32,000 nucleotides of DNA from NCBI GenBank assembly GCA_963736115.1, contig CAVTNR010000001.1, positions 79,091-111,090 of the forward strand. The letters are read 5' to 3'. Source of the stretch: an uncultured bacterium (lineage in GTDB: Bacteria > Zhuqueibacterota > QNDG01 > DTFT01). How positions within the stretch are numbered: position 1 is the first letter of the stretch; the number at the start of each line of letters is the position of its first letter. A program made the translations under genes and the position numbers. Below, one piece after another: positions 1 through 32,000 of the stretch. The notes beneath the pieces were generated by a model. It saw nothing but the letters and a program-made list of their open reading frames with translations, was not told the origin of the DNA and searched no databases.

Positions 1-1518
1 TTTAGAGTCATCACCCGTAATGTCGGTCAGAGCCCGAGTGGCCTGTTTTTTCACTTCTTTCAACCGCTTGAGGAGCTCCTCGAACACCTGGGGGCTGTCG
101 ATTCCCTGCTTGGCCCTTTCCATGATGGATACGAATTCAGTGATGATGGTGTTGACTCTCCGGGTCTCCTCCTGACGCTTGATCAGCATCGAACGGATGC
201 TCTGAAAGAAATGGATCGCCTGCTCGACCTGGGCGAGTAGTTGGGCCGGAACGGGCTGACCCGGATCGGCTGCGGCCTGTCGGGCAAATTGGCGGGTTGT
301 ATCCAGTTCGGAAAGAACCGTATCAATGTCCGGGAGGCGCTGGTTCTGGAACGCGTCGTTGAACTGGCGGAATCGGCAGGCGGCGGTCAGGAAACTGAGA
401 AATGGATATTCTGGAACGTACCGAAGCGCTGTGAATAAAATGCGCTCAGCGCCTGTAAAATCGCCTTGATTCATATGCTGTTGGGCCACTTGGACCTCGT
501 CCCGTACGATTAGGGACTGGAGTTTCTCCCGGTCCGCGGGCGATCCGGCCATCTTCACTTCGGAAATTTTCTTCGAGGAACCAAGCCGACCCAGCAGACC
601 ACCCGTTGAGAACTGCCTGAGATAGGCCTCGAACAACCGGGCTTCAGTGGTTCCCTTGTATCGGTCATCGACCTTCCCGAGCGCCCTCAATGCCCGCCCG
701 AATTCCTCCTTTTTGAAATGCTCGATGGCCGGATGCAGTGCCATGTACAGGAGCTGGGATTCCAGATCGTTTTTCAAGCCGTTCAGAATCGACGGTACGT
801 TGTGCCCGGCGACGCGGATCCCTTCCAGAACGCACTCGTACGCGGCGGCTGGGTTCCGCTGCCCCATCAGGAGGATCGCCTTGAAGGCATAGTATTCGGC
901 GCGGCTTGGATCGAGCTGCATCAGTTCGGACAGCTGGTTGAACAGCATGTTCGCGCTGAGGAGCATGAGAATGGGAAACTTGACGTAAACCTGGCCGCAG
1001 GCTTTCGTCTTCAGCATAGCGATCAGATCGGCGAGCGGTTTTCCCGTATGGGCGCCGTCTATGGAGGCGAGGATCCGCAGGGCGGTGATCTGCGTGCTGA
1101 GCGTTCCGATCGGAGAATCCGAGTTCAGGATGCACAGCGCCTTCAGGTACAGGGCCTCGGGATGGGCTGGTTTCTTGGCCAGGTAGGCATCGAGCTTCTG
1201 AACGGCTTCCTGGTATTCTTTTTTCTGAATGTGCGCTTTCGCCTGCTGCAGCAGTGCGATGTCCACGTCGATGAGACCGCCTACCTGACGGAAGGCATCG
1301 TCCGGCAGTATTTCCCCCAGACGCAGCGACTCATCCGACTTGGCACTGGCGGCCATTTTGTTGAGCTCCGCTTGGACGTCGAAGCCGTTCATCTTGGCCT
1401 TGCTGGGGTCGATGACCGGACCCTTCAGCACGAAACCTTCCTTGAACTCCGGCACCTTAGTGGAGACCTTCATCAACTCCGGTGCTTCAACGAACTGGCT
1501 TTCTTTAACGGCGGTCAT
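1..1518 (-). CDS. TPR-like helical-repeat protein; the C-terminus runs off the left edge of the window
   Basis: Absent from the ORF track because it is open to the edge. Hand translation from the ATG at 1518 gives MTAVKESQFVEAPELMKVSTKVPEFKEGFVLKGPVIDPSKAKMNGFDVQAELNKMAASAK... AAGGGA lies about 8 nt upstream. A TPR-like stretch is present: KEYQEAVQKLDAYLAKKPAHPEALYLKALCIL. No minus-strand ORF ending at 1518 is listed, consistent with an open frame through position 1 (506 codons). The plus-strand ORF 718..1917 is its antisense shadow. Confidence 0.7.
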   Translation of the reverse strand, partial: MTAVKESQFVEAPELMKVSTKVPEFKEGFVLKGPVIDPSKAKMNGFDVQAELNKMAASAKSDESLRLGEILPDDAFRQVGGLIDVDIALLQQAKAHIQKKEYQEAVQKLDAYLAKKPAHPEALYLKALCILNSDSPIGTLSTQITALRILASIDGAHTGKPLADLIAMLKTKACGQVYVKFPILMLLSANMLFNQLSELMQLDPSRAEYYAFKAILLMGQRNPAAAYECVLEGIRVAGHNVPSILNGLKNDLESQLLYMALHPAIEHFKKEEFGRALRALGKVDDRYKGTTEARLFEAYLRQFSTGGLLGRLGSSKKISEVKMAGSPADREKLQSLIVRDEVQVAQQHMNQGDFTGAERILFTALRYVPEYPFLSFLTAACRFRQFNDAFQNQRLPDIDTVLSELDTTRQFARQAAADPGQPVPAQLLAQVEQAIHFFQSIRSMLIKRQEETRRVNTIITEFVSIMERAKQGIDSPQVFEELLKRLKEVKKQATRALTDITGDDSK

Positions 1519-1529
1519 GGAGATTCCCT

Positions 1530-1757
1530 TTATTCTAGATCGATATTCTCAGGCTCCGGCACGTTTTCGAGTAGATGTTCGGCGGACCGCCGGCATAACT
1601 GGTATTCCTTCTCCTGGGTGATATCCGTCAGCTCAAGGATCGAGGATACGACGTTCATCTGTTCCGTCGAGAATTCCTCTGCTTTCGTGACGCTTTCGGA
1701 GCTCACAACCAGCGCTTCGAGCATCTTTTTCCTGTTGAGAGACTGGGTTTTGGCCAT
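1530..1757 (-). CDS. Small (75 aa) acidic helical protein, function unknown
   Basis: The ATG at 1757 is preceded by AAGAGGTGA (strong Shine-Dalgarno) embedded in the last codons of the upstream gene. It sits 3 nt after that gene's stop and 11 nt before the next start, so it looks translationally coupled. Confidence 0.55.
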   Translation of the reverse strand: MAKTQSLNRKKMLEALVVSSESVTKAEEFSTEQMNVVSSILELTDITQEKEYQLCRRSAEHLLENVPEPENIDLE

Positions 1758-1760
1758 GGA

Positions 1761-3659
1761 TCACCTCTTTTTCCTGGTTTCCTTCGGGGCGGCCGGTTTG
1801 ATCCTTCGCGTTTTCGCGGGTGGGCCTGCTTCCAAAAGGAGGATTTCCGCCGGCTCCGGGGTTAAAATACCTTCCTTTTCATCCTCCTCTTCAGGCAGCA
1901 GCACTTCGCCGGTGTAGACCAGAACCCGGTTGACTTTCGCCTCCACCTGATCGTAGGTGTCCTTGATCCGCTGAGTGTTTTCCGAAATCTCTTTCATCGA
2001 TTTTTCCAATTCCTCTTCGGCCTTTTTCCCCTTTCCGGCGGGGTCTTTCGATGCGCCGGCCTTGATCGCGCCGATGATGGCGCCCATCCGCTTACGGATG
2101 AATTCCTGCCGGGTGGAAAGGTTCTGAATGGTCGGCCCTTCGCCGCTGGTCGCCTGATCTTCGGTTATCATTTCCCCAAGGAGATGCCTGAAATGCGGGA
2201 AGGCTTCCAGGCGATGGATCAACTTTTCCTTCAGCTCCTCCTTCAGTACCTGAGGGACGCTTTTATTGTCCAGATAATTATTGACGATCGAAAAGTATGT
2301 TTTGATGGAATCCTTCTGGAGTTCGTCCAGTTTTCTTTCCCGCTTGATGATGAGGTCCACCTCGGGAACTAGCGAGCTCGATTTCTCGAGCATGTCCAGC
2401 GACTCCTCCCGAAGCGCATTGTGGAAGAAGAAATAATCGACCAGCCCCTGAATCAGTTTGGGGTCGGGCATTTCGGAATCGATGGCCATGACCTTGTTCA
2501 GGCGATCACGAAGGCTATCCCGTTCCGCAGGGGTCAGGCCCGATTTTTCGTCTTTTTCGCACCATTCGTGAATCAGGGAGACCGCATGCCAGAGAAGGAC
2601 GTTCCGGATCAGAAGGTCCTTGTCGTCAAGTTTGCGCTCGCCTTCACCCGCGTATTCATCGCCGCCGGATTTACCGGTTTTCGCCTTTTGCGATTGAGGA
2701 TCCCCGTAGTCTTTTTCGAGCTTTTGTACAATACCCATCAGGGGTTTCCGCAGCTGGCTCCGTTCTCCGGAACACCACCGGCAGAGCAGAAGTCCGATTT
2801 CGGCGTTCATCGTCGAACGCTTCTCCTGCGTCGCCCGTGCTTCCGCCGCCTCGAAATATTCCCTGGCCTGGAGGAATTCCTTGTTGAAAAGCGAAACAAT
2901 GCCCAATGTGACCTGGTGATCGCTGATACTTCCGGGAACCCGGTCTGCATGCACGCCCAGACTCCGTACGCGGTCAAAGTACTGAACAGCCTCCTTGATT
3001 TCGCGCTTTTTCCAGTGTTCTTTCCCGAGATTGAAGCAGGCGATGCTCATCAGCTCCTTCGATTTGAGAAAATCCTGGAGTGCATCCTGGTTGGTATCGT
3101 ATATCTCATAAGCGTACTTGTATTTCTCCACTTTTACTTTCGCCCAAAGGTCCAAATACTGAACCGCCGGATCCGATAGGTTTACCCTAGACAGGTCCTC
3201 TATCGTCCCGCTGCAGTCGTCTCGCAGGGCGCGGAGGTAGGCGCGCGCAAAATAGGCCTCATCGAGGTCGTTCTGTTTGAGCCCTGAGGTGATGGCCTTT
3301 GTCAGCAGATCCTCCGCGTCCGTATACTCGGTTCTCCTCTCCTGATCGATGATCCGGAGCGCCTGAAGCAGGGGTTTTCTTTTCTTCGCGGGCTGAATGA
3401 TCGAGAAAAAAAGAATGAGCCCCAGAATCACCAGGATCAGAAAACCGAGCACGGTACCGCCGATCAGGATCAGACTTCTGTCTATTCCGGCGAACAGTCC
3501 CTTTTTCTCTCCGGCTGATTCTTCGGTCAGACCGGTTTCTGCGGCGCCGCGCCCGGAAGGGGATACTGCCGGAGTTCCCGATGGTCCGGTTTCGGGCGGA
3601 ACGGAAGCCGAACTGTCGGCCGGGCCGACGGTTGTCCATGTGTGGTCCGGCTTGAGCAA
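1761..3659 (-). CDS. Single-pass membrane protein with a Pro/Ser/Thr-rich N-terminal stub, one TM helix and a large cytoplasmic TPR-like/helical-repeat domain
   Basis: 632-aa ORF with a TTG start as listed. TM segment LILIGGTVLGFLILVILGLILFFSII is followed by KKRK (positive-inside). Long alpha-helical repeat-like sequence (e.g. EAYFARAYLRALRDD, KEAVQYFDRVRSLG) and a Lys/Glu-rich tail. The true N-terminus is uncertain (see finding on 3527-3814). Confidence 0.75.
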   Translation of the reverse strand: MLKPDHTWTTVGPADSSASVPPETGPSGTPAVSPSGRGAAETGLTEESAGEKKGLFAGIDRSLILIGGTVLGFLILVILGLILFFSIIQPAKKRKPLLQALRIIDQERRTEYTDAEDLLTKAITSGLKQNDLDEAYFARAYLRALRDDCSGTIEDLSRVNLSDPAVQYLDLWAKVKVEKYKYAYEIYDTNQDALQDFLKSKELMSIACFNLGKEHWKKREIKEAVQYFDRVRSLGVHADRVPGSISDHQVTLGIVSLFNKEFLQAREYFEAAEARATQEKRSTMNAEIGLLLCRWCSGERSQLRKPLMGIVQKLEKDYGDPQSQKAKTGKSGGDEYAGEGERKLDDKDLLIRNVLLWHAVSLIHEWCEKDEKSGLTPAERDSLRDRLNKVMAIDSEMPDPKLIQGLVDYFFFHNALREESLDMLEKSSSLVPEVDLIIKRERKLDELQKDSIKTYFSIVNNYLDNKSVPQVLKEELKEKLIHRLEAFPHFRHLLGEMITEDQATSGEGPTIQNLSTRQEFIRKRMGAIIGAIKAGASKDPAGKGKKAEEELEKSMKEISENTQRIKDTYDQVEAKVNRVLVYTGEVLLPEEEDEKEGILTPEPAEILLLEAGPPAKTRRIKPAAPKETRKKR

Positions 3660-3844
3660 GACCTGTGCGCGCCCTTCGTCCGGGCGAGTTCGTCGGCCAC
3701 CGACGGAGCGGCGAGTATCGCCACAAGGAGAAGGATCGTCAGCCCCATGGCTTTCGTCCGGCTATTTTGTCCCATCGGAAGTTTGTTTCGGAAAATCCGC
3801 CTTGATCGCCGCATTTTCCCCTCTTTCCTTTTTTCTGGATACCG

Positions 3845-5038
3845 TTACCGTCTGCAGTCTGTCAGCATTTTCTCGAGCTGGAGGATCCGGCTGCCGAAAC
3901 GCTCGATGACCGCGGGCTCGACGCGCCGCGGATCCGTGACGGGATATCGTGCGACCGTGGACAAGGCGTTTTTAATCCCGTCCAGGAAGGCGCGAGCAGC
4001 CTCGAACTTGCCGGGGCTCTCCGGGATTTCACCGATCAACGCTTCCGAGTACAGCAGGGTCCGCGGAAATTCCCACCACATGAAGGTTGGCTGCCCTCGG
4101 GACGGGTCCCCACTTGCACTGGATGAGTAGTAAAGGTACGGGTGAAGAACCTGCTGGGCATTGACAAACTGGCCCTTTTTAATGAAATAGGACGTCACTT
4201 CCATGAACAGTCTGTCCCTATCGGTGGTTGGAAGCGCATGATAATCACGCCACGCCATGGCGATCATCTTGGCCGGGCTGTCCATCTGAATCTTCGACGG
4301 CGCGTCGGTGTGGTCCGGACCGGTCCAGTTGAGAAGAATCGCGAGCTGCAGCCGGTGGGATTCGATGTTCCCGGCGGGAGCCGATTGGACGGCCCGTTCG
4401 AGCCATTCCAAGCCAGCAACCGCGTCCTGAAGATCCTCCTTTGCGATCCTTCCGGCTAGTAGAAGGAGATCGAACCGGCTCTCTCCCAGACAGACATCCC
4501 CGATGAAATCGATGGCCTTTTGAAACCGTTTTTTAGCCCGGAGGTCTTCCACGACGGCTCGGGGATCCAGGCGGTCTGCGAGGTCCCGCAGCTTGACGGC
4601 CGCCTGGGCTGGATCCGCGTCTGCTCGGATCCGGGGATCTGGATCCAGTGCGGTCCGTACCATGTGCACGACTTCCGGATACAGATCGACCCGGTCGATC
4701 CAGATAGGCATTCTTTTCGTGAGCCCCTCCGGCTCGAACAGGGTGCTGGACGCCCCTTTTTGAATGAGCAAGAAGGGGTCTTCCGTCGCGCTCCATGAAA
4801 AGAGGCATTGCATCATCATAACCCCGCACACGTAAATATCGAGGTTTCGGTCCCGGATCATTTTTCGGTTCCCCCGGATGAGTTCGGGGGCCAGAAATGG
4901 GATTCGGGAGGGTTCGGCGAGCAGTGTTTCGAAACGCGGCCAGTACCCCAGGACGGAAGCGCCAGCAGAACCGGCCACTGATCCTTGAATACGATGTCCG
5001 CAGGCATGGGGTAATTCACTTCCCCGTTCGTCTCCCAC
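3845..5038 (-). CDS. Protein-kinase-like C-lobe plus TPR-like C-terminal domain; probably the 3' part of a frameshifted pseudokinase gene spanning 3845..5427
   Basis: Kinase subdomain VIII/IX signature RIPFLAPELIRGNRKMIRDRNLDIYVCGVMMMQCLF, then LDPDPRIRADADPAQAAVKLRDL (subdomain XI-like), then helical repeats. An internal ATG at 4861 forms an ATGA overlap with the stop of ORF 4858..5427. Confidence 0.7.
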   Translation of the reverse strand: MGDERGSELPHACGHRIQGSVAGSAGASVLGYWPRFETLLAEPSRIPFLAPELIRGNRKMIRDRNLDIYVCGVMMMQCLFSWSATEDPFLLIQKGASSTLFEPEGLTKRMPIWIDRVDLYPEVVHMVRTALDPDPRIRADADPAQAAVKLRDLADRLDPRAVVEDLRAKKRFQKAIDFIGDVCLGESRFDLLLLAGRIAKEDLQDAVAGLEWLERAVQSAPAGNIESHRLQLAILLNWTGPDHTDAPSKIQMDSPAKMIAMAWRDYHALPTTDRDRLFMEVTSYFIKKGQFVNAQQVLHPYLYYSSSASGDPSRGQPTFMWWEFPRTLLYSEALIGEIPESPGKFEAARAFLDGIKNALSTVARYPVTDPRRVEPAVIERFGSRILQLEKMLTDCRR

Positions 5039-5427
5039 CAGACGGGCAGGGAACCGGCGACCTTCGACATGAGGAAAAGGCGGTTCCGTGGGTCGGCTTC
5101 GGACAGCAGTTCGAGCATGCTGCGTCCGCTTGTTTCATAGGCCACGTAGAAAAACAGGCTGCCCTGCACCGTCACGTCGCCGGTCTCCACGATCTGCGCC
5201 AGTCCCTGCCTTTGCGGTTTGCCGATCCACCCGTCTATTTCCGAGCGTTGGGTGAGCGACAGGACATCGTCGATCGGAAGGAGGCGGAAATACCGACTTC
5301 CGGATGCCTCCCGGTACACATAACCCCGCAGGCTCGGGCCCACGTATTCGAGCCGCTCGCCGGCCCTGCCGACCTGTAGCGTCGCGGGCGGGTTCAGCGG
5401 GTCATTTTTTCGCTTTTGCGTAGACAT
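4858..5427 (-). CDS. Protein-kinase-like N-lobe fragment lacking catalytic residues; probably the 5' part of the same frameshifted pseudokinase gene
   Basis: 189-aa ORF overlapping the Hsp70 3' end by 26 nt. N-lobe-like beta-rich sequence (LEYVGPSLRGYVYREASGSRYFRLLP). NYPMPADIVF sits where HRDxKxxN is expected and ALPSWG where DFG is expected. The last ~30 aa (GTGRVSKHCSPNPPESHFWPPNSSGGTEK) look like out-of-frame sequence. Confidence 0.6.
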   Translation of the reverse strand: MSTQKRKNDPLNPPATLQVGRAGERLEYVGPSLRGYVYREASGSRYFRLLPIDDVLSLTQRSEIDGWIGKPQRQGLAQIVETGDVTVQGSLFFYVAYETSGRSMLELLSEADPRNRLFLMSKVAGSLPVWWETNGEVNYPMPADIVFKDQWPVLLALPSWGTGRVSKHCSPNPPESHFWPPNSSGGTEK

Positions 5428-7444
5428 CTTCGAGTGTGTCTCCCAAGTCTTCCAGCTTCTCGCCGGTAATTCCGGAATTCAGGGCTGATATGAAATCGCT
5501 GAACGCCTTGAGTAGGTTTGTGTCCGTCTCCTGGAGCAGATGTTTCTGCGTCCGACGGACGATGGATTTGAACTGTTCCGGAACGGGGAGTGCGGGTTCC
5601 GGAATTCCTCCCGCGGCCGGTGCTCCCTGGGCAGGCTCGGGCTTTACCGGAGTGGTGGGGGAACCGGGAGAAGGCGTCGCCGGTCCCGGCGCTGGCTGTT
5701 GCGGCTGGGATCCGGGTACGGCTCCAGGCTGCGGGGGAGGGGTGAAGCCGCCCGGACCGGATGGACCCGGCTGCGGGGGGACCTGGACACTGCCGTGGGC
5801 ATATAGACCGAGCAGTGTGTTTCGCTTCTGGATCAAGGCGGCGTCTCCCCCGATGCCCGTCTTCTGCTCGAATTTCATTTCATACTGCTTCCCGGTCTGC
5901 ACGTGGAAGACCACCATGGTCAGGAGTCCGTTGACGTCGAGCTTGAAAGTCACTTCGAACTTGTGAAATCCTTCCGGCTTGGGATCGACGTTCTCGATGG
6001 TGAGCTCGCCGATCGGTGTGTTCTCGAAAACAAACTCGCCTTCTCCCTGAAATACAACCGCTTTGATCCGCGTCGCATTCTCCTGATTGCCGAATATGTC
6101 GTTCTTCACTTCGATTGGGATGTTGCTGCCTTGAGCGATCATCCGCACGCACCTACCGCCCGCGACGCCGACCCCGAGCGAATGCTCCGTGATCAGGCGG
6201 ATCTGCTGGTCGTCCACGGACTGGGCGTTCAATTTCAACGATTCATTCCGGCGCTTGATGTCGAATTCGCCCTCGGTGGGAGCGAATCGCTTTGCCAGTA
6301 TCGCCGCGCCCCGGGCGACCACGGTGTCCGGATTGAGTTCGCTTTTGACGAAGCTGTCATCCTTCTTGAAATAATCGAGGAGCATTTCCTTGACCTTGGG
6401 GATTTTGCTAGAGCCGCCGACCAGGAGAATCGCATCCACCTGGTCCCGGTCGATCCCTTTCTGCTCCCGGGCGTTGCTGATGGCCTTGTCGACGTAAGTG
6501 AGGGACTTGCGAAGGAGTCCGTCGATCAGCGACAGAAAGACATCTTTCGTCAGGACCAGCTGGAGCTCGTGTTTAATTGATTCGAGCGACATCGTCGCGG
6601 ATTCGTTGTAACTCAAGGCGATTTTGGCCGGTTCCGAGACCGATTTGATCTTCGCCTTCGCCAGAGGGTCCGCGCCTACATCGATTCCCTGTTTGCGGAG
6701 CTCTTCGACCGCCCATTCCACGATGGCATTGTCGAAATCCCCACCGCCGAGACGCGGATCGCCGGCCGTCGCGATGACGTTCAGATTGCCCGTTTCAACC
6801 TGGATGATGGACACGTCAAAGGTTCCGCCCCCGAGATCGTACACGAGATAGGTTTTTTTCTCCGTCTCCTCCCGGTCCACTCCGTAGCAGATGGCCGCGG
6901 CTGTCGGTTCCGGGATGATCTGCCTCGGGTACAGCCCGGCGAGCAGGGCGGCTTCTTCAGTCGCTTTCTTCTGCGGCTCCATGAAGTAGGCGGGCACGGT
7001 CACCACCGCGTCGTGGATTTCCTCCCCGATCTCCCGCTCGGCCACTTCTTTCATCTTCATCAGGATGAACGCACTGATTTCCTGGGGCAGCATCCATTCC
7101 CCTGCAAAAAACACTTCCACAGGTTGTCCGATCTTGCGGGCGTTCTGGGCCCGGAATCGTTCCAGGGCGTTGTTTTTCTCTGAGAACAGCTCGCCCATTT
7201 CCCGCTTGATTTCTATCACGGTGTCCTCGGGGCGGACGGGGCAATTTCGCTTGGCAGCAGCGCCCACGATGACCTTGCGGAGCATCTGGTCCGTGCTGAC
7301 GACCGAAGGGGTCGTTTCGGGATTGGTGTCCGATTCGGGGTTCTTGATGATTTCAGCCTGTTCAGTATAGGTATTATAAGAAGCCACGGCCGAATACGTC
7401 GTACCGAGATCGATACCGATCACCTTGTGCATTTTGTCGTTCAT
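5402..7444 (-). CDS. Atypical Hsp70/DnaK-family ATPase: complete NBD and beta-sandwich SBD, with the helical lid replaced by a Pro-rich linker and a short helical tail
   Basis: [33 protein letters not shown] and [13 protein letters not shown] are Hsp70 actin-fold signatures. [10 protein letters not shown]...[13 protein letters not shown] is the SBD-beta. The ~70-aa [11 protein letters not shown]...PEPALPVPE linker follows. ATGA overlap with the upstream GrpE-like ORF at 7441-7444. Confidence 0.95.
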
Positions 7445-7800
7445 GATTTTGCTCCTTGACTGGTGTGTGCGGCGCTGTCCTTGTGCGAACGGTTTTTATC
7501 ACGGTCCGAAACCGGACGGGTCTTCCCGATAATGACCCGGCAGGGCCTAACCAGAACCTGGCCCGCCCTGTACCCGGATTGTTCGACCCGGATCACCTTT
7601 CCCTCATCACCTTCGCCGTACCCGAGGCATTCCATGGTCAGAGGATCGAAATCAGCCCCGGGCTGAACCTCGAAAGGGGTATAACGGAGGGCCTGGGTGA
7701 TGCCGGTGAGAAGATCGAGTATGGAGTCCGTATTTTTCAGGAACTCCTTCTCGTTTTCGCTGCCTGAGTAATGACGTTTCATCGACTTCAGGGATTCCAT
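7441..7800 (-). CDS. GrpE-like nucleotide-exchange factor, C-terminal (beta-domain) part; frame is open upstream of the listed start
   Basis: DFDPLTMECLGYGEGDEGKVIRVEQSGYRAGQVLVRPCRVIIGK matches the GrpE pattern FDPxxHEA...V..GY...G.VLRPA.V.V. Upstream in the same frame the sequence reads DRKEFIGRSTFNALIPAMESLKSM, which is like the GrpE LLPVLDNLERAL helix. Confidence 0.75.
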   Translation of the reverse strand: MESLKSMKRHYSGSENEKEFLKNTDSILDLLTGITQALRYTPFEVQPGADFDPLTMECLGYGEGDEGKVIRVEQSGYRAGQVLVRPCRVIIGKTRPVSDRDKNRSHKDSAAHTSQGAKS

Positions 7801-8260
7801 GGCCGGGATCAGCGCGTTGAAAGTCGAACGTCCGATGAATTCCTTGCGGTCTGAAACGCAGGTTCTCCTTGAACCGTTCCAGCTCCATGCCGACCGAACG
7901 GGAGAGGGACTCCTGGGCGGCCTGAAGCGACGAAACGGTTGCGATGACCTGCGTTATTTTACCTTCCAGATTGGAAACCATCCGGTAGAGGCCGACCATG
8001 TCTTCGGCCAGTTCTCCCAGGGTTTGGAGCAGGTCATCATTCTTACCGTCGCGGATTCCCGCCCCCTTGAAAAAATCGACCGTGAGGGTCTGTTTGGACA
8101 GATCCAGATCGATCGGTTCCTCACTCCCTGCGGCGCCCACCGGGTTCTGCCCGACGGCGGTTTTCGATTCCTTCCTGGGGGAGGTCCCGCTGGCCGATCC
8201 GCCGGATGGTTCGTTGTGCGGAATGTCCGGCTGATCCGCACTGGGCTTTGTTTTGTTCAT
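7652..8260 (-). CDS. GrpE-like protein, N-terminal disordered and coiled-coil part; overlaps 7441..7800 by 149 nt in another frame (probable frameshift)
   Basis: ATGA overlap with the stop of the J-like gene at 8257-8260. A disordered Ser/Gly/Pro N-terminus is followed by the coiled coil LQAAQESLSRSVGMELERFKENLRFR, resembling the GrpE xxFxNxRKR helix. After that the frame reads Arg/Pro/His-rich nonsense. Confidence 0.6.
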   Translation of the reverse strand: MNKTKPSADQPDIPHNEPSGGSASGTSPRKESKTAVGQNPVGAAGSEEPIDLDLSKQTLTVDFFKGAGIRDGKNDDLLQTLGELAEDMVGLYRMVSNLEGKITQVIATVSSLQAAQESLSRSVGMELERFKENLRFRPQGIHRTFDFQRADPGHGIPEVDETSLLRQRKREGVPEKYGLHTRSSHRHHPGPPLYPFRGSARG

Positions 8261-8877
8261 GGTTCCTCCTCGTCGATCCGCTTGTTGTATTCAAAATCCG
8301 TGTTGAAAATCCTCCGGGTCAGGTCGCTGGGATGAAAGCAGTGGAGATTTTTGATTTCTTCGAAAAAACGGGAGAGTTCCTTGCGGATATAGATCAGCTT
8401 TGTCCGGTAACCGCTCAACACGTCCGCCCGGAAATCCTCGAAGCGGAGCAGGATGCAGGGAGGGTTAGACAGGTCGTACTTTCGTCGATCCTCTCCTTTC
8501 TCCAGCAAGATCAGGTTGATCTCGTTCACTTCTTTGTCGATGCGCAGGATGTCGGATTCGATTTTTTTGAAATCGGGATCGGCCTTAAGGGCTTCCTTCT
8601 CCAGATCGAAGATTTCCCCGTTCAGTTTTTTCAGGGCCGCGGGATCGGATTTTTCGGAGTTTTTCTTCATGGTGTCCAGCCGGCTTCTGGCGGATGGAAG
8701 ACCGGGGACGGCCTCGAAGATCTTGGCCTGCCGCGTGACAAGCGCCTGTCTTTGAGCATTCAGAGACTGCAAAAATTCTCCCTTGGCGTCCATGATTTCA
8801 TTTGCGGTCGCGTCCGGGGTTAGTCCCAGTTTGGCGTAGGAAGTGTTTCGGCTGAGGATCACGGGGTAATTGAACAT
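8257..8877 (-). CDS. J-like co-chaperone candidate with a split J-domain and DPD in place of HPD (tentative)
   Basis: 206-aa ORF with AGGGAGA upstream of the ATG at 8877. The N-terminal SYAKLGLTPDATANEIMDAKGEF resembles J-domain helix I/II. KEALKADPDFKKIESDILRIDKEVNEINLILLEKGEDRRKYD aligns by eye to KLALKYHPDKN...FKEINEAYEVLSDPEKRxxYD. It is the first gene of the Hsp70 operon. Confidence 0.55.
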   Translation of the reverse strand: MFNYPVILSRNTSYAKLGLTPDATANEIMDAKGEFLQSLNAQRQALVTRQAKIFEAVPGLPSARSRLDTMKKNSEKSDPAALKKLNGEIFDLEKEALKADPDFKKIESDILRIDKEVNEINLILLEKGEDRRKYDLSNPPCILLRFEDFRADVLSGYRTKLIYIRKELSRFFEEIKNLHCFHPSDLTRRIFNTDFEYNKRIDEEEP

Positions 8878-9094
8878 AAGACACCTGATCTCCCTGTGAA
8901 TGGACGACTTGTCGTTGTTTTCGATGATGGGGTTCGATAAGGAGATGGAAAGGAGGCGTTATCTGTCGGCCATCCCATAGGCATGAATAAAAAAAGGAAT
9001 GGCCCACCGCTGACTCGGAATTTGCAGCGTTGGAAATCCTCACTCCCTCCCCAGAATAATGGTTTTCGAAAAAACGAAAAGAAGAGCCCGACAA

Positions 9095-9345
9095 ATCTCT
9101 ATAAATAAATAATAATAAAACGATGAGTATACAGGTATAGGAATAATGTTTGCAAAATATTGATTATTTGTTTGAAAATCAAGAAGAATGTCCGGCATTT
9201 CGACATTAAAAGGCATAATATCCAGAATATATAATCATATAGAGTTTGAAAGCGAGCGGGATTCCGCTGTCGCCAAAATGTAAACAATTATAATTAAACA
9301 GATTACGAAACAACAGAAAGATATTCCTCATTCTGTGTCCGCAGG
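9095..9345. other. AT-rich island (~250 bp) between the two minus-strand operons; likely the promoter/regulatory region for the Hsp70 operon
   Basis: Runs such as ataaataaataataataaaacgatgagtatacaggtataggaataatgtttgcaaaatattgattatttgtttgaaaatc contrast sharply with the GC-rich flanks. No credible ORF lies here (only a 62-aa Phe/Ile/Leu-rich ORF). It sits 220-470 nt upstream of the ATG at 8877. Confidence 0.6.
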
Positions 9346-9436
9346 GGTGGTTCTGGCATTTTTCCAAATTACTATCAATAGTAACGACATCTGAAGAAGA
9401 GGAAATAATCCAGGCGTTTGAAATCAGCCCACGGTT

Positions 9437-10570
9437 TTATTTCAATTCCACGATCTCCCGCACCACCGCCTCGGCCGCTTTCTCCAGGGGCCCGGCGGCC
9501 GTTCTTACGGACGGGTCCTGCGCCAGGGTTTCCCCGACTTTTTCCAGCCTGCTGAAATTCCCGAAAATGATTTTGTAAAGGGGTACCTTCGACCCGTAAT
9601 TTCCCCAGTCCACCTCGGTCTTCATGAACCGGCTGAACGAACCGGAAAGACGGATGAACAGGCTTAAAGCCTTCTTGGGCAGTTCGTTCAGTACGACACC
9701 GTCCAGATCCCTCACTTTCGACAGAAATTCGCGGATGGCCGGTTGCGGATAGACCTCCTCGAAGAACCGGATGAAACGGGCGCTCGTCACGCCGCGGAGC
9801 TCGCACAAATTTCCGCTCAGGCATAGATAGAGAAGTTCGATGGCCTGGTGGAAAACCGGAAGATCAAGGTGTTTCGCCGTCAGAATTCCGGGGCGCTGGT
9901 CGTCGTGCCAGGCGGCTTGAAAGACGGTTTTGCCGACGTCGAGCACGAAATCGTCCACTTCCCGTTCCGTGGCGGCGGTCCCGGATTCGGCGAGCAGTTC
10001 TCCCGCGCCTTCCCGGAACCGGGAGAGGCGGAGAAAATACTGCTCGTGGCCGGCGGACATCAGCCGGATGAACCGGTCGTCGATCATGGGATAGCCCGGA
10101 CTGACGTAGAGATCCTCGACGATCAGGCTGTATTCCGCCCAGAAATCCTCATGGACCCGGCACAGGTAGTAGACGGGCATATCGTGCGGAGTCAGTCGGA
10201 TGTCCAGGTAGACCCGGTAATTGCATGCGTCCCGGATGCACGACTGCAGACCTTCCTGATTCGTGAGGCGGACGGAATGATCGCCGTAAGGCGACCGGAT
10301 TGTGACTTCGCGCGTGAGGGTCTCCGAGATGTCGGACAGGATCCGGCTGGATCCTCCCGCGTTTTCGAGGGTGAGACGATGGGCGTCGTAAGTCCGGATG
10401 GCCTCGAGAAGCGGGGCCAGGATCGATCGGGGGTCCATGTCCCAGGTCGAATGACCCGGCACGTACCCGTAACGGCTGTGCGAGGTCGATCCTTCCTCGA
10501 AATCTCCGTCCCGCGTCCGGTCGGAGCCGGTAGCAACGGCGCCTTCGGTGTCCCAGTATTCATCGGTCAT
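9437..10570 (-). CDS. Hypothetical 377-aa protein, last gene of the ClpB-like/MoxR/vWA operon; no motif recognised
   Basis: The ATG at 10570 is preceded by GGGGAG and overlaps the vWA gene stop by 11 nt. Composition is non-repetitive and typical of coding sequence. Confidence 0.7.
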   Translation of the reverse strand: MTDEYWDTEGAVATGSDRTRDGDFEEGSTSHSRYGYVPGHSTWDMDPRSILAPLLEAIRTYDAHRLTLENAGGSSRILSDISETLTREVTIRSPYGDHSVRLTNQEGLQSCIRDACNYRVYLDIRLTPHDMPVYYLCRVHEDFWAEYSLIVEDLYVSPGYPMIDDRFIRLMSAGHEQYFLRLSRFREGAGELLAESGTAATEREVDDFVLDVGKTVFQAAWHDDQRPGILTAKHLDLPVFHQAIELLYLCLSGNLCELRGVTSARFIRFFEEVYPQPAIREFLSKVRDLDGVVLNELPKKALSLFIRLSGSFSRFMKTEVDWGNYGSKVPLYKIIFGNFSRLEKVGETLAQDPSVRTAAGPLEKAAEAVVREIVELK

Positions 10571-12710
10571 GTTTCGACTCCCCGTTTTTCGTTACCGAAC
10601 GGTTGCGTTCCCGGATGCAGGAGGCCACGTATCGGCCGATTTTCCGCGCCACCGCGGCCGCGTCGTTGAGCTCGTCGGGAAGCACGGGAATAATTTTATC
10701 CACTTGTTTTTCCAGCCCGGTTTCCCGATCGATCCCAAGCGCGACCATGGTGGTGTGCAGTTTCCCGTTTGATTCCGCGTTCAAGGACTCGAATACGGCC
10801 TGCACTTCCACTATCCCGGACTTGGAATTCTGGAAGGACCGGTTCCATTGGCAGTCGGTGATTAAAATCAGGTACATCATGCGTCCGCGGGCGAGGGCTT
10901 TGGCCTCGCGCATGATGAAGGCAATGGAGACAGCGTCTGACTGAACGCCGGTTCCGGTATCCGGGAGTCCGGGCAGCGCCCGGAGCGCGTCCTGCTTGTA
11001 CAGCACGGGCGTTTTCTTCGGATGGTAAATCCACTGAACCAGGGGGCCCGTCATGCCCGGCCGGACCTCTCCGCTGTGGTACAGGCCGGCAAGAAGCTGA
11101 ATTTCGCTCCGGGACGTGGATTTCAGCCAGGCCGCGGTCAGGAGTTTCAGCATGTGCATCTGACGGCTGTTCAGCGATCCCGATCCGTCACAGGCGATGG
11201 CCAGCACCGGCCGGCCGCGACGGTCCGCCCTTTCCCGCATGCGGTACCGTTTAAACACGGCCGCCGAAAAATCCGCCAGGGACAGCCGTGCGGTGTCCAG
11301 TGCCCCGGATGTGCGCAAACGGTCCGTTTCGGGAAGCTTCTGCACGTTCGGATAGAGGCTTCGGCGCAGAGCTTCAGTGACGGGGAGGGCTTCCTCCAGC
11401 AGCTTTTGACAGGCGGACATGTCCTCTGAAAGCGGCACCGGTCGGTCGAATATCTCGGCAGTGGTGGTCTTGCCGTCAGCCAGGGGCACTTCGATCTGGC
11501 GTCCGTCGGACGGGCTGCCCTCCATCAGGCCGCCGTCGAAGATTTTAAAATGAAGCATCCGCTCGACCAGATCGGACCTGATGTCCTCCCAGGACCGTTG
11601 ACGGATTCCGGCAGCGCGCAGGGTCATGATGAATTTGACGAGCGCGGTTTCCTCCTGGTCGGTCCGTCCCAGGGGATCCTCCTTGGTCCCGGACAGGAGG
11701 TTGTTGACCATTACCATGGTCAACCGTTCGACGATACTGTCCGGATCGATCAGCAGGGGCGGTGTGAGCCGTTCCAGCGGATGGAGTTCCGATTCCCCGG
11801 AAGGCTCGCCGGCTTCCACGTCAAATACTTCGTCTAGTACGTCGAGGGCCTCAGGGTGTCCGGGTTTAGCCGAGTTGAGGAACTGAGACCGTTCCGGATT
11901 TATTTTCCGGGGAGCCTTTACCATCGGCGCGAGCGCCTTGACCAGGTCGCGGCCCCACTGGTTCCCCAGTTCCAGGAGGAATCCCGGTTCCGTCCGGTTC
12001 AGTGCCTCGATATAGGGGCGAGACGTCAAGACGGTCTTTTCCAGCATCATAGCCGTGACAGGATGCAGTTCCAGCCGCCTGAAATCGGGCAGAAGCTCCC
12101 CGTAGAGCACGCCGTTGAAAACCACGTCGATCACGGTGCGGAACCGGAGATCCTGCTGAGACGCCATGAAGAGACGGTAGATCTCGAGCGCGGAGAAGGC
12201 GGGATCGGACGACAGTTCCTGGAGCAGGATCCGGATGCGAATGGCCTTCTCGATGATTTTCACCAGAAGGAGCCGGTTTTGACCATCCGTCTCGGTGCCT
12301 TCCGTCACCGTCTCATCTTCGAGCATGAGAATCAGGGAAATCACCTTTTCGCTGAAAACAGCTTCATATTCCAAATATCCGGTCAGTCCGATGGCGGCGT
12401 ACGCCGCCGCGACCGCCGGGTACTGCGTGTACAGGCAGCTGAGCTGGGGTTTCACGCAAAAGGGCGATTCGGGATCGGGATTCCGCCCGGCGAGCCTGTG
12501 AACCGCCGTCTGGATCTGGGTCATCCGGCGGTAGAAGAGGTTCTGGGCCGGGAGCCTCTCCGAGAGATCCATGTTTGGACGGAACGCATCCCCCAGGGTA
12601 ATTCCCGCCCAGTCCGATTTCGACTTGCGCTTCCGGTAATAGGAGGAATACCATCCGCGGGTCGAGTGATCATCGTCCCGGTTTGAAGCGTTTTTCCCGG
12701 CTGTTGTCAT
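10560..12710 (-). CDS. Large protein with a C-terminal von Willebrand factor A (vWA/MIDAS) domain; CbbO/NorD-like architecture
   Basis: 716 aa. MIDAS DxSxS motif in PVLAIACDGSGSLNS (about 11176-11190). Downstream TGTGVQSD and LILITDCQ fit the remaining MIDAS positions. Long helical N-terminal region. Lies immediately downstream of a MoxR-class ATPase gene. Confidence 0.85.
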   Translation of the reverse strand: MTTAGKNASNRDDDHSTRGWYSSYYRKRKSKSDWAGITLGDAFRPNMDLSERLPAQNLFYRRMTQIQTAVHRLAGRNPDPESPFCVKPQLSCLYTQYPAVAAAYAAIGLTGYLEYEAVFSEKVISLILMLEDETVTEGTETDGQNRLLLVKIIEKAIRIRILLQELSSDPAFSALEIYRLFMASQQDLRFRTVIDVVFNGVLYGELLPDFRRLELHPVTAMMLEKTVLTSRPYIEALNRTEPGFLLELGNQWGRDLVKALAPMVKAPRKINPERSQFLNSAKPGHPEALDVLDEVFDVEAGEPSGESELHPLERLTPPLLIDPDSIVERLTMVMVNNLLSGTKEDPLGRTDQEETALVKFIMTLRAAGIRQRSWEDIRSDLVERMLHFKIFDGGLMEGSPSDGRQIEVPLADGKTTTAEIFDRPVPLSEDMSACQKLLEEALPVTEALRRSLYPNVQKLPETDRLRTSGALDTARLSLADFSAAVFKRYRMRERADRRGRPVLAIACDGSGSLNSRQMHMLKLLTAAWLKSTSRSEIQLLAGLYHSGEVRPGMTGPLVQWIYHPKKTPVLYKQDALRALPGLPDTGTGVQSDAVSIAFIMREAKALARGRMMYLILITDCQWNRSFQNSKSGIVEVQAVFESLNAESNGKLHTTMVALGIDRETGLEKQVDKIIPVLPDELNDAAAVARKIGRYVASCIRERNRSVTKNGESKHDR

Positions 12711-12725
12711 GGCGTATCATCCCAC

Positions 12726-13739
12726 TTAAAAAAGGTTGCCCTGTATGGTCGTGGTTTCGTCTTCCTCCATCTTCAGACCGAAGACCTGGTTGAAAACGCT
12801 GTGGTTCAGCTTCCGGTCCTCCAGGCTGGCATTGCCCATCAGGGTGGTCTGGGTGATCTGCTGAAGGCTCAGGTGGGGCATGGCGCCGGCCATCCGCAGA
12901 AATGCCAGGTACCCGTAAATGGAAGGCGGCGGAACGGATTGAAGCCTCCCCTCGACACGGTGTTTTCGGATTTCCTGGCCCATCGCGACCACCTTGACGA
13001 TCAGGTCCCTTTTTAACTCCGACGCATGGGTCTCGCGGACCAGATGCTGGAGGACCAGAATCTCGAGATCGGCCGGAAGGTAGTCGAGCGTGATGTTCAT
13101 CGAGAACCGACGTTTCAAGGCGTCATCGAGAGTGACCAGAGTGTGGGTCGATTCGTTTTCCGCCTGGTAATTGCTGTCGGAGATCCATGTGATGAATTCA
13201 CCGCGGATGGTGTTGCCGTCGGGGAGCAGAATATGCCCCCGGGTCATCAGGTCGAGAAGGCCCCCCTGCACGCTCGAAGAATGAACCCGTCCCATCTCCC
13301 TCAGCCAGACCAGTGGGTAATTTGCGTCTGTGGACGCCTCCGCGTCCTTCAGGGATTCGACCAGTTTGCTCGGCTCGTCGTACGTGGTGCCCCCCTTGAG
13401 CGAACGCCGCTGGTACAATTCACCGGGCGTTTCGTAGACGGCCATTTCGACGGGATACACCTTCAGGAGTTTGACGGGAAGCCCGAGCCGGTTGCAGACA
13501 TGGCTGAAGTTTTCCGGCACCCGGTACAGCGCCTCGATCAGGGACGTTTTGGCACTGCCGGTCGGTCCGCTCAGATGGATGAATTCATGCGAGGCAATGC
13601 CGTACACGAGCGATTCCAGGATCCATTTCAGGATGAAAAGGGGATTGCCGCCGGGCGCGGGAAGCAATTCGATCAAATCCTCCGCGCCGGCCTTCCGGTA
13701 CGCTTTTTCCGCAGCGATGTGAAATACCTGTTTCGACAT
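12726..13739 (-). CDS. MoxR/CbbQ/NorQ-class (AAA_5-like) AAA+ ATPase with a non-canonical Walker B
   Basis: Perfect AAGGAGGA RBS 5 nt upstream of the ATG at 13739. Walker A is GPTGSAKT (13545-13568). LVWLREMGRV sits where hhhhDE is expected. GGLLDLMTRGHILLPDG and LDDALKRRF match the MoxR sensor/Arg regions. Confidence 0.85.
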   Translation of the reverse strand: MSKQVFHIAAEKAYRKAGAEDLIELLPAPGGNPLFILKWILESLVYGIASHEFIHLSGPTGSAKTSLIEALYRVPENFSHVCNRLGLPVKLLKVYPVEMAVYETPGELYQRRSLKGGTTYDEPSKLVESLKDAEASTDANYPLVWLREMGRVHSSSVQGGLLDLMTRGHILLPDGNTIRGEFITWISDSNYQAENESTHTLVTLDDALKRRFSMNITLDYLPADLEILVLQHLVRETHASELKRDLIVKVVAMGQEIRKHRVEGRLQSVPPPSIYGYLAFLRMAGAMPHLSLQQITQTTLMGNASLEDRKLNHSVFNQVFGLKMEEDETTTIQGNLF

Positions 13740-13756
13740 GGCGTCCTCCTTATTGT

Positions 13757-16024
13757 TCAGGCCGGCCGAAGGGTCAGCCGTTCGTCCGAATCCGCATCAA
13801 CGATCCAGACGGCTGAAGATCCGGCCCGGTTTTTTCTCAGGAATTCCATGAAAGCCTCCGCGGCCAGCGACCGCGCCTCCTCGATGATCGCGCGGGCCCC
13901 GAATGCGAGGACGTGTGTGTCCATCCGTCCAATCACCCGCGATCCGACCGAAGGTTCCACCCGGACTTCGTCTACGTTCATCCGCATCCGTGACGCGGCC
14001 GCCCAAATCGAAGCGCGTATGGCGCGTTCGACGATCAGAGCCAGGGCGGGTCCGTCCAGCGGCCGGAACAGGATGGGTGTCCCGATCCGGGATAGAAAAG
14101 CGCCGGAGAAAAGATCCCGGATTTCGGAAAGGACCGTGTTCCGGATCTCCCGGTCGGAGGTCTGATCCTGAAATCCGATGCGTTTCCGCACTCCCTCGTC
14201 CCTTCCATTGGGCAGATTGATGGTGAACGCGAAGACCAGGTTGGCGCATGAGAACATCGTGCCCGAGGCGCTCTGGCCTTCGCCGGTCTCCAGGATCTGC
14301 AGGAAGATATCCGCAATGGCGGAGCGGACTTGGGGTGGCGCATGATCCAGGTCGCTCACCTCGACGAGGGCTCCGGCGTGATGTTTGGCGGCTTGTTCCA
14401 GTCGTCCGCTCTGGTAGGAGCCCACGATACCGCGTCCCGAGCCGAGAAGCTGGGCCGAGGCTGTGTAGAAATCGGGTATACTCGCAGCATCGATGTTGAT
14501 GTAGGGAATGCCCAGTTCCCGCGCCACCAGGACGGCGCTCTGGGATTTTCCTGTGGCCGGCGTGCCCTGGGCGCAGTAGCGGATGGGCTGGTGATCCGGC
14601 CGGGTCAGGCATTCCATTCGTAACCTCGCCACCAGCTGGTCGATGGCGTCGTCCTGGGCCAGGATTTCGGTCTTCACGACATCCGCCAGGTCAGACCGGG
14701 TCAGCACGGCGTTCAGACGTTCCTGGACATGCTCCAGTCGTCCGCCGCGGGGGCGGTTGGGCAGACCTGAAAAAGTCTCGGACAGTTCATGTATATCCGT
14801 GGCGAAATCCCTGGCAGGTCGCGGAGGCGAGCCTCCGGCCTGAAGGATGTTCCATTCCCGCTGGACCAGCGCTGTCAGCACCCGGACCCGGCCCGAGGCC
14901 GGAAGGTCCGAGAGGGCCGACCGAATCCGGTCGAACAATCCGGATTTCAGCGCCGCCGGCACGCCGCCCGATTTCCAGCCGACCTGATCGATTGAAAACC
15001 GGATCATCGAATCCTCCGGGATGTCCGGGGCGTGGCGGATAACCGGCAACAGGGGATCACTCGTACCGCCCTGCCCGCCGTGGAACACCGATTGGAGTTG
15101 CGGATAGTTGCCCGTGAAAATGACCTGTTTCCCGGAGCCGGCCAAAAGTTGAAGCATGGTCTGCACTTCGTTGGCCATCTCGTAGGGATTGATTCCGAAA
15201 TTCAGGCATGCCGCGGGTACGGCCACAATGCCGGGAGCCTTGCCGGCCAGATCCACAAGTGTTTTTCCGTTCAGGGACGGCACCATCAGGCGTCCCACCG
15301 TTCCGCCGGCCGAGGAGAGATGCCGGGCCAGGTGGGCCAGAAGGTAATCCCCGGCGACCGGGTGCTGTATCGCGACGGCGATGGAGAGGGATCCGCTCAT
15401 GAAATCGATCACCTGCCCGCACCAGGCGTCGAGAACCGGGGCGAAGGCGTCATCCGATTCCTTTCCCGGAAGGATGCATTCCAATATTTCGGAAATGTTC
15501 TTGTACCGTTCCAGCAGATCCGAGTCCGCAAGATCCTCGGGCAATTCGTCCTGAAGCGCAATGGCGGCGGATTCAAGATTCTTCAGCTCCGAGAGGAATA
15601 CCCCGGAGCGTGTGGGCGTCATCGGGATCGCCTGAACCCGCATTTCGACCCACAGCGATGACTGACCGGAATCCGTCGTCTGGGCGGGAGGAATGAGGCG
15701 GACTTTATCGCCGAAACGGGACAGATGGGCGAACAGATTTTCGGCGGAGATCCGGACCGAGCGGGGCGCTTTCAGAAGTTCGAATTGTATTCCGAGGACC
15801 CCGTCTTCGACAAGCCGGCAGGTGATGGCGCTGAGACCCTTCCGTCGGTTTTTTTCGCCCGGTCCGGTCCGGAAGGATTTTCCATCCGGCGCGACCGCCA
15901 TTTCGATCGGAACAGCCTGACGGATCAGGCCGATGATCTGGTGAATGACGATGGCCGGATCCGGGCCGTCCGGGGTTTTGGAATTCCAGCTTGAGACGGT
16001 CGGCTGTTTGAATCCGGATGTCAT
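13757..16024 (-). CDS. ClpA/ClpB-like AAA+ protein: novel N-terminal region, degenerate D1-like ring, D2-type module with Walker A and ClpB_D2-small-like C-terminus
   Basis: The ORF track starts at a GTG (16054). The ATG at 16024 has AGGAGA 5 nt upstream, so it is the preferred start. D2 shows Walker A GTPATGKS (14542-14565), ALVEVSDLDHAPPQVRSAIADIFLQILETGE (compare [23 protein letters not shown]), ANLVFAFTINLP, and FLSRIGTPILFRPLD (compare FLNRIDEIIVFxPL). The segment GIVAVPAACLNFGINPYEMANEVQTMLQLLAGSGKQVIFTGNYPQLQSVF resembles Clp D1 but has no P-loop. Confidence 0.85.
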   Translation of the reverse strand: MTSGFKQPTVSSWNSKTPDGPDPAIVIHQIIGLIRQAVPIEMAVAPDGKSFRTGPGEKNRRKGLSAITCRLVEDGVLGIQFELLKAPRSVRISAENLFAHLSRFGDKVRLIPPAQTTDSGQSSLWVEMRVQAIPMTPTRSGVFLSELKNLESAAIALQDELPEDLADSDLLERYKNISEILECILPGKESDDAFAPVLDAWCGQVIDFMSGSLSIAVAIQHPVAGDYLLAHLARHLSSAGGTVGRLMVPSLNGKTLVDLAGKAPGIVAVPAACLNFGINPYEMANEVQTMLQLLAGSGKQVIFTGNYPQLQSVFHGGQGGTSDPLLPVIRHAPDIPEDSMIRFSIDQVGWKSGGVPAALKSGLFDRIRSALSDLPASGRVRVLTALVQREWNILQAGGSPPRPARDFATDIHELSETFSGLPNRPRGGRLEHVQERLNAVLTRSDLADVVKTEILAQDDAIDQLVARLRMECLTRPDHQPIRYCAQGTPATGKSQSAVLVARELGIPYINIDAASIPDFYTASAQLLGSGRGIVGSYQSGRLEQAAKHHAGALVEVSDLDHAPPQVRSAIADIFLQILETGEGQSASGTMFSCANLVFAFTINLPNGRDEGVRKRIGFQDQTSDREIRNTVLSEIRDLFSGAFLSRIGTPILFRPLDGPALALIVERAIRASIWAAASRMRMNVDEVRVEPSVGSRVIGRMDTHVLAFGARAIIEEARSLAAEAFMEFLRKNRAGSSAVWIVDADSDERLTLRPA

Positions 16025-16077
16025 ACGTTCTCCTGTTCTGGGTGATCCAGCCACCCGATCCGGATAAGGACAAAAAA

Positions 16078-16095
16078 AAGGCCAGTTTTATAATG
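16078..16095 (-). promoter_or_regulatory. Weak sigma-54-like -24/-12 element upstream of the ClpB-like/MoxR/vWA operon
   Basis: The minus strand reads cTGGCCtttttTTGTcc. GG and G are correctly spaced against TGGCAC-N5-TTGC, but the invariant C of the -12 GC is a T. It lies about 55-70 nt upstream of the ATG at 16024 and next to a divergent sigma-54-activator-type gene. Confidence 0.2.
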
Positions 16096-16143
16096 ACCTG
16101 ACCGGGTTGCAGTTAGGCGACGCATGGGGTTGAGTTTTCCCGG

Positions 16144-16172
16144 TTGATTTATATGGGACAATGCACTAAATT
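16144..16172 (+). promoter_or_regulatory. Sigma-70-like promoter candidate for the regulator/NUDIX/RelA-SpoT operon
   Basis: TTGATT (16144-16149), 17-nt spacer, TAAATT (16167-16172), about 60 nt upstream of the ATG at 16232. A back-to-back minus-strand candidate TTTACA-N18-TATAAA (16177..16148) overlaps it. Confidence 0.3.
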
Positions 16173-16231
16173 GTAAATAATACCGCGTGCAGATCAACTG
16201 CCGGACCCAAACACCACCCCGCGGGAGGATC

Positions 16232-17887
16232 ATGGAATACCAGGCCCTGCGATTCGAAGACCCGGACCGTCCGACATGCTGTACCCTCAGCGCGGAGACC
16301 GCCGAAGACATCCTTGAAATCAGGAAGGGTCGTCTTCCCGTTGTTTATCTGCTCGCGGACGACGCCATCGACCGCTTCACCGGATACCCCGCCCTGATCC
16401 GCGACCGCGGAACCAAGCACAAGAAAAAATCCCTGTCCGACCTGCTTCTCGGTTACGACCGAATCTGCATGATCCGGGGCTCCTATGAAGGAATCCGCCA
16501 GCTGATCCGGAGCTGTAACGATCTCCTGAAGAACGCCCGGGTTCAGGCGGATCAGAACGCGTTCCTCATTTTCATTCCCGACGGTCCCTTCATCCGTCTG
16601 TGGAATCGAACCAGCGGGAGCGGAACGCGCGCAAGGGACACGGGCAGATCCCTCGATCCCGGGACCCGGTCCGAGCTTCCCGGGATGCTTCCGATCCAGG
16701 AGGTTCCCCCGGAACTAAACGAAAGCTATCTGGGCCATTCGGAAGATGTTCGGCTGGTCCGGCAGTTGATCCTCGTCGCGGCCCGCTGTGAGAATCCGAT
16801 TCTGATCCTGGGCGAATCCGGAACGGGCAAAGAGATCGCGGCCCGGAGCATACACCAGTTGAGCCTCCGGCGTAATCTCCGGTTTGAGGCGGTCAACTGC
16901 GGCGCACTTCCCACAAACCTGCTCGAATCCATTCTGTTTGGACACAAGAAGGGCGCATTCACCGATGCCAAACGGGACAAAAAGGGTTCCTGGGAACTGG
17001 CGGGAAAGGGGACGCTTTTTCTGGATGAGATCGGCGACCTGTCGCTGGAGAATCAGGTTAAAATTCTGCGCGTTCTCTCCTCCGGCCGGATTCGCCCGCT
17101 CGGCGCTGACGAGGATGTCGCCGTCCATGCGCATGTCATTGCCGCGACGAACCGGGATTTGTTTTCGATGGTACAGGCAGGACAGTTCCGGGAGGACCTG
17201 TATTACCGGCTGCGGTCTTTCCTGATTTTCACTCCTGCCCTGAGAAACCACCCCGACGACATTCCGCTGATGGCGCAAAGTTTTTGGAAGAAAATCACAC
17301 GAGACGATTCGGCCCGCCTTCCGGCCTCCGTGCTGACCGAGATGAAGGCATACCCCTGGTACGGGAACGGCCGGGAGATGAAGAACCTGCTCTCACTGCT
17401 GTACGGTCTTTTCGGAAGGGTTCCGCTAGGCGTGGAACATTTCAGGGCGGTTTACCGGTATCAGCGGAATGACGCGCGTCCACGGAAGGGCGCTCCGGAC
17501 GGGAATGATCTCTCGATGCACCGGGCCGAGTGCCTCCAGCACCTGAAACGGACGGATGAGGTCCTGCGGGAGGTGCAGATGGCCGTTCAGCCGCATCTCA
17601 AGAAAACGAGCCGGACTCCGGCCGACACGCGGACGACCGTTGCCCTGATCGAAAACCGGATTTACGAGCTCGAGACCCTGTGTCTCCATCCCGTTCTTTT
17701 CGTCCATCCGGAGCTGTATCAGCGGATCCGCGATTTAAGCGCGGAACTGGTCGGTCTGGTCCGGCATTTGAGAAAATCGAGCGGTGCGGTGAAGGCATAC
17801 TGGGCCAAACATCTGGATGGCCCTTGTCAGGAAACCCAGCGAATGGTCTTCCGGGAAGTCGGGAAGCTCATGCGGACTCGGAAATAA
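16232..17887 (+). CDS. Sigma-54-interaction-domain AAA+ regulator (bEBP-like) with an unknown N-terminal sensor region, GAFTDA loop variant and no recognisable C-terminal HTH
   Basis: The ATG at 16232 has GGGAGG 4 nt upstream (the track start 16187 is a less likely upstream extension). Signatures: ILILGESGTGKEIAARSIH (Walker A), GTLFLDEIGDL (Walker B), GAFTDA at 16952-16969, REDLYYRL. The last ~150 aa show no Fis-type HTH pattern. Confidence 0.9.
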   Translation: MEYQALRFEDPDRPTCCTLSAETAEDILEIRKGRLPVVYLLADDAIDRFTGYPALIRDRGTKHKKKSLSDLLLGYDRICMIRGSYEGIRQLIRSCNDLLKNARVQADQNAFLIFIPDGPFIRLWNRTSGSGTRARDTGRSLDPGTRSELPGMLPIQEVPPELNESYLGHSEDVRLVRQLILVAARCENPILILGESGTGKEIAARSIHQLSLRRNLRFEAVNCGALPTNLLESILFGHKKGAFTDAKRDKKGSWELAGKGTLFLDEIGDLSLENQVKILRVLSSGRIRPLGADEDVAVHAHVIAATNRDLFSMVQAGQFREDLYYRLRSFLIFTPALRNHPDDIPLMAQSFWKKITRDDSARLPASVLTEMKAYPWYGNGREMKNLLSLLYGLFGRVPLGVEHFRAVYRYQRNDARPRKGAPDGNDLSMHRAECLQHLKRTDEVLREVQMAVQPHLKKTSRTPADTRTTVALIENRIYELETLCLHPVLFVHPELYQRIRDLSAELVGLVRHLRKSSGAVKAYWAKHLDGPCQETQRMVFREVGKLMRTRK

Positions 17888-17911
17888 GCGGAAGAAAGGA
17901 CTGGCCCATCC

Positions 17912-18352
17912 ATGAATTCGATACGACCGTTCTCGCTCTCCATTAAAGGCCTTATTTTCAACGCCGATGGGCGCTGCCTGATTCTGAAACGATCGACGCT
18001 GAACAGAAATTACCCGGAGAAGTGGGAGCTTCCGGGCGGGAAACTGAATCCCGGTGAGTCGTTCGCTGACGCGTTGTGCCGGGAGGTTTCGGAGGAAACC
18101 GGCCTGCATATCGAGATCGACCATCTGGCGGGCGCGGTGGAATCGGAGCTCCCCGATTGGAGAATCGTGCATCTGGTCATGACCGCCCACACGATACCGG
18201 GTGAAATCCGGCTGAGTTCGGAACACACGGATTACGCCTGGGTGGCGATAGACGATTTGGCGGAGTTGGATATGCCGGAACACTTCCTCCGGTTCATCCA
18301 TGAGTACCGTAGAAAGGAGGGACTCCATGCCGGTGCGTCGCGGCCTCGTTAA
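17912..18352 (+). CDS. NUDIX hydrolase
   Basis: The Nudix box GX5EX7REUXEEXGU is present as GGKLNPGESFADALCREVSEETGL. 146 aa. It starts 24 nt after the regulator gene and overlaps the start of the next gene. Confidence 0.9.
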   Translation: MNSIRPFSLSIKGLIFNADGRCLILKRSTLNRNYPEKWELPGGKLNPGESFADALCREVSEETGLHIEIDHLAGAVESELPDWRIVHLVMTAHTIPGEIRLSSEHTDYAWVAIDDLAELDMPEHFLRFIHEYRRKEGLHAGASRPR

Positions 18353-20834
18353 ACAGCAGATCGGAAAATACAGCCAGGAGTACAGGCATTACGAAGTGTA
18401 TTCACAGGTTCTAAGGAAAATACTGGAAGCGGCATGCCGGCAGGCCGCTCCGCTGGCCATCGTGCAAACCCGCGCGAAAACCGTCTCGAGCTTCGCGGAG
18501 AAAATTATCCGCAAGCCGACCGCGGACCCGGTCCATGATTTTACGGATCTTTGCGGGGCCCGGGTGATCACGAACACCAAAACTGAAGTCGATCGGTTGT
18601 GCGGGTTCATCCGTGCGAATTTCAATATCGATGAGCAGAACAGCCAGGATACTTTCGAACGGCTGAAAACGGCGGAATTCGGTTATCTGTCCGTCCATTA
18701 CATCGTGCAGATCGACAGGAAGGAGATTCTCGGCATCCCCATTCCGGAATCGATCGGCGCGAGAAAGGCGGAAATTCAGGTCCGGACCCTGCTTCAGCAT
18801 GCCTGGGCGAATATGAGCCATGACCTGATCTACAAGAACCGTTTCGAAGTACCCAGGCGATGGACCCGAAGCCTGGCGCGCACTTCGGCCCTGCTGGAAC
18901 AGGCCGACGGTGTATTCGACGAGGTGCTCGGGGAACTCGATGCATACCGGCTCCATTACGGCATCTTGTCCGAACATTCCAAGAGGGACGAGGAACTGAA
19001 GAATCTCGAATTGATTCTCGAGAATGAACCGGTCGAATCGCACAAGCCCGCAATCGCGCTCCGGATCGCCCGGCTGCACAAGACCGGCTGGAACTGGGAG
19101 GGGATCATTGACCGGCTGGGACCGTTCTCCGCCCGGAAATGCGGCGAGAGGCCGGAGATTCTCATGGAGTACGGCTATGCCATTTGCAGGAAAAACAAGG
19201 ACAATCCCGGCGGCAGGGTTTATCTGAAAGGCCAGAAGCTTCTCGCGGAAGCGGCGGAATCGGGTGCGGGTGAGAATCACAGCGATGCGATATGCCATTA
19301 CGCATGGTCTTATGAGAACATCAAGGGTCGCGAGCAGAAGGCCCGGAAACTGTACCGGCAGGCCCTCGACGCGGATCCGAAAGATCCCTATGCGCTCGCT
19401 TCCTTTCTGGAGTTTGAATTATTCTGCAGCCGTGACGACCGGTTCATACCGTACATGAAACCGACTTTGCTGCAGGCCGTCGAAACCTGCCGGGCCCACG
19501 TCAGGGCCGGGATGGAACTCCCGTGGGCCTTTTTCACCATGGGTAAAATGCATCTGCTCCTGGGCCAGCCGTATGAAAGTCTCGCGGCGGTCGCGACCGC
19601 CATACACGTCTGCCTGGGAACCGCGACCTGCGTGCCGCGGGACGTTTTTCAGGAGCAGCGGAATTTCCTGCGGCGCATCAATACCGGAAGGGAGTGGCCG
19701 CCCGCGCATCGGTGGGTCGATAAGACGCTGATGCTTGCGGAAGCCATTCGATCGCCGGACGGCCGTGCCCTGCGCCAGTTGAAGGAAATGCGGAGGAGGC
19801 AAAAATCCTTTGCCGGACCGGTCGTTATCGTGGCGGGCGGCGCGGATTCATCCGTCCAGGGGAAAATGGCGGAATACCGTCTGCCGTTGATGCAATCCTT
19901 CGACGGTTTTTCCGGCACGGTCGTTTCCGGGGGCACCCGGGCCGGGATTCCGGGACTGGTCGGAGAAATGGCGCGAAAAGTTTCAGGTCGGAAAAGCGGA
20001 GGGCTGTTTGCATTGGCCTATCTTCCCGGTAAAATGCCGACCGGTGTCCAGATCGATCCGCGTTATCATGAAACCGTCATTCTGGAAGGAGACGATTTCA
20101 CCCCGGACCAGCCTATTCAGAACTGGATCGACATGATCGCGTCGGGCATCAAACCTTCCGAAGTGAGGGTGCTGGGCATTAACGGGGGAAGGATTGCCGC
20201 TTTCGAGTACCGCCTGGCCCTCGCGCTCGGCGCCCGCGTGGGAATCGTACAGTCCAGCGGAAGAGCCGAATTGGATTTGCTGAAGGAAGCCAGATCTACC
20301 GCGATAAAAAATCTGGTGTGGCTTCCCGCGGACGCCATGACCCTTCGGGCGTTCGTCAATCCGGGCCTGACAGTGATGTCGCCCGGCCATCTGGAAAGCG
20401 CGGGCAAAGCCATTCATACCGCTTTTTTGGTTGAGAACCGGCATCGAATCGTCGATCGGGCCATGCTCCCGTGGGAGGAATTGCCCGAGGACCTGAAGGA
20501 GTCCAATCGGAGCCAGGCGGCCTATTCCGTTCAAATTCTCAAGGCGGTCGGTTATGGTGTCCGAAAAGCCGCTTCGTCCCGCGTCTCCATTCGGTTCACA
20601 CGCAGTGAAATTGAAACCATGGCCGAGATGGAGCACGGCCGCTGGGTTGTTGAAAGGCTGGGAAGCGGGTGGAAATATGGTGAAAAAAGGGACCCGGTGA
20701 ACCGAATTAGTCCCCACCTGGTGCCGTGGAAAGAACTCGCGGACAAGTTCAAGGGATATGACCGCATCGCCGTGTGCAAATGGCCGGCTCTGCTGAAGGA
20801 TGCGGGATTGGAGATTTATCGACAGAAACGATAA
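18327..20834 (+). CDS. Multidomain RelA/SpoT-type nucleotide pyrophosphokinase (alarmone-synthetase fold) - TPR - SLOG (TRPM/LSDAT-like) - tandem RyR-domain protein
   Basis: The ATG at 18327 has AGGAGG 6 nt upstream (the track start 18300 is in frame, 9 codons earlier). RSH motifs: RAKTVSSFAEKIIRK, DLCGARVIT, FGYLSVHYIV, AEIQVRTLLQHAWANMSHD. TPR-like region at about 18990-19710. SLOG at about 19810-20340: VVIVAGGADSS, VVSGGTRAGIPGLVGE, VLGINGGRIAAFEYRLALALGARVGIVQSSGRAELDLL. RyR at about 20400-20820: MLPWEELPEDLKESNR and MEHGRWVVERLGSGWKYGEKRDPVNRISPHLVPWKELADKFKGYDR. Confidence 0.85.
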   Translation: MPVRRGLVKQQIGKYSQEYRHYEVYSQVLRKILEAACRQAAPLAIVQTRAKTVSSFAEKIIRKPTADPVHDFTDLCGARVITNTKTEVDRLCGFIRANFNIDEQNSQDTFERLKTAEFGYLSVHYIVQIDRKEILGIPIPESIGARKAEIQVRTLLQHAWANMSHDLIYKNRFEVPRRWTRSLARTSALLEQADGVFDEVLGELDAYRLHYGILSEHSKRDEELKNLELILENEPVESHKPAIALRIARLHKTGWNWEGIIDRLGPFSARKCGERPEILMEYGYAICRKNKDNPGGRVYLKGQKLLAEAAESGAGENHSDAICHYAWSYENIKGREQKARKLYRQALDADPKDPYALASFLEFELFCSRDDRFIPYMKPTLLQAVETCRAHVRAGMELPWAFFTMGKMHLLLGQPYESLAAVATAIHVCLGTATCVPRDVFQEQRNFLRRINTGREWPPAHRWVDKTLMLAEAIRSPDGRALRQLKEMRRRQKSFAGPVVIVAGGADSSVQGKMAEYRLPLMQSFDGFSGTVVSGGTRAGIPGLVGEMARKVSGRKSGGLFALAYLPGKMPTGVQIDPRYHETVILEGDDFTPDQPIQNWIDMIASGIKPSEVRVLGINGGRIAAFEYRLALALGARVGIVQSSGRAELDLLKEARSTAIKNLVWLPADAMTLRAFVNPGLTVMSPGHLESAGKAIHTAFLVENRHRIVDRAMLPWEELPEDLKESNRSQAAYSVQILKAVGYGVRKAASSRVSIRFTRSEIETMAEMEHGRWVVERLGSGWKYGEKRDPVNRISPHLVPWKELADKFKGYDRIAVCKWPALLKDAGLEIYRQKR

Positions 20835-21093
20835 ATCCTAAGATTTTCATTAGCTTGATCCCGCATAATAGGCAGCGGGGAGCTTCAATCTGAGTCGCTT
20901 TTGCGTAAACTGTGATCACTGCAGGCTTGCCGAGAGATATCCTAATAGGTGACTTTGTTTATCCTTTCACCGGTACGGCCCGCAGGAGACGGTCAACCAT
21001 CAATAACATGGTTCTTGCTTTTTTTTGTCCCCTCGATACATATATCCATTGGACTTTAAGGTTTTTTTTATATGGCTGAAGTCGCTCTGCCCC

Positions 21094-21122
21094 TTGCGAT
21101 CCTCAATAAATTATAGTATATT
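21094..21122 (+). promoter_or_regulatory. Sigma-70-like promoter candidate for the PKD-protein operon
   Basis: TTGCGA (21094-21099), 17-nt spacer, TATATT (21117-21122), about 55 nt upstream of the ATG at 21176. Confidence 0.3.
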
Positions 21123-21175
21123 TTATGGATAGCTTCGGAAAACTCTTCCTTCCGTCCAGAATTCGGGAGGTTCCC

Positions 21176-24100
21176 ATGTTGAGCCGCATCCAGTCCCTGT
21201 CACAGCGTACGCTCCCGATTCTCCTGCTTCTGATCCCCCTATTGTCCGATCCGTCCCTGCGGGCCGCGGAACGCCGGACGAATGTGAATTTTCTGGTGAC
21301 AGCCGGCCGGGACGCGTCGATCTCTTCCGGGGACAGCCTGTTCCGCTCCGTTTTCTTCATCCGGTGTCCTATCGGTTTCAAATCCCCTGTTTACGTCCGG
21401 ATTTTCGACGCGGACGCTGGCGGCCGTTTCGACCAGCCGGCTTCCGGGGACCGCGCCCGTTACCGGGTTTTCGGTAAAGGCGCCATCCGGCATTCCATCC
21501 GCTCGGTCCGCGACGCGCTCCCGGACGCAAAACCGCTGGCCGATCTCGAGATCGGGGAGGATGTGCTGTACGACGGCCAGTGGCGGACCCTGGCGGTTCT
21601 GGTTCCGGCGGACGGGCAGGAAGCGGATTCGATCCGCGAATTTCAGCTTGTCGTAGACGGCGCGGCCGGAACCGGGGTCAACCGTTACCGGCTTTTTGTC
21701 TCATCCGAAGACAGCCGCAACACGCCGGTCGAAGGGCTCGTGATTTCGAGCCCGGTCGCAACCGTCCTGCTGCCGGCTTCCAATATCCTGGTCACCCGCA
21801 TTCCATTCCGCATCCCTTCAGCGGTTTCAGGCCTCAGGATCACGGTTTTCGACGCCGAGAGCATGGGCGAGTGCTATGTGCAGACTGAAAAACGCATGAA
21901 GATACAGGTTCCGGTTTCAGGCAATATGGAATCACGATCCACGCATGTGGACCTCCTGCCGGAGGAGAGGGGCGGAAAGGCCGGACTGATGTTCGCGGGA
22001 TCCCACTCCAGGCAGGACCATGTTCAGTGCCGGATCGAGGACGACTCCGGCGCCACGGTCGATTTTCTCATGCCAGCGTTTTCTTCCACGGACAACAGCC
22101 TGCCCTCGCCTGCCATCGATCTTCAGCCGCTATCGGATTGTGTGTCCATCGTGCTCGACGCGTCTCGTTCGACCGATCCGGACGGGGACCAGCTGTTTTT
22201 CGAATGGAAATCCGGAGGGGCGTGTATCGGCGCGGGACCGCGCATCGTTCACCGTTTTCCCGGGCCGGGCCTGTACAAGGTCGAAATGACAGTGCGCGAC
22301 AATTCTGGATACATCGCGGACCGGCGGACATTGGAACGGGCCGTGCGGATCAACGAGCCCCCGGTTTCCCTGCCTGCCGCGCCTTCGGGAGGAGCGCCGG
22401 GAGAAGCCCTGGTTTTCGATGGCAGCGGCTCGTCCGACGCGGACGGAAGGATCACGGCCTGGCGCTGGGATTTCGGAGACGGGGCCGGCGCATCGGGCGC
22501 GGTCACCCGGCACACGTACGCGGTTCCCGGCCATTACCGCGTCACTTTAACCGTGGAGGACGACAGCCGGTCGTTCTGCGCGTCGGACGGCCAATCCGTT
22601 TCAGTGCGCATCAATTCGCCGCCGATGGCCCGTATGCGGGCGCAGTCCAGAGCCGCGGTCGGGGAGGAAGTGCAGGCGGACGGCGGCGGGTCGAAGGACG
22701 CGGACGGAACCCTTGTCCGGTACGCATGGGATTTCGGAGACGGCGCGACAGCCGAAGGCGTGACAGCCGGCCACAAGTACGCAGCGCCTGGCCTTTACCG
22801 CATCCGCTTGGCCGTGACGGATGACGCGGAACGGATCAACAGCTCGCAAACCGATTCCGCTCTGGTACGGATCAATGCGCCTCCCGAAGCGAGGGGACAG
22901 GCTCCGGCCGTTGTCGCGGCGGGTCAGGAAGTTGTGTTCGATGGTTCCGCATCGCGCGATCCGGACGGCCGCATTGTCGCAACAGAGTGGATTTTAGGCG
23001 ACGGATCCGCGGACGCGTCCGGGCCGATTGTCCGGCACGCGTATGAAAAGCCGGGCACCTACGAGGTGATTCTGCGGGTCCGGGATGATTCCGGAGTGTC
23101 CAGCGACACGGACACGCTCCGGCTCTCCGTCCGGGTGAACGCGCCGCCTGTTCCGAATGCGGGAGGCGACCGGGTGCTCAATGAAAGCGTCGCGCTGTTT
23201 GACGCGTCCGGATCCGCGGATCCGGACGATCCCATCATTTCTTACCGTTGGGATTTCGGGGACGGAAAGTCCGCTGAGGGCCTGCGTGTGCGCCATGCTT
23301 ACAACCTGCCCGGCACTTATGAGGTCAGCCTCACGGTCACGGACGCTTCCGGCACGTCTTCCGCTTCGCGGACCGGCCGCATCCGGGTCACGGTGAACCA
23401 TCCTCCAATCGCGGACGCGGGCCCGGCCCGCACCGTAGCCCCGGGGGAGCCGGTGCTTCTGGACGGTGGATTCTCGAGCGATCCGGACGGCCGCATCGAA
23501 TCCTTCCGCTGGGAGATCGAACCCGGTATTTTCCGGGAGGGCCGGCGGGTGGAGATCGCATACGACAAACCCGGACTGCGCCAGCCCCTCCTGTTCGTCC
23601 GGGATGACGCGGGCGCTGAGGATGTTTTCGCGACCGAGATCCGTGTCAACGCGCCGCCGGTTGCGGCCGCGGCGCCGGTACCGTCCGCGGCGCCCGGCGA
23701 CACCGTGGTCTTCGACGGAAGGGGCTCCCGCGATCCGGACGGCCGCATCGCCGAGGCTGTGTGGGACTTCGGGGACGGAACGCCGCCCGTCAACGGACTG
23801 CGGTGCGCCCATGTGTACGCGGCACCCGGCGTCTACTCCGCGGTCCTGAGAATCCGGGACGACAGCGGCGCAGGCAACGGGTTGGCCTCGGTGGTGTGCA
23901 CGGCGGCAATCAACCACGCGCCGGAACCGGACGCGGGCGGCGACCGCAGCCAGTGCGGTTTGATGGTGGATTTCGACGGATCCGCCAGCCGGGACGCGGA
24001 CGGAGACGCCCTGTCCCTGAGATGGGATTTCGGGGACAGCACCTCGGCCTATGGCAGGCGCGTCCGCCACCGTTACCCGAAACCGGGGCTGTACCCGGTG

Positions 24101-25990
24101 AGGCTCATCGCGGACGACGGAACCGGACTGGCGAACGGCCGGAGCGAGACCTTCATCAAGGTTCACCTGCATTCCGCGCCCGTAGCCATTCTGGACGCTC
24201 CCGTCCAGGTATGCGCAGGGGAAAATGTTCTTTTCGACGCAAGCCGGTCCTTCGACGAGGATCGGGATCTGCTTTTATTTGAATGGGATTTCGGAGACGG
24301 AGCGAAGGGAGCGGGGGCGACAGCCGAGCACACCTTCCGCGCTGGCGGGCTGGTTCGGGTTCTTCTGACCGTGCGGGATAACAGCGGACTGCCGTGCAAT
24401 GAATCGGCGGCTACGGCCGTGATACGCGTGACCGACGCGCCCGTGGCGCAGGCCGGACCGGATCAGACCGTATGCGCAAATCAATCCGTTGTGTTCGACG
24501 GAACCGGGTCCGGGGGCGGCAAACGGCCTATTCAGGGATACGAATGGGATTTCGGGGACGGCGGCCAGGGCGGGGGCGTCCATCCCGTGCATGCTTACAC
24601 GCGGCCGGGACTGTACACCGTGCGGCTCCGGATCACAGTGCCGGCAGAGGGGAATTGCGAAAATTTTTCGGAGGACGAGATGACGGTGCGGGTCCTGCCC
24701 TCTCCGGTCGCATCCTTCGAGGCGGATCCGGTCGTCTGTCCGGGAGCGGATGTGGTGTTCGATGCCGGCGAACCGGATGGGGAACCGGCTCCGGCAGGGC
24801 GTTATGAATGGGACTTCGGGGACGGTGTCACGGGTTCGGGACCCCGGATGACGCACCGGTTCGGAAAACCGGGGACCTTCACGGTCCGTCTGACCGTGAC
24901 CACGGACGGTGAGGAGGGCTGCCGGACCGCATCGGCTGAACGGACGGTATTCGTGAACGAAAGACCCGAGGCCGGAATCGAAACCGGGCATGTGGAACGG
25001 CCCGGCCCGGGCGAAGCCATCCGGTTCATGGCTTTTCAGAGCCGGGACGGAGACGGGGTCATTCGCTCCTATACATGGGATTTCGGAGACGGGGAAAAGG
25101 CCGAAGGTGTCGAGGCCGTGCACCGATACCGGAAGCCGGGCGCATTCCTGGCTGTTCTGCGGGTGGAGGATGACAGCGGCACGGATTGCGGAGTCGATAC
25201 CGTTTCCGTCCGGATGCTCATTGAAAAACCCGCGGACCCGTGGGCGCCCGTAGGACCGGCTGCGCTGGCCGTCGGGGAGCCTGGTGTTTTTTCCGTCCCG
25301 GAGAACGGTCCGTCCGGAGAAACGGTCTGGACGTTTGGGGACGGGGACACGCTGACCGGCCCGCGGGTTTCCAAGTCTTTCCGCGCACCGGGAACCTGGC
25401 AGGTTCAGGCGGGCGGTTCCGGATCCTGGAGCAGGTCCGTCGAGGTCCGGGTCATGGCTGCGCCTGAAGTGACCGCGCCGGAGCGCATGGATGCCGACGT
25501 CCTCGTTCCGACCGAGTTCCGCGCGTCCGTTTCAGAACGGGACCTCGTTTTCCCAGCCGTGGTCTGGAATTTCGGGGACGGCCGCATGCTGGAATCCAAT
25601 CCGGCCGTTCATACCTATGAGAAACCCGGATCCTACGAGGCCTCCGTAACCGTGAGGGATGCCCGCAATCCGGCTGTTCCGGCCGCGGTCCGGCCGGTGG
25701 CCGTGACCGTGCACCCGCCGCCGGAGGCCCGCATCGAAGTCAGCCCTGACACCCTGTACGCCGGCGGCGGCAGGGACGAGGTTCTGTTTCTGGCCGTGCC
25801 CCTTCATCCGGATGTCCCGATCGCGGCGCAATGGGAATTCGGAGACGGCCGGTCCGGCCGGGGCAGCCGCGTCCTGCATGCCTACGCCCGTCCGGGCGCG
25901 TATACGGTCCGGCTCACGATATGGAATACCCACCGTCCGTCGTCCAGACCGGTGTCTGTCGAGAAACAGATTCGGATATGGCCGCGATGA
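21176..25990 (+). CDS. Secreted giant protein: signal peptide, ~300-aa unknown N-terminal region, then 15 tandem PKD domains
   Basis: The ATG at 21176 has GGGAGG 6 nt upstream and encodes MLSRIQSLSQRTLPILLLLIPLLSDPSLRAAE, a signal-peptide-like sequence (the track start 21125 is less likely). There are 15 repeats of the PKD signature WDFGDG...H.Y..PG.Y.V.L.V.D. Confidence 0.9.
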   Translation: MLSRIQSLSQRTLPILLLLIPLLSDPSLRAAERRTNVNFLVTAGRDASISSGDSLFRSVFFIRCPIGFKSPVYVRIFDADAGGRFDQPASGDRARYRVFGKGAIRHSIRSVRDALPDAKPLADLEIGEDVLYDGQWRTLAVLVPADGQEADSIREFQLVVDGAAGTGVNRYRLFVSSEDSRNTPVEGLVISSPVATVLLPASNILVTRIPFRIPSAVSGLRITVFDAESMGECYVQTEKRMKIQVPVSGNMESRSTHVDLLPEERGGKAGLMFAGSHSRQDHVQCRIEDDSGATVDFLMPAFSSTDNSLPSPAIDLQPLSDCVSIVLDASRSTDPDGDQLFFEWKSGGACIGAGPRIVHRFPGPGLYKVEMTVRDNSGYIADRRTLERAVRINEPPVSLPAAPSGGAPGEALVFDGSGSSDADGRITAWRWDFGDGAGASGAVTRHTYAVPGHYRVTLTVEDDSRSFCASDGQSVSVRINSPPMARMRAQSRAAVGEEVQADGGGSKDADGTLVRYAWDFGDGATAEGVTAGHKYAAPGLYRIRLAVTDDAERINSSQTDSALVRINAPPEARGQAPAVVAAGQEVVFDGSASRDPDGRIVATEWILGDGSADASGPIVRHAYEKPGTYEVILRVRDDSGVSSDTDTLRLSVRVNAPPVPNAGGDRVLNESVALFDASGSADPDDPIISYRWDFGDGKSAEGLRVRHAYNLPGTYEVSLTVTDASGTSSASRTGRIRVTVNHPPIADAGPARTVAPGEPVLLDGGFSSDPDGRIESFRWEIEPGIFREGRRVEIAYDKPGLRQPLLFVRDDAGAEDVFATEIRVNAPPVAAAAPVPSAAPGDTVVFDGRGSRDPDGRIAEAVWDFGDGTPPVNGLRCAHVYAAPGVYSAVLRIRDDSGAGNGLASVVCTAAINHAPEPDAGGDRSQCGLMVDFDGSASRDADGDALSLRWDFGDSTSAYGRRVRHRYPKPGLYPVRLIADDGTGLANGRSETFIKVHLHSAPVAILDAPVQVCAGENVLFDASRSFDEDRDLLLFEWDFGDGAKGAGATAEHTFRAGGLVRVLLTVRDNSGLPCNESAATAVIRVTDAPVAQAGPDQTVCANQSVVFDGTGSGGGKRPIQGYEWDFGDGGQGGGVHPVHAYTRPGLYTVRLRITVPAEGNCENFSEDEMTVRVLPSPVASFEADPVVCPGADVVFDAGEPDGEPAPAGRYEWDFGDGVTGSGPRMTHRFGKPGTFTVRLTVTTDGEEGCRTASAERTVFVNERPEAGIETGHVERPGPGEAIRFMAFQSRDGDGVIRSYTWDFGDGEKAEGVEAVHRYRKPGAFLAVLRVEDDSGTDCGVDTVSVRMLIEKPADPWAPVGPAALAVGEPGVFSVPENGPSGETVWTFGDGDTLTGPRVSKSFRAPGTWQVQAGGSGSWSRSVEVRVMAAPEVTAPERMDADVLVPTEFRASVSERDLVFPAVVWNFGDGRMLESNPAVHTYEKPGSYEASVTVRDARNPAVPAAVRPVAVTVHPPPEARIEVSPDTLYAGGGRDEVLFLAVPLHPDVPIAAQWEFGDGRSGRGSRVLHAYARPGAYTVRLTIWNTHRPSSRPVSVEKQIRIWPR
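22100..25975 (+). repeat. Tandem diverged coding repeats (PKD domains, roughly 255-290 nt each) with a recurring near-identical 17-mer tgggatttcggrgacgg
   Basis: The 17-mer encoding WDFGDG recurs near 22468, 22729, 23250, 24013, 24283, 24544 and 25077, with more diverged copies between them. At protein level the motif variants run from WKSGGA to WEFGDG (15 units). Confidence 0.85.
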
Positions 25991-26055
25991 GCCTGCGGCT
26001 CCACATCGGACTCCGCGACGGCCGCATCCTGTCCCGTCCTGAAGGACCCAGCCGC

Positions 26056-28341
26056 ATGCGAAGGTCATTCCTGCGTCTGATCGGGGTCTGCTTTCTCGTG
26101 TTCGGTTTCGCCGGAAACGGACCGGCCCAGACCAGGGATGACGTGCAGGTGACGCTGGAAAGCAACGAGAGCCTGCGTTCTCTGGCCGCGAAATACCTCG
26201 GCGGCCCGAATGACTGGGAAATCCTTCTTCTGGTCAACGGACTCAAATCCCCGGATCAGCTCAGAACCGGACAGCGGCTGTGGATTCCGGTGAAACAGTT
26301 TCACAGGACCGTTGCCGGACTGGACCGCTGCAGATCCGCCATTGCGGCAGCCAATGCCGAAGGCGCGTCTATTCTGGCCACGCAACGGATCACGGAGGCG
26401 GCGGAACTGGAGAGCCAGGCGCTCGGTCACAAGAAGCGGGGCGAACTGGCCGAAGCGCAGAAGGACGCGGATGAGGCGGCGCGGCTCGCGCAGGCCGCCC
26501 TGTCCGAGACGCGCGCGAAGCGGCTCCAGTCCGTTGCCGCGGTACTCAAGGAAAAACGGGGGACCGTTCAGAAACGGCCGCCGGATTTGCTGCGCTGGGA
26601 CGACGCGGCGCTCCTGCAGGAATTGATCGAGAAGGACCGCGTTCGCACCCTGTCCCGGTCGTACGGGAACATCCAGTTCGTGGACGGCAGCAGCCTCCGC
26701 ATGGACGAGAACGCCCTCATCGTCATTGAATCGTCCAAAAAGGATGTGGTGAAGAACACCAGCGCGGCGGACATTCTGGTGCTCGAAGGCGATGTCTCCG
26801 CCCTGATCCGTTCCCTGTCTTCCGGGAATCCGCTTCGCGTGTCGTCGCCCGGGGTCCAAACCGGCGTTCGGTCCCGCCATTTCATGGCCGGCCGGGATCG
26901 GAACCGGACAGCCCGTTTCTCCAATTTCGACGGAGAGCTGGACGTTTCCGCGGCCGGACGCACGGTGAAGCTGGCCGCCAATGAGGGAACGCGGGTGAAA
27001 TCCGGAGCCGCGCCGGAAAACCCGCGGAAACTGCCGGATCCTCCGATTCCCATAGAACCTCGGCCGGGGCGCTCTCTGTTCACGGATTCCATCGACTTTT
27101 CCTGGCGGCCGATTGCGGGCGCGGAATCCTTCCGCGTTGAAATCGCCGTGGACCCCGCGTTCAATACAGTGGTGAAAACCCTGGCATCCGCGGGCACCGG
27201 GGCCCGATGGTCCGATCCGGAAAACGGAACGTATTTCTGGCGGGTCCGGGCCGGAGACCGGGACCGTCTTCAGGGGCCTTTCTCCGCTCCGTCCGCCTTT
27301 ACCGTACGCAAGGATCATACACCTCCGTTTCTGGAATGGAACGCGCCCGTGTCCGACACGGTCGTTTCCGGCGAACGTCTCCGGATACACGGAAGGGCTG
27401 AGTCCGGCGTGACGGTGACCGCGGGAGGCGACACACTGACGCTGTCACCCGGCGGCGCGTTTGTAGCGGATGTCCGGGTCGGACCCGGAAGCGGGATACT
27501 CCGCGTCGCCGCGGTCGACTCCGCCGGAAACCGGAGCGAAATCAGCCGCCGTGTGACCGTTTCCTCAGGCCCGGAACTTTTCATCCTCGATATGCAGCCG
27601 TCCGACCGAACGGCGGCGAATACCCTTACACTGGCGGGCTCCGTGAAACCGGGCGTCCGGCTGTGGCTGAATGGCCGTCCCGTGGACATCCGGGCCGACG
27701 CCTTCCTCTTGTCCATGGCCCTTCAGGAAGGGGAGAATGTTTTCCATTTCAGGGCCGTTTCCGCAGGGGAAGATGAACAGTCCCGGTCCGTCACCGTCAT
27801 TTCGGATGTCACGCCCCCGATTCTACGGATGCCGGATCCGCCGGAATACACGAACCGGCCGGAACTACGGTTCGAGGGAGATGTGTCTGAACCGTGCGAT
27901 CTCCAGCTGAACGGACGGTCTGTCCCGTCCGACTCCGGTCGTTTTCTGGTGTCCGTGCGCCTCACGGACGGGCCGAATGCATTCCGGTTGGAGGCCGGGG
28001 ACTTGGCGGGAAACGCGTCCGAGCGCAGGTTCATGGTTTATCTCGACACCGTGCCGCCGAACGTCGTATCGTCCTCGTTTTCCATGCCGAGGACGGCCGG
28101 GGGGGAAACAATCGAGGCGATCGTGCGGGTCGCCGACGCCGGGGCCGGGGCCGCGAGAACCGCGTCCTGCGTTGTGGAAATCCTCCCCTGCGTCATCCGG
28201 ATCCCGATTCTGCTGAAGCGCGCTCCGGATTCGGACGAATATCGGGCAAGCCTGGCGGTGCCGTCCGGATGCGTCGGAGCCCCGGCTCTGAGAGACCTGA
28301 CGGTCTCCGATTATCTGGGCAACACGCGGCGGATTCCGTGA
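26056..28341 (+). CDS. Exported LysM-domain protein with a FecR-like region and Ig/FN3-like beta-sandwich repeats
   Basis: Preferred start is the ATG at 26056, giving MRRSFLRLIGVCFLVFGFAGNGPAQT (signal peptide). An alternative ATG at 25987 makes an ATGA overlap with the PKD gene stop. The track start 25831 lies inside the PKD gene. LysM: VTLESNESLRSLAAKYLGGPNDWEILLLVNGLKSPDQLRTGQRLWIPV. FN3-like: FSWRPIAGAESFRVEIAVDPAFN...YFWRVRA. The FecR-like call (NIQFVDGSSLRMDENALIVIE) is tentative. Confidence 0.8.
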   Translation: MRRSFLRLIGVCFLVFGFAGNGPAQTRDDVQVTLESNESLRSLAAKYLGGPNDWEILLLVNGLKSPDQLRTGQRLWIPVKQFHRTVAGLDRCRSAIAAANAEGASILATQRITEAAELESQALGHKKRGELAEAQKDADEAARLAQAALSETRAKRLQSVAAVLKEKRGTVQKRPPDLLRWDDAALLQELIEKDRVRTLSRSYGNIQFVDGSSLRMDENALIVIESSKKDVVKNTSAADILVLEGDVSALIRSLSSGNPLRVSSPGVQTGVRSRHFMAGRDRNRTARFSNFDGELDVSAAGRTVKLAANEGTRVKSGAAPENPRKLPDPPIPIEPRPGRSLFTDSIDFSWRPIAGAESFRVEIAVDPAFNTVVKTLASAGTGARWSDPENGTYFWRVRAGDRDRLQGPFSAPSAFTVRKDHTPPFLEWNAPVSDTVVSGERLRIHGRAESGVTVTAGGDTLTLSPGGAFVADVRVGPGSGILRVAAVDSAGNRSEISRRVTVSSGPELFILDMQPSDRTAANTLTLAGSVKPGVRLWLNGRPVDIRADAFLLSMALQEGENVFHFRAVSAGEDEQSRSVTVISDVTPPILRMPDPPEYTNRPELRFEGDVSEPCDLQLNGRSVPSDSGRFLVSVRLTDGPNAFRLEAGDLAGNASERRFMVYLDTVPPNVVSSSFSMPRTAGGETIEAIVRVADAGAGAARTASCVVEILPCVIRIPILLKRAPDSDEYRASLAVPSGCVGAPALRDLTVSDYLGNTRRIP

Positions 28342-28415
28342 GGGGGTTCCCTGCGCCGGAACCGGGCCGGCTCCGGCAGCCGCGACGATCCATCCCATCC
28401 TGAACGAAGACGACG

Positions 28416-30107
28416 ATGAGAGCATTCGAGATTCTCAATAAAAGGCTCCTTTTTTTCACTTTTCTCGCCGCGTTCCTGCTGGTTTCGGTGCTGCCTGTCC
28501 TGATTTCAGGCTTCATCATCCTGAACCGCACCGAGGAGGAGCTCAAGAGTTCACTCAACGAAAGCAATTACCTGATCGCGCGCGCGATCGCGGTGGAAAT
28601 CAGCGACTCCAATCTGCGGCCATGGGCCGCCCTGCTCGGGGGTCTGGCTTCAGCGCCGCGCGCCGGATCCGGGCTGCCCGAATCGTTCGACGGCCTGGTG
28701 GACCAGGCGTTCCGGCAGGAGGATCAGTTGGCCGTGCTCTCGGTGCAAACGGCCGGGCGGCGGGAACCCCGTCACTACATCAACCGGCTTTTCCGCGAGG
28801 AGCTGAACCGCCAGGATCCGGACGAGCTGACCCGCCTGTTCTCCTTCCGGGAGACGGGGGAGACCGTGGGGCGGCCGGTTCTGCTCGATTCCGGCCGTTC
28901 CGTTTTCCTGCCGGTCGAAGCGGCCGACCGCACCGGGGGAAAGCCCCTGCTCACCGTGCGCGGCGTCTTCCGGATGAATCCTTCTCTCGAGGCCTTCGAT
29001 CAGGACGTCTCTCCGATGCGGCGGCAGATTTACGTGCTGGACCGGAACGGGGACGTCCTGTTCCGGAACGGATTCGCGGAAATCGGGTCGGGAAAGTCCC
29101 TGCCGTATCCTCTTTTGCCGGCCGGCGCGCGCGCCGCGTCGGTATTCCGGACCGTTGCTTTCGATTTCAACGGTGAGAAGCATCTGGGGTATGCCTATCC
29201 CATGGCCGTCACGGGATGGCGCGTCGTTTTGGTGTATCCCCAGGACAAAGCGTACGCCCTGGTTTCAGGAACGCGCCGGAGCATCCTGGCGACTTTGGGA
29301 GCCGCGGTGCTCCTCAGCCTGGCCCTGTCCTTCCTGCTGGCCTGGTTCCACTCCAGCGTGATCGTCCATGCGAAGGAGGCTCTGCAGCGGTACGCCGACA
29401 AGCTCGAGCAGACCAACGCCGAGCTGGATGCGTTCGCTTCTTCGATTTCACACGACCTGAGCGCGCCGCTCCGGCACATCATGGGTTACGCGGACATCCT
29501 GGAGATGCGCCTCAAACCGACCCTCGATCCCAAGGATATGGGGCATCTCGAAAAGATCGCCACCGCCGCCCGGCACCTGCACGCGCTCGTACACGACGTA
29601 CTCGTGTTCTCCAAGATGGGGCGCTCGGAAATCCATAAAACACGGGTGTTGCTGTCCGCGCTCATTGACGCGACCCGCGCACGGCTGGAGCCCGACATCC
29701 GCGGCCGCGCCATCGCCTGGCGGGTGGACGGCGGTGAGACGCTTTGGGGTGATCCCACCATGCTGCAGCTGGTTCTGTTCAATCTGATTTCCAATGCCCT
29801 CAAATTCACGCGTGACCGCGAGCATCCCCTGATCGAGATCGGCGCCAGGCCCGGTCCCGAAGAGACGACCGTGTTTGTCTCGGACAACGGCGTCGGTTTC
29901 GACAACCGGGATCAGAACAGGTTGTTCGGACTTTTTCAGCGTCTGCATGATCGTGCCGAGTTCGAGGGACACGGCGTGGGGCTCGCCCATGTGAGGCGCA
30001 TCATCGCCAAGCACGGCGGCCGAACCTGGGCCGAGAGCCGGCCCGGCCGCGGCGCCACCTTCTACTTTTCGCTCCCCGTCGATACCCTGGAACGGATTGA
30101 GAAATGA
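28416..30107 (+). CDS. Membrane sensor histidine kinase (two TM helices flanking a periplasmic sensor domain; HisKA + HATPase_c)
   Basis: TM1 is LLFFTFLAAFLLVSVLPVLISGFIIL and TM2 is ILATLGAAVLLSLALSFLLAWF. H-box is FASSISHDLSAPLRHIMGYADIL. N/G boxes are FNLISNALKFT, VSDNGVGF and GHGVGLA. Confidence 0.9.
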   Translation: MRAFEILNKRLLFFTFLAAFLLVSVLPVLISGFIILNRTEEELKSSLNESNYLIARAIAVEISDSNLRPWAALLGGLASAPRAGSGLPESFDGLVDQAFRQEDQLAVLSVQTAGRREPRHYINRLFREELNRQDPDELTRLFSFRETGETVGRPVLLDSGRSVFLPVEAADRTGGKPLLTVRGVFRMNPSLEAFDQDVSPMRRQIYVLDRNGDVLFRNGFAEIGSGKSLPYPLLPAGARAASVFRTVAFDFNGEKHLGYAYPMAVTGWRVVLVYPQDKAYALVSGTRRSILATLGAAVLLSLALSFLLAWFHSSVIVHAKEALQRYADKLEQTNAELDAFASSISHDLSAPLRHIMGYADILEMRLKPTLDPKDMGHLEKIATAARHLHALVHDVLVFSKMGRSEIHKTRVLLSALIDATRARLEPDIRGRAIAWRVDGGETLWGDPTMLQLVLFNLISNALKFTRDREHPLIEIGARPGPEETTVFVSDNGVGFDNRDQNRLFGLFQRLHDRAEFEGHGVGLAHVRRIIAKHGGRTWAESRPGRGATFYFSLPVDTLERIEK

Positions 30108-30115
30108 GCCGCTGA

Positions 30116-31537
30116 ATGGACGCCACGCGTGAACTGAAAATTCTGTACCTCGAGGACAATCCGCTCGATGTGGATCTGACCCGATCGCGCCTGGAGGCCG
30201 AAGGACTGCTCCACCGCATGACCCACCTCAGGACCCGGGCGGAGTTTCTCGATGCGATGCAGAAGGGCGGATTCGACGTCCTGATGATCGACTATTCCGT
30301 CCCCGGTTTCGCAAGTCTGGAGGCGCTGGAAATCGCGCGCGCGCTGTACCCGGACGCGCCCATCCTCATCATCTCCGGCACCATCGGAGAGGAAATCGCC
30401 ATTGACACCATGCGGCGCGGCGCGAACGATTATGTGCTCAAGAACCGCATCTCCCGCCTGTCACCGGCCCTCCGTCGCGTCGTGCAGGAAGCCGAGGACC
30501 GCCGCCGCCGCAAGGAGGCCGAGAAGGCTCAGCGGGAGGCGGAAGCCCGGTACCGGACCCTGTTCGAGGCTTCGCCGGAGGCCGTTTTCCTCATCGACGG
30601 TCAGGGCGTCATCCGGGACTGCAACCCGGAAGCGGAGCGGCTCCTGAACATACCGGCGGTGCGGATTGTGGGCCGCTCCAGCTCTGAGGTCGGATTCCTC
30701 GCGCGTTTCAGCGCCGGAGCCGCGGCGGCGTCCGTCCAAGACGCCGGTGATCCGGGCCATCCATCACCCTCCGAGGAGCGGATCGATTCGGAGGGGACCG
30801 GTCGATGGGTCGAGGTCATTCCGGGCCGCGTGCGCGTGGACGGCGGCCGGGGTTTTCAGGTGATCGTGCGCGAGATCACGGGCCGGAAACAGGCGGACGA
30901 ACGCATCCAGAACAGCCTGAGGGAAAAGGAAGTCATGCTCCGCGAGATCCATCACCGCGTGAAGAACAACCTGCAGGTCATCTGCGGCCTGCTCGCGTTC
31001 CGCAGCGGTGCGTCGGGCGTCGGGCAGGGCGGGATGTGCCTCGAGTGCCGGGACCGGATCACCACGATGGCCCTGATCCACGAGCGGCTGACCCATTCGG
31101 ATGATCTCTCACGCATTCCCTTCAGAGAATCGGCCCACAGCCTGGTCAGCGAGCGCGTGCTGAGCATGCCCCCGCCCAGGCGCGTGTCCTTCGAACTGGA
31201 TATCGCGGATGTCACGTTCAAACTTCCGCTGGCCGTGCCTCTGGCGCTGATCCTGAACGAACTGGTCAGCCGCGCACTGCGGAACGCGTTTCCGGACGGC
31301 CGGAAGGGGACCCTGCGGGTGAGTCTGACCGCGGACGGAGGAAACGGCTGGATCCTGGCGGTCCGGGACGACGGCGCCGTGTCGGCGCCGGAAGCCGGCG
31401 GGGATGCGGACACCGGCATGCGTCTGGTCCGCATGCTCGTCGAACAGATCCGCGGCGAAATGACCATGTCCGTGGAGAACGGAACCGTCTGCCGGTTTCG
31501 GTTTCCGGCCGTGTCCGAATCTTCGAACGGACCCTGA
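30116..31537 (+). CDS. Hybrid response-regulator receiver - PAS - HisKA_2/HWE-type histidine kinase
   Basis: REC: ILYLEDNPLD, acceptor Asp in FDVLMIDYSVPG, SGTIGEE, YVLKN. PAS-like: YRTLFEASPEAVFLIDGQGVIRDCNPEAERLL. HisKA_2 H-box: EKEVMLREIHHRVKNNLQVICGLL. ATPase: LILNELVSRALRNAF, VRDDG. It starts 8 nt after the preceding kinase gene. Confidence 0.9.
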   Translation: MDATRELKILYLEDNPLDVDLTRSRLEAEGLLHRMTHLRTRAEFLDAMQKGGFDVLMIDYSVPGFASLEALEIARALYPDAPILIISGTIGEEIAIDTMRRGANDYVLKNRISRLSPALRRVVQEAEDRRRRKEAEKAQREAEARYRTLFEASPEAVFLIDGQGVIRDCNPEAERLLNIPAVRIVGRSSSEVGFLARFSAGAAAASVQDAGDPGHPSPSEERIDSEGTGRWVEVIPGRVRVDGGRGFQVIVREITGRKQADERIQNSLREKEVMLREIHHRVKNNLQVICGLLAFRSGASGVGQGGMCLECRDRITTMALIHERLTHSDDLSRIPFRESAHSLVSERVLSMPPPRRVSFELDIADVTFKLPLAVPLALILNELVSRALRNAFPDGRKGTLRVSLTADGGNGWILAVRDDGAVSAPEAGGDADTGMRLVRMLVEQIRGEMTMSVENGTVCRFRFPAVSESSNGP

Positions 31538-31635
31538 ACCGGCGGCCGGGCCCGGACACGGAACCTGCGGTTTCCGCCCGGATGCGCAGCCGGAGGAAAT
31601 AAAATCCATGCAATGAAGGGAGCCATCCGAAAGTC

Positions 31636-32000
31636 ATGAGCGCCATGAAAAGACGCACCTCCTCGCGGACCGCCGTCCTGCTGATCCACTGTCCGGATCA
31701 GAAAGGGCTTGTGCTCGCAGTGACCGATTTCCTCTACAAGAACAACGGCAATGTCGTGTATCTGGATCAGCACGTGGACCCCGAACGACGGCTGTTTTTC
31801 ATGCGGATCGAATGGGAGCTCTCGGATTTCGCGATCCCGGACGATAAAATCGGAGAATTTTTCGGGGTTCTGATGGCCAAGAAGTACCGCATGAAATGGC
31901 AGTTGTACTTCTCGGACGAAAAGCCCCGGATGGCCGTGTACGTGTCCACGCTGTCTCACTGTCTGTACGACATTCTGCACCGAATGCATTCGGCCGAGTG
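31636..32000 (+). CDS. purU: Formyltetrahydrofolate deformylase, N-terminal (ACT domain) part; continues beyond the right edge
   Basis: Not in the ORF track (open to the edge). Hand translation gives MSAMKRRTSSRTAVLLIHCPDQKGLVLAVTDFLYKNNGNVVYLDQHVDPERRLFFMRIEWEL...KPRMAVYVSTLSHCLYDILHRMHSAE. This matches the PurU pattern (LL..CPD..G.VA.VT.FL, FFMR, S...HCL.DLL.R). Confidence 0.85.
   Translation, partial: MSAMKRRTSSRTAVLLIHCPDQKGLVLAVTDFLYKNNGNVVYLDQHVDPERRLFFMRIEWELSDFAIPDDKIGEFFGVLMAKKYRMKWQLYFSDEKPRMAVYVSTLSHCLYDILHRMHSAE

Follow-up and report, generated by a model that had tools for sequence, protein, structure and literature searches.

Gene-neighbourhood comparison indicates that the 20-kb region at the left of the window (the whole stretch of DNA analysed, 32,000 nucleotides) is three separable, horizontally shuffled modules of predicted conflict or defence type, and not one machine. 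Two of the three appear to be undescribed. The whole is best explained as a defence-island-like stack in which a nucleotide module (A) and an AAA+ cassette (B) are facultatively coupled and an Hsp70 module (C) is a mere neighbour, a reading to which we give about an even chance. The initial annotation had proposed that the whole 20 kb may be one regulated system. Neighbourhood evidence separates three modules, which gives the single-system reading partial support only: the A-B association survives in facultative form and module C drops out as an island neighbour. Gene content, co-occurrence statistics, motif states and promoter enrichment were computed directly here, and from these we infer every functional step. 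Homologues of all components come exclusively from MAGs or metagenomes, and PADLOC models gave only weak or partial matches to modules A, B and C.

Gene order, strands and junctions are as first described, and the coordinates bear out the AT-rich break and the 207-bp divergent region:

1-8877, minus strand: module C, with J-like, GrpE, Hsp70, kinase-like and TPR proteins
8878-9436, 559 nt: intergenic, AT-rich break separating module B from module C (GC 0.39 versus 0.60 in the window)
9437-16024, minus strand: module B, a four-gene cassette
16025-16231, 207 bp: divergent gap between the ClpB-like gene and the bEBP gene
16232-20834, plus strand: module A, with activator, NUDIX and RSH-TPR-SLOG-RyR genes

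Sigma-70-like hexamers are enriched in the break, and a search for a terminator there found none. Modules A and B are intact in the window, as opposed to three frameshifts in module C.

The genes of cassette B are:

13757-16024, minus strand: ClpA/B/C-like tandem AAA+ protein (ClpB-like; Pfam AAA_2, 3e-7)
12726-13739, minus strand: divergent MoxR/CobS-type AAA+ protein (AAA_5, 6.7e-5), gap of 17 nt to the ClpB-like gene
10560-12710, minus strand: vWA protein, an N-terminal part of ~470 aa plus a C-terminal vWA domain, gap of 15 nt to the MoxR-like gene
9437-10570, minus strand: p377, an orphan 377-aa protein, overlapping the vWA gene by 11 nt

The cassette stays together in 38 MAGs that belong to at least eight phyla (about 38 of 185,579 species genomes), among them Nitrospirota, Bacteroidota, Acidobacteriota, Desulfobacterota, Planctomycetota, Lentisphaerota and Pseudomonadota, and the four-gene unit is intact in essentially all 38 loci. 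The ClpB-like protein has an N-domain, a D1 that is degenerate and lacks the P-loop, and a D2 whose Walker A is intact and which carries Walker B "SD", pore loop GIVG, a GAR sensor 2 and a D2-small domain; its best matches are ClpC, ClpA and ClpB. The MoxR-like protein has the P-loop GPTGSAKT and LREM in the Walker B region, and its family profile matches CobS (4e-8), a MoxR-like protein (2e-4) and McrB (2e-4). Walker B is degenerate in both cassette ATPases. The earlier description of the chaperone-like set as catalytically altered holds for the MoxR-like protein and for D1 and D2 of the ClpB-like protein, but not for the Hsp70 of module C, in which alignment to Hsp70/DnaK shows the ATPase motifs to be conserved. 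The vWA call is motif-based, resting on an invariant DxSxS...D MIDAS and one Pfam VWA match among 24 members; the MIDAS is intact in the window (D508xS510xS512...D619), and a PDB sequence search with this protein gave no match. The p377 family counts 263 representatives, stand-alone in every case, with conserved His/Glu/Asp positions (H175, E176, H222, D224 and E245). Its AF2 model is confident (pLDDT 89), and a fold search against PDB and BFVD gave no match, the weak top candidate being the metallopeptidase DPP III (E=0.06, prob 0.69).

The closest described kind of system is the MoxR-vWA "ternary" conflict systems, above all the simple FtsH type (Kaur, Burroughs, Iyer & Aravind 2020, eLife, PMC7159879). 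Both share a MoxR-clade AAA+ protein, a divergent vWA protein with a large N-terminal extension, and a third conserved component that is a tandem AAA+ protein with a dead N-terminal and a live C-terminal module. Both also have an unusual MoxR P-loop variant ending in [ST]AK[ST] (GPTGSAKT here, GXXXTAKS in PMC7159879), a stand-alone uncharacterised fourth gene, and TIR and STAND proteins in the surroundings. In contrast to the FtsH type, the tandem AAA+ protein of cassette B is of Hsp100/Clp D2 type, and the rSAM, Ubl and EAD components of ternary systems were not seen with the cassette. Cassette B has in addition sigma-54 control, a dedicated activator and RyR partners, whereas neither "sigma-54" nor "RyR" occurs in PMC7159879. 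Module B is best read as an apparently undescribed Hsp100-type relative of the ternary systems.

Usually the cassette has a sigma-54 activator specific to this family as its neighbour and a -24/-12 promoter in front of it. In the window these are:

16232-17887, plus strand: sigma-54 activator-type AAA+ protein (bEBP), the hub of modules A and B (Sigma54_activat, 2.5e-59)
16069-16084, minus strand: degenerate sigma-54-type -24/-12 element, TGGCCT-N5-TTGTC, upstream of the ClpB-like gene

The activator comprises an N-terminal domain of ~170 aa, an AAA+ core and a helical C-terminal domain of ~150 aa where an HTH is expected. Like bEBPs of the RtcR/PspF type, which give its best PADLOC and NCBIfam matches, it has a sigma-54-interaction AAA+ core, and its gene diverges from a target operon that has -24/-12 elements. 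Unlike them, it gave no match in profile searches to HTH_8 or to any other known DNA-binding domain, nor to CARF or a receiver domain, and its GAFTGA loop is variable: GAFTDA in the window, and strongly diverged in several family members whose promoters remain consensus. The -24/-12 element of the window has four mismatches, with GT replacing GC at -12, and is conserved in a close relative (L001). At 13 other loci the sequence TGGCAC-N5-TTGCW (at most one mismatch) lies upstream of the ClpB-like gene, versus ~0.36 expected; only 32 such sites are present in 1.34 Mb. A family-type activator is found in 15 of the 23 cassette loci whose flanks reach 4 kb or more on both sides, and RyR-domain proteins in 10 of these 23, all ten with the activator (Fisher p=0.003), in statistics that ignore relatedness and count near-duplicates (L019/L021/L025 and L032/L033). 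The proposed tie between AAA+ regulator and cassette is borne out by these counts and by the promoter enrichment, and the assignment of the activator to the ClpB-like/MoxR/vWA cassette is supported at the level of sequence.

Downstream of the activator, module A continues with two overlapping genes:

17912-18352, plus strand: NUDIX hydrolase with complete Nudix box (Pfam NUDIX, 1.5e-19)
18300-20834, plus strand: RelA/SpoT synthetase (RSH)-TPR-SLOG-RyR fusion (RelA_SpoT 1.5e-18, LSDAT_prok 1.1e-6, RyR 8.7e-15)

The fusion, of ~840 aa, has at least 365 metagenomic relatives, and within A6 neither its synthetase motifs nor its SLOG glycine motifs vary. In 46 of 80 metagenome loci a NUDIX gene is no more than 300 nt away from the RSH gene. 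TIR-like ORFs are found near it in 27 of the 80, and within 600 nt in 16; these are raw counts from a home-made HMM seeded with Pfam-validated TIR domains, with no genomic background rate. Elsewhere Clp-type AAA+ genes, in part accompanied by a YbjN gene, and atypical Hsp70 genes lie beside RSH genes. By this distribution the NUDIX/RSH pair is a widespread autonomous module, predicted to work on nucleotides. It resembles toxSAS toxin-antitoxin modules (Jimmy et al. 2020, PMC7229694) in being an overlapping bicistron of a synthetase-only RSH, with all synthetase motifs, and a nucleotide hydrolase that could in principle neutralise the product. It differs in that the RSH is a large, putatively toxic multidomain fusion, and in that the partner is a NUDIX enzyme and not SAH or a proteinaceous antitoxin. 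The SLOG protein often lies beside TIR genes, as in Thoeris (ThsB TIR with ThsA SIR2-SLOG or Macro effectors), and a TIR-made nucleotide would likewise activate a SLOG-gated effector. In contrast to Thoeris, the effector is a RelA/SpoT pyrophosphokinase and not SIR2 or Macro, TPR and RyR domains and a NUDIX partner are present, and the window holds neither a TIR gene nor a PADLOC Thoeris match.

RSH/NUDIX genes adjoin cassette B in about 8 of 119 loci, and of 80 loci viewed from the RSH gene only 1 holds the full cassette. Adjacency beyond the activator-cassette pair could reflect island clustering without coupling, the NUDIX/RSH-SLOG-RyR genes being an autonomous toxSAS- or Thoeris-like unit that landed behind the activator by chance. 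Such chance landing would fit the generic clustering of defence genes, the 79 of 80 RSH/NUDIX metagenome loci from which the cassette is missing, and the varying position and orientation of the RSH gene relative to the cassette. We nevertheless consider it unlikely, since RSH fusions adjoin the cassette in at least six independent arrangements in unrelated lineages of different phyla (L007, L010, L015, L016, L017 and L099), a recurrence that the initial annotation had anticipated. Furthermore, a family-type activator sits beside RSH/NUDIX even where no cassette is visible (L041/L071, L056, L067 and L114), RyR proteins among cassette loci are restricted to activator carriers, and activator, NUDIX and RSH genes share one direction at close spacing in the window (24 nt), L001 and L015. 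In the preferred reading, the activator and RyR-domain partners provide a facultative link between modules A and B, a minority pattern as judged from gene neighbourhoods.

The cassette might instead be a device for stress or maturation under sigma-54 control, akin to CbbQ/O, NorQ/D or CobS/T, with p377 as a client enzyme to be activated or cofactor-loaded by the MoxR-vWA pair and the Hsp100-like ATPase, and with TIR, STAND and RSH genes as coincidental island cargo. The chelatase subunit CobS is the best solved relative of the MoxR-like family, p377 has an invariant architecture and is never replaced by alternative effectors, its conserved residues and weak DPP III match would suit an enzyme, and stress or metabolism are typical of sigma-54 regulons. 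We give this explanation little credence, in view of the patchy spread across phyla, the degenerate Walker B of both ATPases and the recurrent RyR- and RSH-type accessory proteins. TIR_2 is the most frequent Pfam family among the 99 nearest neighbours of the cassette, with STAND, TPR and WD40 giants also near, and no metabolic operon is consistently linked to it in the neighbourhoods of the cassette loci. The surroundings look like a defence island, as had been suggested, which agrees with a conflict-type role for cassette B.

Module C comprises:

8257-8877, minus strand: 206-aa first gene ("J-like"), conserved in L121 and L039
7441-8260, minus strand: GrpE-like gene, broken by a 1-nt insertion near 7860 (GrpE 5e-9, C-terminal part)
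5402-7444, minus strand: Hsp70 paralogue (Pfam HSP70, 5e-118)
3845-5427, minus strand: kinase-like gene in which a 1-nt deletion near 4953 breaks the frame that is uninterrupted in L001 (522 aa)
1761-3814, minus strand: frameshifted TPR membrane protein (tblastn with the 680-aa L121 homologue; weak TPR matches)
1533-1757, minus strand: conserved 75-aa ORF, 74.7% identical to a 75-aa gene in L121 and also present in L039 and L040
1-1518, minus strand: TPR protein leaving the left edge, 506 aa visible (TPR_16/TPR_19), 73.5% identical to residues 1-506 of the 699-aa L121 TPR protein

Pfam upholds the Hsp70 and GrpE assignments of the initial annotation; the 206-aa protein matched no Pfam or PDB profile, leaving its J domain unconfirmed, and the kinase call is weak (Pkinase E=0.36), with six homologues only among 5.8 billion proteins. 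The Hsp70 has intact NBD and SBD-beta, with a Pro-rich linker and helical tail instead of the lid. DNA alignment places the GrpE frameshift against an intact L001 counterpart (269 aa, GrpE 2.2e-12). The supposed 185-nt gap upstream of the TPR membrane protein encodes its signal/TM N-terminus in another frame (frame -2 at 3602-3814, body in frame -1 at 1764-3668). Module C is probably decaying in the genome of the window.

Elsewhere genes for an M48 peptidase, a TIR protein and a giant TPR protein follow; L121 carries the same ten-gene order, from which a TIR gene is predicted past the left edge, none lying inside the window. The Hsp70, own GrpE-like factor and TPR/J-type partner in a conflict-type operon recall the DnaK-DnaJ-GrpE and GAP1-N2 GTPase systems (Kaur et al. 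2020), but the module C operon showed no gene for a GTPase or tubulin and has the kinase-like, M48, TIR and giant TPR proteins instead. In L039 and L040 the module occurs without cassette B directly upstream. That all 20 kb are one system, in which an RSH-made messenger controls cassette and Hsp70 set as a joint effector arm, directly or via the AAA+ regulator, is very improbable: the entire arrangement is kept in L001/L121, TIR proteins are linked to both halves, RSH-SLOG-RyR genes of L113, L118 and L120 have atypical Hsp70s next to them (among these an Hsp70NBD-TIR fusion directly downstream of the RSH gene) and the TIR gene of related Hsp70 operons could feed the SLOG sensor, but L001 is a close relative (70-86% amino-acid identity, common PKD flank) and so cannot count as independent evidence by its synteny, the Hsp70 set is missing from the other 36 cassette loci, the next-closest MAG (JW906) has cassette and Hsp70 set on different contigs with different flanks (L011 and L039), and in the window the 559-nt break and the frameshifts confined to module C set the halves apart. 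The expected co-occurrence of Hsp70 set and cassette across genomes was thus seen only in the window and L001, and the predicted single system reduces to activator and cassette with optional RSH/NUDIX. On this comparison module C is an independent, rare, TIR-containing operon that is only a neighbour of B here.

Under the preferred reading, cassette B would be transcribed from its sigma-54 promoter under a dedicated enhancer-binding-type ATPase with novel sensor and C-terminal domains. After induction, the MoxR-like/vWA pair may act as a nucleotide-gated clamp whose MIDAS site holds a peptide, and the Hsp100-like ATPase, with one active ring, would remodel or free a partner, the likeliest effector or client being the invariant orphan p377. 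In module A the SLOG domain would sense a nucleotide, plausibly the product of the frequently flanking TIR proteins as in Thoeris, and switch on the RelA/SpoT pyrophosphokinase; alarmone production or nucleotide depletion would then arrest growth, as with toxSAS, while the NUDIX enzyme would remove the signal and thereby set a threshold. Coupling would run through the activator gene, which lies within the operon of module A in the window, and the C-terminal RyR domain may mark accessory proteins (RSH-, AAA- or TrkA_N-type) of activator-bearing cassettes. A nucleotide messenger could, as the initial annotation proposed, control the chaperone-like genes. The two modules recur side by side at a frequency that suggests a genuine, though optional, functional link.

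ORF listing and translation bear out the gene layout described in the initial annotation: the minus strand carries an unbroken array of genes between the left edge and 16024, and past a 207-bp divergent gap three genes follow on the plus strand. The genes with a Pfam assignment (E-values in brackets) are the following.

5402-7444, minus strand, Hsp70 (HSP70, 5e-118)
7441-7800, minus strand, GrpE-like protein (GrpE, 5e-9)
12726-13739, minus strand, MoxR-like protein (AAA_5, 6.7e-5)
13757-16024, minus strand, ClpB-like protein (AAA_2, 3e-7)
16232-17887, plus strand, sigma-54 activator (Sigma54_activat, 2.5e-59)
17912-18352, plus strand, NUDIX protein (NUDIX, 1.5e-19)
18300-20834, plus strand, one 844-aa fusion protein (RelA_SpoT, 1.5e-18; LSDAT_prok, i.e. 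SLOG, 1.1e-6; RyR, 8.7e-15)

An AT-rich break at 8878-9436, with a GC content of 0.39 against 0.60 for the window, lies between the Hsp70 operon (1-8877) and a cassette (9437-16024) encoding the ClpB-like, MoxR-like and vWA proteins and p377, an orphan protein of 377 aa. An Rfam scan of the window gave no match. Beyond the plus-strand trio lies a gene (21125-25990) for a protein of 1621 aa that contains about 15 PKD repeats and shares 85% identity with the corresponding protein of L001, the closest relative; a LysM/FecR/Glucodextran_B protein (25831-28341) and two histidine kinases follow. The PKD gene and the genes downstream of it are unrelated to the finding but show that synteny between the window and L001 reaches well past the three modules.

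The initial annotation had proposed that the entire 20 kb may constitute one nucleotide-signalled chaperone-effector system against stress or invaders. This proposal is only partly right: the activator and the cassette are a conserved unit, the RelA/SpoT (RSH)-SLOG-RyR fusion and its NUDIX partner are an autonomous unit that joins the cassette facultatively, and the Hsp70 operon, which is rare and bears a TIR gene, is an independent neighbour.

With each GTDB species represented by one genome, a pattern scan located the cassette at 38 loci, all in MAGs, from Nitrospirota, Bacteroidota, Acidobacteriota, several orders of Desulfobacterota, Brocadiia, Lentisphaerota/Victivallales and Pseudomonadota. 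The order ClpB-like, MoxR-like, vWA, p377 is kept in essentially every locus long enough, as judged by tblastn with the window proteins and ORF clustering, while the genes downstream of p377 differ between loci. About 50 full-length relatives of the ClpB-like protein, of roughly 750 aa, were found; a family scan of IMG/VR and a tblastn search of the PLSDB plasmids yielded no relatives and hence no evidence for carriage by phages or plasmids. Of the 23 loci flanked by at least 4 kb on either side, 15 have an activator orthologue next to the cassette, mostly divergent from it; these orthologues are full-length and keep the N-terminal domain. Among the 99 nearest genes of 33 non-redundant cassette loci (two per side), TIR_2 is the commonest Pfam family, with seven occurrences, followed by TPRs, STAND-type AAA_16/NPHP3_N, WD40 and RyR.

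The promoter regions further connect the activator to the cassette family. In 13 loci the coding strand has the element TGGCAC-N5-TTGCW, with at most one mismatch, at a distance of 25-285 nt upstream from the start of the ClpB-like gene, against 0.36 expected from a background of 0.011 per 450 nt; just 32 such sites occur across the 1.34 Mb searched. The family thus shares the -24/-12 promoter of sigma-54 enhancer-binding proteins, although the window copy is degenerate only: it reads TGGCC(T/C)-N5-TTGTC in common with L001 (TGGCCT in the window, 16069-16084) and surfaced only through this comparison, a sigma-54 consensus search of the window with up to two mismatches having returned nothing relevant. 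The divergent region (16025-16231) and its counterpart in L001 (9815-10000) also share GTTGAT ... ATCAAC half-sites and a AAATCAACC(G/C)G motif, which from their sequence could be candidate sites for an activator or a repressor; an inverted-repeat search of this region was unconvincing.

The activator has a typical AAA+ core (GESGTGKE, LFLDEI, GAFTDA) and shares the sigma-54-interaction AAA+ domain with the enhancer-binding proteins, but its GAFTGA loop reads GAFTDA, and residues 403-566 match neither HTH_8 nor any other Pfam family even at E≤1. A conserved helical domain of about 150 aa stands where the C-terminal HTH would be; this domain and an N-terminal domain of about 170 aa are family-specific, with no Pfam or PDB match. 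About half of the family members have a degenerate GAFTGA loop, in places strongly diverged (GTMPNS, GSHATA, HYLPEI and others), for instance in L003, L004, L007, L017 and L027, and four of these cassette loci (L004, L007, L017 and L027) have a near-consensus -24/-12 cassette promoter despite the diverged loop. In two further loci, L071 (4856-9535) and L067 (4786-9795), the activator is followed by a WD40 giant of 1560-1670 aa and then by NUDIX and RSH-SLOG-RyR genes, and no MoxR/vWA cassette is visible.

The ClpB-like protein is of Hsp100/Clp type with altered catalytic motifs. Its family profile matches the D2 module alone of ClpC, ClpA, Hsp104 and ClpB (1.6e-16), and D2 keeps Walker A (GTPATGKS), the sensor-1 Asn, the Arg of the 'SR' motif and the GAR sensor-2, whereas Walker B is S-D instead of the D-E of Clp proteins and the pore loop GIVG instead of GYVG. 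In the AF2 model (pLDDT 79.5) about 640 columns align with the D1+D2 portions of both ClpA and ClpC (Foldseek 2.5e-22), which identifies residues ~180-420 as a D1-like module; this module is devoid of any P-loop, and residues 23-160 form an additional alpha+beta N-domain. The protein therefore differs from the ClpB/Hsp104 disaggregases in lacking the D1 P-loop and a Clp_N match as well as in its D2 Walker B and pore loop, and it scores 34-67 bits against cut-offs of about 1000. A fused YbjN as the N-domain, an idea taken from the YbjN and Clp-type gene pairs beside RSH genes, was rejected (hhalign probability 0.1), and none of 21 family members has a YbjN match in Pfam.

The MoxR-like family is likewise very divergent, its profile matching CobS (4e-8), the MoxR-like structure 2r44 (2e-4) and McrB (2e-4). 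Family members have the P-loop GPTGSAK[ST], the window protein GPTGSAKT, and the Walker B position reads L-R-E, so that the Walker B Asp is substituted. In some cassettes (L002, 12201-13216; L009, 4546-5563; L010, 12308-13341; L028; L032; L033) the gene is split at the core/lid boundary into ORFs of about 248 and 100 aa. The junction holds an internal AAGGAGG Shine-Dalgarno sequence, with an ATGA stop/start overlap in L002 and L010, and by these signals the split looks like genuine gene fission with translational coupling rather than error. The putative vWA protein has an invariant MIDAS pattern (D508xS510xS512 ... D619), and its family is recognized by the Pfam VWA model in just one of 24 members (7e-4) and by nothing in a profile search of the PDB.

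The fourth protein, p377, is invariant across cassettes, while the downstream genes and the RyR-tagged accessory proteins (RSH, AAA and TrkA_N types) vary. Its close homologues number 168, and a search of 15 billion proteins gave 263 representatives at 50% identity and no distant relatives; all homologues are stand-alone proteins of about 350-400 aa, with no fusion. The structure model is confident (pLDDT 89, pTM 0.83), but neither a profile search of the PDB nor a Foldseek search of PDB and BFVD gave a significant match, the hit to DPP III (E=0.06) being judged too weak.

Ten proteins scanned against PADLOC and NCBIfam had generic or weak matches only, and none of the three modules is in PADLOC 2.0. 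The nearest described relatives of the cassette are the MoxR-vWA ternary conflict systems, of which four were defined by Kaur et al. 2020 (PMC7159879). Their simple FtsH type consists of a tandem AAA+ protein whose N-terminal copy is inactive, a MoxR whose P-loop reads GXXXTAKS, a divergent vWA protein with a large helical N-terminal domain and a stand-alone uncharacterised effector. The cassette has an AAA+ protein of the MoxR clade, though divergent, and mirrors the FtsH-type architecture, p377 and the effector being compared by description only and the dead N-module/live C-module layout of the tandem ATPase being parallel by analogy only. Its third core component is not VMAP, iSTAND, FtsH-type tandem AAA+ or a beta-propeller, but a Hsp100/Clp-type tandem AAA+ (AAA_2; ClpC/ClpA D2 1.6e-16; Foldseek ClpA 2.5e-22). 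With this combination of an FtsH-like architecture and a Clp/Hsp100-type ATPase, the cassette is best classed as a variant of the ternary kind outside the described subtypes; sigma-54 and RyR domains are not mentioned by Kaur et al. 2020 (PMC7159879).

The RSH/NUDIX pair is widespread. Metagenomes scanned with an alignment built from six RSH fusions yielded at least 365 relatives, the best 80 of which cover the full architecture; among these 80 loci, 46 have a NUDIX gene no more than 300 nt away from the RSH gene, six have a family-type activator and just one (L099) has the full cassette. Seen from the cassette, RSH fusions occur in the window, L001 and loci L007, L010, L015, L016 and L017, in varying position and orientation. 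In the fusion the RelA/SpoT synthetase motifs (RxKxxxSxxxK, DLxGxR, GYxSxH, EIQVRT) and the SLOG glycine motifs are invariant, and no HD-domain match was found; the NUDIX box of the partner protein is complete. The synthetase domain with invariant motifs and no hydrolase domain is shared with toxSAS, and the pair resembles toxSAS-hydrolase pairs in its overlap or adjacency. We found no description of an RSH-SLOG fusion in the literature consulted, which did not extend to the 2015 SLOG/LSDAT survey of Burroughs et al., so that an earlier mention is possible.

The neighbours of the RSH genes often include TIR proteins. Giants with TIR, STAND, TPR or WD40 domains are found in 38 of the 80 loci, and TIR-like ORFs, called with an HMM seeded from Pfam-verified TIRs, lie within 10 kb in 27 and at most 600 nt from the RSH gene in 16. 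By analogy, the pair resembles Thoeris through its SLOG domain (LSDAT_prok 1.1e-6) and its TIR neighbours. It differs in that the window has no adjacent TIR (ThsB) gene, the one in L121, the contig of L001, belonging to the Hsp70 operon, in that the effector domain is RelA_SpoT rather than SIR2 or Macro/TM, and in that no PADLOC Thoeris model matches.

Also Clp-type two-ring ATPases adjoin RSH genes, and a separate YbjN gene stands beside three of them (L092, 3-2930; L095, 3406-6413; L113, 953-3763): here a YbjN-family gene is followed by a two-ring AAA+ gene with an active-looking D1, close upstream of the RSH fusion and on the opposite strand. This YbjN-linked ATPase is a second, distinct Hsp100-type partner of the RSH module. 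Atypical Hsp70 paralogues adjoin RSH-SLOG-RyR genes on unrelated metagenome contigs (L118, 3630-4964; L113, 9145-11787; L120, 14026-15927), one of them a Hsp70-NBD-TIR fusion directly downstream, and on L050 (3968-7756) a 1262-aa protein that unites NUDIX with ARMT1-like phosphatase and CofD-like domains is encoded close to the RSH gene.

C-terminal RyR domains are carried by three kinds of protein in these loci, RSH-SLOG, AAA/STAND-like and TrkA_N-type, and occur in 12 of 39 cassette loci, a tagging that resembles the 'effector-associated domain' principle of related described systems. In the full-flank loci RyR is confined to those carrying the activator, which is present in 10/10 loci with RyR and 5/13 without (Fisher p=0.003, near-duplicate loci included uncorrected). 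This co-occurrence is the best evidence that the RSH module and the cassette can cooperate. The RyR-capped TrkA_N (NAD-binding Rossmann) and AAA/STAND-like proteins are of about 630-1000 aa (L019, 16597-18495; L065, 621-3611; L015, 1846-4698; L054, 4585-7092), and the L015 protein has two RyR copies.

The Hsp70 operon follows its own distribution. In L121 and L039 it reads 206-aa protein, GrpE, Hsp70, kinase-like, TPR, 75-aa protein, TPR, Peptidase_M48, TIR and a giant TPR protein of ~1400 aa, while the L040 operon begins inside Hsp70 and is without the M48 gene. L039 and the cassette locus L011 are different contigs of the same MAG; an unrelated gene lies upstream of the operon in L039, and other genes lie downstream of p377 in L011. 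Apart from the window and L001, the remaining 36 cassette loci contain no Hsp70. The kinase-like protein has only six homologues. The window copy is truncated by the left edge, and its TIR gene, if present, is therefore outside the window.

Like the DnaK/DnaJ/GrpE triad, the operon encodes an Hsp70 with all ATPase motifs and a GrpE exchange factor; at 388 bits against 648 for the DnaK/HscA equivalog cut-offs, this Hsp70 is a paralogue. The J-domain formerly assigned to the 206-aa protein could not be recovered, with no Pfam match at E≤1, coiled-coil noise only in a PDB profile search, and an 'HPSD' string near the C-terminus in place of the HPD motif, and the kinase assignment of its neighbour was not confirmed either. 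Three single-base frameshifts on the minus strand (~3640, ~4953 and ~7860) affect the TPR membrane, kinase-like and GrpE-like genes. Relative to L001 the GrpE-like gene has a 1-base insertion near 7860 and the kinase-like gene a 1-base deletion near 4953, the latter already in the public assembly as the deposited gene call P0176 is of 338 aa; the third came to light because what had been read as a '185-nt gap' before the TPR membrane protein is its signal/TM N-terminus in another frame. Every long gene outside the Hsp70 set is intact, among them those of the cassette and of the RSH operon and the PKD gene of 1621 aa, and random error placement would confine all three frameshifts to this set with P ~0.02. 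The operon appears to be decaying in this genome.

We infer all mechanisms from domain content and co-occurrence. One may speculate that a nucleotide relay of several tiers connects the modules into an inducible immune pathway of Thoeris-like kind, amplified at the level of transcription and ending in a chaperone-type effector, although we consider this improbable. On infection, an ADPR-derived signal would come from TIR proteins, the one in the Hsp70 operon among them; its recognition by the SLOG domain would switch on the alarmone synthetase of the RSH fusion. Either the alarmone or the RyR-tagged protein itself would in turn stimulate the sigma-54 activator that lacks an HTH, leading to induction of the ClpB-like/MoxR/vWA/p377 effector complex.

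If the inferences on the three modules hold, the stretch offers three testable candidates, each small enough for cloning and phage challenge. The first would be a sigma-54-inducible MoxR-vWA-Hsp100 cassette with a fourth protein of orphan fold, adding a new type of ATPase and a new way of being controlled to the computationally predicted 'ternary' conflict systems. The widespread, often TIR-flanked RSH-SLOG-RyR/NUDIX pair would link Thoeris-type signalling to alarmone synthesis, and the rare Hsp70/GrpE/TIR operon would be the third. Bacterial RyR domains would be given a suggested job as adaptors, and the locus is a concrete case of modules that are physically stacked and are not to be taken as a single system.

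Follow-up and report, generated by a model that had tools for sequence, protein, structure and literature searches.

HscC of E. coli is a specialized Hsp70 with a shortened lid, and its dedicated J partners, DjlB and DjlC, are encoded adjacent to it (PMC13580251). A theme uniting HSP70, GrpE and DnaJ/TPR components was recognized by Kaur et al. (2020) in GTPase-centric GAP1-N2 conflict systems, some neighbourhoods of which contain a second Hsp70 without a peptide-binding domain; chaperone-type NTPases, including those of the HSP70–GrpE–DnaJ/TPR themes, were proposed as thresholding devices in conflict systems (PMC7159879). Lastly, a bacterial NLR-related protein senses phage with host DnaJ as the mediator (PMC12169576).

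Here, we analysed a 32,000-nt stretch of DNA from an uncultured bacterium of the Zhuqueibacterota (the window). Positions 1–8877 hold the first seven genes, all on the minus strand, of a cassette of 9–10 genes and approximately 15–19 kb, corresponding to its 5′ two-thirds (Table 1). The ten-gene cassette is widely conserved and has apparently been described nowhere so far; we found no description of it in PADLOC, NCBIfam or the literature searched. The cassette resembles HscC–DjlB/DjlC in combining a specialized Hsp70 paralogue of reduced lid with an adjacent dedicated J partner. The HscC partners retain the HPD motif, the HscC system is not known to include a GrpE and, unlike the cassette Hsp70, HscC is not known to be accompanied by pseudokinase, TPR or TIR proteins. 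With the GAP1-N2 systems, the cassette shares Hsp70, GrpE and J-domain/TPR parts within a predicted conflict system, hosts among actinobacteria and planctomycetes and, in loci L007 and L008, a second short Hsp70 (505–525 aa) that recalls the second GAP1-N2 Hsp70. However, the GTPase, FNIII and tubulin components of those systems were not detected in any cassette gene, and pseudokinase, 75-aa, TIR and giant TPR proteins occur instead.

Results

The recurring gene order was present in all 16 related loci examined. Nine of these came from neighbourhood look-ups seeded with Hsp70 matches (47–83% identity), every one of which contained the cassette, and the remainder were seeded with the kinase-like protein. 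The taxa comprise Streptomyces (in a form without GrpE), Deltaproteobacteria, Planctomycetaceae, Thermoanaerobaculia and uncultured MAGs, a patchy spread. The closest relative examined, L001, is an orthologous locus 57–83% identical to the window.

An earlier sequence-only reading had proposed the order J-like, GrpE-like, Hsp70, kinase-like, TM-TPR, 75-aa protein and TPR, which is indeed seen in the window, and its component identities (Hsp70, GrpE, J-like and kinase-like) are upheld. The junctions that it reported are all present: ATGA stop/start overlaps at 8257–8260 (J-like/GrpE) and 7441–7444 (GrpE/Hsp70), a 26-nt Hsp70/kinase-like overlap at 5402–5427, and spacers of 3 nt and then 11 nt between the last three genes. 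The 26-nt overlap is common to the window and L001, and overlaps of 32–38 nt are seen in L002 and L009. At every locus examined in other genomes, the Hsp70 of this clade is linked to kinase-like and TPR genes. The gene layout of that reading stands, but it missed three frameshifts and the defining partners downstream, the TIR and giant TPR genes, concealed by the window edge.

Table 1. Features of the cassette and its surroundings, with coordinates in the window
Feature	Coordinates	Strand	Cassette position	Description
J-like protein, 206 aa	8257..8877	-	1	HPD-less J-domain relative, coiled-coil hairpin insertion
GrpE-type nucleotide exchange factor	7441..8260	-	2	Frameshifted; GrpE Pfam match
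Hsp70 paralogue, 680 aa	5402..7444	-	3	Lidless; NBD, SBD-beta, Pro-rich linker, special acidic C-terminal helical tail
Pseudokinase (Hanks fold)	3845..5427	-	4	Fused C-terminal helical/TPR-like repeats; frameshifted
Membrane-anchored helical/TPR-like protein (TM-helical)	1761..3814	-	5	Signal-peptide-like N-terminus, one TM helix, ~530-aa cytoplasmic helical domain
Acidic 75-aa protein	1530..1757	-	6	Fold unassigned; conserved by position
TPR protein of ~500-700 aa	1..1518	-	7	N-terminal 506 aa; gene truncated by window edge
M48 metalloprotease			8	In some loci
TIR protein			9	~565-590 aa (one locus: 833 aa)
Giant TPR protein			10	~1200-1660 aa (>1100 aa)
Intergenic region, 559 nt	8878..9436	.		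AT-richer; upstream of cassette
Neighbouring operon	9437..16054	-		Outside conserved core; Pfam AAA_2 and AAA_5 matches; ClpA/B-D2-like AAA+ (765 aa), MoxR-like AAA_5 (337 aa), 716-aa protein with MIDAS-like DGSGS motif, 377-aa protein without assigned function
RelA_SpoT-TPR-SLOG-RyR protein, 844 aa	18300..20834	+		Neighbour outside core

The Hsp70 matches PF00012 (E=5e-118, model positions 1–501 of 599), its alignments to PDB structures stop near residue 535, and neither Pfam nor the PDB alignments revealed a recognizable canonical lid in the window protein. It falls below the equivalog cut-offs for both DnaK (388 bits against 648) and HscA. The ATPase motifs are intact in the window and more than 97% conserved among 120 clade members, which also define a linker signature, ITEHSLG, and a clade-specific tail motif, ALNxG..LEELGDxLxDxY. 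The proposal that this is a specialized, non-housekeeping Hsp70 is, therefore, supported by the sub-threshold DnaK score, the missing lid and the constant association of the clade with the same cassette.

The C-terminal ORF of the GrpE gene matches PF01025 (E=5.1e-9, 36.5 bits, cut-off 25.8), and the two frames joined give a single product, collinear with the uninterrupted 269-aa orthologue in L001; judged by its sequence, the GrpE-like protein is a true GrpE. The J-like protein had no Pfam match. Its family profile matched the J-domain of DNAJA1 in the PDB (E=5.9e-5), as well as several more DnaJ chains, with HPD aligned to non-HPD residues, and a 148-aa Streptomyces homologue carries the NCBI name ‘J domain-containing protein’. 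The family has a conserved C-terminal motif, H-P-x-D-L-T-R: in a 21-sequence alignment, D185 and R188 never vary and H182 is nearly invariant, and in an 8-sequence alignment all three are invariant. The AF2 model is a helical hairpin (pLDDT 80), for which Foldseek returned coiled-coil noise only. Because the HPD is missing, it is doubtful whether the J-like protein can stimulate the Hsp70 ATPase in the canonical manner. Compared with canonical DnaK–DnaJ–GrpE, the cassette Hsp70 has all ATPase motifs and SBD-beta, and the operon likewise encodes a GrpE-family exchange factor and a J-domain-related partner; the differences lie in the absent helical lid, the clade’s own linker and acidic tail, the HPD-less J-like protein with its coiled-coil insertion, and the invariable co-encoding with pseudokinase, TPR and TIR genes.

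The AF2 model of a pseudokinase orthologue, P0121 (pLDDT 94.8, pTM 0.88), matched PknB/PknA in Foldseek with a probability of 1.0 and a target-normalized TM (TMt) of 0.53–0.62. Of 92 family members, 88 have Arg in place of the VAIK Lys; the HRD Asp is replaced by L/F/I and the DFG Asp is missing, whereas the APE motif, the alpha-F Asp and R268 are retained. The family forms 214 representative clusters, without spill-over into ordinary kinases.

The TM-helical protein shows weak TPR_2 and IF140-TPR matches, an orthologue has a single TM segment (aa 110–141), and the gene was found in every related locus that reaches its position. The 75-aa protein matches no Pfam or PADLOC family. It is 75% identical to its L001 orthologue, 10 other DNA-bearing loci encode a 37–71% identical protein at this position, and a 74–77-aa gene is called there in four further look-up loci; tblastn gave no match in L006 or L012. 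The TPR protein is 74% identical to residues 1–506 of a 699-aa L001 protein, and its homologues match TPR_19, TPR_16 and ANAPC3.

At each of the 14 loci with enough downstream sequence, the cassette continues into TIR and giant TPR genes. We infer from synteny with L001 that those of the window copy lie beyond the window edge. The ‘WEL’ catalytic Glu of the TIR domain is retained in nine of the ten aligned proteins. The TIR protein matched the Thoeris type III model far under the cut-off (E=5e-5), and no other cassette protein had a meaningful PADLOC match. No obvious sensor or nucleic-acid-binding domain was found in the cassette. TIR domains can also be mere scaffolds, a point against the reading favoured below, as are the lack of other PADLOC matches and of sensor domains, the doubtful ATPase stimulation and the absence of GrpE from the Streptomyces form.

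Relative to L001, three of the seven window genes contain single-base indels. The GrpE gene has gained 1 nt near 7857, giving ORFs 7652–8260 and 7441–7800; the kinase-like gene has lost 1 nt in a C-run near 4952, giving ORFs 4858–5427 and 3845–5038; and the TM-helical gene has lost 1 nt near 3670, which places its first 48 aa, from ATG 3814, in another frame and cuts off the signal-peptide part from ORF 1761–3659. The kinase-like frameshift accounts for a further overlap proposed at 4858–4861 on an internal ATG: the shifted frame terminates prematurely there, its stop lying across an internal Met codon that is not a start. The window copy is either inactivated or mis-assembled; with three frameshifts, it may therefore do nothing.

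The intergenic region (GC 0.487 in 9001–10000) probably holds the cassette’s own promoter, to judge from sigma-70-like matches on the minus strand at 9155–9126 and 8900–8873; it gave no sigma-54 consensus above chance and no Rfam match. The window and L001 are the only loci in which the neighbouring operon was found to adjoin the cassette: tblastn found no match to it 6–10 kb upstream of L002, L005, L006, L007, L008, L009 or L012, and L013 and L014 hold only approximately 1.5–2 kb of upstream sequence.

Discussion

Because a private Hsp70 set travels with a dead kinase, TPR scaffolds and a TIR enzyme, the most likely interpretation, to which we assign a probability of about 0.6, is chaperone-controlled defence by a conflict system in which a TIR effector on a TPR scaffold is governed by an ATP-driven Hsp70 module. 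In its favour are the synteny, the retained TIR catalytic Glu, the conserved Hsp70 ATPase motifs, the patchy taxonomic spread and the conflict-type neighbours, with the thresholding role proposed for chaperone-type NTPases as a precedent. The cassette would then be of the anti-phage or abortive-infection type, with the TIR domain, its sole obvious enzymatic output, predicted to cleave NAD+ or to produce an ADPR-derived signal. Powered by ATP, the cassette's own Hsp70/GrpE/J-like cycle would act as a switch, either by keeping the TPR-scaffolded TIR complex inactive or by driving its assembly upon a trigger; the direction is purely conjectural. The pseudokinase and TPR proteins could provide sensor, decoy or scaffold surfaces, and TPR proteins may dock at the conserved acidic tail of the Hsp70.

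A possible, though distinctly less probable, explanation is dedicated biogenesis, in which the Hsp70/GrpE/J-like set serves solely to fold and assemble the huge helical-repeat and membrane-anchored parts of a complex, in signalling or in the envelope, that has no immune role, the TIR domain being an interaction module. Long helical or TPR proteins, which might make demanding clients, are the products of five of the ten genes, one component is membrane-anchored, sigma-54 activators near the cassette (window, L001 and L017) fit a regulated physiology, and the core matches no defence database model. Conservation of the TIR catalytic Glu at nine of the ten aligned loci argues against biogenesis, as do the conflict-type genes that repeatedly adjoin the cassette, its patchy spread across phyla and the toleration of three frameshifts by the window copy. 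By analogy, the Hsp70 paralogue and the pseudokinase might instead be baits mimicking host DnaK and Ser/Thr kinases, such that binding of a DnaK-hijacking or kinase-targeting phage protein to the bait would release the TIR effector. The pseudokinase has kept its fold and surface scaffold residues while losing catalytic residues, and the DnaJ-mediated phage sensing cited above offers a precedent. In plants, NLRs are well known to guard pseudokinase decoys, a second precedent. In the Hsp70, both ATPase and SBD-beta are preserved, yet the protein has co-chaperones of its own; however, the strong conservation of its ATPase motifs suggests real work rather than passive mimicry, and we regard a guarded decoy as unlikely.

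The sequence-only reading had also seen a full analogue of the DnaK–DnaJ–GrpE–ClpB set, and a divergent bi-chaperone disaggregase might be imagined, since the ClpB-like gene (13757–16054) lies on the same strand, 4.9 kb upstream, and the D2 module of its product aligns to ClpA, ClpB and Hsp104. This fails because the protein is a single D2-type AAA+ from a separate operon that neighbours the cassette, apart from the window, only in L001. Only aa 452–680 match, and only the D2 AAA+ module of ClpA/ClpB, leaving one ring with no NBD1 or M-domain match; the Walker B is degenerate (‘SD’ at the ‘DE’ position of the ClpA alignment), and a 559-nt gap separates the two transcription units. The absent co-conservation largely refutes a disaggregase, which we consider very improbable. 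Least credible, to the point of being negligible, is a housekeeping dnaK operon of an unusual lineage. A single operon does encode Hsp70, GrpE and a J-domain relative, but the Hsp70 is lidless, scores under the DnaK equivalog cut-off and is always embedded with pseudokinase, TPR and TIR genes, the J-like protein has no HPD, and the window GrpE is frameshifted. Furthermore, the cassette is present in Streptomyces species, which carry a canonical dnaK–grpE–dnaJ–hspR operon.

The proposed chaperone-controlled TIR defence has partial counterparts elsewhere. As in Thoeris and other TIR defence, including the BcTir/BcTpr pair, a TIR protein with a conserved catalytic Glu stands beside TPR proteins, and a SLOG-domain protein (the fold of the Thoeris type I signal receptor) lies near the cassette in the window and L014; however, the core has no ThsA-type effector, the TIR protein has an uncharacterized C-terminal region of approximately 440 aa, and the Hsp70 machine and pseudokinase are integral. 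In plants, NLRs mature by means of HSP90–SGT1(TPR)–RAR1, and ZAR1–RKS1 exemplifies pseudokinase decoys. By analogy only, the cassette would share with these an ATP-dependent chaperone, a TPR co-chaperone, a pseudokinase and a TIR-type immune output, although its chaperone is Hsp70, not Hsp90, and its core has no NLR/STAND NTPase. In the MoxR–vWA ‘ternary’ conflict systems (Kaur et al. 2020), an NTPase chaperone is proposed to threshold an effector, a logic that the cassette would share, and the window’s upstream operon has a MoxR-like AAA_5 protein and the MIDAS-like DGSGS protein, but it is a separate unit not conserved with the cassette, and yielded no VMAP or Pfam vWA match.

Conflict-type neighbours across the loci, which favour the defence reading, include NACHT with WD40, RHS, SLATT with RyR, TPR-S-trypsin and SLOG-RyR and, in the window, MoxR with a vWA-like protein. 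The 844-aa window neighbour matches Pfam RelA_SpoT, LSDAT_prok (SLOG) and RyR, as well as the PADLOC candidate PDC-S33 (E=1e-17), and is a possible accessory signal receptor or effector. RyR or SLOG-RyR proteins also adjoin the cassette in L005, L007, L014 and L016.

Gene organization and integrity of the cassette

The gene junctions given by the sequence-only reading are confirmed: ATGA overlaps lie at 8257-8260 and 7441-7444, neighbouring genes share 26 nt at 5402-5427, and the last three genes stand 3 and 11 nt apart. The 26-nt overlap, between the Hsp70 and kinase-like genes, is common to the window and to its closest relative among the loci that we compared (L001), and measures 32-38 nt in two further related loci (L002 and L009). 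Another ATGA that had been taken for a junction, at 4858-4861, fell away on frameshift comparison with L001: there the shifted kinase-like frame ends early, in a stop that lies over an internal Met codon, and at this Met begins a 338-aa protein on record from the source contig (P0123). The membrane protein has a signal-like segment followed by a single TM helix and gives weak TPR matches, and homologues of the TPR gene that is cut at the window edge match TPR_19 and TPR_16. The J-like, kinase-like, membrane, 75-aa and TPR proteins have no NCBIfam model, and Rfam gave no match.

Table. Genes of the cassette and of the operon upstream of it, in window coordinates
Feature	Position	Strand	Remarks
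Four-gene operon	9437-16054	minus	ClpA/B-D2-like AAA+ (765 aa), MoxR-like AAA_5 (337 aa), 716 aa, 377 aa
J-like	8257-8877	minus	206 aa
GrpE-like	7441-8260	minus	frameshifted
Hsp70	5402-7444	minus	680 aa
Kinase-like	3845-5427	minus	frameshifted
Membrane-anchored helical protein	1761-3814	minus	frameshifted
75-aa protein	1530-1757	minus	75 aa
TPR protein	1-1518	minus	cut at window edge

Comparison with the orthologous L001, a locus in a Zodletone-spring MAG with proteins 57-83% identical to their counterparts here, showed that three window genes carry single-base indels. One extra base (+1 nt) near 7857 splits the GrpE gene into an N-terminal coil ORF (7652-8260) and a GrpE-domain ORF (7441-7800) in different frames. 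One C is missing from a C-run near 4952 in the kinase-like gene, and the loss of one base near 3670 parts the signal-peptide-like N-terminus of the membrane protein (ATG 3814) from the ORF at 1761-3659. Programmed frameshifting was rejected, as the shifts hit three different genes whose orthologues are intact in L001 and in a second related locus, L004; GrpE orthologues in the Hsp70 neighbourhoods that were looked up are likewise intact, at 185-269 aa. Nothing elsewhere in the window points to disruption: the four-gene block upstream aligns to L001 in single uninterrupted segments, and the plus-strand genes have complete domain sets. Homology verifies 6.6 kb, and on that basis the three indels may be either real decay or assembly error. 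The same ambiguity attaches to L002, on a 2.1-Mb contig named contig_7523, where the J-like gene has an in-frame stop (8697-9320) and the TPR gene is split (15544-17239).

Conservation of the cassette and the TIR gene downstream

The linkage of kinase-like and TPR genes to this Hsp70 clade, which the sequence-only reading had proposed to check, recurs elsewhere: all nine neighbourhoods seeded from Hsp70 matches at 47-83% identity have the same gene order. The order was also seen in loci seeded from the kinase-like protein with a 5-sequence alignment (four genome loci and six metagenome loci), giving a total of 16 loci besides the window; viral contigs gave no relative. Phyletic spread is patchy, the carriers including Streptomyces sp. 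NPDC059009, Deltaproteobacteria bacterium SM23_61, a Planctomycetaceae MAG and several metagenomes. The Streptomyces cassette lacks GrpE and has a short J-like protein. The analysis covered 32 kb of the source contig; that Streptomyces species are among the carriers is indirect support for the Hsp70 system being a paralogous one, with a canonical dnaK/dnaJ/grpE set elsewhere in its host genome.

Past the point at which the window ends, all 14 loci that reach far enough continue with a TIR gene and then a giant TPR gene. The TIR protein is about 565-590 aa long (833 aa in one locus) and retains the ‘WEL’ catalytic Glu in nine of the ten aligned loci, whilst the last gene of the cassette encodes a TPR protein of about 1200-1660 aa. 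An M48-type protease gene (HETGH) precedes the TIR gene in three loci (L001, L004 and L005). The window stops within the TPR gene, so that for its own genome we infer the TIR and giant TPR genes from synteny.

Hsp70 and its GrpE and J-like partners

The Hsp70 matches PF00012 at E=5e-118, and the motifs GIDLGTT, K80, E179, DLGGGTFD and GGSSKIP are more than 97% conserved among 120 clade members; the phosphate-1, phosphate-2 and adenosine motifs of an actin-like nucleotide-binding domain (NBD) are present, together with the catalytic Lys and Glu. The protein lacks the canonical alpha-helical lid, the PF00012 match covering model positions 1-501 of 599 and the alignments to PDB entries of DnaK and Hsc70 stopping near residue 535. 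Beyond the SBD there is a Pro-rich linker of ~70 aa and then an unrelated helical tail of ~60 aa. Across the 120 clade members, ITEHSLG is the sequence of the interdomain linker, and a conserved acidic motif, ALNxG..LEELGDxLxDxY, marks the tail. Scores lie below the DnaK equivalog cut-offs of NCBIfam NF001413 (387.9 bits vs 648) and TIGR02350 (381.5 vs 822), and also under those of the HscA models.

Two related loci show the C-terminal helical tail acting as a module in its own right: in L012 (9330-9963) tblastn matches it at three separate places, which look like three tandem copies, and in L007 it forms a separate 111-aa ORF (11893-12228). A second, short Hsp70 (505-525 aa, 26-29% identical) lies just upstream of the cassette in L007 (4779-6356) and in another locus, L008 (7037-8554), and recalls the Hsp70 without a peptide-binding domain of GAP1-N2 systems.

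The GrpE domain is recognizable even in the split window gene, at 36.5 bits for PF01025 against a gathering threshold of 25.8. None of eight members of the J-like family matched the Pfam DnaJ model (PF00226); a profile of 21 J-like sequences matched the J-domain of DNAJA1 (E=5.9e-5) and several other DnaJ chains, and a 148-aa Streptomyces homologue is named ‘J domain-containing protein’ by NCBI. The family lacks the HPD motif, the HPD of DNAJA1 being aligned to non-HPD residues. In place of the loop the long forms have a coiled-coil hairpin, as modelled by AF2, and the Streptomyces forms have ‘RGAS’. Close to the C-terminus lies a separate motif, H-P-x-D-L-T-R, that is nearly invariant and predicted to be flexible (AF2 pLDDT below 50). 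Foldseek with a J-like model built from database homologues returned only coiled-coil matches, with E>0.1. The cassette offers a clean case in which to study the working of an Hsp70 with an HPD-less J-like partner.

A pseudokinase fused to helical repeats

Searched against PDB sequences, the profile of the kinase-like family gave only weak matches to designed TPR proteins and no kinases, and it took a fold search to reveal the kinase fold. AF2, run on a 92-sequence alignment, predicted a bilobal Hanks fold with a pLDDT of 94.8 and a C-terminal half made entirely of helical repeats. Foldseek matched the protein to PknB, PknA and CDPK1 with a probability of 1.0, an E of about 2e-7 and a target-normalised TM (TMt) of up to 0.62. 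The position of the VAIK Lys is taken by Arg in 88 of the 92 family members, that of the HRD Asp by L, F or I and that of the DFG Asp by A, P or G; the APE motif (Glu), the alpha-F Asp and R268 are retained. With the VAIK Lys replaced and both Asp residues absent, the kinase-like protein is, as judged by its residues, a pseudokinase. The family forms 214 representative clusters among 1.84 billion representatives, with no spill-over into ordinary kinases.

The upstream operon and the ClpB-like protein

It had been proposed that the ClpB-like gene upstream completes a divergent but full analogue of the DnaK-DnaJ-GrpE-ClpB bi-chaperone set. Only residues 452-680 of this protein align to Clp proteins, with the D2 ring as their counterpart; no match was obtained for the N-terminal 450 aa, neither NBD1 nor an M-domain being found, and the Walker B motif is degenerate, ‘SD’ standing at the ‘DE’ position in the ClpA alignment. 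The gene is the first of a separate four-gene operon that ends 559 nt before the J-like gene, across a gap that is AT-richer and holds sigma-70-like matches, and the four-gene block was found beside the cassette in L001 and the window alone. With a single D2 ring, a degenerate Walker B, a separate operon and a lack of co-conservation, the bi-chaperone reading is therefore not supported.

The upstream operon itself looks like an unclassified MoxR-type system. Its 716-aa protein has a DGSGS MIDAS-like motif and no Pfam or PDB match, and the 377-aa protein has no match. Divergent from the operon is a gene for a sigma-54 enhancer-binding activator (16187-17887, plus strand), which L001 has too (1-1452), and a response-regulator form of the activator lies upstream of the cassette in L017, a further related locus (4340-5692). 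The sigma-54 promoter consensus has five matches in the window, against 9.3 expected by chance, and none is well placed.

Relation to known systems and possible function

Taken together, the comparisons show a conserved cassette that, as predicted from its sequences, joins a private lidless Hsp70 with intact ATPase motifs to GrpE, an HPD-less J relative, a pseudokinase, four helical or TPR proteins and a TIR protein that retains its catalytic residue. We found no description of an Hsp70-pseudokinase-TPR-TIR cassette in open-access full text, and an earlier description is possible. The nearest published text concerns the HSP70-GrpE theme of GAP1-N2 systems. Kaur et al. 2020 (PMC7159879) put forward the idea that chaperone NTPases work as thresholding devices, an HSP70-GrpE-DnaJ/TPR theme included. 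Their systems are GTPase-centred, the GAP1-N2 ones having a TRAFAC GTPase with zinc ribbons together with GAP1 and FNIII-repeat components. Pfam searches gave no match to GTPase, FNIII or tubulin domains in any cassette gene of the window or related loci.

Thoeris is the other point of comparison, with a TIR protein (ThsB) and a signal-activated effector of the ThsA type (SLOG or Macro with SIR2 or TM). Related loci have a TIR protein with the catalytic Glu, and a SLOG-RyR protein is encoded nearby in the window and in one related locus, L014. The core of the cassette has no ThsA-type gene, and the TIR protein scores only 22 bits against a cut-off of 220 for the Thoeris type III model. In PADLOC-DB v2 the TIR protein matches the candidate singleton PDC-S66 (1.9e-9), and the other core proteins match nothing or do so marginally, at E=1.9e-4 at best.

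Conflict-type genes recurrently adjoin the cassette, among them NACHT with WD40, RHS, SLATT with RyR, TPR-S-trypsin, SLOG-RyR and a MoxR-type pair. We infer that the cassette is a conflict system, in which the Hsp70 cycle would be an energy-dependent switch upon a TPR-scaffolded TIR complex, and rate its place as among NTPase-chaperone-regulated, TIR-bearing systems of this kind. A more far-reaching reading, to which we give a probability of roughly 0.35, is an undescribed class of bacterial immunity. In it a TIR NADase or signal generator would be gated by TPR scaffolds, a bait in the form of the pseudokinase and the ATPase cycle of a private Hsp70-GrpE-J-like set, with RyR/SLOG proteins as possible downstream receivers. 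For type I Thoeris, the product made by the TIR is read through a SLOG domain (bioRxiv 10.64898/2025.12.03.692087), so the recurring SLOG/RyR neighbours are a lead for such a receiver.

In a 2026 review (PMC13580251), the DnaK-derived paralogues of bacteria are called ‘dark matter’, for the most part unexplored. One such clade now gains a fixed, testable genetic context, a ten-gene cassette with TIR output whose carriers range from Streptomyces through Deltaproteobacteria to Planctomycetes. Should the cassette be a defence system, Hsp70 chemistry would serve as an immune switch rather than in proteostasis, a pseudokinase would join the components of bacterial immunity, and cultured carriers (Streptomyces) would be on offer for experiments. 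Were gated TIR immunity to prove true, it would be a bacterial counterpart to the chaperone-dependent, decoy-guarded TIR immunity of plants, and the first function assigned to one clade of these DnaK derivatives.

Neighbouring genes

Near the cassette, the window encodes an 844-aa RelA_SpoT-TPR-SLOG(LSDAT_prok)-RyR protein (18300-20834, plus strand), the RelA_SpoT part of which matches the PADLOC candidate PDC-S33 (E=1e-17). RyR or SLOG-RyR genes lie beside the cassette in four more loci (L005, 3621-4061; L007, 1377-4082; L014, 15-1766; L016, 6524-8293), and the L014 protein is 47% identical to the 844-aa protein across the SLOG-RyR part. If the TIR protein makes a signal, the 844-aa protein might be its receiver or an effector.

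GC content is about 0.49-0.63 at ~1-21000, a stretch holding the MoxR block and the SLOG gene as well as the cassette, against about 0.62-0.68 at 22000-32000, a compositional step compatible with the left part of the window being an acquired island. To the right, on the plus strand, a 1621-aa secreted protein with about 15 PKD domains (21125-25990) is followed by a LysM-FecR-Glucodextran_B protein (26056-28341); a 160-nt overlap between the two ORFs vanishes if the start of the LysM gene is placed at the Met of the signal peptide, near 26056. After the LysM gene come two histidine kinases (28416-30107 and 30116-31537), and the start of a last plus-strand ORF (~31640-32000), which runs off the right edge, has an ACT-domain-like N-terminus and by eye resembles formyltetrahydrofolate deformylase (PurU).

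Follow-up and report, generated by a model that had tools for sequence, protein, structure and literature searches.

A sigma-54 activator and a divergent operon for ClpA-like, MoxR-like and vWA proteins form a co-inherited bacterial module

Gene content and recurrence of the module

We analyzed a window of 32,000 nucleotides from an uncultured bacterium of the Zhuqueibacterota (contig CAVTNR010000001.1). Four co-directional genes, here termed genes 1 to 4, occupy the minus strand from 16024 to 9437. The TGA of gene 1 and the ATG of gene 2 are separated by 17 nt containing AAGGAGGA, the TAA of gene 2 and the ATG of gene 3 by 15 nt, while genes 3 and 4 overlap by 11 nt, with GGGGAG upstream of the ATG of gene 4. 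The ORF table and the junction sequences thereby bear out the tight coupling described in an earlier, sequence-only reading of this DNA, and the motifs it quoted from gene 1 (GTPATGKS and FLSRIGTPILFRPLD) were found. A GTG at 16054 is an alternative start for gene 1, less likely than the ATG. The features of the locus are collected in Table 1.

Table 1. Positions of genes, domains and motifs in the window.
Feature	Position	Strand	Description
Gene 4	9437..10570	-	377 aa, family-specific
Gene 3	10560..12710	-	716 aa; N-terminal ~480 aa without assigned fold, C-terminal vWA
Gene 3 vWA domain	about 10611-11228	-	C-terminal
Gene 3 MIDAS DGSGS	11175-11189	-	DxSxS, within ACDGSGSL
Gene 2	12726..13739	-	337 aa, divergent MoxR/CobS-class AAA+
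Gene 1	13757..16024	-	755 aa counted from ATG, ClpA/ClpC-like two-tier AAA+; AGGAG 8 nt upstream
Gene 1 D2 module	13820..14707	-	Residues ~440-735
Candidate ClpP-docking tripeptide	14171..14179	-	I616-G617-F618; aligned to ClpA I617-G618-L619 and ClpC VGF
D2 Walker B	14351-14356	-	S557-D558; aligned to ClpA D564-E565 (HMMER)
D2 Walker A GTPATGKS	14543-14566	-	Residues 487-494, intact
Gene 1 degenerate D1-like AAA+ module	14780..15442	-	Residues ~195-415
Gene 1 N-terminal alpha/beta domain	15545..15958	-	Residues ~23-160, family-specific
Candidate sigma-54 (-24/-12) promoter TGGCCTTTTTTTTGTC	16069..16084	-	45-60 nt upstream of gene 1 ATG
Sigma-54 activator (bEBP)	16187..17887	+	566 aa, divergent from operon; Pfam Sigma54_activat 2.5e-59
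RelA_SpoT - TPR - SLOG(LSDAT) - RyR protein	18300..20834	+	844 aa (Pfam); frequent neighbour, non-core

The earlier reading had proposed that co-occurrence of the four genes be examined, and the quartet was found to recur outside the source genome. All four genes, in unchanged order, were present at 42 other distinct loci, from hosts of at least eight phyla. The arrangement is therefore far beyond chance, and the quartet is confirmed as a real conserved operon. Where the available sequence allows the comparison, the vWA gene was present in 37/37 loci, the MoxR gene in 37/37 and the Clp-like gene in 31/32. Gene 1 was missing from one distant locus (L038), which shows that the triad can occur without the Clp-like protein and that the latter is not strictly essential. 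The module is rare in bacteria yet widely scattered.

A sigma-54 activator gene, which belongs to the module and had been overlooked in the earlier reading, is transcribed divergently from the operon. Among the 30 loci with room for such a gene, 19 carried a close homologue (>200 bits), placed upstream and divergent in 16 of the 19, and six further loci had more distant sigma-54 activator matches. The co-inherited unit consists of the activator on one side and the ClpA-like, MoxR-like, vWA and gene 4 proteins on the other.

Domain architecture of the operon proteins

Gene 1 represents a distinct family of ~750 aa, existing annotation of which is merely 'AAA family ATPase'. Over residues 454-681 the protein scores 31 bits against Pfam AAA_2 and 67 bits against NCBIfam ClpA, and a PDB profile search gave matches limited to Clp and Hsp104 D2 modules. 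The AlphaFold2 model (pLDDT 83.6) was aligned by Foldseek over ~630 columns to ClpA, ClpC and ClpB chains bearing both D1 and D2 (E ~1e-21). The alpha/beta pattern of the model together with these two-ring alignments supports an AAA+ fold in D1, with QHPVAGDY at the P-loop position and VAVPAA at the Walker B position; both motifs were missing in all gene 1 homologues compared. Judged from these motifs the D1 ring is dead. A Clp D2-type module behind a D1-like fold without a P-loop had been recognized by the sequence-only reading and is supported by these results, as is the absence of a Clp N-domain and an M-domain. The likeness to ClpB that it had proposed did not hold: the nearest true ClpB is 24% identical across 36% of the length, and gene 1 is closer to ClpA/ClpC, retaining an [ILMFV]-G-[FY] loop where these proteins dock on ClpP.

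The D2 motif columns were compared across the gene 1 family and a distant clade. Throughout the family the Walker B motif reads [S/A/C]-D in place of D-E. The pore loop is GIVG, with Ile replacing the pore-loop Tyr, sensor-1 falls on N603 and the arginine finger on R646 within FLSRIGTPILFRPLD, and a GAR motif is located at residues 709-711. At the docking position the Gly was found in 49/49 sequences and the Phe in 48/49, the one exception being a change from Phe to Tyr. The pLDDT falls below 50 at residues 615-620, as expected of a flexible loop. From this one tripeptide, docking of gene 1 on ClpP is possible; no clpP gene was found in the window.

The N-terminal domain of gene 1 is modeled as a helix, four strands, a helix, two strands and a helix, and had no match in Pfam and PDB sequence searches. 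By eye, its topology may resemble that of type III chaperones or YbjN.

Assignment of gene 2 to the MoxR class, also made in the earlier reading, agrees with profile matches to CobS (1.4e-8, profile A5) and the MoxR structure 2R44 (8e-7). The Pfam AAA_5 score was 23.4 bits (cut-off 22), and in an hhalign comparison with E. coli RavA (E=1.2e-4) the motifs of the two proteins coincided. The P-loop GPTGSAKT has the rare family form GxxG[ST]AK[ST]. An Arg substitutes for the Asp in the Walker B motif (LVWLRE), and the sensor-2 Arg is missing.

In gene 3, Pfam and PDB profile searches gave nothing significant. An hhalign comparison with E. coli ViaA (E=0.0089, 177 columns) placed all three MIDAS elements in register, and across 53 homologues D508, S510, S512, T587 and D619 showed little or no variation. 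A C-terminal vWA domain, as originally read, is thereby supported.

The module is not the plain 'three-ATPase machine' of the earlier interpretation: D1 is dead, the D2 Walker B is [S/A/C]-D, and the MoxR protein is devoid of both the sensor-2 Arg and the Asp of Walker B. With such non-canonical Walker B sites, ATPase activity could be low or absent. The unusual residues (S-D in D2, R/P-E in MoxR) suggest a slow, switch-like nucleotide turnover and not a processive motor.

Gene 4, listed earlier as an unknown protein, remains one after the structure prediction and fold search proposed at that time. It was modeled with confidence (pLDDT 90.4, pTM 0.85) as ~40 disordered residues followed by a beta-sheet domain (~89-181) and a helical domain (~183-374). 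No fold match was found in the PDB, where the best hit, DPP III, was not significant (E=0.027, TM 0.24), or in the viral BFVD; neither a PDB profile search nor searches of Pfam, NCBIfam, PADLOC and PHROGs gave a match. The family comprises 263 representative clusters, all of standalone proteins of ~330-440 aa, and is constant between loci (40-50% identity). Invariant polar residues are D62, R125, D153, R166, H175-E176, W221-H222-x-D224-Q225, E245, C250 and R259.

Sigma-54 control and gene neighbourhoods

The activator is conserved over its full length (~40% identity) and consists of a family-specific N-terminal part of ~130 aa without a Pfam or PDB relative, an AAA+ core whose loop reads GAFTDA, and a C-terminal part of ~130 aa, helical and conserved, in which no HTH_8 was recognizable. 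The match to a -24/-12 promoter is weak in the window itself; its position is kept in the closest relative (L004), and most other loci have strong TGGCA[CT]-N5-xTGC sites at -55 to -80. Upstream regions scored at least 13/15 in 14/23 cases, compared to ~3% of random 330-nt windows. Judged from these sites, a -24/-12 promoter probably drives the operon. A divergent sigma-54 activator with a private sensor domain and a small dedicated operon is also the arrangement of PspF-psp and RtcR-rtcBA, and the AAA+ core matches PADLOC models of the RtcR/PspF type. The present system differs from these in that the N-terminal domain is neither CARF nor any known sensor, the C-terminal domain has no recognizable Fis-type HTH, and the operons carry unrelated genes.

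Downstream of the module, at a distance of 560 nt and on the same strand, is an Hsp70 operon, whose products had been proposed as a possible client in the earlier reading. A general disaggregase or remodeller acting with or on the Hsp70-GrpE-J proteins, in the manner of ClpB and DnaK, would fit this position, which is found again in L004. However, L004 is the only one of the 42 other loci with such linkage. Gene 1 also has no M-domain, through which ClpB is coupled to DnaK, has Ile for Tyr in the pore loop and a non-canonical Walker B, and carries a ClpP-docking tripeptide that ClpB does not have. The Hsp70 explanation is largely refuted by the co-occurrence data and we consider it very improbable.

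RyR, RelA or SLOG proteins are encoded within 10 kb in 15/43 loci, in varied phyla, orientations and domain fusions, and besides the activator they are the sole recurrent neighbour family. In the window the RelA_SpoT/RyR gene comes after the activator, and its product was a PADLOC candidate (PDC-S33, 9.8e-18). The module might partner such proteins, with RelA_SpoT-TPR-SLOG-RyR or TrkA_N-RyR making or sensing a nucleotide signal to which the activator or the AAA+ proteins respond, or with the RyR protein as the remodelled client. These genes are missing from most loci with long flanks (e.g. L003, L042, L043 and L044), and we regard a partnership of this kind as improbable.

Immune-type neighbours include TIR, DUF4062-STAND, NACHT, NB-ARC-WD40, CHAT and PIN toxin-antitoxin genes; DUF4062 is reported to be an NADase that resembles TIR and acts in antiphage defence (bioRxiv 10.64898/2026.05.01.722283). 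Homologues of immune type were found within 10 kb at 22/43 loci, a raw count from host taxa rich in STAND and TIR genes, and TIR/DUF4062/STAND/CHAT or RyR/RelA/SLOG genes at 32/43, likewise a raw count. These neighbourhoods are compatible with an 'invader component' as client, the second suggestion of the sequence-only reading; overall, that reading is supported in part.

Known systems and the possible role of the module

Single-client pairs such as CobS/CobT, NorQ/NorD, CbbQ/CbbO, CoxD/CoxE and RavA/ViaA likewise have a small MoxR-class AAA+ protein of ~330 aa encoded beside a larger one whose C-terminal domain is of the vWA/MIDAS type, and the matches of gene 2 to CobS and 2R44 and of the gene 3 MIDAS to ViaA are in line with this. 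The module differs from these pairs by the lack of the Walker B Asp and sensor-2 Arg in gene 2, an additional Clp-like AAA+ protein, a private fourth protein and a predicted sigma-54 control. No CobN, NOR, RuBisCO or CO dehydrogenase gene is located nearby, and for RuBisCO and NOR this had been remarked before.

By analogy with such pairs, the operon could be a stress or metabolic operon and not one of immunity, in which a maturation or cofactor-insertion chaperone serves the gene 4 protein: the pair of MoxR-like and vWA proteins would insert a metal into gene 4 or remodel its active site, and the Clp-like protein would help by quality control or unfolding. Among solved structures, gene 2 is best matched by CobS, a cobaltochelatase subunit whose partner CobT carries a vWA domain, and to our knowledge every characterized MoxR-vWA pair of this size class has one client. 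Co-inheritance of gene 4 is strict, its translation is coupled to that of gene 3, its slow divergence suits an enzyme, its invariant residues include candidate metal ligands (H175-E176, H222, D224, E245, C250 and C256), and its sole weak fold match is a zinc peptidase. However, that match is not significant, no metabolic genes are conserved beside the module, the neighbours that do recur belong to immunity or signalling, and the ClpP-docking loop is left unexplained. We hold the maturation explanation to be unlikely, although less so than the other alternatives.

With ClpA/ClpC-ClpP and their adaptors (ClpS, MecA), gene 1 shares the two-tier Hsp100 fold, the D2 Walker A, sensor-1, arginine finger and GAR sensor-2, the equivalently placed [I/V]-G-[L/F] loop, the absence of a ClpB-type M-domain, and an N-terminal domain to which an adaptor could attach. 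It differs by a D1 without nucleotide-binding motifs, an N-domain unrelated to that of Clp, GIVG instead of GYVG, the S-D Walker B, and by being encoded with MoxR and vWA proteins and not with ClpP or ClpS; identity to the nearest true Clp is ~24% across a third of the protein.

The closest parallel is the simple type of 'FtsH' MoxR-vWA ternary systems, known from computational prediction (Kaur, Burroughs, Iyer & Aravind, 2020, eLife 9:e52696, PMC7159879). These are described as having a third component of two AAA+ domains, the N-terminal one inactive, a private N-domain, a highly divergent vWA protein, a standalone effector or radical SAM gene, and a MoxR P-loop variant 'GXXXTAKS', reported for the FtsH-type and the beta-propeller systems (Kaur et al., 2020). 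The present module agrees with this description: the N-terminal AAA+ has neither P-loop nor Walker B, the vWA protein has a large N-terminal region, the gene 2 P-loop agrees with the variant, gene 4 is standalone and uncharacterized, and one locus (L045) has a radical SAM gene between the activator and gene 1. Both occur in deltaproteobacteria, Myxococcales and planctomycetes with TIR, STAND and caspase-like neighbours. Compared by published description, the two differ in that the active AAA+ here is of the ClpA/ClpC D2 (HCLR) type, with a Walker B of [S/A/C]-D where theirs has 'all the characteristics of an active FtsH', and in the ClpP-docking-type IGF loop. The sigma-54 activator and the RyR/RelA/SLOG association are further differences, the terms 'sigma-54' and 'RyR' being absent from the main text of that paper. 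Pfam, PDB profile and Foldseek tests gave no FtsH match for gene 1 at E<0.1, and the Clp-type third component argues against identity with the FtsH-type systems. Whether the quartet was a known, named cluster had been left to later work: an architecture much like it had already been predicted, of which the module would be a further variant.

Because of its own sigma-54 activator and the immune-type neighbours, the module looks like an inducible remodelling or proteolysis switch of the conflict kind and not an Hsp70 helper. We tentatively favour, at somewhat less than even confidence, an inducible, possibly ClpP-coupled remodelling switch of the MoxR-vWA ternary type, most likely in a conflict or stress response. 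Co-occurrence and gene order, the sigma-54 promoters, the Clp fold with the IGF loop, the MoxR P-loop, the likeness to the FtsH ternary systems and the neighbourhoods count for it. Against a conflict role stand the absence of a recognizable effector domain (nuclease, protease, TIR) in the operon, the absence of the family from the plasmid and phage collections searched and from the PADLOC models, and the ordinary neighbours in L003 and L001. The constancy of gene 4 is also unlike the fast-diversifying effectors and sensors typical of conflict systems.

In the switch that we favour, the private N-terminal domain of the activator would sense some cue and the operon would be switched on. The MoxR-like ring and the vWA protein would act as a chaperone/co-chaperone pair, after CobS/CobT, NorQ/NorD, CbbQ/CbbO and RavA/ViaA, with the intact MIDAS gripping a partner by an acidic residue or peptide. 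The ClpA-like protein would hexamerize through its D2 ring, the dead D1 ring and private N-domain offering a platform for a dedicated partner, and the I-G-F loop may dock on the ClpP of the cell. Gene 4 would be the private partner of the system, as effector, adaptor or client, and the output would be the selective unfolding and degradation of a specific protein, or its activation by unfolding.

Operon structure, promoter and distribution

The sequence-only reading described four co-directional genes with two short gaps and an overlap, and both the ORF table and the sequences of the three junctions agree with this. Gene 1, encoding the ClpA/ClpC-like protein, is followed by TGA, 17 nt (AAGGAGGA) and the ATG of gene 2, encoding the MoxR-like protein. 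Between gene 2 and gene 3, encoding the vWA protein, the junction reads TAA, 15 nt, ATG, while gene 3 and gene 4, encoding the 377-aa protein, overlap by 11 nt. A sigma-54 activator is transcribed divergently from the operon.

Coordinates of the operon and surrounding features in the window; domains of the gene 1 product are given in residues of the AF2 model
Feature	Position	Strand	Remarks
Gene 1 (ClpA/ClpC-like)	16024..13757	-	755 aa from ATG; AGGAG 8 nt upstream of ATG
N-terminal alpha/beta domain of gene 1	residues ~23-160
AAA+-like alpha/beta domain and helical lid (D1) of gene 1	residues ~195-415
D2 of gene 1	residues ~440-735
Gene 2 (MoxR-like)	13739..12726	-	337 aa
Gene 3 (vWA)	12710..10560	-	716 aa
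Gene 4	10570..9437	-	377 aa
Candidate sigma-54 promoter	16069-16084		TGGCCTTTTTTTTGTC; upstream of gene 1; weak match, position kept
Sigma-54 activator	16187-17887	+	divergent from operon
Intergenic region	8878-9436		AT-rich
Atypical Hsp70 operon	1761-8877	-	gene order kept in L004, the nearest relative, only
206-aa protein of Hsp70 operon	8257-8877	-
GrpE-like gene	7441-8260	-	overlapping ORFs 8260..7652 and 7800..7441, different frames
680-aa Hsp70	5402-7444	-	Pro-rich tail
844-aa RelA_SpoT-RyR protein	18300-20834	+
1621-aa repeat protein	21125-25990 and beyond	+

Most loci have a sigma-54 promoter of the form TGGCA[CT]-N5-xTGC at a distance of 55-80 nt upstream of gene 1, and 14 of 23 upstream regions scored at least 13/15 for such a promoter compared to ~3% of random windows. 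In the window alone the sigma-54 consensus was not enriched. The weak site found there is common to the window and L004 and has the same position as in other loci, and it is because of the conservation across loci that we call it as a promoter. The activator carries a GAFTDA loop, while no Fis-type HTH was recognisable. Its N-terminal (~130 aa) and C-terminal (~130 aa, motif LHRxECLRHLRR) domains are conserved and private to the family, without relatives in Pfam or PDB.

Related loci were collected from one genome per species, which gave 36 loci from 185,579 species, and contig look-ups gave 6 more. They derive from Thermodesulfobacteriota and Desulfobacterales (including a record named Desulfosarcina ovata), Acidobacteriota, Nitrospirota, Brocadiia, Lentisphaerae, Anaerolineales, Cytophagia, Myxococcales and other Pseudomonadota. 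The co-occurrence of the four genes thus extends beyond the genome of the window, as the earlier reading would have it, and is seen across these 42 distinct loci. Counting only loci with enough sequence, the vWA gene and the MoxR-like gene were each present in 37 of 37 and the Clp-like gene in 31 of 32. A close homologue of the activator was found in 19 of 30, being upstream and divergent in 16, and six further loci have a more distant sigma-54 activator. The Desulfosarcina ovata subsp. sediminis record (AP021876.1) contains the four-gene operon without a close activator. The finding is real and conserved, and we regard the five-gene module and its gene order as established.

The one locus without a Clp-like gene, from a distant member of Pseudomonadota (L038, 5170-11020), has the activator directly followed by homologues of the MoxR-like gene, the vWA gene and gene 4. 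This triad, together with the activator, may thus represent the minimal conserved unit. In a metagenome contig (L046, 6848-7869) the MoxR-like gene was called as two ORFs of 217 and 123 aa, which is likely a frameshift.

Downstream of gene 4 an AT-rich spacer of 560 nt precedes an Hsp70 operon, and no convincing intrinsic terminator was found 3' of gene 4. GC content is 0.49 in the 9-10 kb bin. Sigma-70-like promoter matches numbered 10 in the scanned 7.5 kb compared to 3.1 expected, with several inside the spacer, which probably carries the promoter of the Hsp70 operon itself. This operon also contains a GrpE-like gene and genes for three proteins of 189, 397 and 632 aa, of which the 632-aa protein carries TPR repeats and a hydrophobic segment. 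The shorter ORF of the GrpE-like gene has the Pfam GrpE match, while the counterpart in L004 is one continuous ORF (11978-12868); the split represents a pseudogene or else a frameshift or sequencing error. The Hsp70-operon products had been suggested as a possible client of the four-gene operon. Among the related loci, the Hsp70-GrpE operon adjoins the four-gene operon in L004 alone. We discarded it as a partner of the module for this reason and, as its gene order is kept only there, consider it a separate system.

Domains and motifs of the four proteins

By sequence methods, the Clp D2 module was the only part of the gene 1 product recognised. Clp and Hsp104 D2 modules were the sole matches in a PDB profile search, with no FtsH structure at E<0.1, and Pfam AAA_2 matched 48 of 49 family members (best 5e-14), the match to PF00004 being weaker. 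The AF2 model (pLDDT 83.6) aligned by Foldseek over ~630 columns to ClpA, ClpC and ClpB chains containing both D1 and D2 (E ~1e-21). The D1 P-loop and Walker B positions are occupied by non-motif sequence in every homologue. The degenerate first ring without a P-loop proposed from sequence is therefore real, given the two-ring alignment. The model contains no long coiled coil and therefore no M-domain, and the N-terminal domain is unrelated to the Clp N-domain, both as previously read.

D2 retains Walker A (GTPATGKS), sensor-1 N603, R646 and the GAR sensor-2 motif. Its Walker B has S557-D558 at the positions of ClpA D564-E565 (family pattern E-V-[S/A/C]-D-L-D-H-A) and its pore loop reads GIVG in place of GYVG. 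Both departures are constant in the family and in a distant clade. I616-G617-F618, which was missed in the sequence-only reading, aligns to ClpA I617-G618-L619 and to ClpC VGF, with the glycine present in 49/49 and the phenylalanine in 48/49 family members. In the AF2 model this tripeptide lies in a low-confidence loop. The ClpA and ClpC tripeptides are the ClpP-docking loops of Hsp100-ClpP complexes, and the alignment predicts such a loop in gene 1. To our knowledge ClpB and Hsp104 lack it, and gene 1 is therefore ClpA/ClpC-like rather than ClpB-like.

Compared to ClpA, ClpC and ClpE, the gene 1 product shares the two-tier AAA+ fold with an HCLR-type D2 and the putative [LIV]-G-[FL] docking loop in D2, conserved in 49/49. 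It differs in the absent D1 motifs, the S-D Walker B, the non-aromatic pore loop and the unrelated N-domain. From ClpB and Hsp104 it differs by the missing coiled-coil M-domain, the inactive D1 and the presence of the ClpP-type loop. The earlier assignment as ClpB-like is not compatible with this combination of IGF loop, dead D1 and missing coiled coil. A ClpB-type disaggregase was rejected on the same features and on the NCBIfam ClpB score, 34 bits where the cut-off is 1232.

The gene 2 product scored barely over the threshold for Pfam AAA_5, while its family profile matched the cobaltochelatase subunit CobS (1.4e-8) and, for MoxR, structure 2R44 (8e-7). An hhalign comparison with E. coli RavA (E=1.2e-4) placed P-loop, Walker B and sensor-1 in register, and Walker A, sensor-1 and arginine finger are in register with the MoxR class. 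It thus belongs by profile to the MoxR AAA+ proteins (AAA_5/helix-2-insert clade) but lacks the canonical Walker B and the sensor-2 Arg. The P-loop follows G-x-x-G-[ST]-A-K-[ST], every homologue having either GPTG[ST]AK[ST] or GETGTAKT. At Walker B, LIWL[R/P/C]E (hhhh[R/P/C]E) is found and not hhhhDE, so the Asp is lost, and PPP[ST]I is found in place of SPR at sensor-2.

For the gene 3 product the library models gave no match. The family profile against PDB and per-member Pfam searches gave no significant vWA match, with sub-threshold Pfam matches in three members. D508, S510, S512, T587 and D619 vary little or not at all among homologues, and an hhalign comparison with E. coli ViaA over 177 columns (E=0.0089) placed all three MIDAS elements in register. 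Because of these residues and this alignment we assign the C-terminal part as a predicted vWA/MIDAS domain, which is divergent and has an intact MIDAS. The N-terminal region of ~480 residues is conserved.

MoxR-vWA pairs are widespread, and a client is known for only a handful. The main rival to a possible role in conflict would be maturation of gene 4 by a CobST- or NorQD-like system, and the two roles could coexist. As regards the clients of the CbbQ/CbbO and NorQ/NorD pairs, neither the window nor the annotated loci contained a RuBisCO or NO reductase gene, in line with the earlier reading.

The gene 4 product had been read as an unknown protein, and structure prediction followed by Foldseek against PDB and BFVD gave no fold relative. 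The AF2 model (pLDDT 90.4, pTM 0.85) has a beta-sheet domain N-terminal to a helical one, and its best Foldseek match, the zinc peptidase DPP III, was not significant. A profile search of PDB and searches of Pfam, NCBIfam, PADLOC and PHROGs found nothing. More than 160 homologues, all annotated as hypothetical, come mainly from metagenomes, and none was found in plasmid and phage collections. When 1.84 billion representative proteins were searched exhaustively by HMM, 263 clusters were obtained, all standalone proteins of ~330-440 aa, with no fusions and nothing outside the family. The many invariant polar residues suggest an active site or tight interfaces.

Altogether, the anatomy proposed by the sequence-only reading largely stood. 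To be corrected are its assignment to ClpB, its link to Hsp70 and its picture of three ATPases, the last in view of the absent D1 motifs and the non-canonical Walker B of both D2 and the MoxR-like protein.

Neighbourhoods and comparison with known systems

Like the domain assignments and motif states, we regard the neighbourhoods as established. Iterative searches within 10 kb of the 43 loci, counted without a background control, found homologues of TIR, DUF4062, STAND or CHAT in 22 loci, of RyR, RelA or SLOG in 15, and of either group in 32. By Pfam, the D. ovata locus neighbours NACHT and HEAT proteins and a Myxococcales locus TIR and STAND-WD40. Of four other loci, one has DUF4062-STAND-WD40/TPR proteins and a second MoxR-VWA pair, one PIN-MazE, TPR-CHAT and TIR-DUF4384, one two DUF4062-NACHT proteins, and one RelA_SpoT-RyR, NUDIX, TIR-NB-ARC-WD40 and TIR. 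A preprint reports that DUF4062 acts in antiphage defence as a TIR-like NADase (bioRxiv 10.64898/2026.05.01.722283). Against PADLOC-DB v2 system models, genes 1 and 2 gave weak matches (E ~1e-3) and genes 3 and 4 none.

In the window, the 844-aa protein has RelA_SpoT, TPR, SLOG (LSDAT_prok) and RyR domains, and its N-terminal part matches the PADLOC candidate PDC-S33 (E=9.8e-18). Relatives, full-length or RyR-only (e.g., TrkA_N-RyR), lie near the module in 15 of 43 loci. The 1621-aa protein has many WDFGDG-motif repeats and looks PKD-like by eye. Beyond roughly 22 kb the GC content increases from ~0.57 to ~0.65, giving a compositional boundary on the right side of the locus.

Of the systems described in the literature, the predicted class of 'FtsH' MoxR-vWA ternary systems comes closest (Kaur et al., 2020; PMC7159879). 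There, the third protein has two AAA+ domains, the first of them dead, and an extra private N-domain. The vWA protein is very divergent and in the simple type has a large all-alpha domain fused N-terminally, and a standalone effector of no assigned role (NEFF1) or a radical SAM gene is adjacent. A 'GXXXTAKS' MoxR P-loop variant was singled out for the FtsH-type and beta-propeller ternary systems (PMC7159879). Our module resembles this class in its adjacent MoxR-class AAA+ and vWA genes with a conserved third component, in the two AAA+ domains of gene 1, the N-terminal one without P-loop and Walker B, and in the P-loop of gene 2, which is the GXXXTAKS variant. In contrast, the second AAA+ domain of gene 1 is of the Clp D2 type with a [S/A/C]-D Walker B, and not a fully active FtsH. 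Of the six defining features, four are present or compatible. As the module lacks a fully active domain of the FtsH type, it is filed, compared by the description in the paper, as a variant and not as a proven member. It is fairly probable that the set of Kaur et al. in fact includes this family.

In one metagenomic locus (L045, 2435-3757) a radical SAM gene separates the Clp-like gene from the activator, with a large TIR protein in the neighbourhood. This recalls the association of Kaur et al., in 1 locus; no other locus has such a gene. Besides Kaur et al., no named system with this gene set was found in the literature searched, nor any experimental follow-up of this class of ternary conflict systems or experimental study of the four proteins.

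Proposed mechanism and a possible proteolytic switch

We propose that the operon is induced in a sigma-54-dependent manner through its private activator. The MoxR-like and vWA proteins would form a chaperone/co-chaperone pair, with the MIDAS holding a partner, and the gene 1 product would as a hexamer couple via IGF to ClpP. Gene 4 would be the private effector, adaptor or client, and nucleotide use would be switch-like and not motor-like.

A further, tentative and on balance rather unlikely reading is that the module constitutes a so far unrecognised, inducible ClpP-dependent proteolytic switch, acting as an immune or abortive-infection device in many phyla. In this reading the MoxR-vWA pair would select or prime a target, which the ClpA-like unfoldase, having a dead first ring and slow-turnover sites, would feed to housekeeping ClpP. 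Gene 4, of new fold, would be the private adaptor or effector, and the sigma-54 activator controlling the switch would have a new sensor domain.

With five genes and the sigma-54 activator as a regulatory handle the module is compact and tractable. It yields sharp predictions, namely that IGF docks to ClpP, that partner binding depends on the MIDAS and that the nucleotide sites are switch-like, and it contributes in gene 4 a confident model for which neither PDB nor the viral structures of BFVD gave a relative. If true, the ClpP link would tie MoxR-vWA chaperones to regulated proteolysis and provide a new adaptor logic for Hsp100 biology.

Follow-up and report, generated by a model that had tools for sequence, protein, structure and literature searches.

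RSH (RelA/SpoT-type) enzymes are regulators of the stringent response and, more recently, have come to be known as phage-defence toxins. SLOG domains and, since 2025–26, Repeat12 (R12) of RyR proteins are recognized as domains that receive adenine nucleotides or ADPR-type ligands. Here we describe a gene pair that brings these elements together: a NUDIX gene, and a gene for a fusion protein composed of an RSH domain, a helical solenoid, a SLOG domain and two RyR repeats. The pair is a real, widely conserved and uncharacterised two-gene module, for which we found no published description in the literature, and the window (the whole 32-kb stretch of DNA that was analysed) carries its minimal two-gene form.

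Several described systems resemble parts of this module. RelQ and RelP (SAS1 and SAS2; PDB 5DEC, 6FGK, 6EWZ) share the catalytic fold and motifs of the RSH domain and, like the fusion protein, have no HD domain; they are, however, single-domain proteins of ~200–250 aa, whereas the fusion protein adds ~660 aa (solenoid, SLOG and two RyR repeats) and comes with a NUDIX partner of its own. The toxSAS enzymes (FaRel, CapRel and PhRel; PMC7229694) again pair an RSH synthetase with a neutralising element, either encoded next to it or fused, for which the NUDIX protein is the candidate here, and product-degrading hydrolase antitoxins are known among them; the partner of the fusion protein is nonetheless a NUDIX protein and not a SAH or proteinaceous antitoxin, and the fusion protein itself is far larger, has ligand-binding modules, and lies nearer in sequence to RelP/RelQ than to CapRel. 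Thoeris, which consists of the TIR protein ThsB and the SLOG-containing ThsA, offers another kind of likeness: an enzymatic domain carries a fused SLOG domain, TIR proteins also occur in 25 of 80 loci of the fusion family, and an ADPR-derived signal activates an effector, which is the logic that we propose for the fusion family. Here, however, an RSH pyrophosphokinase takes the place of SIR2 or Macro-TM as the enzymatic part, the SLOG domain belongs to the TRPM/LSDAT branch and is joined by an additional RyR module and by a NUDIX protein, and the window holds neither a TIR gene nor a PADLOC match to ThsA or ThsB.

The two ligand-binding modules have counterparts of their own. RyR Repeat12 and the phage protein RyDEP (PF02026; PMC13232231, PMC12627627) display the same two-repeat, pseudo-symmetric R12 fold, with His-x-x-Trp and Asp as probably equivalent ligand residues; these are part of a Ca2+ channel and a solo phage protein, respectively, whereas the module described here forms the C-terminus of an RSH enzyme and has Ser795 in place of the phosphate-contacting His of RyDEP. 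TRPM2 combines a SLOG-like MHR1/2 with a NUDT9-homology domain; the SLOG domain of the fusion protein is structurally closest to TRPM N-termini, that of ADPR-bound TRPM2 included, and a functionally linked NUDIX protein is a further likeness. The NUDIX partner is, however, MutT-like and not of the NUDT9/ADPRase clade, the window has no channel, and the channel-like TM-TrkA_N-RyR partner seen elsewhere carries RyR and not SLOG.

The gene pair and its upstream neighbour

Both genes lie on the forward strand, the NUDIX gene as an open reading frame at 17912–18352 (146 aa, a type A partner) and the fusion gene at 18327–20834 (835 aa). The NUDIX stop codon TAA occupies 18350–18352, giving a 26-nt overlap with the fusion reading frame, and an AGGAGG ribosome-binding site can be read from the forward strand at 18315–18320, within the NUDIX 3' end and 6 nt from the fusion ATG at 18327. 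In other words, the sequence confirms both reading frames, their overlap, the start codon and the ribosome-binding site as the preliminary description gave them. The same 835-aa start is found in an independent gene call from another assembly, and homologues of the fusion protein align starting at its Met; an in-frame ATG at 18300 is present as an alternative start but is without support. All domain and residue numbers below refer to the 835-aa form, for which the AlphaFold model has a pLDDT of 88.5 and a pTM of 0.79.

Upstream, a gene for a sigma-54-dependent AAA+ activator (16187–17887, forward strand; Pfam Sigma54_activat, 2.5e-59; N-terminal ~180 aa without domain assignment) ends 24 nt short of the NUDIX gene. 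Nothing resembling a promoter or a terminator was seen between these two genes, a promoter-like site lies ahead of the activator gene at 16067–16094, and homologous activators adjoin the fusion gene in loci L001, L009, L023, L067 and L075. The activator is possibly a co-transcribed regulator of the gene pair, with its membership of the module uncertain.

Domain architecture of the fusion protein

The N-terminal domain (aa 1–175; 18327–18851, forward strand) is identified as a SAS-like RSH pyrophosphokinase domain by Pfam, PDB and Foldseek searches. RelA_SpoT (PF04607) matches residues 48–172 at 1.5e-18 (67.5 bits against a cut-off of 27) and is found in all 24 of the 24 family members examined, and neither Pfam nor NCBIfam matches include an HD hydrolase domain. 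RelP and RelQ are the best PDB matches (3e-11); CapRel (7ZTB; E=0.4) is the only solved toxSAS that was matched, and no other toxSAS structure appeared in this search. Foldseek likewise returns SAS1 and SAS2 at 3e-7 with target TM-scores of 0.75–0.80, the matched SAS1 structure 5ded being a complex with its product pppGpp. The classification called for by the preliminary description thus comes out as a RelP/RelQ-like synthetase, and of the five alarmone-synthetase motifs that it had listed, RxKxxxS, DxxGxR, YxSxH and ExQxRT stand, whereas the last, HxxWA, in fact reads QHAWA, i.e. HxWA. The motif residues are R49xK51xxxS55, D74xxG77xR79, Y120xS122xH124, E149xQ151xR153T154 and H158; among 80 homologues of 40–72% identity, R49, K51, S55, D74, G77, R79, Y120, H124, E149, Q151, T154 and H158 are invariant, and A78, S122 and R153 are at least 90% conserved. 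This invariance argues for a selected enzymatic activity, and on sequence the domain is a predicted SAS-type synthetase with intact catalytic residues. PADLOC matches the same N-terminus to a single-gene candidate model, PDC-S33.

An all-alpha, TPR-like solenoid follows (aa 177–490; 18855–19796, forward strand), as delimited by DSSP on the AlphaFold model. The TPRs noted earlier are borne out as an all-helical TPR-like fold, which Foldseek matches to the SPY TPR protein, but not by Pfam, whose TPR matches in the fusion protein stay under threshold (best E=0.0026); some homologues do exceed the Pfam cut-offs.

The middle domain (aa 495–680; 19809–20366, forward strand), with the loops SGGTRAGIPGLVGE and INGGRIAAFE, falls inside the SLOG superfamily, as had been proposed. 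Pfam LSDAT_prok (PF18171) matches residues 498–663 at 1.1e-6 (28.4 bits against a cut-off of 25.4) and is found at E<=0.001 in 18 of 24 family members. The modelled domain (pLDDT 85) retrieves the N-termini (MHR1/2) of TRPM5, TRPM2, TRPM4 and TRPM8 as top Foldseek matches at E ~5e-7, followed by MCP, LOG and YgdH. G530, G536 and G620 are invariant, and G535, T537, G621 and E627 at least 90% conserved, in the 80 homologues. Profile and model together identify this domain as a Rossmannoid SLOG domain of the TRPM branch with Gly-rich ligand loops.

The C-terminus holds the two RyR-type repeats of the preliminary description, the second recognized by Pfam and the first, which is degenerate, by the model and by alignment of the whole R12. 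Repeat 1 (aa 686–747; 20382–20567, forward strand) is a helix-helix-strand unit in the AlphaFold model and lies below Pfam detection; H697 and W716 are ~90% conserved, an SNRxQA motif is present, and the repeat is homologous throughout to TM-TrkA_N-RyR partner proteins. Repeat 2 (aa 759–832; 20601–20822, forward strand), with EMEH770GRW773 ... YD812R, is canonical and the only one found by Pfam (PF02026, residues 762–819, 8.5e-15, 55.2 bits against a cut-off of 27.4), and it matches RyR and Bacteroides RyR-like structures in the PDB at 5e-23. The family profile matches RyR R12 at 9e-30, and Foldseek aligns the whole C-terminal module over ~200 columns to RyR3 Repeat12. Across the 80 homologues H770 and D812 never vary, and W773, which aligns with the adenine-stacking Trp of R12, is conserved in at least 90%; the mapping of the ligand site to RyDEP H75, W78, H100 and D117 is by spacing only, the equivalent of H100, the phosphate-binding His, being replaced by Ser795. 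The module is predicted to retain three ligand residues, His, Trp and Asp, seen in R12 domains that bind ADPR-type or adenine nucleotides. Such R12/RyR domains bind ADP and ATP (PMC12627627) and bind or cleave 2'/3'cADPR (PMC13232231), and R12 of RyR1 has been described as an ADP sensor (PMC13642953).

The NUDIX partner

The 146-aa partner matches Pfam NUDIX (PF00293) at 1.5e-19, and its Nudix box, GGKLNPGESFADALCREVSEETGL, agrees with GX5EX7REUXEEXGU; it is therefore as intact as first reported. What kind of NUDIX protein is it? The best NCBIfam matches are of the MutT, NudI and NudG types, those to NudE and NAD-diphosphatase are marginal, the nearest solved relative is 3GRN, a 'MutT related protein' (3.8e-25, PDB), and no ADPRase or NUDT9 chain is among the PDB matches at E<=1e-5. 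By these matches the partner is classed as MutT-like and not NUDT9-like, so that of the TRPM2 analogy drawn in the preliminary description the SLOG half stands, through the Foldseek matches to TRPM N-termini, and the NUDIX half does not. Hydrolysis of (p)ppGpp is known for several Nudix enzymes, namely MutT, NudG and NahA (PMC5845004, PMC7593582, PMC7584652). Additionally, the partner scores 1.5e-50 against a profile of the NUDIX genes that neighbour fusion homologues, and PADLOC matches it to another single-gene candidate model, PDC-S07.

A patchy family with recurrent neighbours

The combination of RSH, SLOG and RyR, at first thought unusual, turns out to characterize a large family across many phyla and not a one-genome rarity. 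The full architecture (RSH-solenoid-SLOG-RyR) comprises at least 407 protein clusters and occurs in at least 276 of ~185,000 species genomes, including archaea; apart from the archaea, the hosts are for the most part uncultivated anaerobes and lineages from sediments, and database labels for family members read only 'hypothetical', 'RyR domain-containing' or 'ppGpp synthetase'. No full-length member was found on IMG/VR viral contigs. The distribution is very patchy, which is typical of mobile conflict modules.

We compared the neighbourhoods of 80 fusion homologues within the fetched flanks. In 46 of these loci (binomial P ~8e-60), NUDIX either neighbours the fusion gene on the same strand or is fused to it, so the adjacency is conserved; both gene orders occur, switching between clades, there are two N-terminal NUDIX fusions, and in both NUDIX subtypes the Nudix box keeps its metal-binding core (REUxEE or ExxEE). 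NUDIX is missing from the fetched region in 27 loci, and in 7 more it is present but not adjacent on the same strand. TIR_2 proteins occur in 25 loci and were not found in the fetched flanks of the other 55; Pfam confirms all 10 of the 10 tested, the catalytic Glu is conserved in 31 of 33, the genes are enriched at <=1 kb from the fusion gene (P ~7e-5), mostly on the same strand, and the proteins bear variable fused sensors (NB-ARC, WD40, Ank, HEAT, REC). In 20 loci, the two-repeat RyR module of the fusion protein recurs on other proteins, of TM-TrkA_N-RyR or AAA+-RyR type. Another 20 of the 80 hold only NUDIX and the fusion gene, like the window, in which there is neither a TIR gene nor a second RyR protein and in which PADLOC finds no Thoeris or other validated system, only PDC-S07 and PDC-S33.

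Proposed mechanism and alternatives

What might such a module do; is the RSH domain the source of a signal or the output of one? That the gene pair is the minimal form of a conserved module for nucleotide signalling, most likely in conflict or stress, and works in the manner set out here, is a proposal for which we judge the chances evenly balanced. The SLOG and RyR modules would gate RSH activity through the helical solenoid, both module types binding ADP-ribose-derived or adenine nucleotides elsewhere. The recurrence nearby of TIR enzymes and of other RyR-module proteins suggests that SLOG and RyR are receivers of an external ADPR-type signal and RSH the output; we infer this direction of signalling solely from domain-sharing logic. 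The likeliest input would be a NAD+- or ADPR-derived signal from the TIR-domain enzymes encoded near many family members, and the 55 loci without a TIR gene in the fetched flanks mean that this input may be optional or wrong. The output would be a purine nucleotide with a 3' pyrophosphate, of the kind of (p)ppGpp or (p)ppApp, at a possibly toxic level leading to growth arrest. The translationally coupled MutT-like NUDIX protein would degrade the RSH product, the incoming signal being a less likely substrate, and, as an eraser or type-IV-like antidote, would thereby determine how readily the system is activated and keep the cell from harm. In other genomes, the TM-TrkA_N and AAA+ proteins with the RyR module would receive the same ligand in parallel. 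The proposal draws on the invariant RSH residues, the conserved NUDIX linkage and Nudix core, the (p)ppGpp hydrolysis by other Nudix enzymes, the nucleotide ligands of R12 domains, the match of the SLOG fold to the ADPR-binding TRPM2 N-terminus, the recurrent TIR and RyR-module proteins and the patchy distribution. Speaking against it are the kinship of the RSH domain with RelP/RelQ, which are non-toxic housekeeping enzymes, Ser795 at the position of the phosphate-binding His, the lack of full-length members among IMG/VR viral contigs, and a window with no TIR gene, second RyR protein or validated PADLOC system.

A more specific form of this proposal, which we put forward tentatively, is that the family provides the effectors of a TIR-linked immune pathway not yet described, in which prokaryotic forerunners of the TRPM and RyR modules read ADPR-derived signals. 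The signal would then be converted to an alarmone-type output, or to a new 3'-pyrophosphorylated ADPR/adenine messenger, with NUDIX as the off-switch and the RyR-tagged channel-like and AAA+ proteins as parallel effectors.

The preliminary description instead saw a self-contained generator-sensor, in which RSH makes a messenger that its own SLOG and RyR modules bind for feedback and that NUDIX erases; by extension, the RyR modules of neighbouring TrkA_N and AAA+ proteins would bind the RSH product and activate these effectors. One conserved polypeptide does join an RSH generator to two nucleotide-binding modules, putative RyR-bearing effectors share operons with the fusion gene, 20 of the 80 loci have NUDIX and fusion alone, pppGpp allosterically activates RelQ, and SAS1 in the matched structure 5ded is bound to its product. 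We nevertheless find this reading rather unlikely; the known ligands of TRPM-type SLOG and R12 domains are ADPR-type or adenine nucleotides and not 3'-pyrophosphorylated ones, and recurrent, positionally enriched TIR enzymes would go unexplained if RSH were the sole generator. The family context (TIR in 25 and RyR proteins in 20 of the 80 loci) suggests an external signal.

A toxin-antitoxin or abortive-infection pair is an alternative that we consider quite improbable. Here a toxSAS-type RSH would deplete ATP via (p)ppApp or pyrophosphorylate tRNA 3' ends, the C-terminal domains would restrain it as in fused CapRel, NUDIX would detoxify, and the solenoid would sense a phage protein with no small-molecule input. 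The overlapping, translationally coupled genes, their conserved adjacency and the NUDIX fusions agree with such a pair, as do the PADLOC candidates PDC-S33 (N-terminus) and PDC-S07 (NUDIX) and the precedent of toxSAS with hydrolase antitoxins (PMC7229694). With the RSH domain far nearer RelP/RelQ (3e-11) than CapRel (E=0.4), however, the classical toxSAS reading is left without direct support; additionally, NUDIX is missing from the fetched region in 27 loci and not adjacent on the same strand in 7 more, which is unexpected for an obligate antitoxin, and nothing would be left for the two conserved nucleotide-binding modules to do. We know of no established toxSAS antitoxin class made up of NUDIX proteins.

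Lastly, a housekeeping variant of the stringent response, i.e. an accessory (p)ppGpp synthetase tuned by NAD+/ADPR/adenylate status via SLOG/RyR, with a NahA-like NUDIX converting (p)ppGpp to pGpp and no conflict role, would suit the RelP/RelQ kinship, the known remodelling of alarmone pools by Nudix enzymes, the ADP-sensor account of RyR1 R12 (PMC13642953) and a window without links to known defence systems, but it is made very unlikely by the extremely patchy phyletic distribution with archaeal members, the nearby TIR-NB-ARC, WD40 and Ank proteins with their variable sensors, and the RyR module common to several proteins.

Implications

The presence of both receptor types on an intact RSH enzyme, together with a NUDIX protein and recurrent TIR proteins, suggests that immune signalling derived from NAD+ is bridged to growth control of the alarmone type in a way not yet characterised. 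If the tentative TIR-linked pathway is real, a single protein would link NAD+-derived and (p)ppNpp-type signalling, and the two ligand modules of eukaryotic Ca2+ channels would stand together in one ancestral prokaryotic system. The module yields testable hypotheses on the ligands of bacterial RyR and TRPM-type SLOG modules, and these bear on the long-standing question of cADPR-type ligands acting on the matching modules of animal RyR and TRPM channels.

Architecture of the fusion protein

The fusion gene lies on the forward strand (open reading frame 18300/18327–20834), in the same direction as the NUDIX gene directly upstream of it (17912–18352, forward strand; 146 aa by ORF call), and encodes 835 aa from the ATG at 18327. 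An AGGAGG is read at 18315–18320 and the NUDIX stop codon TAA at 18350–18352; the two genes thus overlap by 26 nt, with the ribosome-binding site well placed. Gene calling carried out independently on another assembly of this sequence arrives at an identical 835-aa start and an identical 146-aa NUDIX ORF, and the alignment of fusion homologues begins at the Met of this ATG.

Pfam identifies RelA_SpoT at aa 48–172 (1.5e-18), LSDAT_prok at aa 498–663 (1.1e-6; 28.4 bits against a cut-off of 25.4), and RyR at aa 762–819 (8.5e-15). A full-length model from an 80-sequence alignment (pLDDT 88.5, pTM 0.79) resolves an alpha/beta RSH domain (aa 1–175), an all-helical solenoid (aa 177–490), a SLOG domain (aa 495–680), and two helix-helix-strand units (aa 686–747 and 759–832). 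The N-terminus resembles SAS1 and SAS2 of B. subtilis and RelP of S. aureus (Foldseek 3e-7, target TM-score 0.75–0.80). The complete set of alarmone-synthetase motifs named in the preliminary description is found in the sequence, with the correction that the motif given as HxxWA actually reads QHAWA; the other RSH motifs stand as listed. The TPRs proposed to follow this domain are sub-threshold in Pfam, whereas the modeled solenoid is all-helical and matches the TPR protein SPY in Foldseek.

What type of domain lies in the middle of the protein? By sequence profile, the SLOG region finds only TRPM2 in the PDB, below threshold (E 0.17–1.1), and a fold search was used instead. Modeled alone, aa 485–690 form an alternating beta/alpha Rossmannoid (pLDDT 85.1, pTM 0.85) whose best PDB matches come from MHR1/2 at the N-termini of TRPM5, TRPM2 (ADPR-bound forms included), TRPM4, and TRPM8 (E ~5e-7 to 1e-5), followed by the SLOG proteins molybdenum-cofactor carrier protein, LOG, and YgdH. 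This order of matches assigns the domain to the TRPM/LSDAT branch of the SLOG superfamily, in agreement with the earlier proposal. The presence of TRPM2 structures with ADP-ribose among the matches is consistent with ADPR binding by the TRPM2 N-terminal SLOG-like region. Among other SLOG domains, those of ThsA are activated by cADPR isomers (PMC11204291).

The C-terminus matches the entire human RyR3 Repeat12 (R12) over ~200 columns, including its AMP-PCP, ADP, and ATP complexes, as well as a Bacteroides/human R12 chimera (Foldseek). In RyR Repeat12, AMP-PCP or ADP is held in a pseudo-symmetric cleft, with the adenine ring stacked on the Trp of an H-x-x-W motif (PMC12627627); in the phage R12 protein RyDEP, of a family reported to bind or cleave 2'/3'cADPR, the site residues are H75, W78, H100, and D117, which are stated to be conserved throughout the R12 family (PMC13232231). 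H770-x-x-W773 of the fusion aligns with the H-x-x-W motif of RyR and Bacteroides proteins, the 42 residues from H770 to D812 equal the H75–D117 spacing of RyDEP, and Ser795 occupies the position equivalent to H100. Three of the four RyDEP site residues would therefore be kept, on a mapping that we infer from spacing. Taken together, these analyses give the fusion two conserved modules predicted to bind ligands, both from classes known to bind nucleotides of the ADPR or adenine type.

Breadth and conservation of the family

The pairing of RSH, SLOG, and RyR modules in one polypeptide, previously thought unusual, instead defines a large family: a protein search returns at least 407 cluster representatives of full-length homologues at 40–72% identity, and a scan of one genome per species finds the family in at least 276 species. 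The most specific annotation that its members carry is 'RyR domain-containing protein' or 'ppGpp synthetase'. The 80 loci fetched for context analysis, all from MAGs, span Hydrogenedentota, Chloroflexota, Acidobacteriota, Desulfobacterota, Planctomycetota, Verrucomicrobiota, Bacteroidota, Gemmatimonadota, Actinomycetota, KSB1, Cloacimonadota, and other bacterial phyla, and include the archaeal Bathyarchaeia and Methanomicrobia.

Across 80 aligned members, the RSH catalytic residues R49, K51, S55, D74, G77, R79, Y120, H124, E149, Q151, T154, and H158 are invariant, and the SAS-type catalytic domain is, to judge from these residues, intact and strongly conserved. Also invariant are G530, G536, and G620 of the SLOG domain (G535, T537, G621, and E627 at ≥90%) and E769, H770, R777, W801, and D812 of the RyR module (W773 at ≥90%). 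In one Bathyarchaeia homologue (L026:1466–4648), an apparent extra C-terminal KaiC/RecA-like ATPase domain follows the RyR module (PF06745, 2e-12); this may reflect either a genuine fusion or reading through from one gene into another.

A phage origin was considered and rejected, as IMG/VR contains solo RSH domains only and no full-length member. These viral domains (contigs L081–L106) are 30–38% identical to the N-terminal domain of the family, lack the C-terminal modules, and probably represent SAS or toxSAS genes of phages or prophages.

The NUDIX partner

The window NUDIX protein has a canonical Nudix box (PF00293, 1.5e-19). Its best solved relative is 3GRN, a 'MutT related protein' (3.8e-25), and next in rank come MutT, NudI, and CTP pyrophosphohydrolase; ADPR-pyrophosphatase and NUDT9-type chains are absent from its PDB matches at E≤1e-5. 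Judged by these relatives, the partner is MutT-like. An ADPRase signature, a Pro ~16 residues past the Nudix box, was discarded as a marker: it is present in the window protein and absent in other partners, e.g. that of L049.

A profile built from the NUDIX neighbors of fusion homologues was run on all 80 loci. It places a same-strand NUDIX gene directly upstream of the fusion gene in 22 loci and directly downstream in 23, a fused NUDIX domain in one (L063), and a NUDIX gene elsewhere in the fetched region in seven; in the fetched regions of the remaining 27, none was found. Pfam detects N-terminal NUDIX fusions in both L063 and L071, the latter tabulated as directly downstream for its separate downstream NUDIX gene. 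With the background rate taken from NUDIX genes that are not adjacent to the fusion within these 1.18 Mb, this adjacency has a binomial P of ~8e-60, and the gene pairing first noticed in the window is thus borne out in homologous loci. Gene order tracks the clades of the fusion-protein tree, yet with several switches. Half of the partners had seemed, by a strict regular expression, to be without a Nudix box; they are in fact a second subtype. Type A, to which the window's gene belongs, has the canonical box and is mainly upstream or fused, and type B, mainly downstream, combines an FLFYxDSLP motif with a variant box in which the ExxEE core is retained. The MutT-like partner is, in short, both conserved and translationally coupled.

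TIR proteins and additional RyR modules

An extra ORF with an RyR module accompanies the fusion in 20 of the 80 loci. One recurrent neighbor is a ~600-aa TM-TrkA_N-RyR protein, whose C-terminal module is homologous to that of the fusion over both repeats (32–42% identity; His, Trp, SNRxQA, and EHxRW invariant); a second recurrent class, of 850–920 aa, carries its RyR module at the C-terminus, behind a central AAA+ domain. In the TM-TrkA_N-RyR partners (L043:10879–12702, L046:10897–12720, L047:6618–8489, and similar), two N-terminal hydrophobic segments surround a short re-entrant-looking stretch and are followed by RCK/TrkA_N. This layout resembles that of 2TM RCK-gated channels such as MthK; however, there is no Ion_trans_2 hit and the K+ selectivity motif is absent. 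A prokaryotic channel gated by an RyR module, if real, would be of interest in itself.

TIR_2-domain proteins occur in 25 of the 80 loci (34 ORFs, 27 on the same strand), with 15 ORFs at most 1 kb from the fusion gene, where 15.5% of the flank length lies (P ~7e-5). The catalytic Glu is kept in 31 of 33, and all ten tested pass the Pfam threshold. The modules fused to these TIR proteins are highly diverse: NB-ARC-TPR, WD40, ankyrin, HEAT, FGE-sulfatase, and REC-LuxR. Some loci form tight arrays on one strand, for example L020 (NUDIX, fusion, and TIR, separated by 26 and 37 nt) and L066 (fusion, then TIR-NB-ARC-TPR after 21 nt).

Surroundings in the window

A sigma-54 activator gene (16187–17887, forward strand) ends 24 nt before the NUDIX start, and no promoter-like or terminator-like site was found in this gap. 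A sigma-70-like site lies at 16067–16094, and the fusion stop is succeeded by 290 nt of AT-rich spacer containing T-runs; activator, NUDIX, and fusion may form one transcript. A scan for the sigma-54 promoter consensus gave five matches where 9.3 are expected, none near the operon, and regulation by this activator is therefore only a possibility. Its N-terminal region of ~180 aa (16187–16771) finds no counterpart in Pfam, NCBIfam, or the PDB, and these searches gave no evidence of a CARF-like sensor. The PADLOC RtcR/PspF-type CARF_AAA_HTH model matches the AAA+ part only.

Upstream of the activator, a divergent block on the reverse strand (9437–16054) encodes a ClpA-like AAA+ ATPase (13757–16054), an AAA_5/MoxR-like ATPase (12726–13739), and proteins of 716 aa (10560–12710) and 377 aa (9437–10570) with no family hit. 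Homologues of the activator and of the genes for the 716-aa protein and the AAA_5 and ClpA-like ATPases recur beside the fusion in L001 (72% identity) and in L075, a distant locus (34% identity), and parts of the block lie near the fusion in L052; the block may belong with the fusion as a linked module or be a system of its own. PADLOC gave no useful match for this block or for one TrkA_N-RyR partner, and Rfam finds no RNA families within the window.

Farther out on the reverse strand, a 680-aa Hsp70-family protein (5402–7444; Pfam HSP70, 5e-118) and two adjacent ~200-aa ORFs without family hits (7652–8260 and 8257–8877) have the look of an operon of unknowns around a non-canonical DnaK paralogue. 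On the forward strand, 21125–31537 begins with a 1621-aa protein of ~15 PKD domains, continues with a LysM-FecR-glucodextranase-B protein (25831–28341), a Cache-domain histidine kinase (28416–30107), and a REC-PAS-HisKA_2 hybrid kinase (30116–31537), and appears to be an unrelated surface/signaling cluster; its PKD and FecR genes are syntenic in L001.

A proposed mechanism and its alternatives

We hypothesize that the RyR module common to several of these proteins marks them as receivers of one diffusible ligand, for which TIR enzymes with variable sensor domains would be the likeliest source. Occupancy of SLOG and RyR would switch on the RSH domain via the solenoid; clearance of the RSH product, or of the signal, by the NUDIX enzyme would set a threshold and protect the cell. 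The Nudix enzymes MutT and NudG and Bacillus NahA do hydrolyze (p)ppGpp (PMC5845004, PMC7593582, PMC7584652). We give this reading as a whole, from TIR-derived ligand to RSH output, about an even chance.

No TIR gene and no additional RyR protein are encoded in the 32 kb of the window itself, which belongs to the commonest class, NUDIX and fusion only (20 of 80 loci), and TIR genes are absent from the fetched flanks of 55 of the 80. This absence of TIR genes weighs against the TIR-based reading, as does the lack of any PADLOC match to validated defense systems. The self-contained generator with product feedback that the preliminary description envisaged has no such external source; set beside the TIR genes close to the fusion in other loci, we consider it unlikely, if the foremost of the alternatives. 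Somewhat less probable is a toxSAS-type toxin–antitoxin pair without small-molecule input: the coupled NUDIX gene recalls such a pair, but the RSH domain is nearest by sequence to RelP/RelQ (3e-11), with the toxSAS CapRel hit only at E=0.4. That its nearest relatives are non-toxic SAS enzymes also counts against the TIR-based reading. The least probable is a housekeeping SAS that responds to the adenylate or NAD status of the cell, despite ligand modules of adenine-nucleotide classes and a window in which PADLOC finds no match to validated defense systems.

A literature search found no account of a protein combining RSH, SLOG, and RyR, of its NUDIX partner, or of a link to TIR; a mention may exist in the 2015 NAR survey that defined SLOG/LSDAT. 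Since the building blocks are all of known kinds, the module is not categorically new, and it fits among nucleotide-second-messenger conflict and signaling systems with RSH effectors and hydrolase partners. If the sensor domain of the upstream activator is nucleotide-binding, it could couple RSH or NUDIX chemistry to transcription.
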